A stretch of DNA of 64,000 nt, from assembly GCF_039654945.1 (NCBI RefSeq), contig NW_027361682.1, positions 27,714,001 through 27,778,000 of the forward strand, in the 5' to 3' direction. Position 1 is the first letter of the stretch, and each line of letters begins with the position of its first letter. Positions 1 through 64,000 of this stretch are shown here, piece after piece. The stretch is from Dendrobates tinctorius (taxonomy: Eukaryota). The notes under the pieces are model-generated. The model was given only the letters and a program-made list of their open reading frames with translations. It was not told where the DNA came from and did not search any database. The translations under genes were made by a program, and so were the position numbers.

Positions 1-1365
1 ATTCCCAAATCCTGCAACCTTTCCTCATAAGACAGGGTTTGCAGACCGGTCACCATTCTGGTCGCTCTTTTCTGAACTTGCTCCAGTTTGTTGATGTCTT
101 TTTTAAAATGTGGTGCCCAAAACTGGACACAATATTCCAGATGAGGTCTGACCAAAGAGGAGTAGAGGGAAATAATGACTTCACGTGATCTAGACTGTAT
201 GCTTCTGTTAATACATCCTAGAATTGCATTTGCCTTTTTTGCTGCTGCATCACACTGTTGACTCATATTCAGTCTGTGATCTATTAGTATACCCAAGTCT
301 TTTTCACATGTGCTGTCACTTAGCCCTATTCCTCCCATTCTATATATGCTTTTTTCATTTTTATTGCCCAGATGTAGTACTTTGCATTTCTCCCTGTTAA
401 AAACCATTCTGTTAGTTGCTGCCCACTTCTCCAGTTTATTTAAATCTTTTTGAATCCTCTCTCTCTCTTCTCTAGTATTAGCTATCCCTCCTAGCTTTGT
501 GTCATCAGCAAATTTAATCAGTTTACCCTCAATTCCTTCATCTAAATCGTTGATAAAGATGTTGAACAATACAGGGCCCAGGACAGAGCCCTGTGGTACC
601 CCACTTGAGACATTCTTCCAACTGGATGTGCAGCCATTTACGACCACTCTTTGGGTCCGATCACTAAGCCAGTTATGAATCCACCTAACAGTTGCCTTGT
701 CCATTCCATACTTAGTCATTTTTTCAATAAGGATTGTATGAGAGACTTTGTCAAATGCTTTGCTGAAGTCAAGATATACTATATCTACAGCATTTCCTTG
801 ATCCACCCAATCAGTGATACCGTCATAGAAGGAAATTAAGTTAGTCTGACATGACTTATTAGTTAGAAACCCATGCTGACTCTGTTTAATCACTTCATTC
901 TTATCCAGGTATCGACATACATGTTGTTTAATAATTTGTTCAAAGATCTTTCCTGGTATAGAAGTCAGACTCACCGGCCTATAGTTGCCTGGGTCCACCT
1001 TCTTCCCCTTTTTGAAGATAGGAACAACATTTGCTCTTCTCCAGTCTTCTGGCACTTCTCCTGTTCTCCAAGAATTTTCAAAGATTATGGAGAGGGGTTC
1101 AAAAATTTCTTCTGCTATCTCCTTCAGTACTCTGGGGTGTAATTCATCTGGACCTGGAGACTTGAATTCATTTAGGTTAGCTAAGTGTTTCCTCACTATC
1201 TTTCTGTTTATAGATATCCTGGATTCTTCTATTCCCTTAATAGGACAGTGAATAACAGTTGATGTTGCATTTCCTTTCTGAGAGAAAACAGATGCAAAAT
1301 AGGAATTTAAAAGTTCAGCCTTCTCAACATCCTGTCTTACCATTTCATCATTTTCATCCTGTAAA
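1..1365 (-). mobile_element. CR1 LINE ORF2 (reverse transcriptase) fragment, continues past window start
   Basis: Minus-strand translation gives YRPVSLTSIPGK, DFSKAFDKVS, SGVPQGSVLGPVLFNIFINDLD and KFADDTKLGG, all typical CR1 RT motifs. Confidence 0.9.
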
Positions 1366-3240
1366 ATGATAGTTTCCCATTTAGAGGGGCAAGCGTTAGC
1401 GTGGGTGAATCCCCTTTGGGAGCTTGATGATCCACTCGTCTCCCAGCTCTCCTTCTTGGACACCTTTCGCAATTTATTCGACGAGCCGGGTCGTCTGGTT
1501 TCCACCACCGAGTCCCTCTTTAACCTCCATCAGGGTACTCTGTTATGATTGAGTCACCGTAGGAGGCAAAAACAGAAATGCTAGCTAAGTCCAGAAAACC
1601 AGAGAAGTTGGCAGCTATCAGATTGCAGACCCCTGAACCTATCAACACAACTAGCAGTAGCCGTGGGGGGTTCCTACGATGCCCTAGACCCCTCGATCAC
1701 AGCCGGAGAATTAAATAGGCCTAAAGAAAGAAAGGGGAAATCTAAACTGCCCCAGAGCAGACCCCAAAGCAATAGGCAGCCCCCAACATATAATGACGGT
1801 GAAGCAAGATGAAAATACTAACACAGACAGAAAGATAGACTGAGCAAAGAGGGGCCCAAGCTAACTAAATAGAAAAGGACAGGAAGGCTGCTGTCTGCAA
1901 TCCGTGAAAAACCCTATGAAAATAAGAGCCAACAGATTGACAGTGAAAAAGGCCCTGAAGACGCTAGGCTTCAAAAAAGCTATGTCAGTACTCAGGAATA
2001 TACTGAAGACAGAGCTACAGGCAAAAGGAGATTCAGCTCACCCCAGCAGGGAATGGCAGAATACTGAAAAGCAAGGAAAACAAAAAACAAAGCAAAAAGC
2101 TAACAGGCAAAACAGAAACTTAGCTTTAGAGGAGCAGGAATCAGACTGGTGTCCTAGAAGTCCACAGAGAAATCACCCGCAGGGCAGAAGGGCGTCGGCA
2201 GCCTTATATCCAGTCCGTGACTCCACTCAGCCAGTCATCCTCATCAGACTCAGGTGCCTGATAATCAGGCTCATTACCTTCCTTTACCAGAATAGGGAGT
2301 TCACCAGATCCCAGTGACGAAGGGGAAAATGAACTCACAACAGTACTCTATCGGTAGGACAATATGCAATCCATTTTCGCACTTTGTCCTCCGAGCTCGG
2401 TTGGAAGAATGAGGCCCTCGTAGGGATCTTTTGGCATGGCCTGTCCAGTCAAATTAAAGATGAACTGGCAGGTCGGGAAACCCCTACTTCTTTAGAGGAT
2501 CTCCTCTCTTGCGACACGCATTTATTTGCGTTTCCAAGAGCGTGCCCATGAGGCAGCCAGAGAGAGAAGACCTCCTCGTCTCTCCTCGACCACCCGCAGT
2601 CCTCTCCACTCACACCCCGTGCCTTCTTCTGCGGCTCCCGTATCAGAGCCTATGCAGATACACCGTTTCAAGATGGCTGAACGGAGTCGCAAGGAGAGGC
2701 TTGCACAAAGACTCTCTGTGGGAGTCCCTCTCATCTCCTGCGCTCCTGTCCAGAGAAGCCAGGAAACTTCTCAGCCTAGGTTTGGTAGGAGAGGCCTCCC
2801 TAGGTTTACGTGATTCCTCTCCCCCCCGACCGTGTCTATTTTGCTGAATTGGCTTGAAGAGGCTTATATAGATTCAGGCGTGGCAGGGAATTTTATCAGA
2901 CTCAAGGTGGTTAAAAAATACCGGATTCCTGTAAGATCCCTGGAGACTACTCGGCTGTTAGCTTCGGTCGACGATAAACCCTTGCAGGAGACAGTTACCT
3001 AGGTCACCGAAGAAATTGAGCTGCAGATTGGAGAATTGCACCGAGAGATCTCCTTCCACATTTTGTTGACTATGTCTCACACGCTTCTTCTTGGTCTCCC
3101 TTGTTACGGACTCATGAGCCAACTCTGGACTGGCAATCCGGCGATGTACTTCGTTGGGGACCATCCTGTCAGAAGAAGTGCGTACTGCCCGTCCATTCGA
3201 TTTACTCTGCCTGTCCGTTCTCGGCATTTAGCGACGAGAG
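1366..3240 (+). mobile_element. Degenerate Ty3/gypsy (sushi-like) LTR retrotransposon gag-protease remnant, interrupted by a solo LTR
   Basis: Gag-like SHLEGQALAW...LHQGTLSVGQYAIHFRTLSSELGWKNEALVGIFWHGLSSQIKDELA reads in frame once 1541-2348 is removed. Aspartic protease motif AYIDSGVAGNFI at about 2860-2897. Stops and frameshifts are present. Confidence 0.85.
1541..2342. mobile_element. Solo LTR inserted in the gypsy gag
   Basis: Termini TGTTATGA...TCACAACA; direct repeat GTACTC at 1535-1540 and 2343-2348. Confidence 0.8.
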
Positions 3241-3379
3241 AAAGGTTATAACACGGAGGACCTTTATACCAAGTATAAACACGATAGAGAAAAAGGTCCT
3301 CCAAAGATATTATTTAAAATATTCAAGTTTTATTAAATAACACAAAAAATAATTGCTATCCCTCTTCCCTCACTCAATT

Positions 3380-3725
3380 CATCATTTGCAGTCTCCTGTC
3401 CCCTCCCCCCCACTTCATCATGTGCAGTCCCCTTTACCCCATGTCATCCTTTGCAGTTCCTTTTAACCCCCCACTTCACATGCAATCCCCCTTTATCCCC
3501 CTCCCCACATCATCATGTGTAGTCCCCCTTTAACCCCCTCCCCACATCATGTGCATTCCCCTTTAACCCCCCTCCTCACATCATCCTGTGCAGTCCCCCT
3601 TTAACCCCCCCACTTCAATATGTGCAGTCCCCCTTTAACCCCCCTCCCCAGATCATTATGTGCAGTCCCCTTTAACCCCCCACTTCAATATGTGCAGTCA
3701 CCCTTTAACCCCCCTCCCCACATTG
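3380..3725. repeat. Degenerate C-rich tandem repeat (tgtgcagtccccctttaaccccc...)
   Basis: About 10 imperfect 30-36 bp copies, probably internal to a non-autonomous DNA element whose hAT-like end GCTCATCACTA is at about 4539. Confidence 0.7.
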
Positions 3726-4336
3726 TCATGTTCACACTGCACCCAGGGTTGGAGCCGCACGTGGCATCATCCATCTAGTAAAGTTTCCCTACACTTTCTT
3801 GGTGTGCGGCAGCCGGGCGCAGACTCACCTGGTGCTGGCTGCTGGCATTGGCTGGGCTGGCAGGAATCCCTCGCAGAAGTGATGTGCAGGGTGAGCAGCA
3901 ACTCTGCTGCCAGCTGCACCATCCTCCAGGTCCAGGGGGGGCGTCTGGGTGGAGGAGCCGCCGCCAGCACCACCACCGCAGCAGCAGGAGCACTTGGGAG
4001 CCACTGCAGGACAGGAAGGAACAAAACCCCAGGGAAAGCTTCAGGTGAGGGCGGCGGCGGGCTTTTCAAACGTCTGCACAGGCCCTGGTGCGCGCTCTCC
4101 TGCTTCTCTGCACTCACTGATGAGGGCCGCCGCGGCCCTGGTCAGCATGTGCACCAAGAGAGTATGCGCACAACAGGGCCTGTGCACAAGATTTAAAGGG
4201 CCGGCGGCCCATTTTGAAGCTCAGAGCCGCCGGCCCAGTGGGCATTTGCCTGCCTTATCAAACCGGGCCTGGTGAAGACCTGAGTTTCTGCCGAGTAATC
4301 CCAGAAATGCTCGGTGCTCGCCGAGTACACCGAATA

Positions 4337-4483
4337 GGGCTCATACTCACTTGCAAGAGATTCTCCTGTGAGTCTCTCGCATTAAAACCTGGCACTGCCG
4401 CCGGCACTGGGACCGGAGCATGCATGTAGCCGCACGCTCCGGTCCGAGAATCGTGTGAGTCTGTCACAAGTGAGTATGAGCCC
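4337..4483. mobile_element. Short palindromic MITE
   Basis: TIR GGGCTCATACTCACTTG / CAAGTGAGTATGAGCCC. Confidence 0.7.
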
Positions 4484-4599
4484 GTACCCTGATACTCGGG
4501 TGAGTAAAGAGTCGTGGCGAGCACGTTAGCTCATCACTACTCCCAACTAACCATTCATGAGCGACATCCTTGAGTCACATGATTAGATCATTCGTCACG

Positions 4600-4874
4600 T
4601 GACATAGACTAACGCGTGAAAACTACGAATTCCGTAATGTCTACATCCGTGCTACGCGAATATAAGCATGCAATACAGTTTGCAAGGCATGACGGGATGT
4701 GTAGTTCAGCGTTTCCCCACGAATTACGTGACGCGTTCCAGCGTTAACTACAAATCCCATCGTGCCACCGCTACTTGTTTACTAGATGCTACATATATTT
4801 CCTTCGCAAGTTATTTCGGGAAGTGTAGTCTAAAAAAAGTGACAGCCGTTTCCTGGCTGTGCTGGCAGGTAAAC
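4600..4874 (+). promoter_or_regulatory. COG1 promoter with clustered ACTACA-nn-TCCCA (ZNF143/THAP11-type) motifs
   Basis: Motifs at 4622 (+, degenerate), 4687-4706 (-), 4747 (+, ACTACAAATCCCATCGTGC) and 4815-4830 (-); CpG-rich; immediately upstream of the ATG. Confidence 0.7.
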
Positions 4875-5177
4875 ATGGCGGCGGTGAGGCTGAATGAGGT
4901 GCGGGACCCCAGCGCCTTGTTTGAGGCGCACAGCGCGGAGGAGATCCGGGGACTGGAGAGGAAGGTGCGGGCGGAGATCGAGCAGAAGAAAGAAGAGCTG
5001 CGGCAGATGGTGGGGGAGCGATACCGGGACCTGATCGAGGCGGCGGACACCATAGGAGAGATGCGGAGGAGCGCGGGGCTGGTGGTGGAAGCGGTGCGGG
5101 GGATGGAGCGCTACTGCGGGGACCTGAGAGCCAAGCCCGGCCCGGCCGCGGGACAACGGGGAGGAGGTGCCGCACAG
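4875..5177 (+). CDS. COG1: COG1 coding exon 1
   Basis: ATG in AAACATGGCG; ends CAG|GTGAGA; Vps51/COG1 N-terminal coiled coil. Confidence 0.93.
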
Positions 5178-8100
5178 GTGAGAACACGGCCGGCTCTGCT
5201 GCATCTGTACAGGGGGAGAACACGGCCGGCTCTGCTGCGTCTGTACAGGGGGGGAGAACACGGCCGGCTCTGCTGCGTCTGTACAGGGGGGGAGAACACG
5301 GCCGGCTCTGCTGCGTCTGTACAGGGGGAGAACACGGCCGGCTCTGCTGCGTCTGTACAGGGGGGAGAACACGGCCGGCTCTGCTGCGTCTGTACAGGGG
5401 GGAGAACACGGCCGGCTCTGCTGCGTCTGTACAGGGGGGAGAACACGGCCGGCTCTGCTGCGTCTGTACAGGGGGGAGAACACGGCCGGCTCTGCTGCGT
5501 CTGTACAGGGGGGAGAACACGGCCGGCTCTGCTGCGTCTGTACAGGGGGGTAAATAGTTCTGGTTTTATTTTTCCCCGGAGTTTACAGGTTAATCACCCA
5601 AATATTTCGATAGTTCAGACTTTTTCTGATGCAACAAAATGTGACGAAATTGCTCCACTCTGATATCCCTGTGCAGCGATCTGAGATCGCGTTGGTTGCT
5701 GCTGTTACGGGCAGGTGCCGGCTGTATAAGGCTGTGTGCACACACAGCGTTTTTTTAGCGGTATTTTTAGCGGATTTGCCAATAAAACCGCTAAAAATAA
5801 GCTTCCCAGTCATTTCTATGCATTTTGTGCATACTGATGCGTTTTTTTTACCGCGAAAAAAACGCTTCGCGGTAAAAAACGCAGCATGCTCATTAATTTT
5901 GCAGATTTTTCCACGTTTCTGGCTATTTCGATGCGTCTTGAAAACGCGCGGAAAAAACGCATAAAAACCGCAGTTTCTGGGAAGGGAGTCAGGTTTTTCA
6001 GCAGAAATTTTCTGCTACATGTGCACATAGCCTTAGACAGCCATCGCCCACCAGGACCCAGGTGCAATTTTATGCCCCCGCTGGCATGTTATGGGCAGTG
6101 CAGCCCCCTAGTGGCTTCTAATGTGCCTCTCTTATGGACCCGCTGCTGTCTGTGCCCCCTGCACCCGTCCGACTTCTGTCCATCCGTCTTATGGTCACAT
6201 GCGGCTGGTTTTGGTGCCGACATCCGCGTCCCATACCTATGAATAGAGGGGTTTCCTGTTCACTTTGCATGGGGCTGCTACATATAGCAGAGCACGGGGC
6301 ATGTCAGAGCAGTCCCATGTAAATGTGCCTTTAGGTGGGTACACACAGTGATGACCCAGTCATGCCATGTCCCGTTGTCCAGTCCCAGGAGCGGTTTTAC
6401 TGCACGGCGGCCCAGATCAAGCTGCTGCTGGAGATCCCCGAGAAGATCTGGAGCGCCATGGAGTCGTCCCAGTTCCTGCTCGCCACTCAGCTCTACCTCC
6501 TGTGCTGCCACCTGCACTCCCTCCTGCGGCTGGACTCATCCATCTCCCGCTACAGCCCCGTCCTCGCCAAGTTCCCCATACTAATCCGCCAGGTGGCGGC
6601 AGCTGGCACCTTCCGGTAAGGACCATAAACGTCTTCTAAGTACAGCTCCGTCCCTCACCACAGGCTGCATCTAGTACTGCAGCTCCGCTCCAGTAATGTG
6701 AATGAAGCCGAGCTGTAGTACCAGGAGCATCCTGCGGGCAGGTGTGGCGCTGTTGGAGGAAGAAAGCGGCTGTGTTTTTTTTTCATGTGTGATTCCCATT
6801 GTCCCCTCTGCAGCACCACCATTCTGCAGGAGAGCAAATCCCTCCTGAGATGTTCCTCGGCCTCTGACCAGTCGGTGGCGGAGGCCCTCTGCTCCATCAT
6901 GCTTCTGGAGGACAGCTCCCCGCGACAAGCCCTGGCCGAATTCCTGCTCGCTAGAAAGGCTGGGATTCAGCAGCTGCTCAACCAGCCGCACCACGGTGAG
7001 GGACTTGGCCCGGTCCGGGGGCCACACAGGTTACAGGCCATGCACTGCTAGGTTGTACGCAGCACAGAGTATTTCAGGAGCAGAGTGTGCTGGTCTGATG
7101 GCAGGCGGTGCCATCTCACGGGGGATTTTAGTGACGACGGGGCTGTGCCTGGACAGGAGACAGCGGGGAGGGAAAGTGTTACTGGTTGATAATTTAAGGT
7201 GCTGGGTTACTCGGCAGCACAGAGGATTTCAGCAGAGCAGCTGCTATAATTGGATGCGCTGAGGAGGCTTTTAGTCCGGGCTGTGAGTCATGGGGACCAA
7301 ATGAATACCATAGCGAGTCACCGGCTGACCATTCAGGGACTTGGATTACTGTGCAGAGTGTTTCACCCCGGAGCTGATCGCAGTCCACTCACGTGAGGGC
7401 CTAATGTACAGACGGGGTGCAGAGCCCAGCGGTGTTGCCCATACCACTGTCAGCTTGTGCCCTAAGAGCGGCAGTCTGCTGAAACACTCTGTGCTGCTTT
7501 TGTATGACTATCGATCTAAGCCATCCATCATCCATTTTTTGTCTTCAAGGCTCCAGCATAAAGTCCCAGGTGTGTTCACTGGTAGAACTGTTGGCAAATA
7601 CCCTGTACCAGGCCCATGCCCTCTTCTATACACAGCCTGACGCCGTGCCGGCCGACCCTGCCCTCAGCTGTGGCCTCCTGTTCTCTATGTTAGAGACGGT
7701 CACCGCCAAGCAGGCCGGAGGTAAGATGCCCACATCTCTCACCGTTGCCAGCTCTTGTGCCATTGTGAGCTCTGATCTGTGGGGGTGCGCCCTGACTGCC
7801 GACCTGTGCCCTCTGACCTGTGGGGGCGCGCCCTGACTGCCGACCTGTGGGAGTGCGCCCTGGCCTGTGGGGGCACCCTGCCCGTCTCGTAATAATTTTT
7901 GTCTCTATACTATTACAGGTAAAGGCATCAAAGTATTGAGAGAGGAGATGCAGTCCATCAACTGGTCCAAGCACCTACCGCCCTCTGTCCTGGACTTCCA
8001 GCCCACCCTGCGGACCCTCGCTCGCCCTATAAACCAGGACTATCTACGAGAAACTCTGCAGCAGTGGATTAACCTGTAAGATCCCAGGTCCTGTATGTAC

Positions 8101-11100
8101 TTATTGATTGATGACCCATCCCGAGGGTAGGCCATCAATGTTTTCTGGTCAGCTGTTCCCGGTGTCGGCAGTGGCCGAAACTGCTCACTTGTGGAGCCGA
8201 GATCCATTTACTTGGCTTAACAGGACCCCCAGTCTCGTTATTGGCCCAGACCCCATGATTACTTGTAAATCCTATGAGAAAATGTTTGTTGGATAACCCC
8301 CTTTAAGAGTGGAAAATCCGTTTAAGAGCAAGGGTATGAGCGTGTATCTTATGCCGTTGTTGTATTTCCACCAGGTGCAATGAAGACATAAAATCTGGGA
8401 TTTCTGCACTGCTGGTCTACGTGAAGACCCTGAAGGGCCTGGCTGGTATCAGAGACGCCGTGTGGGAGCTGCTGACCAGCGACTCCATGAGCCAGAACTG
8501 GGAGAAGGTTTGTCAGCGACTACTGGACCATCCCATCCGGTTCTGGGAGGACATGATGCAGCAGCTATTCCTGGACCGACTGCAGGTCTGTCCTCGCTTT
8601 GGAGCTTATATATCCAGTCAGTAGAGACCATTTCCCAATTCCGAGGACCCTCATTAAAGGGGTTGTCCACTACTTTAAGAATTTTTATTAATGGTCAAAA
8701 GTCTAAAAAATAAATCTCTACTGGAACTGTGCCGCTCAGGCTTATGGCTGCCGGGGTCCCGTTTTCGGGGAAATGTCAGGTGATGGCTGTAGCCTTGACA
8801 TTCCTACTGAATAAGAAAAAACTCTCTTCTCAGCGGCCCAGTGCCCATAAGACAATGGTTGACCTATGCCATGTACCACAATGTCAGATGATGGCAGAAA
8901 ACAAGGATCGGGCATATTGGATTTCAATATGCCCAATCCTGTGTTATCATTCGAGATAAGCGACCACCTGAGGTGTCTGGGAGCTGCTTTTTCTTATACA
9001 CATGTATGGAGGGCCGCCTGTCGGCAGCTACGTATATGGACACCTTTAAAGGGCTATTGCCAACGCCAGCAGAGAAAGGGACGCACATGTGCATCCATTG
9101 CCTTTTAGAGCCCCATTGTCATGAGCAGTCGGACCCCCAGCCGCGTGTTGCCGACCCTGCGGATAGGGTGACAACTTGCACTAACTTTGTAATCTTGACA
9201 TTTTTTTTTTCCTCCTTGTTGCCCAGACGCTGATAAAAGAAGGACTAGAGTCGATCTCCTCGGAGTCGGTGCAGCTGCTGCTCTCCACCCTGCAGGACCT
9301 GGAGAAGAACCCGGACTCCCTGAAGCACATCCAACACGAAGGAAACATCTGCTCCTTCCTTTGGTCTGAAAGCCAAAGCGACCTTCCGCCAGACGCTGCC
9401 TGGATCAGCGTGGCAAACCGCGGCCCCCAGCGTAGGAGCGGCCTCTCCCTTAAAGCCCAGGCGGTCACTCCCTGCATCCAGAGCTTCTGCCAGGTCATAG
9501 ACTCCAAACTGAAGGTGAAACTGGAGGACTTGTTCTCCTACCTCCCGAGGGAGACGTCTGCCGGCGAGCAGCAGAACCAACCTCTTGGCGGCAAACCCTC
9601 GGCTTTCGATCGGTATGGGGATGCCCGCACGGTGCAAGAGATGTTATGCCACCACTGCCTCACGTGTATGCAGCACATCCAGGACTCGGTCAGGACACAG
9701 CTGAAATCTGCGGCAGATGCAGAGCCCGCAGATAACACTGCCATGTGCGGGCATACAGTGGGCAGGGTATTGTTCCTGGCAAGGTTGTGCCAGTCATTAA
9801 GCAAGCTTTGCCCTCATTTGAAGCAGTGCATCTTAGGAAAGTCCGGCGGCATCGAACATACGATACGGGAGGCTAAGACCACCAAGAAGTCCGGTAAAGG
9901 GAGGGCCGCCGACATGCCGCAAGTCCTCTGCAAGTGGCAGGAGCTGAAAGACCAACTCGTAAAACAGTCCCTGGATGCCTACTCCATCTGGAGCACCACC
10001 GTGGTAAAAGTAAGTGGTGGGAGGCAAAAGTGCTTTATAGATCACCATTATAATGACAGTGCCCACAATTCTGCAAATATCCGAGCTGAACTCTTAGGCT
10101 GGCTTCACATTTGCGGATGTCAGAGCTGCGAAGGGCTGCGTAGTTCCTCTGTGAAGCTCCGCCCACTGCCGCACCTCTTCCTTCAGCTCCGCCTACGTCA
10201 GCATGCATCCTGCGTACCTATCTTTAACATTGGGTATGCAGGCCGTGCGGATGTATGCGGATGCCTCCGTGTGCGTCGTTTTGACACTGGCGACCTGCGT
10301 CGAACTCAACATGTTGCATTTTGTTGCGGTCGCCGCATCGTCAAAACGACGCATACATAGGCATCCACATACATCTGCACGGCATGCGTACCCAATGTTA
10401 AAGATAGGTATGCAGGACGCTTGCAGGCTTAGGCGGAGCTGACCGGAGGAGGTGTGGCAGTGGGTGGAGCTTCACAGAGGAACTACACAGCCCTCTGCAG
10501 CTCTGCTGAACGCTAGTGTGAAACTAGCCTTACAGCAGCTCCTGCGCAGATCTTGCTTTAGTGGTTTTTCTTATTCTGGGACGTCATCTTCTGCCCCCTT
10601 GCATTGTAGAAGGTTTAGTGAGTAGCATTTCTCATTTGCACCTTTTTCCCACAGCACTTGGTACGTTCCTTCAAGAATACCTTGCTGCAGAGTGCGGCTG
10701 GATCAGCACTTGCTACCGCCACCCAGTGGGACGAAATAGAAATTCAGGAGGAAACGGAGGCGGGAAGCAGTGTCACCTCAAAGATTCGACTCCCTGGACA
10801 GGTGGGTAGTTTATTAGCACTGAAGCTGTTAACGTCGATCTTAAACCGAATTGGCACATTTATTAAGAGGCACGCCTATTGGTAAATTGGGGGCATCTTT
10901 AGCTATACTGGTGCCAGAAGATGAAATCTGTTATGAGGTGTAGATTGAGGCTCTAATTGCCCCAACTTCTGGCATCTACATGTCCGCTGAAGGCCCCACA
11001 CCTCCCTCTAGACACTGCTTAATTTTTCCATCACTAGAATATTTGTCTTATAATTCTACACCATAGAAATGGAGCCTTTATTTATTGTTGGCATGTTTAA

Positions 11101-14100
11101 GGAATACTACATTCTGCCGCAATTGTGAGGCTGAGTACTATGCTTGCATCCATCTGAAAAGGACACTGCTCCACCCACTTATCCTTTCCAGTTGAATACA
11201 CGCTTCAAACACGACCTCTAAAAAGTAAAAAAAAAAAAATGGCAATAGCCGTGATGAAATTGCAAGTAATGAGCAATTTCACCAATATCATTTCTGCTTT
11301 TTGTCCCCTCGATGACTTGATCGTAATCTCTGAATTTGTTGTTCCCTTCTGCAGTGCTCCTGGTACGTCCAGTCGCTTCTGTTTAATCTATGCCAAGCGG
11401 TCAACCGAATCGGAGGGCACGCCCTGCCCAAAGTGACCCTGCAGACGTTACTGAGGAGCTGCCTGGATGAAGTACTTGGAGCATATGAAAAGCTGTGCCA
11501 GGAAGGTTTGGGAAAGGTTTGGTCATATTATATATTTATCCTTTTTCCAATAATTCTAATACTGTTGTTTGAGCATGTGAAGATGCCGCGAATGACCCTG
11601 CCTAATAAACCATCTGATAGCATAGCTGAGCTATAACCTAGCTATGTGGAAGATGCCCCTAACAACCCTGCCTAATAAACCATCTGATAACCGGGTTGTA
11701 GCTCAGCTATGCAGAAGATGCATCTAATGAAATACAAAAAAAATGACCAGACCCTCACACAACATTCTCATTGCCCTGACGGCCACGTTGTAGCACAGCT
11801 CAGCTATTTTATGTTCAGCTCTTGCTATGCATTCAACGGAGAGCATGATGTAAAGATGCCCATGAACCACTAATGAAAAGTTGAATGTTGAAATAGTAAT
11901 GAATATTGGTCCCAGTCCCTACGTTCAGAACCATCAATGGTCCCCTCATCCATAGAAGCAAAAATTGCTTCTGTTGAGATCTATATCAGGAAGCACAAAG
12001 GAGAGCAAGACAAGGGGGCCTGCAGCACTGAAGAGAAGCAGTGTACTGCTCGTTTAAGGGGGTTTAAGTTGAACTGAGTTGAATACTTAGCCATCCCCCT
12101 CCATCGGTTGTGTCCCGTCAAGCAAGGTGATCTCTAATACCACACGCAGCCTGAGAACAAGTGTGGTGCTGCATTTGAAAGAATGTAGTCCTCTTCTGAA
12201 TATGCACAGTCCCCCCCCCCCCCCCCAGTTCTCTGGGGTGTGTAGGAATTAATGTCCAAGTTGAATCTTTACCTCCTGGACCCGTACATAATCTTATTTT
12301 TTGTCAGAAATCGGCAAATCCCGTCACACAGACCAGAGCTCTGCAGCTGCTTTTTGACCTCCGCTACCTGTGCCTGGTCCTCGGCTCCCGTGCAGAAGAT
12401 GGAAAGAGTGGTAAAATGAAGCCAGACTCCAGGTATGTTACTGGCAACAGGGAGTGTTGTCATAGGATTCCTGCATCTCCGGTTTGTCTAAGGATTATGG
12501 TTTTGTTGCAGAATTCAGCACGTTGCTGATCAGCTGGAGGGCCGCATTGATCCGTTTGATTTGGACGTCTTCACCCCGCACCTGAATGTGAACCTAAACC
12601 GGCTGGCTCAGAGGACGTCAGTACGTGGCTCGTGTGCTGTGTTATAATCCGGCATAATGTGGATCTGACTCTGGATCAAATGGACATGATAGAGATGATG
12701 ATAATCAATTTGCAGGACCCGGTCGAGTGGTCACCAGATGGGAGCCCTGAAAACTGTCTCCTACTTCACGTTATCCATGGCTCGGCTTGACGCGATTTCA
12801 AGTGAGTCACCACAATGATGACGTTGCGCCAAGCCGGCTAATCAGAAGTAGAGCCACGGATGCTGTCAGATAAGATTCTCATGGCTCCCGTCCACCGACC
12901 AGATCACTGATGTGCCCGCTGCATCGCTTATCATCGTCTCTAGTCATGGACCTGACTGTCGTTACATGACGGAGGCGCAGTCTTAGGAGTGACTCTCTTT
13001 CCTGTTACAGGTCCTATTTGGGTTACTCACAGGAGCTGAAAACCAGTTCATCAGCAGAAGTTCCACACTGGGGGTTCAGGAGACGCACAATGTTCTGCCA
13101 TTGGCTTCCAGCCAGATACGGTAATGGCCACATTAGATGTGTGGGAATGTCTGACCACAGAAGTCAACGGAAAATAAGTGCACCTGTTGTGGTTGTGCAC
13201 TCAGTGATGTACCGCAAGACACTGGAATAGTATTTTATCTCAATTTCTGCCAATTTTTGTCCACAAATTTAAAATCTCATCCACTTTTCTGCTCTGTGAT
13301 CCCCTGCTATTTATCTTCCTCCAAACCCGGATGGAAAATCTGCAGCAGATCACAGCCTCGGAACAATTTGATATTTGTACGTAGCAGCTCTCCAGACCAT
13401 TATCTGCTCTCTAGTCCCTGGGATCTGTTCTCCAGACCATTATCTGCTCTCTAGTCCCTGGGATCTGTTCTCCAGACCATTATCTGCTCTCTAGTCCATG
13501 GGATCTGCTCTCCAGACCATTATCTGCTCTCTAGTCCATGGGATTTGCTCTCCACAGACCATTCTGCTCTCTAGTCCCTGGGATCTGTTCTCCAGACCAT
13601 TATCTGCTCTCTAGTCCATGGGATCTGCTCTCCAGACCATTATCTGCTCTCCAGACCATTATCTGCTCTCCACAGACCATTATCTGCTCTCTAGTCCATG
13701 GGATCTGCTCTCCAGACCATTATCTGCTCTCCACAGACCATTATCTGCTCTCTAGTCCATGGGATCTGCTCTCCACAGACCATTCTGCTCTCTAGTCCCT
13801 GGGATCTGCTCTCTAGTCCCTGGGATCTGCTCTCTAGTCCCTGGGATCTGCTCTCTAGTCCCTGGGATCTGCTCTCTAGTCCCTGGGATCTGCTCTCTAG
13901 TCCCTGGGATCTGCTCTCCAGACCATTATCTGCTCTCTAGTCCATGGGATTTCCTGCCTCCCTTTGCTGTGATGTATTTCTGTATTTAGCAGATGTACCA
14001 ACTGCAAAGACAACCAGGTGCATCTCCGTTGTTTGTCACCGAGAAGTGTCTTATGGGCTTGTGTTTTTTTTTTGTTTTTTTTTTTAGGTTTGGGCTGCTT

Positions 14101-17100
14101 CCTCTCAGTATGACAAGCTCACGGAAGTCACTGAGCAGAACCGTGGAAGAGGTGAGAACGCAGGTGAGTGCTGCGCCAGTGCACGTGTGCGATATATGCT
14201 CTGCCCTATGGGGCACCCATCTTCTTCCCTTCTGCACCATCTTTTGGTCTAGAACTTACTATTTAGATGGGGACAGATGGCACCCAGTGCATTTAATCAT
14301 TAAGATAATTAGGGCCCTGGCTGCCCCCATCGATGGAATATTGATGGCCCATGCCAAGTACAGGCTATCAGTTATGAAAGGCGGTGGTCTCTAGCGGATG
14401 CCAAATCATGGCTCTCAAAATAATCTATCAGCCAGGGCATGCTGAGAGTTGTAGTCTTGCAGCAGCTGGAGAGCCCCACTTTCGAGAGGATTAGACTAAG
14501 GTGCCTGGCACGGCTAGTCTTCGCTTTCCTTGGGCATTGGTATTAATTCCTGAAACTTTTTCTTTCTACTCCTGTGAATTATCTTCTAGCTGTTAGCGAA
14601 CCACATCCTGCTCTAGATGTCTGCACCACGAGGGTAGGAGTCTGATGTGTAAGCGGCTGAAGGGTTTTGATGTGTCTTGCAGTGAATTGCATTTATAAAA
14701 GCGCATGTCAGAGAACCCATGAGGATAAATAACAAAGCTGGTTCTCTCTTCTGACTCATCTGTAATATCTCTACCCAAGTGCCTGCAGAGCAAGGGGGTC
14801 TGAATCTGTGCCAAAATATAGTCATGGGTCACAGCTGAAGATATTCTACTTGTAGAGTCACGGTGTACATACATTACTGATCCTGATTTACATCCTGTAT
14901 TATACCCCAGAGCGGCACTCACTATTCTGCTGGAGCAGTCACTGTGTACATTACTTATCCTGAGTTACATCCTGTATTATACCCCAGAGCGGCACTCACT
15001 ATTCTACTGGTGGAGTCACTGTGTACATACATTACATTACTTATCCTGTACTGATCCTGAGTTACATCATGTATTATACTCCAGAGCTGCACTCATTATT
15101 CTGTTGGTGGAGTCACTGTGTACATACATTACATTACTGATCCTGAGTTACATCCTGTATTATACTCCAGAGCTGCACTCACTATTCTGCTGGTGCAGTC
15201 ACTGTGTACATACATTACATATCATGTACTGATTCTGAGTTATATCCTGTATTACACTCCAGAGCTGCACTCACTATTCTGCTGGTACAGTCACTGTGTA
15301 CATATTACTTTTCCTATACTGATCCTGAGTTACATCATGTATTATACTCCACAGCTGGACTCACTATTCTGCTGGTGCAGTCACTGTGTACATACATTAC
15401 ATTACTTATCCTGTACTGATCCTGAGTTACATCCTGTATTATACCCCAGAGCGGCACTCACTATTCTGCTGGAGCAGTCACTGTGTACATACATTACTTA
15501 TCCTGTATTATACTCCAGAGCTGCACTCACTATTCTGCTGGTGCAGTCACTGTGCACATACATTACGTATCCTGTACTCATCCTGAGTTACATCCTGTAT
15601 TATACCCCAGAGCTGCACTCACTATTCTGCTGGTGCAGTCACTGTGCACATACATTACATATCCTGTACTGATCCTGAGTTACATCCTGTATTATACCCC
15701 AGAGCTGCAGTCACTGTGCACATACATTACGTATCCTGTACTGATCCTGAGTTACATCCTGTATTAGACTCCAGAGCAGCACTCACTATTCTGCTGGTAC
15801 AGTCACTGTGTACATACATTACTTATCCTATACTGATCCTGAGTTAGGCTAGTTTCACACTTGCTTTTTTTTGCAGCGCGTTTTTCCCGCAAAAAAACGC
15901 ATTGAAAAAACGCATACATAAGCATACAACTGCTGCGTTTTTTTCAAGCATTTTTATGAGCATGCATGAAAAAAACACAGCGTTTTTATGCGTTTGTATG
16001 CGTTTTTAGCGCGTTTTTACCGCGTTTGCGTTTTTTTCCAACATTTTTAGGTGGCCCCTCACACTACCCAAACCATGACTTTACTAACCCTAACCCTGAC
16101 CCTAACCCTTAACCAAATCATACTTAACCCTAACCCAAACCCTAAACCATAACTAACCCTAACCCTAACCCTGACCCTGACCCTAACCCTGACCCTAACC
16201 CTTAACAAAACCATACTTAACCCTAATCCTGACCCTAACCCTGACCCTAATCCTTAACAAAACCATACTTAACCCTGACCCTAACCCTAACCCTGACCCT
16301 AACCCTTAACAAAACCATACTTAACCCTAATCCTGACCCTAACCCTGACCCTAACCCTTAACCAAACCATACTAAACCCTAACCCTGACCCAAAACCCAA
16401 CCCTAACCCTGACCCTGACCCTAACCCTAACCCTAAACCCCCTTAACTAACCCTAACTCTAACTCAAACCCCTAAATTCCATGGTTAAAAAAAAAAACGC
16501 ATATGCAAAAAAACGCTTACATGAGCATGCCAGTGCGCACATATGCGCATCCATAGGCTATAATGGCCCTTTTTAGCGCAAAACGTGCGCATATGTGCGC
16601 ATGCGCTTTTTTGCAGGGCCAAAAAATGCAACATGATGCGTCTGGAAAATCCAATCGCACACCCCAAAAAAACGCAGCGCATGAAAATCGCATACATGCG
16701 CTTACAAGCGCGCAAGTATGCGCACCCATGTTAAAGATAGGGGAAAAAACGCATGCGCAGGTTAGCGTTTTTTTCCAGCGCTAAAAAACGCAAATGTGAA
16801 ACCAGCCTAACATCCTGTATTATACTCCAGAGCTGCACTCACTATTCTGCTGGTGCAGTCACTGTGTACATACATTACTGACCCTGGATTGTTTCAGGCT
16901 TATCTAGAAAATCTGTAAGGGATAAAACACAACCTTACCCCCTTTCCAATAATGCCATTCACGTTGGGTGGCAGTGTGGGGCGCGGGTTCTGTCTCTACA
17001 GATGTCGGCTGTATTACATGGCTGGCCTCATTCTGTCTGCTCAGATTACTGCTGTTTAACCATTTATTTAAATGCAGCTGTTAGTCACTTAAAGGGGTTG

Positions 17101-19327
17101 TCCGGGCTTTTCACATAATCTCAGTAGATATCTGGGCTGCAGAATTATGGCAATGAGTAATATACTTTCTGTCTCTAGTTTGCACGGTTTTCTACATATT
17201 CTGAACAGAACGTCCAAGGGGGGGGTGTTATGGCATTGAAATGAGAACTAGTCGTAACCTCCTACTCTAAACATGCCCTCTATAGCAACAACCCCACCAT
17301 CCATAGCTACAGGCCCTCCCTGTCCACATGAAGCAGCCCTCATCACACAGTAAGGAATTCTTCCTGTCCAGCAGCCTCAGTGCTGTGAGCTGCTCCTCCC
17401 CCCAGACACACGCTGAACAGTGATCTATGGAAAGTGAAACTAGTGAGGAGTGAAAATCGTCCTGTATTCTGGGCCACTCCATGATTACAATACATAACTC
17501 ATTATCAGTAATTCCTTCCCTCACTGTCCCAGGCTGCTGGCAGCAGTGAGAACAGACTGTGTGATGGGGGTCTGCAGCTTCTAATCTGCACAAGGGATGG
17601 CAGTCACTGATGTAATCTGTTCTGTGACAAAGCCTCTGCTGTGTGAGACAGCTCTGTGTCACTGATGTCTTCACACAGCAGCAGATTTGGTGCAGTGTAT
17701 GTGCAAAGCTCCACCAAACTCCCAGCAAGCTCCAGTGACCAGCACCACCCACTTCCCACTCATTGGCAGTAAACTGCACCAGCACTCATCTTTATCATCA
17801 TTCCAGCATTGGAAAGAACACAGCAGTGATCCTGTATTTGTGAAAGCAGCACAATACATACACCCTCCAACACTTCACACTGTTACAGCTGCTGATTGGA
17901 CAGGCTGCTCCCATCAGTATTTGTGTCATTAGAGACACAGTGCTCACACATACACTGCACCAAATCTGCTGTGTGAAGACATCGGAGACACAGAGCCGTC
18001 TCATTCACACAGTAGAGGCTTTGTCACACAGCAGATTACATCAGTGACTGCCATCCCCTGTGCAGATTAGAAGCTGCAGACCCCCATCACTGGCCATCAG
18101 TCTGTTCTCACTGCTGCCAGCAGCCTGGGACAGTGAGGGAAGGAATTACTGATGAGTTATGTATTGTAATCATGGAGTGGCCCAGAATACAGGACGATTT
18201 TCCCTCCTCACTAGTTTCACTTTCCATAGATCAGTGTGAGTCTGGGGGAGGAGCAGCTGGGTGGTCTGCCTTCTGCACTGAGGCTGCTAGAGGGGGAGGA
18301 TTTGTTACTGTGCGATGAGGGCTTCTTTTTGTGGACGGGGAGGGCCTGTAGCTATGGAGGGTGGGGTTGTTTCTATAGAGGGCATGTTTGGAGTAGAGTA
18401 GGAGGTTACGACTAATTCTCATTTCAATGCCATAACACCCCCCCCCCCCCTTGGACGTTCTGTTCAGAATATCTAGAAAACCGTGCAAACTAGTGACAGA
18501 AAGTAAATTACTTATTGTCATAATTCTGCAGCCCAGATATGTACTGAGATTATGTGAAAAGCCCAGACAACCCCTTTAAGTGAAGTGATTGCTGGTGGGC
18601 AATCCAGCTCCCATCTCACCCCTCCTACGATGAGATTGGGGTCACAGTCCCCCATGGCCATTGTTAGTTCTTCTATAGGAGGATGTCATTTTGACATGGA
18701 TATAGCTAGAAGCAGCGCTCGTCTTGTAAAGGGACTTAAAGGGAAATTTTAACATTTTGAAAACGGAAGCATACAAGGAGATTTGGGGTCCAATCAAAAT
18801 ATAAAAATTAACCCAAGTGTTAATACTGTAAAGTGAAGATACTGGACTTGCATTTTTTGATCACCACAATCAAGTGATTAAAATGGCCCTGCACTATAAT
18901 CGTCCGGATATAAACTACAGCTCCGCATGTAAACAAAAAAATAATTCCTCTTGCAAGTCTATAAATACAAAAATTGGCCACTTTTTAACAAGTTTCTTGG
19001 GACCCCTAGAGACCCCCACTAGTTTCAGCTCCTCTTACCGTTGCATGAGACATTGCAGTGTGTGATTGTACGTCGGAGCTCATGTTTCCAGAGGTCCCGA
19101 AAAGTCTCACTCTGGCTTTGCTTGCACCAGTTCCGATAAATCTCCCTGATGACAAGTTGTACTATTTTTTTTTTTTCTGATCTGTGCAGGTGACCGCAAC
19201 TGTGCCGAAAGTTGAAGACGACACATTCAGGCCGGGGTCTTTATTCAGACAACTGGCAACAGCGGACGACGAAACGCAGACACCGTCCCTCTTCAAACTG
19301 GGGTGGCTGTCCAGCATGACCAAGTGA
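4875..19327 (+). CDS. COG1: Conserved oligomeric Golgi complex subunit 1, 14 coding exons, 968 aa
   Basis: join(4875-5177,6383-6615,6814-6995,7550-7720,7919-8075,8375-8585,9227-10009,10655-10801,11355-11516,12308-12432,12512-12620,13011-13120,14088-14163,19190-19327) = 2907 nt. All introns GT-AG with consistent phase. N-term DPSALFEAHSAEEIRGLERKVRAEIEQKKEELRQMVGERYRDLIEAADTI and C-term SLFKLGWLSSMTK match vertebrate COG1. Confidence 0.97.
5178..5550. repeat. ~38-bp minisatellite at the start of COG1 intron 1
   Basis: About 10 copies of GAGAACACGGCCGGCTCTGCTGCGTCTGTACAGGGGG(G). Confidence 0.95.
5730..6032. mobile_element. PIF/Harbinger-like MITE
   Basis: TIR GGCTGTGTGCAC / GTGCACATAGCC, flanked by TAA/TTA. 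Confidence 0.75.
6383..6615 (+). CDS. COG1: COG1 coding exon 2
   Basis: SQERFYCTAAQIKLLLEIPEKIWS...QVAAAGTFR; AG/GT boundaries. Confidence 0.92.
6814..6995 (+). CDS. COG1: COG1 coding exon 3
   Basis: TTILQESK...IMLLEDSSPRQALAEFLLARK...NQPHH. Confidence 0.93.
7550..7720 (+). CDS. COG1: COG1 coding exon 4
   Basis: GSSIKSQVCSLVELLANTLYQAHALFY... Confidence 0.93.
7919..8075 (+). CDS. COG1: COG1 coding exon 5
   Basis: KGIKVLREEM...FQPTLRTLARPINQDYLRETLQQWINL. Confidence 0.93.
8375..8585 (+). CDS. COG1: COG1 coding exon 6
   Basis: CNEDIKSGISALLVYVKTLKGLAGIRDAVWELL...LFLDRLQ. Confidence 0.93.
9227..10009 (+). CDS. COG1: COG1 coding exon 7
   Basis: 783-nt exon TLIKEG...FLWSESQSDLP...LCPHLKQCILGK...WSTTVVK. 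Confidence 0.95.
10097..10529. mobile_element. Palindromic PIF/Harbinger-like MITE
   Basis: GGCTGGCTTCACA...TGTGAAACTAGCC with TTA TSD; long internal inverted arms. Confidence 0.8.
10655..10801 (+). CDS. COG1: COG1 coding exon 8
   Basis: ...TQWDEIEIQEETEAGSSVTSKIRLPGQ. Confidence 0.93.
11355..11516 (+). CDS. COG1: COG1 coding exon 9
   Basis: CSWYVQSLLFNLCQAVNRIGGHALPKVTLQ... Confidence 0.92.
12308..12432 (+). CDS. COG1: COG1 coding exon 10
   Basis: VTQTRALQLLFDLRYLCLVL. Confidence 0.92.
12512..12620 (+). CDS. COG1: COG1 coding exon 11
   Basis: LEGRIDPFDLDVFTPHLNVNLNRLAQRTS. Confidence 0.93.
13011..13120 (+). CDS. COG1: COG1 coding exon 12
   Basis: VLFGLLTGAENQ...HNVLPLASSQIR. Confidence 0.93.
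13386..13950. repeat. 20/40-bp minisatellite in COG1 intron 12
   Basis: Alternating CTCTCCAGACCATTATCTG and CTCTCTAGTCC(C/A)TGGGATCTG subunits. Confidence 0.95.
14088..14163 (+). CDS. COG1: COG1 coding exon 13
   Basis: FGLLPLSMTSSRKS...; strong polypyrimidine acceptor and GTGAGT donor. Confidence 0.92.
15847..16807. mobile_element. PIF/Harbinger-like MITE carrying telomere-like repeats
   Basis: TIR GGCTAGTTTCACA / TGTGAAACCAGCC with TTA/TAA flanks; the satellite resumes in phase after it. Confidence 0.8.
16084..16475. repeat. Interstitial degenerate (CCCTAA/CCCTGA)n telomere-like array
   Basis: Many CCCTAA and CCCTGA hexamers with a higher-order spacer AACCATACTTAA. Confidence 0.9.
17093..18575. 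mobile_element. Large foldback Kolobok/T2-type MITE
   Basis: TTAA|AGGGGTTGTC...GACAACCCCT|TTAA; inverted arms of about 600 bp. Confidence 0.85.
19190..19327 (+). CDS. COG1: COG1 coding exon 14 (stop)
   Basis: FRPGSLFRQL...SLFKLGWLSSMTK* (TGA 19325-19327). Confidence 0.95.
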   Translation: MTATVPKVEDDTFRPGSLFRQLATADDETQTPSLFKLGWLSSMTK

Positions 19328-22119
19328 CCCCACCACCCTCGCTAAAGAACTGACACATTGGAACAAAGTGGCATTTTGAGCAAATTAAATAACTTTTATT
19401 GTGCAATGATCCCAGTTTGTATTGCCTGTGTTTCCACCTCATAATTTAGGATTATGTTGTAGCAAGATACAAAACTTCCTTGCATTCTTCGGCAGCAAAA
19501 AAAAACCACACCGCCAACCACGTCTCTGAAATAAACTGCAGGTCATTTGCCCGGAGGGCAGGTCCGGATTTCGGGTAGTGAGTGACATTTTATACTTACA
19601 TGTAGGTTCCTCAACTGCCTATTTAATGGGGAAACCCGTCCTAAAAGCAAGTGACTTATCAGGCAAATATCCTGGCCCATTTCCCATCTTGAACACCTCA
19701 GGTTTGGCTGCTGAATAGTTTACAGGAGCAGTCTGTCTTCCAAAAAAAACAGCTCCCCTATATACAGGTTGTATATAGTATTGTAACTCTTAATCAGTCA
19801 TTGGAGCGGAGCTGCAATACCACACACAACCTGGAGCCAGGAGTGGCGCTGTTTAACCCCGTTAATACCTGTCTTAGACTGGGGTCACACTTGCGAGAAA
19901 TTTGCACGAGTCTCGCGTCTCAATACCCGGCACTTGGACCAGATCGCTCAGCTGCATAGAAATACATGCAGCCGCACACTCCAGTCCCAAGTACCGGGTA
20001 TTAAGACTCATGCAAGTTTCTCGCTACTGCTACTTTGTACCGCACAATAGAAGTGAATGGGGTCGCATTGAGACCCCTGAGGGTACTGAAACCAAAAAAA
20101 AAAAAAACGTTCTGGTACCTTGCTTGCTGGGGGTTGCACTGTGACCCCATGCCCTGGTATTGAGCTGTGATGTAGGGGCAACACATAGCCAAATTTGGTC
20201 ACAGCAAAAGTCGCCATGTAGCCCCTTGCCTGACTAATGCAAATTCTGCCCAACTTTTGGGCTGGTACAATGCACTTTTTTTTTTGGCTCCTCATGCAGA
20301 TGCATCTAGACGTCATCCTTATTAATCAGAGTGCAGGAGTCTAGCTGCCATATCAAGCCACCCCAGCCCTCTGGATGTGACCCTAGGCAGCCTCAGGCTA
20401 GGGTGAGACTGCATAGTTTGCAGTCCACATACATAACCAAAATGTCCAGACATGAATGTGTCTGAGGCTCCATGTTGGGGCTAGGACCCCCCGCGGACAG
20501 TCTGGACACCGCAGTTTGCACATAGGCTGGATTTAAACAGGTGTATTTCTTGGTCTAAGGGGATATTCAGGCAGCAGATTTGCTGCAGAAAGCTCCACAT
20601 CTGTCCCATATAGCGGCAGGTTAGTAGAAATCTACGTACGTTCCAACGAGTTGTCGCCATTCAGTTCTGCCATGTGCAAATATATAGGAATTTTTTTTTT
20701 TACATTTTGTTCCTTGTGAACCAAAGTGGTATTGAGAATAAAGGGAGGCGATCAATGGCTTTGTACCAACGTAGCACCAAAGAGGAGTGCAAGTGACCAC
20801 CATGGGACGTATTACAAAGGGGCCATACAACACGTCTCAGATGGGGCCGGACGGTTACTGAACCATGCATGATACTTGCCGGGCGTTGTACAGTTGCCCG
20901 CCCAGTCTGCAACAATGTCACTTTGTGCCCAGTGTCAGATCGGGCACAATACAACCCTTTCAATAAAAGGTAATCAAGTAAATAGGCTGTTGAATCCAAC
21001 AACCCAGTTTTTCGCCAGGCGGCTATGGCACTACGAGGTGTCTTTCTGATAAGAGCACCATTTGTGCTCTTGATCAGACACTATATGTCCGCACTGCTTC
21101 ATGAATGAGGCATTAACGGGGTGATCCAACATCTCTCACGTTCGTATCAAGTTGCGAGAACAGCTGGTGGCATTGATGGTGACTTGCAAGGCACTGTGCA
21201 CCCGTTATATAGAACGCTCACGTGCACAGTATCTGACAAGCAACCATTGCCGCCACAGCAGTAGCTGCATAAAATGGTCAATGCATCTAGAAAGTTGCTG
21301 CAGGCAACTGTCAGTGTTGTGTTCCATGATGGCTGTGGACGTGGTGGGCTAATGCCACAAATGATCAGGCTCTACGCTCCTTTAGGTAAACAGCCTGAAT
21401 ATTATATTTATGATCAGGTCTTAAGCAGAAAACCATAAAAAACAAAAGGACCTGGGGGTAAAGGTGAAATTATTGTAGGTAGAAGAGAACAGAGATGCAA
21501 CTGAAGCCTTTGTAACATCAGGCTTCAATGCCAGGAGAACCACCGTCTGCTCGTCAGCATCCCCCCCGACCACAACACTTATTTACAGCCAAAAAGCTGT
21601 GGCACAGCCAGTGCTGGGATTTGCCAACATCGCATCCCGACCGTGACTGCCATAGGTCAGAATGAAAAATAAGCTCACTGGTGTGCCACGCAAGGAGGTA
21701 AGAGAAGCAATGGCGATGGAAGCTCCGGTCCAAGACAAAAGGCGCCTTTTGTTCCATTGCTCCTGCAATCTGAAAAATGGAGGTGGAACCAAGAGAGTGT
21801 ATTTACAACCCCCCTAAAAGGTGCTAATGAACAAAAGGGGGTGAAGAAAAAAAATACAAATTAAATATACACAACTAAATGCACATGGCAAGATGGCATC
21901 TCAGTTTCCTTGTCCAAAGGGTCTCGTACAACAAGAAAAAAAAAAAAAAATGGCACCTCCGTGCTGCCGGAAAGGGGCCGAACTGAGCAAGTAATCTGTT
22001 AACTTGGGTAACAAGTTTGAAACAACTGAATAAAGCTGCCGGGCAACTGGTTGTACAACCTGAGGGCTGTAATATTGGCATGAGATACAGTTTGATGGGT
22101 AGGATCCATGGCTGGCAGG

Positions 22120-26831
<4,712 letters not shown>

Positions 26832-27657
26832 CTGGGACTTTGGCGTCCGGCTGTACCGGGATCCTCTCCTGATGATGAAGGGTGGGATCTGGGTCCCACA
26901 GTAATTAAGCGGGGGCTGCGGTCCACTGCGATTTCTCCGCTGCTTAGTGCAGGCTAGGAAAGAAGAAATGAGATATAAAAAAGAGATATATCTTTATATC
27001 AAATATACAATGCAACAAGAGAAACAGCCACTGCCAAAATAAGGGGAAACCCACCTAAATTGCAGAGCTCCGGGGGCAGACAGAGGTCTAATGGACTAAC
27101 CCTAAAAACACCCGTTACCTACTCCAATGAGTAACAAAGAGCCACCTCCTGCTGCTGGCAGCATTTCTGCCCCAGCTACTTTCATGCAGACTGAATTCCC
27201 ACCCCCCAAAAGAGAGAAAACAAAGCTAAAAAAAAACCACACACTGGCTCAAATTCATTTAACTCCTTCCCTCTCCAATCAGAGTGATCGCAGGCGGTGC
27301 AAGCCACTAAAGGTCCTTGTTACTCCTGTGAAGTGCGGCCACATGCCTTGCATCAACGGAGACCGTGATTTTCACTATATAGTCCAATACTTGGGCGATT
27401 GCAGGTTCCGAAACCCCTCAGGGGACTCAAGAACAGCAAATAAAAAAAGTGTATTACATAATTATATATCTGATAGATCAGACTATCACAGAAGCAGCAA
27501 TACTGAATAGAACTTGGGGGGGGCATTAGGTATCGCCACCTCCACAAGAGTCTGATCAAAAACAGTTATAGCAAAAAAAATTACATTTTTTTTTTAGATA
27601 AAATGATAAAAACAATAATAAAAATACAAATACCACTTGTAATAAAGATTATATATA

Positions 27658-29865
27658 TCTAATATATAAAGCTCAAGTGTGTGTATGTATGTGTGTATGT
27701 CCGGGATTGGCATCCGCACCGTCGCAGCTACAGCCACAAAATTTGGCACAGTCACACATCTGGACCCCGAGAGCGTCCTAAGCTATGTTGTGAGGCGAAA
27801 TTTTAACCCCGCACGTTCCAATTCACCAAACAATTTTGCCTCTATCTACATACTGGGGAAAAAGTGTGTGCGTGTCAAGCCCCGTCCCTCATTATGATGT
27901 CATAATGGTTGACTATGGGATGGCGGATATGTATAATGGGTATATGGGCATGGGACTATGGGATGGAGGATATGTATGATGGGTATATGGGCACGAGACT
28001 ATGGAATGGCGAATATGTATGATGGGTACATGGGCATGGGACTATGGGATGGAGGATATGTATGATGGGTATATGGGCACGGGACTATGGGATGGCGAAT
28101 ATGTATGATGGGTACATGGGCATGGGACTATGGGATGGAGGATATGTATGATGGGTATATGGGCACGGGACTATGGGATGGCGAATATGTATGATGGGTA
28201 TATGGGCACTGGACTATGGGATGGCGGATATGTATGATGGGTATATGGGCACTGGACTATGGGATGGCGGATATGTATGATGGGTATATGGGCACGGGAC
28301 TATGGGATGGAGGATATGTATGATGGGTATATGGGAGCGGGACTGTGATCGTGGATATGTATGATCGGTATATGGGCATGGGACTATGGGATGGAGGATG
28401 TGTGATGGGTATATGGGCATGGGACTATGGGATGGCGGATATGTATGATGGGTATATGGGCACTGGACTATGGGATCGTGGATATGTATGATGGGTATAT
28501 GGGAGCGGGACTGTGATCGTGGATATGTATGATCGGTATATGGGCATGGGACTATGGGATGGAGGATGTGTGATGGGTATATGGGCACTGGACTATGGGA
28601 TGGCGGATATGTATGATGGGTATATGGGCACTGGACTATGGGATCGTGGATATGTATGATGGGTATATGGGAGCGGGACTGTGATCGTGGATATGTATGA
28701 TCGGTATATGGGCATGGGACTATGGGATGGAGGATGTGTGATGGGTATATGGGCATGGGACTATGGGATGGTGGATATGTATGATGGGTATATGGGCACG
28801 GGACTATGGGATGGAGGATATGTATGATGGGTATATGGGCACGGGACTATGGGATGGAGGATATGTATGACGGGTATATGGGCATGGGACTATGGGATGG
28901 AGGATATGTATGATGGGTATATGGGCACGGGCCTATGGGATGGAGGATGTGTGATGGGTATATGGGCACTCGACTATGGAGGATATGTATGATGGGTATA
29001 TGGGCACGGGCCTATGGGATCGTGGATATGTATGATGGGTATATGGGCACGGGCCTATGGGATCGTGGATATGTATGATGGGTATATGGGAGCGGGACTG
29101 TGATCGTGGATATGTATGATCGGTATATGGGCATGGGACTATGGGATGGAGGATGTGTGATGGGTATATGGGCACGGGCCTATGGGATGGTGGATATGTA
29201 TGATGGGTATATGGGCACTGGACTATGAGATGGAAGATATGTATGATGGGTATATGGGCATGGGACTATGGGATGGAGGATATGTATGATGGGTATATGG
29301 GCACTGGACTATGGGATGGAGGATATGTGTGATGGGTATATGGGCACTGGACTATGATATGGAAGATATGTATGATGGGTATATGGGCACGGGACTATGG
29401 GATGGAGGATATGTATGATGGGTATATGGGCACGGGCCTATGGGATCGTGGATATATATGATGGGTATATGGGCACTGGACTATGGGATGGAGGATATGT
29501 GTGATGGGTATATGGGCACTGGACTATGAGATGGAAGATATGTATGATGGGTATATGGGCACTGGACTATGAGATGGAAGATATGTATGATGGGTATATG
29601 GGCATGGGACTATGGGATGGAGGATATGTATGATGGGTATATGGGCACTGGACTATGGGATGGAGGATATGTATGATGGGTATATGGGCACTGGACTATG
29701 GGATGGAGGATATGTATGATGGGTATATGGGCACTGGACTATGGGATGGAGGATATGTATGACGGGTATATGGGCATAGGACTATGGGATGGAGGATAAT
29801 TATAATTTGCTATAACTAACCTCTGTTAGTTACTATGCCCGGGCAGCGCCAGGCTCTTCAGCTAG
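27658..29865 (+). mobile_element. Non-autonomous Helitron with internal minisatellite
   Basis: A|TCTAATATATAAAG 5' end; 3' hairpin GCCCGGGCAGCGCCAGGC followed by CTAG|T; no TSD. Confidence 0.85.
27910..29797. repeat. 43-bp minisatellite (about 44 copies)
   Basis: Unit GGGACTATGGGATGGAGGATATGTATGATGGGTATATGGGCAC with higher-order variant blocks. Confidence 0.95.
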
Positions 29866-30388
29866 TATATATATTTTAAACACCAGAATTGCTTTCATTC
29901 TACTGCCTGTGACTCGACACAATAAAAGTGATCAGACCCTCTGCAAAAAAATAAAATAAAAATAAGTCAAAACCCAAGAATTGCATTTTTCTGTTGCTGC
30001 GATCAAGCCCGCCTTTGTGACATCAAAAACGACGGCCCCTCAGCGGAAATATAAGCCGTACAGCCACCATTTCACAGCGCTTGAGGTTTTTACATTTGTC
30101 GGTCCATTTTACGGTAAAGTCACCGGCGTCGGTCCCATCTACGCCCCGTACGGCGAGGCTCAGACCTGGGGCCGGTCTTCAGGCCCACAGCCCCTGTGGC
30201 TCAGTCTGGCAGTCTCCTCTAGTAGCCACCAGGGTAAAGTCAGTGGCCACAAGCCGTTTAACCCCTTGCAGCCACCTCTAGTCCAGTCTCCCGGCACCAG
30301 GCGGAGTATAAATAACAGCAGCAGTCACAGGCCATTCTGCGACTTATAGTTCCACACCCACGGTATAAAGGCGCGGCGCCCCCCTTAC

Positions 30389-30489
30389 CTGAGCCGTCCT
30401 CTCGGCTCTGTCTCTCCGAGGCTGCGGCCTCAGCCTCTACCCCTGCAGCTCATACTCCTCTCACACAGGCCCCGCCGGCCTCCATGCTC
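30389..30489 (-). other. FAM104A: Probable upstream (first) exon of FAM104A
   Basis: GC-rich; strong donor CAG|GTAAGG at 30389; ACTATAAGTCGCAGAATG (ZNF143-like) motif just downstream at about 30333-30350. Confidence 0.55.
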
Positions 30490-31678
30490 TAGTGAGTGTC
30501 GTTCGTGAACGATCCGATACAAAGAGCCGGCTCCCTGCTGTGACCGAAATGAGCCGGATCTGCAGGGTGAATGAGCCGCTTTTTTTTTTTCTTCTGGCGC
30601 CTGGAAGCAGTGAATCCTGACTGTGACTCATCTGGGGGAGGAGCGGTCAGGAGAGGAGGAGATGTGGATAAATGCACGAGCGTTAACCCTTCAGTCCCAA
30701 ATATATCCTGCCAGTTCCTCCATGGCATATATGGCGTGTGACTATGTGTAGGAGGAGGGACGCAGCACATTGTCGTCATCATCTGCAATGAGCTGTGTGT
30801 TACCTTTAGTCCCAAATAAAGCTATACTTCACTGTCCCCTCCTCCCTGGCGTATACATACAGTATATGGTGTGTGCAGGAGGAGAGGCTCCGCACATTGT
30901 TATATCTTCTCATAGTGTTAGGCCAGGTTCACATTGCTTTATGGCCCTGCGGCCAACGGGATCGTTACATAGCGGCACTAACGCTGTAGCGGATGAGGTA
31001 ACGCCCCCGTTGGCCGCAATGCTACTAACGCATCCAAAACCGGCCTGATGCGTTACTTCCTGGCGCCCCCTGGAGCGCGGTCTGCAGCATTTGTGGGGGC
31101 GTCATGAAGTAACACATCAGGCCGAGTTTTGGATGCGTTAGTAGCATTGCGGCCAACGGGGGCGTAACCTCATCCGCTACAGCGTTAGTGCCGCTATGTA
31201 ATGATCCCGTTGGCCGCAGGGCCATAAAGCAATGTGAACCCGGCCTAACACTATGAGAAGATATAACAATGTGCGGAGCCTCTCCTCCTGCACACACCAT
31301 ATACTGTATGTATACGCCAGGGAGGAGGGGACAGTGAAGTATAGCTTTATTTGGGACTAAAGGTAACGCACAGCTCATTGCAGATGATGACGACAATGTG
31401 CTGCATCCCTCCTCCTACACACAGTCACACACCATATATGCCATGGAGGAACTGGCAGGATATATTTGGGACTGAAGGGTTAACTCTCGTGCATTTATCC
31501 ACATCTCCTCCTCTCCTGACCGCTCCTCCCCCAGATGAGTCACAGTCAGGATTCACTGCTTCCAGGCGCCAGAAAAAAACAAAACGGCTCAGTCACCCTG
31601 CAGATCCGGCTCATTCATTTCGTTCACAGCAGGGAGCCGGCTCTTTGTATCGGATCGTTCATGAACAACATATCACTA
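30490..31678. mobile_element. Foldback hAT-like element with a central palindromic MITE (30921-31245)
   Basis: TAGTGAGTGTCGTTCG...TCGTTCATGAACAACATATCACTA termini; near-perfect 1.2-kb inverted repeat. Confidence 0.8.
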
Positions 31679-32009
31679 ACTGGCAGTAGTGAGGGGCAGT
31701 CCGGCTCTTTTTGGTGATCTGGCTCACTCGGCTCCGCTCACCAAAAAGAGCCGGCTCTTCTTGCAAAAAGTGCTCCTTTCCCCACTTATATCACTCCAGT
31801 CCCTTCACTATAAAGCCTGGGCCTCATTATACAGCTGTACAGGGGTCTAGTGAAGGCTTTTTAGCCATTTTCTCAGAGTGTAAGCTCCTGGGTTCAGGCC
31901 CTCACTGGTGTCCGTGTTGCCGTTTTGTGTTATCCTCTAATATCTGATATTTGTCCATGTGTTCTACATTAGTCACTGCTGCGACATCTGCCGGCACTGA
32001 TTATTCTAA

Positions 32010-32882
32010 AGGCCCCGTCACACATAGCAATCTCGGTAGCGAGATCGCTGCTGAGTCACAACTTTTGTGACGTAACAGCGATCTCACCAGCGAGATCGTT
32101 GTGTGTGACAGCGATCAGCGAGCGGCCCCCCTGCCGGGATCACTGGAAGAAACCTCTGGACATTTCTTTGGTCGCTGGTCTCCCGCTGGCCAGCACGCAT
32201 CGCTGTGTGTGACAGCGGGAGACCAGCGATCAGGTGTAAAAAAAATATAGTTATTCTCACCTTCCGACTTCCCGTTCAGCCATCCCGCCTCTCTCCACGC
32301 TCCGGTCCCAGTGATCCTTTGCACGAATGACCGCGAGACTTTGTTATCCCTCGAGACCGTGGAGAGAGGCGGGATGACTGAACGGGACGTCGGAAGGTGA
32401 GAATAACTATATTTTTTATTTTGATTCTATTTTTTTACAGCTCACCAGCGATCACATAGCGACTTACCAGCGATCCTGACACCTTGATATCGGTGTCGGG
32501 ATTGCTGGTAAGTCGCTTAGTGTGATGGGGCCTTTAGGCTATGTGCACACATTGCAGATTTGCTGCGGATCCACAAGTGATGTACAGTACAATGTTTTTC
32601 TATGGGGGAAAAAAACGCTGTGCACATGCTGCGGAAAAATCCAAGCGGAAAAGCAGCAGTTTATTTTCCACAGCATGTCAATACTTTGTGCGGATTTCGC
32701 ATAGTTTTTACACCCATTCCATTCTAGAAATCCGCAGGTGTAAGACCGCAGGTGAAATCCGCACAAAATCCACAATAAATCTGCATAAAAGCCGCAGGGA
32801 TTTAGACCTGCGGATTCTGCCAAGAGATGCAGATTCCGCACAGAAAATTCCACACAGCAATCCGCAACATGTGCACATATCC
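32010..32882. mobile_element. Two abutting PIF/Harbinger-like MITEs (32010-32533 and 32537-32882)
   Basis: AGGCCCCGTCACAC/GTGTGATGGGGCCT and GGCTATGTGCAC/GTGCACATATCC, sharing one TTA. Confidence 0.75.
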
Positions 32883-32944
32883 TTATAAGTAAATCTTTGG
32901 AGACATGTTCCAGGTTCTTACAGAGTAACTCTGATATCTGCACC

Positions 32945-35580
<2,636 letters not shown>

Positions 35581-35854
35581 CACAACCCGCCCTCTACTGA
35601 CTTCACGGTGAGTACCCGATCGGTAATCTTTTTAGCCGTGATGTGAGGAGAGGGCGGGTTGTTGGGCCGGAATTGGCGCCTGCACATTCCTCTCTTTCTG
35701 GCGCCATTTTCTTGAAGACACACTGCAGTGTGTCTTCCACAAAATGGCGCCAGAAAGCGCAGACTGCGCATGCGCCGCTTCCGACCCAACAACCTGCCCT
35801 CTCCTGTCATCACCGCCAGATGCAAGACCCCACGGCAGCACACCGAATTGGTAA

Positions 35855-36575
35855 GGCCTGTTTCATACCTCTGTCACCGGCGGTCAGTTGAAATCCGCCA
35901 AAGGTTGAAACCAGCTGATCTGTGACAGATGTCAGCGGAGCACGTAGGATGAAGGATCCGTGGGAGAAGCGATGCGGCCAAATTTAAAGTGACTGCGGCG
36001 GTCGCGAATTGCATGTAGATCGCGTGAGGTGGAGAGCGACCGGGAGAGGGACATCGCGGGAGCTGGAGTAGCGCGATCGGGAGAGGGATATCGCGGGAGG
36101 TGGAGCGCGATCGGGATATCGCGGGAGCTGGAGTAGCGCGATCGGGAGAGGGATATCGCGGGAGGTGGAGTGGGATCGGGATATCGCAGGAGCTGGAGTA
36201 GCGCGATCGGGAGAGGGATATCGCGGGAGGTGGAGCGCGATCGGGAGAGGGATATCGCGGGAGGTGGAGCGGGATCGGGATATCGTGGGAGGGATGGGTG
36301 AGTTGGAGAGCGATGAGAGATTTTATCGGCTCCTGGAGCGGCATTTATGGGTTAATGCTGAAATTAGTGGACCGTCAAAGCAAAAAAACGTTGCAGGGTC
36401 CGTTTCATCCGCCCGGGAGCCGCTAAAATCTTGGTGGATCCATAAAAAAAGGGTGGCACGGACGACCGTCAGTCAAGATCCGCCAATAATGTAAGTATAT
36501 AAGGGAAAAAACGGATCCGCCCCTTTTTTGGCGGATTTTGACTGAAGGGAAAAAACGGATGTGTGAAACAGGCCT
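35855..36575. mobile_element. PIF/Harbinger-like MITE with internal CpG-rich repeat
   Basis: TAA|GGCCTGTTTCA...TGAAACAGGCC|TAA; GCGCGATCGGGAGAGGGATATCGCGGGAG repeats at 36030-36290. Confidence 0.7.
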
Positions 36576-37259
36576 AAGGTGTTGTGCCGGAGATCAGTGC
36601 TTACGCATACCGCGATCGCCTGGGGGGAGTGCGTCTACCGTGATCTTGTGGGGGGTGCGTCCCTCTGGAGCCAGACTGCGCAGGTGCATCACACTTGTGC
36701 AGTCTATAAAGGCTTCGGACTGAGTGACGCTTAGCCCGTTATATTATAGATATACCCGGATCTGTCCACAGAGTTTCTCTGCCTCAGATTTATATTATTA
36801 CTTTCCCACTGTAGAGCAGCAGGAACTACAGAAGATAATGAGGGATAAGATGGCTGTCAGTGCCTGACCTCAGCGCCTCAGCTCTGCTCATTCTGCAGCT
36901 GCCGGACATCCACTGTTATGTCACTGACAGTCTGGGTGACTGCACATTGTGATCCATCACAGCTCAAGTGTGCACTCACTGCACTGAGCAACCAATCACA
37001 GTACAGCTATGTGTCATGTGGGAGGAGCCCAGTCGCAAGTCAACGCCTTGCCAGTCACTCCCCACTTGTGCACACTGCTCTAAGTCTCCTCCTCAGCTCC
37101 TCCCAGCCCCCAGCCAGGCAGGAAGAAGCTAAGCAAACAGCAGGGGAAAAAAAAAAAAATTGGCTCAGCTCCCAGTGGTGAGCCGACTCCCGTCGGTCAC
37201 GTGAAAGAGCCGGCTCTTTGTCTCGGTTCGTTCACGAACGACACATCACTAACTGGCAG

Positions 37260-37558
37260 CATGTGGCCGACTGGCTGAGAAGTGAGGAGCAGGTAAAACG
37301 CGGCGCATGCGCTCCTCTGCATGAGGATCGGGGTCTGAGCCGTGTGCGACCCCCAAATATTCACGCTCCTTTGTTTTACACGAGTCCATGTTTCCTGACA
37401 GTGGTCACCCCCTAGTGCAGGAATAAAGCGCAGTCCAGGCCTCAGGAGAAGCTTAGCAATTTTCTGATCCACTTCCTCTGTCATTTCCTCACTCTTCACT
37501 CTCTCTGCTTGCTGACAGGGAACCCGGACACGTCTTTGAGCCGAGAGACCCTGAAAAG
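37260..37558 (+). promoter_or_regulatory. C17orf80 promoter and putative non-coding first exon
   Basis: NRF1-like GCGCATGCGC at about 37303; ETS-like CACTTCCT; strong donor AAG|GTGAGT at 37558/37559; next exon begins 2 nt before the ATG. Confidence 0.55.
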
Positions 37559-37989
37559 GTGAGTAATACAGTGGTGTGAAAAGGGGTCTCACGTCAATCA
37601 CGCACTGCACCGTAAAACACACCCCAAAATACATTCCCCCCTTTTAAACAGACCACACACTGGCCCCTTTCTTTATACATCACCCTCTCCCAGTCCCCTC
37701 ACCCCTTTATGGCCCCCAGACCAATCCCCTGCAGTCTTATAGCCCAGCCCCCTTGTGCCTTTATATAGGTCACTTAGACCAGTTCCCTCTCTTTATAAAA
37801 ACCCCTAAACATCCCCCCATCTTTAAAAGGACCACATAAACCTGCCCCCACCTTTATACAGACCCCCCGACCTGCCCCCACTTTTATACAGACCCCCCCA
37901 CACACACACCTTTAGGCAGATACCAAGACCAGTCTGACTCTTTGGACAGATCACACCAATCAATCCCCCACATTCCTTTTACAGATCCT

Positions 37990-39022
37990 CAGACCAGCCT
38001 ACCACCTTCATACAGACTGCCAGACCAGCCTACCACCTTCATACAGATACCAAGACCAGCCTACCACCTTCATACAGATACCAAGACCAGCCTACCACCT
38101 TCATACAGATACCAAGACCAGCCTACCACCTTCATACAGATACCAAGACCAGCCTACCACCTTCATACAGATACCAAGACCAGCCTACCACCTTCATACA
38201 GATACCAAGACCAGCCTACCACCTTCATACAGATACCAAGACCAGCCTACCACCTTCATACAGACTACCAAGACCAGCCTACCACCTTCATACAGACTGC
38301 CAGACCAGCCTACCACCTTCATACAGATAACCAAGACCAGCCTACCACCTTCATACAGATACCAAGACCAGCCTACCACCTTCATACAGATACCAAGACC
38401 AGCCTACCACCTTCATACAGATACCAAGACCAGCCTACCACCTTCATACAGATACCAAGACCAGCCTACCACCTTCATACAGATACCAAGACCAGCCTAC
38501 CACCTTCATACAGACTGCCAGACCAGCCTACCACCTTCATACAGATACCAAGACCAGCCTACCACCTTCATACAGATACCAAGACCAGCCTACCACCTTC
38601 ATACAGATACCAAGACCAGCCTACCACCTTCATACAGATACCAAGACCAGCCTACCACCTTCATACAGACTGCCAGACCAGCCTACCACCTTCATACAGA
38701 CTACCAAGACCAGCCTACCACCTTCATACAGACTGCCAGACCAGCCTACCACCTTCATACAGACTGCCAGACCAGCCTACCACCTTCATACAGACTGCCA
38801 GACCAGCCTACCACCTTCATACAGACTGCCAGACCAGCCTACCACCTTCATACAGACTGCCAGACCAGCCTACCACCTTCATACAGACTACCAAGACCAG
38901 CCTACCACCTTCATACAGATACCAAGACCAGCCTACCACCTTCATACAGACTGCCAGACCAGCCTACCACCTTCATACAGACTGCCAGACCAGCCTACCA
39001 CCTTCATACAGACCGCCAGACT
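37990..39022. repeat. 31-bp minisatellite (about 33 copies)
   Basis: ACCAGCCTACCACCTTCATACAGATACCAAG. Confidence 0.95.
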
Positions 39023-39507
39023 AGCCCCCTACCTTTATACAGATCCCCATTCAATCCTCCTTTTCCAGACCCCCAGCCTTGCCCCCTCCTTTCTACAGAT
39101 ACCAAGACACCCTGACTAGACCAACTACCTAACTTTATATAGATAACAAAACCAGTTTGACTCTTTATACAGACCCCCGCTCAATCCACCACACACTTTA
39201 TACAGACCTCCAGCCTAACCCCAACCTTTGTATGGATGCTAAGACCAGCCCCTTCCTAATAGAGACACACAGCCTATCCACCCCTTTATATCCCAGGTCC
39301 TTCTTTATACAGCCCACACTGACCAATCCAGCGCCGTCCCCTAGACCAGCTCCCCTGTACCTTTTATATAGATCACCTAGACCAGTCCCCTCTCTATATA
39401 AAGACCCCAAATCCAGCCCCCACCTTTTAGACCAGCCCCTTATATACAGATTCCCGCTCAATCCCCCACACTTCTTATACAGAGCCCCAGACCATCCACT
39501 GCCTAAG

Positions 39508-39677
39508 GCCGGGGTCACACTTGCGAGAAACTCGCACAAGTCTCGCCTCTTAATACCAAGCACTCAGACCGGAGCGCTCAGCTGCGTAGAAATAAATGCA
39601 GCCACACACTCCGGTCCCGAGTGCCGGGTATTGAGACGCGAGACTTGTGGGAGTTTCTCACAAGTGTGACCCCGGCC
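39508..39677. mobile_element. Short palindromic MITE (related partial copy at about 19878-20030)
   Basis: GGCCGGGGTCACACTTG / CAAGTGTGACCCCGGCC with TAA flanks. Confidence 0.75.
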
Positions 39678-39796
39678 TAATAGTGACCCACAGACTCTCA
39701 CTTTAAACAGATCCCCGGCCCAGGCCCCTCTTTATTTTGACCATCAGGCCTGCCCCCTTCTTTCACAAGCCGCCAAACCAGACAGACAGATAATAA

Positions 39797-40504
39797 GGGT
39801 ATGTGCACACTGCACACGCTGCGGATCCGCAGCAGATTCTGCTGCGTTTACATTTCCATTCAAGTCTACCGATTTTCAAAAACGCTGTGCACATGCTGCA
39901 TTTTTTTCCACGCAGATTTGCTGCGGGTTCGAATCCACAGCATGTCAATTCTTTCTGCGGATTCCACTGCATTTTGACACTTGTACAGGTGTCAAAAATG
40001 CAGGGAAATCCGCAGGTAAAACGCAAGTCATTTTACCTGCAAATCCGCAGCGTGTGCACATACCCTAACTCTTCCATCCCATCCCTACATGTCCTTTTCC
40101 TCCTGGTCACTGACAACATCCTGACACTGGGAGTGGCTCGGAGGGGGATTAGTGCTGCTGATCTTCTCATAATACTATGAGGGTATGTGCACACGTTGCG
40201 GATCCGCTGAAGATTTCCTAGTGATTTACAGTACAATGTTAAGCTATGGGAAATAAAAACTGTTGTGTACATGCTGCGGAAAAATCCACGCGGAAATGCA
40301 GCGGTTTATTTTCCGCAGCATGTCAATTCTTTGTGCGGATTCCGCAGCATTTTTACACCTATTCCATTATAGGAATCCGCAGGTGTAAGAACGCAGGCGA
40401 AATCCGCACTAAGTCCACAGTAAAAATGTGTAGATTTTGACCTGCGGATTCTGCCAAAAATAGCAGATTCTGCGAGGAAAATTCCGCAACGTGTACACAT
40501 ACCG
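39797..40504. mobile_element. Two PIF/Harbinger-like MITEs (39797-40065 and 40181-40504)
   Basis: GGGTATGTGCACAC...GTGCACATACCC termini, TAA TSD on the first; same family as 32537-32882 and 62185-62496. Confidence 0.75.
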
Positions 40505-40823
40505 TGTATGATTCTATGGCCCATAACAATCAGGGGGAACAAGCCCACCTGACATCCGTTCCACCTCATAAGGTGGCTGCCACATCTAGATGTCATTAGG
40601 GCTAATCCACGCAGCTGTATTACAGGCTCAATTCTCGACCTGACCCAAAACCTCATACGATTCCCTTTCCTTAAGTGAAAAGGGTAAACTAAGCTTGCAC
40701 AGCCATTCCTCGTCTCAAGATAGGTAGAGGACCCAGAGGTCAAATGTCTCCCGCAGCCCTTTATCCAATTTCTGACCCCTGTGGTTATAACCTCTAAACC
40801 TCATATTTTTGTTCCCTTCAGTG

Positions 40824-41868
40824 ATGAAAGATCCATCATCTCCAATGGATGTTTGCCCGTTTTGCGGGAAGGCTTTTAAGAGACTGAAATCCCATTTACC
40901 CCATTGTAAGATGGCTGAAAACAAAAACAAAGCTACAAGGCCAGACCCTGGAGACCAAAGTAGGACTGCCAAACAGGTGCCCATGAAAAGGACAGGCACA
41001 AGTTTGCCAAGCTTAGATAAACAGGACATGAAAGCAAAAGCGAAAAGTAAGACAGGACTTAAAATTCAAGTTCAACAAGACAAAACCATATCCTCACCCC
41101 AGACGACAGCAACAAAAGTGGGAAAAGTCACATCAGGAAATATGTTGACCCAGCAGAAAGCTGTATCAACCATCGATGAGTCCAAGAAACCTCTACAGAC
41201 AGCCATAAGGACAAGTCAAATGATTACCTTACCAAAAGATCAAGATCGACAGCTGGTGGCATTAGCAGAACCTATTATGCCAATCCAGCAGGCCGTTATA
41301 TTAAAGACCAATCTTGAGAGATCAGTACCAATTACTGTGGAAAGTCCAAGATCGGGCAACATGGAAACTGTGAGAGACCAAGTCAGTATTAAAAAGTTTG
41401 AAGGAGATTTGATACGATTATTTGTGCCCAATCGCATCTCAGAAAAAGACATCGTAGAGCGTTCAGATGGGGTATGGCCTCACAGACCGGTCTATTTGGA
41501 TCAAAATTTTGTTTCAAAGTTTCATTCAGGATCTTCCAAGGCTTTGATGGTCTTCGAGTGGCCTACTAACTTTCCTCAGGAAGGGGTTAAAACACAAATG
41601 CCAGGAATTGCCTCAGTTGGGTGCAATATAAAAGCTGAAATGCATGATATTAAAGCATTGGGGACTACCGGGAAGTCTATGGAGAACATGATGGACGTGT
41701 TATTCCCACCCAAGACTATGCAGATAGTCGATGGTCACTTAGGGATGCACTGGATTCCGCAGTTGTATCCCAATTATGTCCAACTGTGCATAGTTCCTGG
41801 AAGACAAGATCAATGGGATCCACTTGGTAGAGGAACAACGATGCCAGACCCAATTGGAAATCTACCTG
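40824..41868 (+). CDS. C17orf80: C17orf80 large coding exon
   Basis: Acceptor TTCAG|TG ATG; CPFC...H..C motif; HLGMHWIPQLYPNY motif near the end; donor CCTG|GTAGAG. Confidence 0.88.
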
Positions 41869-43231
41869 GTAGAGTACCACCATGGTTAGATTGCTTGGAT
41901 CCTACAAGGATCCCTCATTCCTTTTATGCTTTTTAGGTCATTTTTCTTCTCTCTATCCCTAGAAGAAGTTTCTAAGATTGCTCGAACAGAGTCCATTCTA
42001 GAAAACCAGTCTATATCCAAGCGCCTGATGGATGTCAGACTCGGGGAGCTTCCTCACTGGTTGGCCAACCATAGCTTTACACCAAAGAATCTTACAACTT
42101 TTATGGCAAATGGTGAGAGAGCAAGTTACTTTTTGTCCTGTGGAGGTGCTGCAGGAAAATTCAACACTTTTGGTCAGGTTCTTTCACGCATCAGTGGAAA
42201 GGTTTGGGTAACCCTTACTACAAAAAGGGATTGTCTAAAGTGGAGAACCTTTTTAAGTCAATGGTGGCACACCAGTCTTCCAAAAGCTGGAAGCCAAGGG
42301 GAATTTCCAAATTATTTAACATTGCTACCTAAGGGTTCTCTACCATCACCAAATCCATTTTGAATAATCTGTAATGTCTGAAAGCTTCCTTTGAAAGAGG
42401 ATATTTCACACAATAATCATTATGGTATATCATTAGGATAGGTCACAACTAGAGATGAACGAATAAATTAGAGTGGAATAGAATGGTACAAAGATCTTCA
42501 TTTCGCCAAATTCGATTGGGAGCATTCAGCAACATTTTGAAGTGTATGGGACCATCAAAAGATTCTGAAATGTTAATTTAGCCTGATCTGCTCATCTCTA
42601 TTCATAACATTCAGGTCAGTGGAGGTGTTGTAAAACCAGCGATTGAGGCTGTAGTTCTTTGAGTGAATTGTCAAGGAATTGAAAAATATAGCTGCTTTCT
42701 TCCAGAAACAGCGCCACTTCTGTCCACAGGTTTGGGAGTGATATGACACGTTATCCCAACTAGTCATCCATGGATACGTGTGCTGCCGTTTTTGAAAGAA
42801 AGCAACATTTTTCTAGTAGTATACGACCTCCATTAACCCCTTAGTGACAGAGCCAAGTTTGTACTTAATGACTAACCAATTTTTACAATTCTGACCACTG
42901 TGAGGTTATAGCTCTGGAACACTTCAACGGATCACACTTATTCTGAGAGTGTTTCTTTGTGACATTGTACTTCATGTTAGTTGTCAAATTTCTTTGATAT
43001 GACTTGCGTTTATTTATGAAAAAAACAAAAATTTGGCAAACATTTAGAAAATTTAGCAATTTTCAAACTTTTAATTTTTGTGCCCTTAAATCAGAGAGCC
43101 ATATCGCATAAAATTGTTAATAAATAACATTTCTTTACATCAACACACTTTTGGAAACATTATTTTTTTTTTGTTAGGACATTATAAGGGTTGACCAGCA
43201 ATTTCTCATTTTTCCAACAAAATTTACAAAA

Positions 43232-43265
<34 letters not shown>

Positions 43266-46200
43266 GGGACCACCTCACTTTTGGAGTTTGGGGGGGTCAG
43301 TATGACAGAAAATACCCAAAAGTGACACCATTCTAAAAACTGTACTCCTCAAGGTGGTCAAAACCACATTCAAGAAGGTTACTAACCCTTCAGGCGCTTC
43401 ACGAGAACTAAAGAAATATGGAAGGAAAAGAACATTTTACTTTTTTCACAAAAAATTTTTTCGACCCAAATGTTAATTTTCACAAGGGTAACAGAGAAAA
43501 TGGACCACAAAATTTATTATGCAATTTCTCCTGAGTACTCCGATAACCCGTATGTGGGGAAAAGCCACTGTTTGGGGGCATGGCATGGCTCAGAAGGTGG
43601 GAGCACCGTTTGACTTTGACTGCAAAATTGGCTGGAATCAGTGGCAGTCACCATGTCGCGTTTGGAGACCCCTGATGTACCTAAACAGTGGAACCCCCCC
43701 AATTCTAACTCCAACCCTAACACAGCCCTACCTCTGACCCTAATCATAACTATAATCACAATGCTAACCCCAACACCCCATCCGTATCCCCAACCCTAAT
43801 GGCAAAATGGAAAAAAAAAATTTTATTTTATTATCTTTACCTAACTAAGGGGGTGATAAAGGGGTTTTGAGTGTTTTTTTTTTTATTTTGATCACTGTGA
43901 TCAAAATGAACCAATAGGAAAAATCTATTGTTGCCGGATGTCAGCCAGCAGATCTCAGCAGGAGGAAGACGCCAGAGGGTCCAGGGATACCGGGGGGGGG
44001 GGCTCAGGGGACCCCACTTCGCGCTCCTCTGGTATGCTACATCATATTAGAGAACAGACAAATAAAAGTGAAATTGGACTTTTTTTTGGGCATCGCCAGT
44101 ATTCCGTGAATGAGTGTGATCACGAGACTGGGGACGGTAAAACCGACCCGAATCATGTTCTCCGGGGTCTCAGCTACCCCTGGTAGTCGAGATCCCAGAG
44201 ATTTTCTGACACTGGGGGCCCTATAACCTTATTTCTCAGCGCCGTTAAAAAGCAGCGCTGAGGAATAAGTACCCTTAACTACCGCCGTTAAAAGGCGTAT
44301 CGGCAGTTGTAAAGGGGTTAAGAGCAGTTCATTCATTCTCAGAGGTAGCCATGGTAGTTTGATCTGATTAGGTAGATGTGTCTTATCCTTGTGATAGACT
44401 AGAACTTTAACCCCTTAGTGACGGGGCCAATTTTTTAAATTCTGACCATTGTCAGTTTATATGGTGATAACTCTGGAACGCTTCAACAAATCCCATTGAT
44501 TTTGAGATTTTTTCGTGGCACATTATAATAATAATAAATTTAATAAAAAACAAATCTGAACTGAGAAAAGTAAGTTAATGTGTATGCACAATGTAAGCGC
44601 ATATTAACACATGACCATTAACCAGAGAAAACAAAAAGCAAAAAACACAAATCCTGAACTAAAAAGTAAAAAATGTATACTGCAAATAATGCATAAAGGT
44701 AATAATAAGGGTATTTAGTAAACAAAATTTTGATCAAAATAATGTACAAGCCATCCCGCCACGTCACGGCAACCCTTGTGGGACAGTCCCTACTCTAGTA
44801 TTTAAAACCTTTTCACTTGCCAAGTGGCATGAATGTGAACAAGGGTCGAGCGGCTGAACCACTAGTAACAGTTTAGGCCAGACTGGATGGCTTTCCCAGC
44901 TCAGAAAGAGGGAGGTCACACCCATATATGCACTGAATGCACAATGAAATGAATAAAAAACAAATCTGAACTGAGAAAAGTAAGTTAATGTGTATGCACA
45001 ATGTAAGTGCATATTAACACATGACCATTAACCAGAGAAAACAAAAAGCAAAAAACACAAATATCCTGAACTAAAAGTAAAAAATGTATACTGCAAATAA
45101 TGCATAAAGGTAATAATAATAATAAGGGTATACATAATTATGTTTACTAAATACCCTTATTATTATTACCTTTATGCATTATTTGCAGTATACATTTTTT
45201 ACTTTTTAGTTCAGGATATTTGTGTTTTTTGCTATTTGTTTTCTCTGGTTAATGGTCATGTGTTATTATGCACTTACATTGTGCATACACATTAACTTAC
45301 TTTTCTCAGTTCAGATTTGTTTTTTATTCATTTCATTGTGCATTCAGTGCATATATGGGTGTGACCGCCCTCTTTCTGAGCTGGGAAAGCCATCCAGTCT
45401 GGCCTAAACTGTTACTAGTGGTTCAGCCACTCGACCCTTGTTCACATTCACGCCACTTGGCAAGTGAAAAGGTTTTAAATACTAGAGTAGGGACTGTCCC
45501 ACAAGGGTTGCCGTGACGTGGCGGGATGGCTTGTACATTATTTTGATCAAAATTATGTTTACTAAATACCCTTATTATTATTACCTTTATGCATTATTTG
45601 CAGTATACATTTTTTACTTTTTAGTTCAGGATATTTGTGTTTTTTGTTTTCTCTAATAATAAATTTAGGTTGATCTGTTTTGTTTATTTATAAAAAATAT
45701 CAGAAATTTGACACACGTAAAAAAATTGCAATTTTCAAACTCTGAATGATTATCCCTTTAATCCAGATAGTCATACCACACAAAACATTAATCAATAACA
45801 TTTCCCACATGTCGGCTTTACATCAGCACCATTTTTAAAGCGCTACTTTATTTTGTTAGCCTTTTAAGAGGTTTAAAAATGTAGCAGTAGTTTTTCATTT
45901 TTTCAAGGAAATTTACAAAATTTATTTTTTGAAGGGACCTATCAATGTTTGAAGTGACTTTTGGGGTGCTATATATTGGGAAACCCCAAACATGATACCA
46001 CTTTAAAAACAGCACCCCCTGACACATTGAAAACTGCTGTCAGGTAGTTTATTAACCCTCAAGGTGATTTTCAGGAATTACTGCAAAGTGGTATAGCTGG
46101 AATGAAAAAGTGTTTGTTTACCACCTAAATGTCGCTAACTTCTGAACTGACCGCTTTAGCCGGGAGACTCCAAGGCCGCTATTTGGCCATGAAATGCTAT

Positions 46201-49200
46201 AGGCAAACATCTGGACTACACAATCATGATCTCACGTGTCAATTAGATTAAAGTGGAAGCCCCCACAATCTATTAACCATTTATTTGATGTAGTCACTTT
46301 TGACAGCAGCAACTAAGGGGTTAAATAGACATGGACAGTGTCAACACTGATCGTTTGTGATGCAGCAAGTTGTCAGCTATAGTGTACAGCAGACAGCTGC
46401 TGGATTATCACCTGTGTGGGAATGATATTCACTTATATCTGATTTCAGTTAAAAGACGTATTGGCTGTCATTAAGGGGTTAAACACATCCTGTCACTTGC
46501 TTCAAAAATTTAGTTAAATATCTTGTAAAAATCCCAAAAGCTCACCCGATACTGCAGCTCTTTTCCATTTTGTGATGCGTCACTCCGTTGAAGAGATATT
46601 CACACTTGTTTCTTCTGGAGTGCACTATGAGAAATCTCTGCTTTGCAGTACAACTGGGCGTTTCTGCAGTCTTCTCTTTGGGCATGTACTTTCACTGTTT
46701 CTTTCAGAAGTATCCAATCACGGCTCAGCATGGCCCGAGACTGCTAGGTCAGCTGTTGAGTTGTGACTGGCAGCATCTGGGAGGGAGGGGTGAAAGCAAA
46801 CACCCCCAGAAAAGACTGAAGAATCCCACAGTTGTACTGCAAAGCAGAGATTTCCCAGTGCGCTACATAAGCAACAAATGTGAATATCTCTGCGATGGGG
46901 CAACGCAGCACAAAACGGAAAACGGCATCAAAATCAGGGGAGTTCAGGGACTTTTACAAGAAATTTAATTGCATTTTTTGAGCAAGTGACAGGTGCTCTG
47001 TTAAGGGGTTGTTCAGAATGTTACCCAAGTGGTCCTTACTGTTCCTGAAGTGCTGATATCACCTCCATCGTTTGTGTGACCGCTGCAGTCAATCACTTTC
47101 GTCACTGGTCACATTAGCATATATGGTGGACGGGATGGTATTGCTGCGGGACTATCAGAACAGCATCTCTGAAAGGGCAAACTTTTAATTAGGCGGGTCA
47201 TTTTTTAAATTATTATTTTATATTCTGTTAACTAACCAGAGGACAATTTTGAAAAAAAAAAATCCCGGACTGCCCTTTATTGTAAGTTAAAGGAAATTTT
47301 TATTATGTTTCAGAGGATAAGGACAGTTTAGTTAACCCTTTTCTTTTTACATTTATCATTTATTTTACAACCACATGATTTTTTTCCAGCTTGGGAGTGC
47401 TACTACAACAAATACATCAATGTGAAGAAGGGCGGCGCAGGAGGGCTGACCATGCTTCTCGCGGGCTACTGCGTTCTCAGCTATTCCTGGAACTTCGACC
47501 ATATAAGTATGATTACCTCCATATAATCCTGAAGTTACCTTTTATGCCTGGCTTTGTGCCCTTTTTTTTACTACCCCATTTGCTACCGTTTTGTGTATAC
47601 AGCTCCTACATAGAACTATGCATCTCCAGGTCACACATCATTTCATCTGTTCCCTGAATGTTGGTAACGTACAGTCAGGAAACAGGGGATCATGTATGAA
47701 GGATCTGACTACAAAGGGTTTTGTTTGTAGTCTGTAACCATAGAAACACATCCATAACAGCTGTATACACAACACAGTGGAAAGGAACTGTCCATTTGGG
47801 GGTTATTTTTTTTTTTTACTTGAATTCATGTATCTTGGGCTGAAAATTATGCATGAAAGTGAAATAACCCTCTAGTGTTGTACTGTCTTTTGCTGGTTGC
47901 CGAATGAGTTAACTGAGAATCAGTCAGTGAGCTTGCTTTGATGGTTTCACAGAACAGTTTGTAACGCCTTTGTGCAGAGAAACTAAAGAGCCTGTAAAAG
48001 CCAAACGGTGCAAAATATTTAATGAAATTCAATTTAAAAAATTATTTTTAGTCCCAAATACATTTTTTTCTGGTTAAAAAAAGCCACAAAAACTGACAAT
48101 CCCTTCAACAATAATTACTACAAGGGTTGTCTAGGATTAGAAAAACCCAGCAGCCCTTTTCCAAAAGCCGTGGCCACCCTATCCATGGGTTTTTGTTTGG
48201 TATCGTAGCTCAGCCCCACTAAAGTGAATGGGACCGAGATGCAAAGCCGCCATCCCAACCTGTGGCTAGGGTGGTGCTGTTATTTGGAAAAGGTGGCCAC
48301 TTTAATAACTGCGATCACCAAAAAGTGCCAGCGCGTGCGTCTGGAGACAGCCACATGTTAGCGCCATATTACGCCTGACAGTAATAATGACGCCCATCCG
48401 GAGATATTCGGGTTTTGCTCACCTGAAGCAATAGAGGGATCAGCCCCATAGGACCATGTAAGGCAAAGCCTGGGGTGATCTGGATATTAACGTTCAGACA
48501 GGATATTTGCTTTAAAAGCCACATTACCATGGAGATCACTTAATGCCCAGCACGGGCCGCTCCGGTAAATCACCTTTCATTGCGGACCATTATACCGCAC
48601 CAGCTGGAAGGAAAACATTAACTCCACGCATAGCAATGTATTCCTGGAGCCCTAAAAAGGCAATACATCTCATCCAGCACGAAAGACGGAATTAACTGGA
48701 GACTGCAGAATAAATCAGAGCGTGAGCGCTCCTTCCAGATATTTATATTCCAGGCTGCGTTAGAAAGTTCGGGGGAAAATGCATTTTTTATTTTTTTTTT
48801 TTAATTTCTCAAACTCTGCAAAATTGCTACAGCTTTAGAGCGATTTTAGAATCCGTGATTTTGCAAGAATGTCAATTTAATATATTGTGCAGCAAGTAAA
48901 CTAGTTTTTTTCATCTGTCCTGTTGCTGCTCTTCCTCTAAGGAAAGTGTCAGACTGCCATGGGTGTGGATGAGGATCGCAACGCAATGCTCGGACAGGCT
49001 GGCAGCTGCATAGAAATACATGCTGTCTCGCTCTGGTCAGGAGAGCGGCCGGCCAGTCCGAGCATTGCGTTGCGTCCTCGTCCAAGTTACAAGACCTGTC
49101 CGGCTCTTCTCCAGTGCTTTGATATCTTGTTAATACTTAAATGATACTTTCCTGTGACACCGGTATTAGAAAAGTTGTGTTTTTAATCCATTTGACCCCG

Positions 49201-50337
49201 TTGTTTCCCCTTAAGGATAATCGTCACTTGTGGTATATGGCAGCTGCTTATCCCACATTAAAAGGGGTTTGTTTTTGTTTCATGAAATCTGTCTCCTGGC
49301 TGGAGTTTGTTAAAAAATCTGATTGAACTTTACTCACCCTCCCCGGGTCCAGCACTGAATGTCTGCAGTGCTGCCATCCCATCGATACTGCAGTCAATCA
49401 ATGAGCTCAGTGGCTTTGACTGCCATCTACTCCGGCACAGCCAGTGAGCTCAGTTACAGGCTGCAGCACTGTCAACAGGACGTCCGCACCGCAGACATTA
49501 ACATACACGGAGAGCAGCGGCGGAGATGAAGTTCTGGAACTGGGTAGGGCCTTTAAAGTAAAACTGCAGCTGGGACACAGGGATTTTCTGAAAGTGGAAA
49601 GACCCTTTAATTCGGAATAAGCAACTGTCAAATACCATAGGTGAGGCTTATCAACAGGGACAAATGGATTAAAATAACAACCGTACAAAAATAAAATAAA
49701 TTATAACTATATAAATATTAGATAATAGTAATAAAATATATACACAGTTAGGTCCATATATATTTGGACAGAGACAACATTTTTCTAATTTTGGTTCTAG
49801 ACATTACCACAATGAATTTTAAGCAAAACAATTCAGATGCAGTTGAAGTTCAGACTTTCAGCTTTCATTTGAGGGTATCCACATTAAAATTGGATGAAGG
49901 GTTTAGGAGTTTCAGCTCCTTAACATGTGCCACCCTGTTTTTAAAGGGACCAAAAGTAATTGGACAGATTAAATAATTGTAAATAAAATGTTCATTTCTA
50001 GTACTTGTTTGAAAACCCTTTGTTGACAATGACTGCCTGAAGTCTTGAACTCATGGACATCAACAGACCCTGTGTTTCCTCCTTTTTGAAGCTCTGTCAG
50101 GCCTTCACTGCGGTGGTTTTCAGTTGCTGTTTGTTTGTGGGCCTTTCTGTCCGAAGTTCTGCATAAACCTGGGTCCAGGTGCTGAAGGGGGCGCAATAGC
50201 CCTTCTGTTAAATAAGAGAGCACCAGTGTCATAAGTAGCACATGGTGGAGGGGTGCCCCTGTTAAGGACCTGGAGCGTCGGCTCATACGTCTCACTTCTT
50301 TCTTTCAGAGCAAGATCGTTGGAGGAAATATCACTGA
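40824..50337 (+). CDS. C17orf80: C17orf80 / mitochondrial nucleoid-associated protein 1 homolog, 446 aa
   Basis: join(40824-41868,41963-42112,47390-47506,50309-50337) = 1341 nt. N-term [23 protein letters not shown]; C-term ATP synthase f-like ...RLGELPHW...YYNKYINVKKGG...QDRWRKYH*. Synteny with FAM104A and CPSF4L. Confidence 0.92.
41963..42112 (+). CDS. C17orf80: C17orf80 coding exon 2
   Basis: SKRLMDVRLGELPHWL; phase 1-1. Confidence 0.88.
42837..44317. mobile_element. Non-autonomous piggyBac-like element
   Basis: TTAA|CCCCTTAGTGAC...AAGGGG|TTAA. Confidence 0.75.
44411..46478. mobile_element. Second related piggyBac-like element containing the 44542-45653 insertion
   Basis: TTAA|CCCCTTAGTGAC...GTCATTAAGGGG|TTAA; 5' part homologous to the 42837 copy. 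Confidence 0.75.
44542..45653. mobile_element. Non-coding retroposon-like insertion: 410-bp unit in partial tandem plus inverted copy (Penelope/retrozyme-like)
   Basis: Unit repeats at 44542 and 44952; inversion centre ACATAATTATGT at about 45137; TSD TAATAATAAATTT at 44529-44541 and 45654-45666. Confidence 0.65.
46485..47000. mobile_element. Palindromic MITE (Kolobok-like)
   Basis: CCTGTCACTTGCT...AGCAAGTGACAGG inverted arms. Confidence 0.6.
47390..47506 (+). CDS. C17orf80: C17orf80 coding exon 3
   Basis: WECYYNKYINVKKGGAGGLTMLLAGYCVLSYSWNFDHI (predicted TM helix); 117 nt. Confidence 0.92.
49745..50157 (-). mobile_element. Truncated Tc1 fragment (different family)
   Basis: CAGTTAGGTCCATA TIR; minus strand encodes a transposase C-terminus ...LMSMSSRLQAVIVNKGFSNKY*. 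Confidence 0.75.
50309..50337 (+). CDS. C17orf80: C17orf80 last coding exon
   Basis: (K)QDRWRKYH*; ATTAAA at 50552. Confidence 0.9.
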
Positions 50338-51300
50338 TGACCTCACAGCTTTCGGAATGCCGGTACTGCACATGGTGTCACCATCAGCATGCCTGATGTC
50401 ATGGGAGACAATCAGCAAGTGCCTTGTGAATATTTGCACTGAGGTTCTCTTACATTTCATTTTTTGCGTTGTGTTAACTTATTTTTAGTTGTGGCTGTTT
50501 ATTTATAGTATTGAGTTTATATAACTGAGAACCTGTACTGACCACGCCATTATTAAAAGTGTGTACTGACTGAAACTACTGGATTCCCTATATCGAACAA
50601 TTGAGGATGACATTGTCATGAACCCATGACGGCTGGAAACCATAAACAAGTTGTAAGAGGCAGTCTCGTGAAGACCACCCCTGTCAGTCTGCACTCAGGG
50701 AGAATGCAGGACGGCGGGTGGAGAGCTGGACTACGGAGGAAGAGAGCGGGACGGCAGTTAAGTTACTATGCCCAGGGGGAAATTATAGTTTATGGCTCTT
50801 GGAAGAAAACACTTACATGCCAAGTCGCAAGCACGGCTGGCACGTGTGGTGCACCAGTCATAGTCACTAGGTACACGATACACCCTTAAGAGTGGGTTGT
50901 CCAGGATTACACAAATATGACTGATTTCTTTCAGAATCCGCATCCCTCTTACCTATGGGTTGTGTTTGGTAGATCAGATCGGCACCATTCACTTCAATGG
51001 GGCTGCGATGCAATACCAGACTCAACCCATAGTCAGGGGTGGCGCTGTTCAGAAAGAGAGCAGACATTTTTCTAATCCTGGAGTCGACTCTTCCCACCTA
51101 AGCCCAGCTAATATTGCCTGGAAATTAATCAGATACTAAAGATTACCAAAATATAATTTATTTTATTCTATAACTTAGGGGATGTCTCATGGGATAAATC
51201 ATCAGTTATGGTGCTCAAATTCCAACATGTCCATGCAAGACTGGATGAGGGAATGGTGGTCTTATCTGTGTCGTGCGGCCATTTCTCCACCGTCGGCCGT

Positions 51301-51369
51301 TCACTTCCTCAGTAGCAGGGCATAACGGTTCTTGCTGCACTTGTTGGCATAGTGGCCTCGCTCTCCACA
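51301..51369 (-). CDS. CPSF4L: CPSF4L last exon (zinc knuckle second half)
   Basis: [11 protein letters not shown]...*; minus-strand AATAAA at about 51157-51167. Confidence 0.88.
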   Translation of the reverse strand, partial: CGERGHYANKCSKNRYALLLRK

Positions 51370-54300
51370 CTGCATGGTCCAAAGCAAAAAGGGAATTAGA
51401 AACCTAGAAGAATGTGCTGCTGAACAGGGCAGGTACTTTATCCTTACTTTGAAACACGTGACTTGTTCCAGGGGTCTCAGACCCCCACAGACATTTTCCT
51501 GCATCTTTCTAAAGCGCTCGTGCATCATGGTTAAGACAGTCAGGTGTGAGAGATGCGGCAGCTCCAGAATGAGGGCTGGGGGCTTCAACGTGGGCTCAGG
51601 ATCACAGGGGAGTGAAGGGACCTGGACCCTCTGAGGTGCAGCAGCATTCTGTAAGACGAACCAGGGTCAACAAACCAAAGCCTGAAGGCACTAAAGTGAA
51701 GTATGCCCCATTTTATACTTCTTGTAGAGAGTTGGGCAAATTTTTACATGCAGTCAGTTACTTATTCTGTACTGATCGTGTTATATCCTGTATTATACTC
51801 CAGAACTGCACTCACTATTCTGCTGGTGCAGTCACTGTCTACATACATTACATTACTTATCCTGTACTGATCCGGAGTTACATCCTGTATTATACTCCAG
51901 AACTGCACTCATTATTCTGCTGGTGCAGTCACCGTGTACATACATTACATTACTGATCCTGTACTGATCCGGAGTTACATCCTCTATTATACTCCAGAGC
52001 TGCACTCACTATTCTGCTGGTGCAGTCACTGTCTACATACATTACATTACTTATCCTGTACTGATCCCGAGTTACATCCTGTATTATACTCCAGAACTGC
52101 AGTCACTATTCTGCTGGTGCAGTCACTGTCTACATACATTACATTATTTATCCTGTACTGATCCTGAGTTATATCCTGTATTATACTCCAGAGCTGCACT
52201 CACTAGTCTGCTGGTGCAGTCACTGTGTACATACATTACTTATCCTGTAATGATCTGGAGTTACATCCTGTATTATACTTCAGAGCTGCACTCACTATTC
52301 AGATGGTGCAGTCACTGTGTACATACATTACTGATCCTGAATTGCATCCTGTATTACACTCCAGAGCTGCACTCACTATTCTGCTGGTGGAGTCACTGTG
52401 TACATACATTACATTACTTATCCTGTACTGATCCTGAGTTACATCCTGTATTATGTTGAATCTATTTTTATTGAAAGATCAAGTAGACAAAGAAAACATA
52501 CAAAATTATGAAAGTTATACACCCATCTGAGCAATATTACAGTATAAACAATCATTTATAAATCCGGTACGACTGCTAAAATGAAGTCTCGTAGCTTCCC
52601 AGTGGGACGTATATTGAGCAGACACAAACACACCGCCACTGAGCAGGTAACCGGGTGGTTGTCGCTAAATCGGTTAACCTAGCCATATAGGCTACATCAA
52701 ACATTTTGCTTATATAAAATGGAACAGACTGGAGAGTAAATTTTCCTCCTATTATCTGAGTTCTTAGCAACATAGATGGGTAGGTATCTTAAAACAATAG
52801 TCATAATCATTCATAGTGCATTTCACATGTATCAGCAGGGTGTATTATAGAGAAAGAAAGGATAATATGAAAGAGAAAGGGGAAAGAACACAAGAAAAAT
52901 TAGAATGGAACATTTAAGAGTAATAGGGGAGGGGGAGGGAGACGGGCACCAAACTCCCGAACCGGCCCCTAAGAAGCCTCCTCAACCAGTTGAGACAACC
53001 CAGTGGTTTCTTTAAATAAGATCCAGGGATGCCAGATGCGAATCAAGCGGGTGTTGTCCCACTCCATCTCAGCCATCAGCTCCTCCATCCGGAAGATATC
53101 TGCAAATTCCGACACCCATTCCGCCATTGTTGGCGGTATTGCTACTCGCCAAAGGCGTGGGATTACCATACGTGCTGCAGTGACACAAAACCTGAGAAGA
53201 CTCCGTTTCTGGGCCGATATGGAGCCCGGAAGGATCGAGAGGATGGCAACTTGCGGGGAAGGGAGAACAACATCTCCAGTAATTTGATAAGCCGAGAACA
53301 CCTTCTTCCAAAAGGGTTGTATAGCGGAGCACTGCCACCATATGTGGTATAGTGTGGCTCTCTCGGTTCCACACCGCCAACAAGTGTCCGCCACCAACGG
53401 AAAAATAGACTACAATCTAACGGGGGACAAATACCATCTGGTTAGTATCTTAAAATTTTTCTCCTGTGCGCCCCCGGCCTGGGACATTTTGTGTGTGAAT
53501 AGGTAAGCTTTGTTAAGATCCTCTACCGAGAATCTACAGCCCATCTCCTCCTTCCATGCCCGAATGTAACTCGGAATCTCCTCCGAGTCCCCAATATGAA
53601 ACTCCTTATATAGGAGAGAAATCAGATGAGGAGGGTCCTGTTGCTGCAATAAATTTTCCATTCATGGGGGGAGTTGCGGCCCGCCATATGTCTCTGGACA
53701 AACGACCTCATCTGATTATATTCCATCCAGGAGAGCCCCCTATTGGGAGATTGTTCTTGTAGAGTCTCCAAAGATGGAATATCTCCTTCCACCAGTACCT
53801 GTCCCAAGCGTAAGTCAGAGCTAATGTGTCAGCCTAAAAAACGATCCCTGAGGCGACCCGGAGGAAAGTCCGGGTTGCCAAAAATTGGTGTCAACGGATT
53901 CAGGACACTAATCAATTTCTTCTTAATTTTTATACGTTTCCAGAGTCGTAATGTCTCTTGTGCCAAAAAGCCCGTGGATCCCTCAGAGCCGCCTGTAGTA
54001 TGATCATAGCATCGGATCCAAGGAAGGTGTCGCAAGGGAATGTCAAAGGATGTCTGTTCCAATTGAACCCATTGTTTAGAGCAGTGGCCATACTGCCAGT
54101 CGAGTAGGCGCGCTAGTGTGGAGGCCTTATGGTAAAGTTCTAAGTCAGGGAGGCCCGCGCCCCCTCTGGATTTCGGAGTGGTCAGACTGGTATATTTTAA
54201 ACGGGGCCTAGGAGCCTGCCAAACAAATCGGACCAATGCGGATCTGATGGTCTGGAAGAATGCCCTCGGCGGTGTAATCGGGACCGCCTGAAACAAATAC

Positions 54301-57300
54301 AAAAACCTGGGAAGAACATCCAACTTAAAGGAGTTCATCCTACCAAACCATGAAATATTCTTTCGTCCGTACTCTCTCAAACGCTTCAGGGTCGATTCCA
54401 GAAGGGGTAAATAGTTGAGTTTGTAAAGGTCGGTCATGTCGGCAGGAATTTGAACGCCCAAATATTGGATAGCTCCATTTTGCCACCGAAAGGGGAAATT
54501 CTCCATTATTCTCGTAAGTTCTTCTGGTCCTAAGGATATATTAAGGGCTTTGGTTTTCTGAAAATTAATTTTAAAATTACTGACTGCACCGTATTTTTTA
54601 AATTCCACCATCAGCGACGGAAGGGAAATGTGTGGCTGAGATACATACAGTAGGAGGTCATCCGCGTAAAGAGAGACCTTATAATGAACTCTATCCACCC
54701 ATAGGCCGTGCACACTGGGATTCCCCCTAATTGCTACCGCCAAATGTTCCATGACCACAGTGTATAAAGTATAAAAGGGGCGATAGAGGGCATCCCTGTT
54801 GTGTGCCGTTCCCGATAGCTATAGGGTCTGACAATGCTCCATCGACCCTAACTCTCGCCGAAGGGCTGGAGTACAGAGCCACAATCTTTTGTAGGAAGCG
54901 ACTCCCCAGGCCTATTTGCCGCGGGGCCGAGAACATGAATCCCCAGTGTACCCGGTCAAAGGCTTTCTCCGCGTCGATCGACAGCAGCGCCATCGGTTTA
55001 TGTTTTGATTTAGCATGTGCAGTCAGAATGAGGGTTTTATTTATCCCGTCCCTCGCCTCCCTCCCCCGTACAAACCCCACCTGATCCGAGTGCACAACCA
55101 AAGGCAGAAGGGGAGCTAATCGGTTAGCCAAAATTTTTGCGCAAAGTTTCACATCTACATTAATAAGTGATATTGGGCGATAATTAGTTACTATCGTAGG
55201 ATCCCTTCCCGGTTTCAGCATCACTGTAATGAAAGCCTCTAAAGGCCCTTTTACATTTAGCGATGCACCAGCGATCCGACCAGCGATCCCACCCGGTCAG
55301 GATCGCTGGTGCATCGCTAAATGATCGCTAGTGAGCTTTCATACAGAAAGACCTCACAGCGATGCAGCAGCGACGCAGCGCACGATACTTACCTTTCACA
55401 CCCAGCGATGAAGACGTCCTCCCGCCCGCCTCCACGCGTCGCTGGACGTCACAGCAGGAAGTCTCAGCAGGAAGCGCCCGACGAGAAATGGAGCCGGACA
55501 TTCTCGCGCGATCAGCGATGGACAGCGGGGGAGCCGGTCGCTGGTAAGTATCACACATAGCGATATCGCTAGCAATATCGCTATAACGTCACAAAACCAG
55601 TGACGTTTTAGCGATATTGCTAGCGATATCGCTTAGTGTAAAACCCCCTTAAGGATTGTGGGACAAATGGGGCATCGGCTGCGATGGAGTTAAAGACCTG
55701 TGTCATAGTGGGGTTAAGTTGCTCTCAAAATGTCTTGTAGAAATGAGGGGAAAAGCCCTCCGGTCCTGGGCTCTTACCAGCTGGAGTGTTCCGAATGACC
55801 TCATCAATCTCCTCCGTTGTGAAATCAGTTTCTAGTGGTTCTGTTAGATCTGTAGTCAATGTCGGGAGGGCGGTATCATGTATGTACGACTCAATTTGTG
55901 GTTGGGGGTCCAGAGACGGCTGAGAGGGGTCACCTCCTTTAATATTGTACAATGCATGGTAATAGCGCTGCATTATGTCTAGGATTTCGGTTGGGTTCGA
56001 CGTCACCTGACCACGATGCTTCTGAAGGGACGGTATGTATGTGGTCCGACAACGTGGATGTAAAAATCTAGATGGCATACTCCACATTTATTAGCTTGGC
56101 CATATAAAAGACTTTTAAAGCGATTTCTATGAATACGGGACTTCTCATTTAACAGAGATTTCAGGTCGTCCCTACATTTGATCAAGCCAGTCTGCGTCTC
56201 CGCTCTTAAGTCATTCTTATGGTTCGTCTCCAGAATTAATACTTTTTCCTTAAGATCCCAAATTTCCTTGTTTTTCAATTGCTTCAAGCGGGAACCATGT
56301 TTAATAAGCACCCTTCTAAAGACACATTTAAGAGTTTCCCATTTGATAGGCATAGCGGCGTCATCATGTGCGTGATCTTGTAAAAATGTCACTATGGTAG
56401 TTTTAACGTCAGCCATACATGTGGGGTCTTTTAAAAGATTATCGTTCAGTCTCCACATCCACTGTCGCGTTCCCGAATCAGGGGGGCTGATGTCCAAAAA
56501 GATTGGAGCATGATCCGACCACAGGAAACTTCCAATAGACGGTTTCGGATTCCAAGCCAACGCGCAGTGGCTAAGAAGAAAAATCTATTCTGCCATATGA
56601 GTTATGTGACGTGGAGAAGAACGTGTAATCCTTCGTGGTGGGGTTAAGGAGCCTCCCGACATCGGTGAGTTGTAAGTCGTGAAGGTCTCTTTTTAAAGAG
56701 GTCATCTGTTGAAGAGAGAGCTAAGACCTTGCCGCCGTCGAGTCCAATGTCGGGTTAAGAGTCAGATTGAAGTCTCCCCCCAGTATAACAACCTCTTCAG
56801 CAAAATCAGCTACAATCTTCAAAAAGGACCGAACAGCTCGAATTTGATCTCGGCCGGAAGCGTACCAACCAGCTATAGTATATGTTGTTGAAAAAATCTG
56901 GATCTTCAAGATCATGTACCTCCCTTCCGTATCAATTAGTGTGTCCAGTATAGTATGTTGGAGGGATTTGTGGAGTGAAATGGAAACACCTCGGGATCGT
57001 GAGTCCGGGTTGGCGCTGTGGAACCAAGACGTGTAATAGCGATTGGGTATATTAGGAACATGTCCAATCTTAAAATGTGTCTCTTGTAATATCAATACAT
57101 TAACTTTTTTCTTGTGCATACCATATAAGATATGCGACCGTTTCTGTGGTGTGTTGAAGCCCCTCACATTTAAGGAGCCCAATGTGATCCTCTGTGTGGC
57201 AGTCCTACCAGGCATCGTGTTTGCAGACTGGGATCGAGGGACTCAAGCTTCCTCCACAAGGATGGGTCCGCTCCGGGGTCCAGCGCCCGCTGTAGGGAAG

Positions 57301-60300
57301 GGGGAAGGTTAATGGGGTGGGGATAGGTTAGATACAGAGAATAAACAAAGAGTTAAGAATTAGAAAAGCAGAAGATAACAATACAGTCATGGCCAAAAGT
57401 ATTGACACCCCTGCAATTCTGTCAGATAATACTCAGTTTCTTCCTGAAAATGATTGCAAACACAAATTCTTTGGTATTATTATCTTCATTTAATTTGTCT
57501 TAAATGAAAAAACACTAAAAGAATTGTCCTAAAGCCAAATTGGATATAATTCCACACCAAACATAACAAAGAGGGTGGACAAAAGTATTGGCACTGTTTG
57601 AAAAATCATGTGATGCTTCTCTAATTTGTGTAATTAACAGCACCTGTAACTTACCTGTGGCACCTAACAGGTGTTGGCAATAACTAAATCACACTTGCAG
57701 CCAGTTGACATGGATTAAAGTTGACTCAACCTCTGTCCTGTGTCCTTGTGTGTACCACATTGAGCATGGAGAAAAGAAAGAAGACCAAAGAACTGTCTGA
57801 GGACTTGAGAAACCAAATTGTGAGGAAGCATGAGCAATCTCAAGGCTACAAGTCCATCTCCAAAGACCTGAATGTTCCTGTGTCTACCGTGCGCAGCGTC
57901 ATCAAGAAGTTTAAAGCCCATGGCACTGTGGCTAACCTCCCTAGATGTGGCCGGAAAAGAAAAATTGACAAGAGATTTCAACGCAAGATTGTGCGGATGT
58001 TGGATAAAGAACCTCCACTAACATCCAAACAAGTTCAAGCTGCCCTGCAGTCCGAGGGTACAACGGTGTCAATCCGTACTATCCGTCGGCGTCTGAATGA
58101 AAAGGGACTGTATGGTAGGAGACCCAGGAAGACTCCACTTCTTACCCCGAGACATAAAAAAGCGAGGCTGGAGTTTGCCAAAACTTACCTGAAAAAGCGT
58201 AAAACATTTTGGAAGAATGTTCTCTGGTCAGATGAGACAAAAGTAGAGCTTTTAGGGCAAAAGCATCAACATAGAATTTACAGGAGAAAAAAGAGGCATT
58301 CAAAGAAAAAAACACGGTCCCTACAGTCAAACATGGTGGAGGTTCCCTGATGTTTTGAGGTTGCTTTGCTGCCTCTGGCACTGGACTGCTTGACCGTGTG
58401 CATGGCATTATGAAGTCAGAAGACTACCAACAAATTTTGCAGCATAATTTAGGGCCCAGTGTGAGAAAGCTGGGTCTACCTCAGAGGTCATGGGTCTTCC
58501 AGCAGGACAATAACCCAAAACACACTTCAAAAAGCACTAGAAAATGGTTTGAGAGAAAGCACTGGAGACTTCTAAGGTGGCCAGCAATGAGTCCAGACCT
58601 GAATCCCATAGAACACCTGTGGAGAGATCTAAAAATGGCAGTTTGGAGAAGGCACCCTTCAAATATCAGGGACCTGGAGTAGTTTGCCAAAGAAGAATGG
58701 TCTAAAATTCCAGCAGAGCATTGTAAGAAACTCATTGATGGTTACCAGAAGCGGTTGGTCGCAGTTATTTTGGCTAAAGGTTGTGCAACCAAGTATTAGG
58801 CTGAGGGTGCCAATACTTTTGTCCGGCCCATTTTTGGAGTTTTGTGTGAAATGATCAATGTTTTGCTTTTTGCTTCATTCTCTTTTGTGTTTTTTCATTT
58901 AAGACGAATTAAATGAAGATAATAATACCAAAGAATTTGTGTTTGCAATCATTTTCAGGAAGAAACTGAATATTATCTGACAGAATTGCAGGGGTGTCAA
59001 TACTTTTGGCCATGACTGTATAATTAACAAAGCGGGTGTGATTAAGCACACACCCACAGACAACGTGAAACCAGGTGGAGGTATGCACTAATTGCTGTAC
59101 GCCTCAATGGCAGGACAGCACCTCCAAGGGGGGTAAGTGTACGGCAAGAAGAGAAATGGAGACCCGTCTCCCCCGGTCCCCAACCTTATAATGAAATAAA
59201 CTTCACTTGCCCCTGAAACAAGAAATCCAACCCCTTAAGATTATATATACCATTTCTAACAAACCCATGAGTCGTTGGCGTATCACGTTTCATGTTCAGC
59301 TTCAGTATCGTTAAAACCGAAAATGTTAAAGACGTCACAGCCATTAAATCTAGAACACCATAAACTTTCTAGAATCATGACTTCCATTAAACGGAGCCCC
59401 ATAAGGTGGCAAATCATCTAGGTATCTGGAAATATTCAGCATGAAGACACAGCCATCCAAGAGTGAGCGGGGGGGGGGAGAGAGGGGAAAGTGGAAAGAA
59501 GTGGAAAGGAAAAGAAATTTGACCGATCACATAATCTGATTTAACCCTCCGTTCCTCATTGCTAATAAAGCTGATCCCTCATCTCCACCCCCCATCCACC
59601 CATGCAGAAAATCTCTCCTAAATCACAAAACTCTGCCATCAGTCATTTTCTCCTTCTCCCGGATGTGCCCGCCCACGTCTATTGGGCCGCCGCTGTCGTT
59701 GAGGAAGCTGTCCTCCACGAGGGTCGTCCATTCTGTAAAAGGACGGTAGGGGTGGCCAGTCGAGGACGTCCACCTCATGTAGATCCAGGGCAGCTGAAAA
59801 TGCTGGGATTCCGCTGGGGTGACTCAGGTGATGTACTCTGCCCCTCTTCTGAACCCGGAGGCAGAACGGAAACCCCCAGGTATAGGGAAGATCTTTTTGT
59901 CGCAGTTCCTCCAAGAGTGGGCGAAGGGCTCTACGTCTCTGCAAAGTCCATCTGGATAGATCTGGTAGGAGCTGTATGCGGGTATCCAAGTGCTTAATGG
60001 GTCCTGCTCCCCTGGCCGCTCCCATGACTGCGTCTTTAAGTTGGTACTTATGGACCCGACAGATCACATCTCTCGGTGGGTCTTGATTATTAGGACGCGG
60101 GCCCAGAGCCCTATGAGCACGATCTAACTCCAGTGGGGTATCTTGGGGTCTATCCAATACCGAATTGAAGATGCCTCTCAAGGTGGTGTTTAACTCCTGA
60201 GGAGGGATAGCTTCGGGTAATCCCTGTACTCTTATATTATTCCTGCGTCCCCTATTTTCAGAATCGTCCAGCATCTCTGCCAGAGTCTGCAGCTGTCTAG

Positions 60301-62932
60301 CCTGGGCAGCCACAGCAGCTTCTTGAGCCTCTATTCTGTCATTCAGGGAAGTCAGGAGCTGGTCATGAGATTCAACCTTCTCTCCGCATTGTTGAATATC
60401 ATCCTTAAGTATAGAAAGTTCCGCTTTGTAAGAAGATTCCAAGCGAACAATATATTGTTCCATATCTTGTTTCGTCGGTATGTCTTTTATCTTATTATAC
60501 AGTAATGTGAAATCAACTCCTATGGGTACTACAGGTTCTCCTGCCAGGAGAGGGGCCACAGGCCCGCATTGTGATGTTATGGACGTGACTAATTGAGGAG
60601 TAGGTGGGGGAGGTATGCCAGACGGCAAGTCATCTTGATGAGCATTTATTATTATGGGTTGATTAAGCTGCCCTCTCAGCTTGGGGTCGGCTCCGTCCTG
60701 AGTTATATTGTCTCCTGTGATGGCAAGGTTGCTGTCAGGAGGCTTAGTATTAAGCCCCCGTTAAACACTGCGATATCGCTAGCAATATCGCTGTAAAGTC
60801 ACCGATTTTGTGACGTTGCAGCGATATTGCTAGCGATATCGCTGCATGTGATACTTACCTCCGACCGGCTCCCCCGCTGGTTATCGCTGATCGCGCGAGA
60901 AGCTGTTGGACCATTCCTCGTCGTCAGCTTCCTGCGGCGCTTCCTACTGTGACGATGAGCGACGCGTGGAGCCGGGCAGGAGGACGCAGGATCGCCGCGT
61001 CTGACAGGTAAGAAGCGATCCCCGTCCCCAGCGATGTCGCTGGTGAGATCTGCCTGTGTGGCAGCTCACTAGCGACCACCTAGCGATGCACCAGCGATCC
61101 TGACCGCGTCATATTGCTGGTTGGGATCGCTGGTGAGTCGCTAAGTGTAACGGTACCCTTAGTATTATTTCCCTGGGAGAGTGGCGCAGGGTATGTCAGG
61201 GTGGCCCTCCCTGGGCCTGCATTGGGTACAGCAGTGTGAGGTCTCTTCGGCCTGTCTGCGGGGTCTCCCTTTAAGGCATATGTTTCCAGGGGCTCAGCGG
61301 TGCTATTACCGCTATTAGCAGACTGCCTCGCTTCTTTCACCTCCATCAAAGTCGCCCCACTAGATCCTGGGGAGGTCCCCTCTCTCTGTCTTCTCTCCCT
61401 CCACGCTGTTCCCCCATCTTCGGTACCTTTCTCCCTGCCGACGGCAGGGCCGATTGTCCTCTGCGCTCCGCTTCCAACATGGCGCCTGCACCTGCAGCCT
61501 TCTTCCCCGCTCCCGCGATGTAGCGGGAAATGTTGTGGGGAGCTTTCTCGGGTGCCGCGGAGCCTGAAGGCGCACTCCCCCGGCTTCTCCTTGTGGACAT
61601 TGGGGTGTTGGACATCAGGGTAAGTCCCTTGTTGTGGTGGTTCCCGGTGCTGAAGCGGGAGCTCTCCAGGACGCGTCCTAACTCCTCGCCGGCCATGCCA
61701 CGCCCCTACATCCTGTATTATACTCCAGAGCTGAACTCACTTTTCTGCTGGTGCAGTCACTGTGTACATACATTACTTATCCTGTACTGATCCTGAGTTA
61801 CATCCTGTATTATACTCCAGAGCTGCACTCACTATTCTGCTGGTACAGTCATTGTGTACACGCATTGCATTACTTATCCTGTACTGATCCTGAGTTACAT
61901 CCTGTATTATACTCCAGAGCTGCACTCACTATTCTGCTGGTGCAGTCACTGTGTATATATATTACATTACTGATCCTGAGTTACATTCTGTATTATACTC
62001 CAGAGATGCACTCACTATTCTGCTGGTAGAGTCACTGTGTACATACATTACTTATCCTGTACTGATCCTGAGTTACATTCTGTATTATACTCCAGAGCTG
62101 CACTCACTATTCTGCTGGTGAAGTCACTGTGTACATACATTACATTACTTATCCTGTACTGATCCTGAGTTACATTCTGTATTAGGCTATGTGCACACTC
62201 TGCGGTTTTGGCCGCTGCGGATCTGCAGCAGTTCTGCAGACAGTGTGCAGAACAATGTAAGTTTATGTGATTTACAATCTGCTGTGCACATGCTGCGGAT
62301 TTTTAACTGTGGAAAAGTTGCGGTTTTGAATCCGCAGAAAGAAAATGACATGTCAATTCTTTTCTGCGGATACTGCTGCGGTTTACCATCTCCTCCACTG
62401 TAGAGGTGATAAACCGCAGGCCAATCCGCAGGTCATTTTACCTGCGATTCCGCAGATACAAATCCGCAGACCAATCCGCAGCATGTGCACATAGCCTTAT
62501 ACTCCAGAGCTGCACTCACTATTCTGCTGCTAGTGGAATCCCTGCCTACTGAATACATTACTTTTCCTAAATGACATCCTGTATTGTACTCCTGAGCTAC
62601 AATCTTAATTCAGTTAGCATTACAAATTACTAACCTTTATATGGTCTGGACTGTAGATTATCAAGTCAACTTTTGGACTGGAAAACATATAAACATAACA
62701 GATGATTGTTATTTGGGACCCCGATGAGGGGGGAGGGGACCACATACACAAGTAAAACACTGGGCCTGTAGCGCTCCCTTATTGACCTGTAGACAGGTAG
62801 CGGTTTCCACTGGAGTGCGTGGGAAGCCGACAACTTACTGGACGTATTTACAGCTTGGACCTTCTGGGCAGAAACCCACCAGGTAGTTGGTGCACATGAC
62901 TCTGCGGGTGTGTCTGTGCTTACAGGCTGGAC
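51301..62932 (-). CDS. CPSF4L: CPSF4-like (CPSF30 paralog), 3' four exons; 5' exons outside the window
   Basis: complement(join(51301-51369,51448-51648,62635-62677,62839-62932)): [32 protein letters not shown]|[14 protein letters not shown]|NAAAPQ...[10 protein letters not shown]|[26 protein letters not shown] finger plus CCHC knuckle; position next to C17orf80 is that of CPSF4L. Confidence 0.85.
51448..51648 (-). CDS. CPSF4L: CPSF4L penultimate exon
   Basis: Ends [10 protein letters not shown]|GTAAGG; acceptor TCTTACAG. Confidence 0.85.
51750..52454. repeat. ~97-bp satellite array, left part
   Basis: Same unit as 14856-16882; continues at 61707-62530 after the L1. Confidence 0.92.
52969..57215 (-). 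pseudogene. L1 ORF2 (endonuclease-RT), frameshifted and MITE-interrupted
   Basis: Seven partial ORFs with collinear EN, RT and C-terminal cysteine motifs. Confidence 0.9.
55243..55649. mobile_element. PIF/Harbinger-like MITE in L1 ORF2
   Basis: TAA TSD; removal restores ...PQSL|[11 protein letters not shown]. Confidence 0.8.
57384..59018 (+). mobile_element. Tc1 transposon copy 2 (same family as 33292-34928), in the L1 inter-ORF spacer
   Basis: TA|CAGTCATGGCC...GGCCATGACTG|TA. Transposase 57766-58799 has a frameshift near 58290 and stops near 58356 and 58680. Confidence 0.95.
59639..60628 (-). pseudogene. L1 ORF1 core (coiled coil, RRM, CTD)
   Basis: ORF track protein with L1 ORF1 motifs; N-terminal part continues with frameshifts and a MITE up to about 61600-61696. 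Confidence 0.85.
60753..61159. mobile_element. MITE in L1 ORF1 (relative of the 55243-55649 MITE, opposite orientation)
   Basis: Shared CGATATCGCTAGCAATATCGCT and CAGCGATCC repeats. Confidence 0.75.
61707..62530. repeat. ~97-bp satellite array, right part, with MITE 62185-62496
   Basis: Same unit; MITE GGCTATGTGCAC...GTGCACATAGCC with TTA TSD. Confidence 0.9.
62635..62677 (-). CDS. CPSF4L: CPSF4L small internal exon
   Basis: TTTTCCAG|T CCA AAA...ATA AAG|GTTAGT; phase 2 to 0 fits both neighbours. Confidence 0.7.
62839..62932 (-). CDS. CPSF4L: CPSF4L CCCH zinc-finger exon
   Basis: [29 protein letters not shown], close to CPSF4 ZF4 end and ZF5. Confidence 0.93.
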
Positions 62933-63779
62933 CTGGGTGATGGAAAGGAAGAGGATTAGTAGGAAAAGGCAGAGCTATTAAGGGATTCCAGCTGGTGCAA
63001 GTTCCGGGGTCCGGGTGCGAGCGTCCTCTACACCCCTATAGGCACCACATCCTGATATATAGAAGAGGCCATCTGTACCAGCAAGTAGAGAAGTCGTAAC
63101 AAAGTGTCCAGTGACTGACACAAGGGATTAATCCCCACCCAGAAAACAATGCACCTTGCTGCAAAAGCAATAAAAATCCGTCGGCGATTCTCCGCTGAAA
63201 GCTTCCGTAGGGCGTTAGTGGGAGTAGGAGAAACTAGATCATGTACAGTAATGCTTCTCTATAGATCTTCCCAGGAATCGCCTTCATTGTATGACAGTCG
63301 TGGCCCCGCAGGGGATTGTGATGATGGAAACATCTGCCTGCTGTAAGAAAACACCCATGGTGCAAGAAACAGTCTGCCCAAAGAATGATCAGTGCATTAT
63401 GGAAGATGTGGCGTTTACCCTATAAACCGGAGGAAAATGTCCAAAGAGATAAAACTGAGCTGCCATACTAGACACTAGCCAGGTGTGGCGCTGTTTCAGG
63501 AGGAAAGCAGCTATTTTTCTCCAGTCCTGGACAACCCCTTGAGTGGGAATGACTTCTTGTTAAAATTAATCCTGTATGTTGTAAATATATACAATTTTTT
63601 TAACAATTTTTTTCAGTTTTCCATATCACAAACTATATAGTAATCAGAAACGGTGCTATTTTCACACCTAGTATTATGCATAATACTAAGCTCAACTCTC
63701 TACCGAAGATTTCAGCAGTCTCAATATTATTCCAGGCAGGACTACAATGAAAGGAGACACATCTACAGTATATACAATA

Positions 63780-64000
63780 TAGAATGCGATCAACAACAAA
63801 TGATGTCACAGCTCACCTCCTCCCCCTCCTGTACAATGACTGATAACACCTCTATATACAGTATATAATGCAGGATCCACCATTCACAATAGATGTCACA
63901 GCTCACCTCATCCTCCCCCTGTACAATGACTGATAACACCTCTATATACAGTAGATAATTCAAGATCCACCTTTCACAATAGGTGACATCACAGCTCACC
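63780..64000. repeat. ~90-bp tandem repeat running off the window end
   Basis: GATGTCACAGCTCACCTC...TGTACAATGACTGATAACACCTCTATATACAG repeated. Confidence 0.8.

Follow-up and report, generated by a model that had tools for sequence, protein, structure and literature searches.

Dendrobates tinctorius MTNAP1 and CPSF4L as probable joint duplicates of the convergent genes ATP5MF and CPSF4

Human MTNAP1 and the families of ATP5MF and CPSF4

Human MTNAP1, or C17orf80, is a protein with a C-x2-C-x9-H-x3-C finger at its N-terminus, a long and poorly conserved middle, and a C-terminal domain that resembles ATP synthase subunit f and contains a transmembrane helix (PMC10445727, PMC10484793). The subunit-f-derived C-terminus is a single-pass anchor in the inner membrane, while the matrix-facing part, with the zinc finger and disordered segment, binds to mtDNA and to nucleoids, promoting the replication of mtDNA (PMC10445727, PMC10484793). 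The homology to subunit f was already reported by Potter et al. 2023 (PMC10445727), who define the MTNAP1 group by the presence, within a single protein, of an N-terminal CCHC finger and a subunit-f-like domain at the C-terminus. The protein of the frog Dendrobates tinctorius, the NCBI-annotated ortholog, carries the finger at its N-terminal end and PF10206 at its C-terminal end, and the precomputed annotation already lists both PF28519 and PF10206. The frog and human genes share this finger, the long middle, the C-terminal domain with its helix and the upstream FAM104 neighbour. The frog protein is shorter, however (445 aa), and its first subunit-f exon measures 147 or 150 nt, with a NAGNAG acceptor, against 108 nt. 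By analogy with the human protein, frog MTNAP1 would perform the same function.

ATP5MF is a stand-alone subunit of 89 aa with a first coding exon of 16 nt, whereas the related domain of MTNAP1 forms the tail of a 445-aa protein. The last two introns of ATP5MF lie at identical positions and phases in MTNAP1, and the exon lengths 108/117/29 nt (in most vertebrates) and a convergent CPSF4-family neighbour are common to both genes. The frog CPSF4 contains five CCCH fingers and a CCHC knuckle, on an exon plan that it shares with CPSF4L. CPSF4L is a faster-evolving copy of this CPSF30 polyadenylation factor, changing about ten times faster (branch lengths about 0.2 versus 0.02). In mouse, CPSF4L is testis-enriched and its absence leaves fertility unaffected (PMC13253961). 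In the literature searched, the argument from the linked pair and the exon structure was not found. Joint copying in early vertebrates would be a tidy point in the evolution of a gene already known, and not a new system.

Convergent genes in the window

The window, a stretch of 64,000 nucleotides on contig C14, contains the whole of the plus-strand gene MTNAP1 and the 3' half of the minus-strand gene CPSF4L (Table 1). The initial annotation had described the span 40824-62932 as an MTNAP1-CPSF4L pair, which is right for all of MTNAP1 and for the 3' half only of CPSF4L; exons 1-4 of the latter lie 0.5-22 kb past base 64000. It had also placed MTNAP1 tail-to-tail with a CPSF4 paralog. This paralog is CPSF4L; the stop codons of the pair are 963 nt apart, and the 3' ends seen in transcriptome-like contigs are separated by about 580 nt and do not overlap.

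Table 1. Positions in the window of MTNAP1, CPSF4L and the upstream neighbour
Feature	Position	Strand	Details
FAM104/VCF1 exon, upstream head-to-head neighbour of MTNAP1	22129..22326	-	PF15434, 70.8 bits; C14:27736129-27736326
MTNAP1 large first coding exon	40824..41868	+	1045 nt, ends in phase 1; exact spliced mapping of P0001
MTNAP1 zinc finger C-x2-C-x9-H-x3-C	40854..40907	+	CPFCGKAFKRLKSHLPHC; from sequence and precomputed PF28519 MTNAP1_ZnF
MTNAP1 first subunit-f exon	41963..42112	+	150 nt; encodes KRLMDVRLGELPHW...
MTNAP1 second subunit-f exon	47390..47506	+	117 nt, phase 1 at both ends; encodes YYNKYINVKKGG
MTNAP1 transmembrane helix	about 47434-47490	+	within the 117-nt exon
MTNAP1 last exon, coding part	50309..50337	+	29 nt; KQDRWRKYH, stop TGA 50335-50337
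MTNAP1 3' UTR	to about 50545-50570	+	polyadenylation signal at 50552
CPSF4L 3' UTR	to about 51146	-	polyadenylation signal 51157-51162
CPSF4L last exon	51146..51369	-	coding 51369-51301, zinc knuckle; stop 51303-51301
CPSF4L penultimate exon	51448..51650	-	203 nt; contig pieces 51448-51650 seen
CPSF4L exon 5	62839..62932	-	94 nt, CCCH fingers 4/5; entered in phase 1, left in phase 2

The gene at 40824-50337 is D. tinctorius MTNAP1/C17orf80, and NCBI isoform X2 (P0001) is 100% identical to it. Its exon coordinates were read from the sequence and agree with the exact spliced mapping of P0001, in which all three introns are in phase 1. The last three exons had been given as 150, 117 and 29 nt, each entered in phase 1. 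These values are borne out, with 150 nt reached through the acceptor at 41963; the second acceptor of the tandem NAGNAG, at 41966, yields 147 nt (41966-42112). The peptides quoted for these exons are likewise present. Compared to the homologous 108-nt exon 2 of ATP5MF, the first subunit-f exon has a 5' extension of 39 or 42 nt in this frog, and its donor is identical in position and phase. Against the local Pfam library, the zinc finger finds weak C2H2-like matches only.

Transcriptome-like contigs of four runs contain the MTNAP1 joint 47506>50309 (GT..AG) and the joint 51369>51448 (CT..AC on the plus strand) across the last, 78-nt intron of CPSF4L. Additionally, a transcript contig of 1635 nt holds the exon 47389-47506 at contig positions 1267-1384. 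The space upstream has room for the coding exons of 1045 and 147 nt and a leader of about 74 nt, consistent with all MTNAP1 exons being joined in one transcript.

Subunit-f homology and the mirror pair

Judged from sequence, the MTNAP1 tail resembles subunit f far more closely than chance would allow. Pfam PF10206 (WRW) matches residues 367-440 of P0001 with 36.1 bits (E 8.8e-9), above the curated gathering cutoff of 26.5, and single subunit-f exons taken alone fall below that cutoff. In a phmmer comparison with solved ATP synthase subunit f chains, query residues 15-94 match residues 14-93 of chain 8h9f_R (80 of 93 residues, E 1.3e-22). This agrees with the initial annotation, in which the tail was said to align over nearly the whole of subunit f. 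Seven more mammalian chains match as well, as does a chain of 119 aa (E 7e-9). Within the frog itself, the tail is 56% identical to ATP5MF (47/84) in a gap-free alignment, and the 117-nt exon alone is 72% identical to its ATP5MF counterpart (E 1e-11). A reading of the window gene as a functional ATP5MF ortholog is rejected, as its domain ends a 445-aa protein and the true ortholog is on contig C149. Complexome and BioID data on human C17orf80 are without association to complex V (PMC10445727).

This identity has persisted for more than 450 million years and includes the matrix-side helix KRLMDVKLGELPxW. It could be argued that the module is over-conserved for a mere anchor and still docks at the subunit-f site, or with the partners of subunit f, in a fraction of ATP synthase, and that the tail-to-tail pairing with a CPSF4-family gene, persistent in both copies, is a selected 3'-end arrangement and not inertia. 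We consider this improbable. If docking were true, MTNAP1 would tether mtDNA nucleoids to the rows of ATP synthase on cristae.

ATP5MF lies at 3365071-3381537 (+) on C149 of the same genome, with exons of 16/108/117/29 nt, all in phase 1, and is tail-to-tail with CPSF4 at 3445326-3421315 (-). Ten long open reading frames were scanned in the 40-kb gap between them: five were without a match, and every Pfam match was to a transposon family. The frog genome contains two real loci only of each of the subunit-f and CPSF4 families. Its CPSF4 and CPSF4L align in seven collinear exon blocks with 74.6% identity over 193 columns, and exon 5 of CPSF4L is 72% identical to the CPSF4 exon on C149 (E 2.8e-10).

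The exon structure of subunit f is retained in other vertebrates. ATP5MF has exons of 16/108/117/29 nt in D. tinctorius, Xenopus and the sawfish Pristis, 76/108/117/29 nt in gar and 16/111/117/29 nt in Heptranchias. MTNAP1 has 1567/108/117/29 nt in turtle, 10/1155/108/117/29 nt in sterlet and 1045/147/117/29 nt in D. tinctorius, and in elasmobranchs the 108-nt exon is lost altogether. The introns of both genes are in phase 1 throughout the species compared, so that identity of intron position and phase (108/117/29), expected if C17orf80 is a duplicated subunit-f gene, was found.

The gene neighbourhoods follow the same arrangement. ATP5MF and CPSF4 are convergent in Xenopus tropicalis and in gar, where PTCD1 follows CPSF4, and with C149 this extends the linkage beyond mammals, as the origin proposed in the initial annotation demands. 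The full locus of FAM104, MTNAP1 and CPSF4L is found in frog, turtle and sterlet, its downstream part in catshark and its upstream part in white shark. FAM104(-) precedes MTNAP1(+) in white shark, turtle and sterlet as well. In turtle, MTNAP1 converges on CPSF4L; in sterlet, it converges on a CPSF4L remnant of which only the N-terminal exon and the knuckle are left. The catshark neighbour is a convergent 244-aa zf-CCCH gene with a HYANKC knuckle, called CPSF4L by its knuckle exon and precomputed Pfam annotation only. No CPSF4 exon was found within 10 kb of ATP5MF in sawfish or sevengill shark, and in Heptranchias a BAR-RhoGAP gene and a galectin lie next to ATP5MF. CPSF4L was not found within 10 kb of white shark MTNAP1, and genes other than the usual neighbours flank MTNAP1 in Oryzias javanicus.

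In the subunit-f tree (86 columns, unrooted), one branch separates 23 ATP5MF rows from 18 MTNAP1 rows with support 90/93, which is not 'starred', and chondrichthyans and bony fishes are present on both sides. A five-taxon tree, unrooted and with two CPSF4L sequences only, splits CPSF4 from CPSF4L with support 99/98, and the window gene groups with turtle CPSF4L. Together with the catshark, which already has MTNAP1 and a convergent CPSF4-family neighbour, the trees reveal no discordance in the ages of the two duplications.

Origin of the pair

Exon structure, mirrored linkage and trees therefore argue for a duplication at the DNA level, and joint copying of both convergent genes in one block, earlier than crown gnathostomes, is well supported. 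This supports the earlier proposal that the two genes were duplicated together. The younger age bound follows from the cartilaginous and bony fishes in both subunit-f clades and from the catshark pair. The older bound is taken from the statement of Potter et al. that MTNAP1 is absent outside gnathostomes (PMC10445727); the lower bound and the mechanism we infer. The whole reading, in which MTNAP1 and CPSF4L are duplicates of ATP5MF and CPSF4, copied together, with a large exon replacing the first subunit-f exon, is very probable. The convergent ATP5MF-CPSF4 block would have been copied whole, CPSF4L arising as the duplicate of the gene neighbouring ATP5MF. In the MTNAP1 copy, the first exon of subunit f (16 nt, phase 1) would have given way to a phase-1 exon of 1-1.5 kb that encodes the CCHC zinc finger and the long, poorly conserved segment. 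The gain of a large exon, as first suggested, is in line with the gene structure, since the big exon lies at the site of that first exon.

For the copying of the block, the early vertebrate genome duplications are somewhat favoured as the mechanism. A segmental duplication of small extent in a stem gnathostome, with a later translocation, is possible but less likely, and it rivals the mechanism only. Two genes only are demonstrably common to both loci, and their flanks differ (FAM104 by MTNAP1, PTCD1 by CPSF4). No second paralogous family was seen with members on C14 as well as on C149, contigs that cover 32 and 12 Mb of the 6.4-Gb genome; Tweety and Fascin genes (17q25-like) are present on C14, and a KPNA7-like IBB exon of importin-alpha is present on C149. 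Against a segmental event, the copies are on different contigs and not in tandem, and a KPNA7-like gene lies 370 kb from frog ATP5MF. Human 7q21.3-q22.1 and 17q23-q25 also share what we take to be paralog pairs (SMURF1/2, KPNA7/2, NPTX2/1, BAIAP2L1/BAIAP2 and LMTK2/AATK), which count against it as well. Moreover, the age of the block, which precedes crown gnathostomes with absence elsewhere (PMC10445727), coincides with the vertebrate genome duplications.

It is very unlikely that a pre-existing zinc-finger gene next to CPSF4L took up the three subunit-f exons, whether through exon shuffling or through a retroposed ATP5MF, so that the match to the ATP5MF-CPSF4 pair would be coincidental or only partly related. 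The exons involved are all symmetric (phase 1-1), permitting shuffling, and no relationship between the large exon and exon 1 of ATP5MF could be detected. The two introns retained at the same positions and in the same phases, however, exclude retroposition. That the exons landed by chance next to the one paralog of ATP5MF's neighbour, and in the right convergent orientation, is very improbable, and a search for a stand-alone homolog of the zinc-finger exon found none.

That the MTNAP1 model is an annotation artefact, fusing a zinc-finger gene with a separate short paralog of subunit f, can practically be dismissed: short 'subunit f' models of 89-98 aa in several databases are MTNAP1 C-termini (e.g., gar P0033 and pheasant P0034), but the offset in the 1635-nt contig fits the upstream coding exons and leader, annotations for frogs, turtle, sterlet, chimaera and coelacanth show the identical architecture, and the full-length human protein has been detected experimentally (PMC10445727).

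Shared exons and a mirrored gene pair

The C-terminal part of MTNAP1 (C17orf80) is homologous to subunit f of the ATP synthase, the product of ATP5MF. The full frog protein (P0001, the NCBI isoform X2) matches the Pfam family of subunit f, PF10206, with 36.1 bits at a cutoff of 26.5, and the precomputed Pfam annotation of NCBI frog MTNAP1 lists PF10206 and PF28519. Its last 94 residues match subunit f chains from structures of mammalian ATP synthases with an E value of 1.3e-22 (80/93 residues). When the frog genome (6.36 Gb) is searched with the two larger subunit-f exons, exactly one other locus is returned, on the contig C149, and the real subunit-f loci of this genome are those on C149 and on the contig of the window, C14. 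Two additional PF10206 matches, L002 and L003, proved spurious, being devoid of subunit-f sequence in translation. The C149 gene is an intact ATP5MF of 89 aa (reconstructed); its identity is 92% to the ATP5MF of Phyllobates and 56% (47/84, ungapped) to the MTNAP1 C-terminus.

The exons of CPSF4L find one paralog in the frog genome, on the minus strand of C149 and downstream of ATP5MF. Translated comparison of the CPSF4 and CPSF4L regions gives seven collinear exon blocks (exons 1-5, the penultimate and the last), and the two frog proteins are 74.6% identical over 193 columns. The collinear paralog thus sets ATP5MF (3365071-3381537, plus) and CPSF4 (3445326-3421315, minus) in the convergent order of the window, and the mirrored pair proposed in the initial annotation is borne out in one and the same genome. 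Ten of the longer open reading frames in the 40-kb gap between ATP5MF and CPSF4 were compared with Pfam; five have no match, and every match is to a transposon family (Tc1/mariner, Pao, integrase).

Genes, exons and neighbours of the MTNAP1 and ATP5MF loci. Exon lengths of window MTNAP1 (with P0001) and of the other species are from exact spliced mapping; arrowheads give gene orientation.
Feature	Positions	Strand	Coding exons (nt)	Remarks
FAM104/VCF1 exon, window	22129-22326	-		upstream of MTNAP1
MTNAP1 exon 1, window	40824-41868	+	1045	
MTNAP1 exon 2, window	41966-42112	+	147	
MTNAP1 exon 3, window	47390-47506	+	117	
MTNAP1 exon 4, window	50309-50337	+	29	including stop
CPSF4-type (CPSF4L) exon, window	51369-51301	-		
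CPSF4-type (CPSF4L) exon, window	51650-51448	-		
CPSF4-type (CPSF4L) exon, window	62932-62839	-		
ATP5MF, C149	3365071-86, 3366657-764, 3374399-515, 3381509-37	+	16/108/117/29	
ATP5MF, Xenopus tropicalis			16/108/117/29	convergent CPSF4 3.4 kb on
ATP5MF, gar			76/108/117/29	ATP5MF>, <CPSF4 (269 aa), PTCD1-like>
ATP5MF, sawfish			16/108/117/29	
ATP5MF, sevengill shark			16/111/117/29	
MTNAP1, turtle			1567/108/117/29	<FAM104, MTNAP1>, <CPSF4L (249 aa)
MTNAP1, sterlet			10/1155/108/117/29	<FAM104, MTNAP1>, convergent 155-aa gene
155-aa gene, sterlet (L040)	15471-17708	-		convergent with MTNAP1
MTNAP1, white shark			1492/117/29	
MTNAP1, cloudy catshark				MTNAP1>, 3' end overlapped by convergent 244-aa zf-CCCH gene

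Intron positions and phases, which had been named as a test of the duplication, are shared by ATP5MF and MTNAP1 on spliced mapping in several species. Every intron of the mapped genes is of phase 1, as are all those of window MTNAP1, and from this, together with the matching lengths, the last three exons of both genes are the same exons. Retroposition as the origin of the MTNAP1 subunit-f domain is ruled out by these shared exons and introns. Where ATP5MF has its tiny phase-1 first exon, MTNAP1 has the large zinc-finger exon; as to the source of the latter, only sub-threshold C2H2 and ROS/MucR-like Pfam matches were obtained. The 147/150-nt exon of Dendrobates tinctorius is a 5' extension that arose within the frog lineage. 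Elasmobranch MTNAP1 models (P0016, P0017, P0020, P0022; white shark locus L034, 11492-15527) are without the 108-nt first subunit-f exon (KRLMDVKLGELPxW...) and retain the 117-nt and 29-nt exons only. In the chimaera Callorhinchus the domain is complete. No remnant of the 108-nt exon was detectable in the white shark MTNAP1 intron.

Age and mode of the duplication

The subunit-f domain tree (86 columns, unrooted) parts 23 ATP5MF from 18 MTNAP1 sequences by a single branch with support 90/93, and each side holds chimaera or sharks, coelacanth, ray-finned fishes and tetrapods. A small unrooted tree, with sequences assembled from exons in the retrieved loci, separates the CPSF4L of frog and turtle from the CPSF4 of frog, Xenopus and gar with support 99/98; CPSF4 is almost invariant (branches of about 0.02) and CPSF4L evolves fast (about 0.2). 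These splits make the duplication of both genes older than the bony vertebrates, and, on unrooted trees, the ages of the two families are not at odds. For MTNAP1 the duplication also predates crown gnathostomes, and by the catshark neighbour the same holds for CPSF4L. Among the matches listed in word-index searches seeded with the subunit-f domain and in an exhaustive profile search, only gnathostome ATP5MF and MTNAP1 occurred, with no invertebrate or cyclostome sequence; short or partial matches considered as such candidates proved to be vertebrate fragments or pseudogene-like models.

The linkage of ATP5MF and CPSF4 holds outside mammals too, the two being convergent in Xenopus tropicalis and gar. 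On the MTNAP1 side, the catshark zf-CCCH gene has a knuckle, CREKGHYANKC, with the CPSF4L-type signature HYANKC. In the sterlet neighbour nothing but a CPSF4-type first exon and the CCHC knuckle exon is left, the CCCH finger exons being gone; it is a decayed or repurposed CPSF4L. Within 10 kb of white shark MTNAP1 no CPSF4L exon was found, the catshark knuckle exon being already 8.2 kb away, and in Oryzias javanicus MTNAP1 is flanked by a G-alpha gene and a GLTSCR1-domain gene, with CPSF4L not adjoining. The ATP5MF genes of sawfish (L037, Pristis) and sevengill shark (L041, Heptranchias) have no CPSF4 exon within 10 kb. Heptranchias ATP5MF has a BAR-RhoGAP gene on one side and a 135-aa galectin on the other, surroundings which resemble human 22q13.1 (SH3BP1/LGALS1) or 16p12 (ARHGAP17), and the shark gene may thus belong to another paralogous block; tblastx between the flanks of the two shark loci returned LINE repeats only.

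As for the mechanism, human 7q21.3-q22.1 and 17q23-q25 share the pairs SMURF1/2, KPNA7/2, NPTX2/1, BAIAP2L1/BAIAP2 and LMTK2/AATK, and these paralogs favour a large-scale duplication. In the frog, C14 also bears members of the Tweety (29.99-30.09 Mb) and Fascin (30.96-30.99 Mb) families, both of them present in human 17q25, and an importin-alpha IBB exon lies on C149, 370 kb from ATP5MF, much as KPNA7 is close to ATP5MF in human 7q22.1. A whole-genome duplication, which the initial annotation had raised, is somewhat probable as the source of the two-gene block. A search of the IBB, IMD, Pentraxin, Tweety and Fascin families gave no second family common to C14 and C149. A smaller segmental copy of the two genes is the less probable alternative. 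Genes of the IMD-domain (BAIAP2) and pentraxin families co-occur on four other frog contigs, C28 (85.1-85.5 Mb), C129 (45.15-45.53 Mb), C211 (0.9-1.8 Mb) and C158 (3.2 and 11.1 Mb), and on the first of these there is a Tweety gene as well. The pattern resembles a four-fold paralogon left by the vertebrate genome duplications.

Relation to published work on MTNAP1

Since the gene is known and annotated and its homology published, no novel type of system is revealed. According to Potter et al. 2023 (PMC10445727), the C17orf80 C-terminus is homologous to almost the whole of ATP5MF (HHpred E 2.6e-15), the N-terminus forms a C-x2-C-x9-H-x3-C finger, the combination is confined to gnathostomes, and an interaction with complex V was not found; duplication, synteny, introns and CPSF4L go unmentioned there. 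Non-sequence-specific binding of dsDNA and promotion of mtDNA replication were described by Wu et al. 2023 (PMC10484793). The current gene name, MTNAP1, and a link to a neurodegenerative disorder are given in PMC13035927, which does not connect the gene with ATP5MF or CPSF4L. In the literature searched, no paper relates MTNAP1/C17orf80, ATP5MF, CPSF4 and CPSF4L, and none brings at least three of these names together in a relevant way. What is added here to the known story, the exon-for-exon identity and the co-duplication of the CPSF4 partner, is therefore modest.

The mirrored arrangement itself is confirmed and its reading as a two-gene duplication is supported. MTNAP1, a nucleoid protein whose characterisation is recent and whose gene is by now linked to human disease, has a membrane anchor that duplicates an OXPHOS subunit gene intron for intron and was copied along with the neighbouring polyadenylation-factor gene. 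This gives MTNAP1 a concrete origin as a neofunctionalised ATP5MF duplicate, older than the jawed-vertebrate ancestor. The same evidence explains a recurrent mislabelling in databases, MTNAP1 fragments having been entered as "ATP synthase subunit f": P0033 (gar), P0034 (pheasant), P0159 (Mola) and P0242 (coelacanth), of 89-98 aa and labelled subunit f or "uncharacterized", are in fact MTNAP1 C-terminal fragments, which bear the signature GG[AF]GG..MLLAGYCVLSY and cluster with MTNAP1. Natural experiments are provided by the loss of the first subunit-f exon in sharks and of the CCCH fingers in sterlet CPSF4L.

The gene pair in the window

The open frame of 370 aa at 40824-41936 shows 100% identity to P0001, the 445-aa "mitochondrial nucleoid-associated protein 1 isoform X2". 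A tandem NAGNAG acceptor at 41961-41966 (tAGaAG; ctagaag/AAG) opens the first subunit-f exon, and isoforms differ by one Glu: use of the upstream AG (41961-41962) gives an exon of 150 nt, otherwise 147 nt. The peptides quoted earlier for the C17orf80 exons were found in their places, the 150-nt exon being the upstream-AG variant. CPSF4L continues past the end of the window: in extended coordinates, its exons 1-4 are at about 64.5, 73.4, 77.5 and 86.0 kb.

The stop codons of MTNAP1 and CPSF4L are 963 nt apart. Contigs from four public, putatively RNA, runs of two organisms were mapped to 47300-51700, and they contain the MTNAP1 joint 47506>50309 (GT..AG) and the CPSF4L joint 51369>51448, a 78-nt minus-strand intron. 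MTNAP1 contigs end at 50543-50570, just after an ATTAAA/AATAAA signal at 50552, and the longest CPSF4L contig stops at 51146, just after a signal at 51157-51162. From these ends and joints the genes are truly tail-to-tail, with 3' ends about 580 nt apart and no overlap in the contigs. An artificial fusion of two genes in the MTNAP1 model is argued against by one 1635-nt RNA-like contig, in which exon 47389-47506 occupies positions 1267-1384; in an RNA that begins with a short leader and the 1045-nt and 147-nt exons, it would have just this offset.

Between FAM104 and MTNAP1, strong GC-skew excursions at 28001-30000 (+0.61) and 38001-40000 (-0.48) are probably simple or strand-biased repeats. 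MTNAP1 intron 2 holds, within 44542-45653, two near-identical inverted 82-aa open frames, 44764-45012 (minus) and 45268-45516 (plus). The repeat at 49650-50240, just 5' of the last MTNAP1 exon, is covered by a large number of divergent RNA-like contigs of very high depth (up to about 1300 in sum) and is presumably an abundantly transcribed transposon family outside the MTNAP1 gene. Within the large CPSF4L intron, the stretch 52969-60628 holds on the minus strand a LINE (52969-57215), with frames for endonuclease and reverse transcriptase, and a 329-aa gag-like frame (59639-60628), and on the plus strand a Tc1-type transposase (57721-58682). These elements are flanked on both sides by a tandem repeat (51.6-52.5 kb and 61.5-62.0 kb) whose translation includes a stretch of 25 residues (not shown).

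What the first reader, a model, noticed from the sequence alone, without database searches (positions are those of the whole stretch)
44542..45653. TSD-flanked, non-coding 410-bp unit in partial-tandem plus inverted arrangement with a highly structured core: candidate retrozyme/Penelope-like RNA with a non-canonical ribozyme
Seen: about 1.45 units forward (44542-45131), then about 1.25 units inverted (45137-45653). Both copies end at the same unit position at the centre (ACATAATT) but have different outer ends, and a 13-bp TSD TAATAATAAATTT flanks the whole. A GC-richer core of about 180 nt has several interleaved complementary pairs (AAGCCATCC/GGATGGCTT, CAACCCTTGT/ACAAGGGTCG, CGCCAC/GTGGC, GGGAC/GTCCC, CACTT/AAGTG), implying a pseudoknotted fold. 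No credible coding ORF. Known: longer-than-unit tandem copies and inverted partners are typical of Penelope-like elements and retrozymes, which normally carry hammerhead ribozymes. I could not find a CTGAnGA...GAAA core on either strand. Inference: a retroposed circular or concatemeric RNA whose fixed end may be set by a different or unknown self-cleaving motif.
Basis: partly seen in the sequence, partly recalled or inferred. Interest (0 to 1): 0.7.

Follow-up and report, generated by a model that had tools for sequence, protein, structure and literature searches.

The report
Hammerhead-less Penelope-hitchhiking tandem repeat
This is one copy of a young, protein-less 415-base jumping repeat found at very many places in this animal genome; its ends carry the marks left by Penelope-type retrotransposons, whose enzyme it likely borrows, and it lacks the self-cutting hammerhead RNA of known animal retrozymes, so it likely spreads without cutting itself.

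Summary
The layout is real: two back-to-back arms of a 415-bp non-coding unit inside a 13-bp target duplication. The family is large and young (560 exact hits of one 28-mer; 11,662 hits of a 23-mer). Across 103 loci the outer ends are fixed at two sites (138 of 147 arms) and the centre is random 5' truncation; 37 of 44 inverted copies use one site per arm, and 38 of 44 have 13-16-bp duplications. Autonomous Neptune-type Penelope elements of the same genome show this signature. No hammerhead core is present on either strand in three subfamilies and no 5' ends pile up at a cut site. The core has a few compensatory base changes and weakly resembles a decayed hammerhead. No partner element was found in 120 Penelope loci. 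Verdict: a non-autonomous Penelope-type element, retrozyme-like but not a retrozyme by definition; a new ribozyme is not excluded (about 8%). The scan noted this kind of insertion before on other DNA, including another hammerhead-less family in this genome (e1-9892980).

The parts
44529..44541 (.). left copy of the 13-bp target-site duplication (14 bp if the next A is counted)
   Evidence: empty site in other copies of the host repeat
44542..45131 (-). left arm, 1.44 units; its 3' end (44542) is the second fixed start site, unit position 192; its 5' end is truncated at unit position 15
45132..45143 (.). palindromic head-to-head junction of the two 5'-truncated arms; not a conserved position in the family
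45137..45653 (+). right arm, 1.25 units; full unit 45137-45551; its 3' end (45653) is the first fixed start site, unit position about 109, after a 7-nt deletion
45654..45666 (.). right copy of the target-site duplication
45225..45250 (+). U-rich tract holding fixed 3' end 1 (unit 95-125; 82 of 147 arms end here)
45259..45291 (+). predicted hairpin between the two start sites (unit 123-155), found in all three subfamily folds, one compensatory change
45306..45383 (+). predicted multi-branch domain around fixed 3' end 2 (closing helix unit 170-180 with 237-247, enclosing the U-rich tract with end 2 at 45328 and two small hairpins); predicted independently in all three subfamilies
45424..45526 (+). 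GC-richer core; candidate helices 45424-45426/45494-45496, 45433-45438/45504-45509, 45452-45454/45459-45461, 45510-45512/45520-45522; the first two cross (possible pseudoknot)
45485..45512 (+). hammerhead-like relic (helix II-like GGA/TCC and spacing), without the catalytic CUGANGA and GAAA blocks
44406..46483 (.). host repeat with 17-bp terminal inverted repeats (MITE-like) into which the element inserted

Best explanation
This is a non-autonomous, protein-less Penelope-type retroelement whose multi-unit RNA is likely copied into the genome in trans by the enzyme of a Neptune-type Penelope element, likely without self-cleavage. Steps: (1, inferred) the U-rich strand is transcribed as more than one unit. 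(2, inferred from the ends) the partner's GIY-YIG endonuclease nicks both target strands 13-16 bp apart, preferring a C just outside the duplication on one side. (3, ends shown, enzyme inferred) each nick primes reverse transcription at an internal U-rich site, one at unit position ~110 and the other at ~192, each just 5' of a conserved hairpin; slippage sometimes repeats the first few bases. (4, shown as a pattern) each cDNA runs back for 0.1-8 units and stops at a variable place. (5, inferred) the two cDNAs are joined head-to-head, giving the inverted layout; if one aborts, a single arm results. The core is likely a decayed hammerhead region refolded into a structure kept for enzyme binding or RNA stability. 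Units were likely multiplied from a one-unit template at times (circle or repeated template jumps; not resolved).
For: Copy number and youth. Two fixed 3' ends in 138 of 147 arms, one per arm in 37 of 44 inverted loci, 13-16-bp duplications in 38 of 44, scattered 5' ends (103 of 114 loci, 11 complex or cut loci dropped). Same signature in autonomous RT+GIY-YIG families A and B of this genome, and two internal start sites, tails and inverted 5'-truncated copies are described for Penelope-like elements (PMC11167929; PMC8557442; PMC3846280). C at -1 in 35 of 41 target sites, also in 4 of 6 simple A/B sites. No hammerhead block conserved in three subfamilies. Hammerhead cleavage is dispensable for insertion in vitro (PMC11167929) and absent from Naiad and most Chlamys elements, which have non-autonomous multi-copy derivatives (PMC8557442). 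Several Neptune-like families here keep the hammerhead scaffold with an altered core. The unit's best hammerhead-profile hit lies at the same place in all three subfamilies (3/200, 3/200 and 37/200 shuffles as high). 18 near-private variants are shared by all covering units of a locus.
Against: No autonomous partner shares sequence with the unit among 120 Penelope loci, a small sample of tens of thousands of candidates. The -3/-2 target letters differ from those of families A and B. The relic test was designed after seeing the resemblance, scores 10 against 29 for a true hammerhead, and was not significant in a first version (6/60, 13/60, 3/60). No RNA-editing asymmetry supports the RNA step or strand. 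Six variants are shared by only some units of a locus and 100 by single units, so a one-unit template is not general. Lack of self-cleavage is argued from sequence only.
Confidence: 0.8

Rival explanations
1. The core is a new kind of self-cleaving ribozyme that has replaced the hammerhead and makes a unit-length circular RNA, which the Penelope enzyme copies by rolling circle.
For: The core lies where Neptune elements keep their ribozyme (about 150 nt before end 1, against 114 and 131 nt in families A and B). It is the best conserved part between subfamilies ~75% alike. Two clean compensatory changes, one weaker, and several wobble-preserving changes; two helices cross (38 cells changed on both sides against 15.6 shuffled, 0 of 500). 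Variants shared by all units of an array fit a monomer template.
Against: Only about three independent events; pairs with a double change 6 against 5.7 shuffled (265 of 500); the structure was drawn from the same sequences; RNAalifold finds only one hairpin; several alternative pairings are equally conserved; core folding energy is ordinary; no Rfam ribozyme at E<10; no pile-up of 5' ends; the youngest, most active subfamily has weakened the crossing helix.
Confidence: 0.08
2. The relic is a very degenerate hammerhead that still cuts, as a dimer or only when the Penelope protein is bound, so the element is an ordinary retrozyme.
For: Positional and weak sequence likeness to Neptune hammerheads; the anole element's hammerhead cuts only with protein (PMC11167929); covariant cores are known (PMC4209133).
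Against: No pairing 3-8 core, no conserved GAAA and no helix I next to the core in any subfamily; the predicted cut site (unit 373/374) has 1 nearby 5' end among 147 arms; the strand that should form helix I pairs with its own downstream partner with a compensatory change.
Confidence: 0.07
3. A DNA-level repeat (satellite or miniature inverted-repeat transposon) amplified by unequal crossing-over or cut-and-paste.
For: Tandem arrays up to 8 units and inverted outer ends; some variants run through neighbouring units only.
Against: The two outer ends are different unit positions, many copies have one arm only, one side is truncated at random, 3' ends carry slippage repeats, and duplications are 13-16 bp, all as in the autonomous Penelope families.
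Confidence: 0.02

Closest known systems
Metazoan non-LTR retrozymes (PMC7229834; bioRxiv 10.64898/2026.07.22.740005)
   Same: Non-coding tandem unit in the described size range (150-450 bp), low GC, long target duplications, likely mobilised by Penelope-like elements.
   Different: No type I hammerhead in the unit, which is the defining feature; the preprint's pipeline requires hammerheads in two consecutive units and would not list this family. Circular RNA not tested.
EN+ Penelope-like elements, Neptune and Penelope/Poseidon clades (PMC11167929, PMC8557442, PMC3846280)
   Same: Partial tandems, inverted 5'-truncated copy, two internal start sites giving a tail at one end only, AT-rich targets.
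   Different: No reading frame; start sites 82 nt apart (30-40 nt in the papers, about 100-110 nt in Neptune families A and B here); no sequence match to any pLTR sampled.
Non-autonomous Chlamys elements such as MRC1, and Naiads (PMC8557442)
   Same: Penelope-type mobility and multi-copy head-to-tail insertions without a canonical hammerhead.
   Different: Those are algal or invertebrate, N-terminal-endonuclease clades and usually match their partner at the 3' end; here the host is a vertebrate and no partner match was found.
Non-circularly permuted hammerheads SGC, CSG, GCS (PMC10085705)
   Same: Pseudoknotted topology is a property of these forms, and the core here may have crossing helices.
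   Different: They keep the CUGAnGA and GAAA blocks; these are missing or not conserved here on both strands.

Membership tests
Metazoan non-LTR retrozyme | short non-coding unit in tandem copies | tested here: met
   415-bp unit, arms up to 8.2 units, median 1.5; no Pfam match for the only ATG frame
Metazoan non-LTR retrozyme | type I hammerhead (CUGANGA or covariant core, GAAA, NUH, helices I-II) in each unit | tested here: not met
   only a weak relic
Metazoan non-LTR retrozyme | target-site duplication longer than 4 bp | tested here: met
   13-16 bp in 38 of 44 inverted loci
Metazoan non-LTR retrozyme | expressed as linear and circular monomer RNA; self-cleavage | not testable with these tools
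   no holder on record as RNA and only contigs available
Penelope-like element insertion (non-autonomous) | two fixed internal 3' ends, tail at one end only | tested here: met
   138 of 147 arms at two sites; 37 of 44 inverted loci use one of each
Penelope-like element insertion (non-autonomous) | 5' truncation with partial tandem and inverted head-to-head copy | tested here: met
Penelope-like element insertion (non-autonomous) | sequence shared with the pLTR of an autonomous partner | tested here: inconclusive
   none in 120 Penelope loci, a small sample of the families present
Autonomous Penelope-like element | RT plus GIY-YIG reading frame | tested here: not met
Non-circularly permuted hammerhead | blocks C (CUGAnGA), G (GAAA) and S present in any order | tested here: not met
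   no block C; GAAA not conserved across subfamilies
Other known small ribozymes (HDV-like, twister, pistol, hatchet, hairpin) | match to the Rfam covariance models | tested here: not met
   no ribozyme family at E<=10 in the window region or at E<=1 in F1b and F2 loci
tRNA-derived SINE | tRNA-like head | tested here: not met

The most novel reading that the evidence does not exclude
The conserved, possibly pseudoknotted core is a new self-cleaving ribozyme fold, rebuilt on the ruins of a Penelope hammerhead, that makes a 415-nt circular RNA copied by a Penelope enzyme: the first animal retrozyme with a non-hammerhead ribozyme.
Probability: 0.08. Interest if true: 0.85.

Novelty: new variant of a known kind. 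Interest (0 to 1): 0.4.

Why it matters
It shows a retrozyme-like family thriving through at least four subfamily waves with no recognisable hammerhead, which bears on the open question of whether the ribozyme of Penelope elements and retrozymes is needed for mobility or merely rides along. The 415-nt unit is also a minimal natural substrate: two start sites with a conserved fold around them, used one per strand in 37 of 44 inverted insertions, which makes the two-site, two-strand priming model directly testable. Such families are invisible to hammerhead-based surveys. If the core cleaves, it would be a new ribozyme class.

Tried and rejected
Rfam scans: no ribozyme or other credible family. 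Canonical, covariant and permuted hammerhead cores on both strands: none conserved. HDV-like, twister, pistol, SECIS and RNase P/MRP resemblances were considered from recalled consensus features and dropped, since topology or conserved bases did not fit and Rfam gave no hit. Partner search: GIY-YIG family search, two protein searches, 120 Penelope loci compared by BLAST and HMM: only insertions of the element into or beside Penelope DNA (L279, L311). Same-strand hits 3-4 kb apart (L234, L235) held no Penelope frame. A loose-end motif from organism B had 0 hits in G000. Sequencing runs: no RNA holder listed; contigs cannot show ends, strand or level. RNA-editing scars: no significant strand asymmetry in 68 young loci (A>G 15, T>C 42, p 0.13). 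Fixed 5' end: rejected. Exon-plus-intron unit: acceptor-like stretches exist but no GTRAG donor on the sense strand of F1y or F1b; no splice scoring was run. The helix-permutation test favoured the sense strand (24 helices against 4.3 expected, 0 of 150; antisense 1 against 1.4) but its null destroys local conservation blocks, so I give it little weight. The bacterial promoter scan is not relevant to this host. PMC5785218 on Penelope hammerhead variants was not held, so its variant list could not be checked.

Full report
1. The observation. The window copy consists of a left arm (44542-45131) and an inverted right arm (45137-45653) of one repeat unit, between two copies of a 13-bp duplication. 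I number the unit from 45137 on the plus strand (415 bp, to 45551). It sits inside a host repeat with 17-bp terminal inverted repeats, 44406-46483; contigs from other copies of that host join its two flanks without the element and show the target once, so the duplication is real. The unit has no credible reading frame, no tRNA and no Rfam match of note. The core is not unusually stable: z -1.42 and -0.53 on the two strands; whole circular units of three subfamilies fold at z -2.2, -1.5 and -2.5 on the U-rich strand and about -1.2 on the other (25 shuffles each).

2. The family. The window lies in G000 (6.36 Gb, 830 contigs; an earlier AI note of the scan calls the host a frog; I did not identify it). 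A DNA search gave 191 matches from 40 of 621 candidates scored, mostly 97-99% identical and in tandem. One core 28-mer has 560 exact hits, a 23-mer 11,662 hits at up to two mismatches with 0 for the reversed control. Older layers exist: F1-old (about 88-95%), F1b (82-90%; 3,567 hits of its motif) and F2 (about 75-79% over alignable parts). Public contigs of two coded organisms hold the unit; none is on record as RNA.

3. End map. I analysed 114 loci chosen by three searches and dropped 11 (9 complex, 1 cut by the locus edge, 1 split by a later insertion), leaving 103 loci and 147 arms. The 3' (outer) ends fall at unit 95-125 in 82 arms and 170-205 in 56; 9 lie elsewhere. Of 44 inverted loci, 37 have one end of each class, and 38 have a 13-16-bp duplication. 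The inner ends scatter over the unit; the commonest position (365) holds 5 of 147, and the set is biased towards late positions by its query. There is a mild excess at 181-195 (13 of 147, about 5 expected), that is at the second start site. Several ends of class 2 carry repeated copies of the last few bases (6 of 41 by a strict pattern), as expected from slippage at initiation. A C precedes the duplication on the end-1 side in 35 of 41 sites against 31% of non-T background letters. The window copy is typical: end 2 on the left, end 1 on the right. Its central palindrome is one chance outcome of 5' truncation and joining.

4. Comparison with Penelope elements of the same genome. A GIY-YIG search led to intact RT plus GIY-YIG frames (families A and B) with the cysteine linker that PMC8557442 gives for Neptune. 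Their copies end at two sites about 114 and 225 nt (A) or 131 and 233 nt (B) after the hammerhead position, inverted pairs mostly use one of each, and duplications of 12-17 bp were found in 6 of 10 pairs examined (one further pair gave 25 bp, three none). Their target sites share the C at -1 in 4 of those 6 but differ at -3/-2. This matches the literature: two adjacent internal start sites that explain the tail (PMC11167929, parts 1-2 of 4 read); partial tandems, an inverted 5'-truncated copy and a tail at one end only (PMC8557442, passages; PMC3846280, passages). No partner sharing sequence with the unit was found in 120 Penelope loci; the genome holds tens of thousands of candidates, so this is a thin sample.

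5. Is there a ribozyme? No CUGANGA, UUGANAA or AUGANUA core is conserved on either strand in the three subfamily consensus sequences, and GAAA is not conserved; this also excludes the permuted hammerheads of PMC10085705 (passages). Unit 349-376 resembles the helix II-to-cut-site part of Neptune hammerheads and lies at a similar distance from end 1. A profile from 18 Neptune hammerheads picks this spot as best hit in all three subfamilies, at 3, 3 and 37 of 200 shuffles (score 10, 10 and 4.5; true hammerhead 29); an earlier 9-family version gave 6, 13 and 3 of 60 and picked another place in F1b. The test was post hoc. Notably, nine sampled Neptune-like pLTRs of this genome themselves keep helix II, GAAA-like and palindrome parts around an altered core, while others are canonical.

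6. Conserved structure. On 63 distinct core copies, a four-helix model is 90.0% paired (shuffled 88.6), with 38 cells changed on both sides (15.6; 0 of 500), but only 6 pairs with such a change (5.7; 265 of 500). The clean events are two hairpin pairs (C-G to U-A by way of U-G; G-C to A-U) and a weaker one in the crossing helix; the long helix changes only through G-U wobbles, which fits the U-rich strand as the RNA. The model was drawn from these sequences, the copies are related and decayed, RNAalifold keeps one hairpin only, and rival pairings are equally conserved. Both start sites lie in unpaired U-rich tracts 11-13 nt before a hairpin, in line with the need for downstream sequence in the anole element (PMC11167929).

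7. Template. Among near-private substitutions in arrays, 18 are in all covering units of a locus, 6 in some, 100 in one (variants listed). The first class points to occasional amplification from a single unit; the second (for example the same change in the last full unit of both arms of L034) points to linear multi-unit templates or later duplication. Circle against template jumping is not resolved. No editing asymmetry was found.

8. What is known. It works like a metazoan retrozyme (PMC7229834, passages; PMC4209133, parts 1-2 of 4; review PMC6765202, passages) but fails the hammerhead criterion, so I do not file it as one. It is a non-autonomous Penelope-type element. Six full-text searches listed no paper on a hammerhead-less vertebrate family of this kind; the library lacks most subscription journals and repeat databases were not available, so it may already be catalogued. 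The scan's own notes have no look-alike by sequence but describe the same insertion pattern in other genomes and another hammerhead-less family in this one; these are unchecked AI notes.

9. Verdict. Observation partly confirmed; interpretation partly supported. New variant of a known kind, interest 0.4. The bold reading, a new ribozyme in the core, stays open at about 8% and can be settled by one in vitro cleavage assay.

Noticed in passing
L107:4690-4740 (G000:C139), also L101, L104-L106, L108: Neptune-like family A carries, just after its stop codon and a T-run and inside the terminal repeat, a ~50-nt stretch matching the 5' Alu domain of SRP (7SL) RNA (Rfam RF00017, E 0.0046, 24.5 bits, below the gathering score of 70). 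It may recruit SRP9/14 and ribosomes as Alu RNA does (recalled). One literature search listed nothing on this.
   Followed up: partly
L074, L075, L078, L083, L087, L094, L095, L096, L099: Nine Neptune-like pLTRs keep the hammerhead scaffold but have altered cores (for example AUGAUUA, UAGAAUA, AGUNUAA), including families A and B with intact frames, whereas L281-L346 families are canonical. Suggests repeated loss of catalysis in active lineages.
   Followed up: partly
   Followed up: no
L005/L033, L125, L128, L135, L262, L311: The element is inserted in or beside Penelope sequences at several loci; whether this exceeds the genome's high Penelope density was not tested.
   Followed up: no
window 44406-46483: High-copy host repeat with 17-bp terminal inverted repeats beginning TTAACCCC (MITE-like), with further such ends at 44307-44321 and 46312-46325.
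   Followed up: partly
window 4638-5663, 9185-10360, 40791-41936 (+): Long frames that look like exons of COG1 and of a C17orf80-like gene (names recalled; the two frames scanned had no Pfam match at E<=0.01). The element probably lies in an intron or just downstream of the latter.
   Followed up: no
window 33511-34293, 57709-58350, 53829-54818, 59639-60760 (-): Remnants resembling Tc1 transposases and L1 ORF2/ORF1 (labels recalled).
   Followed up: no
unit positions 181-195 across loci: 13 of 147 arms have their 5' end at the second start site (about 5 expected), as if the cDNA begun at site 1 often stops where a second enzyme has started on the same RNA; T-rich microhomology is an alternative.
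   Followed up: partly
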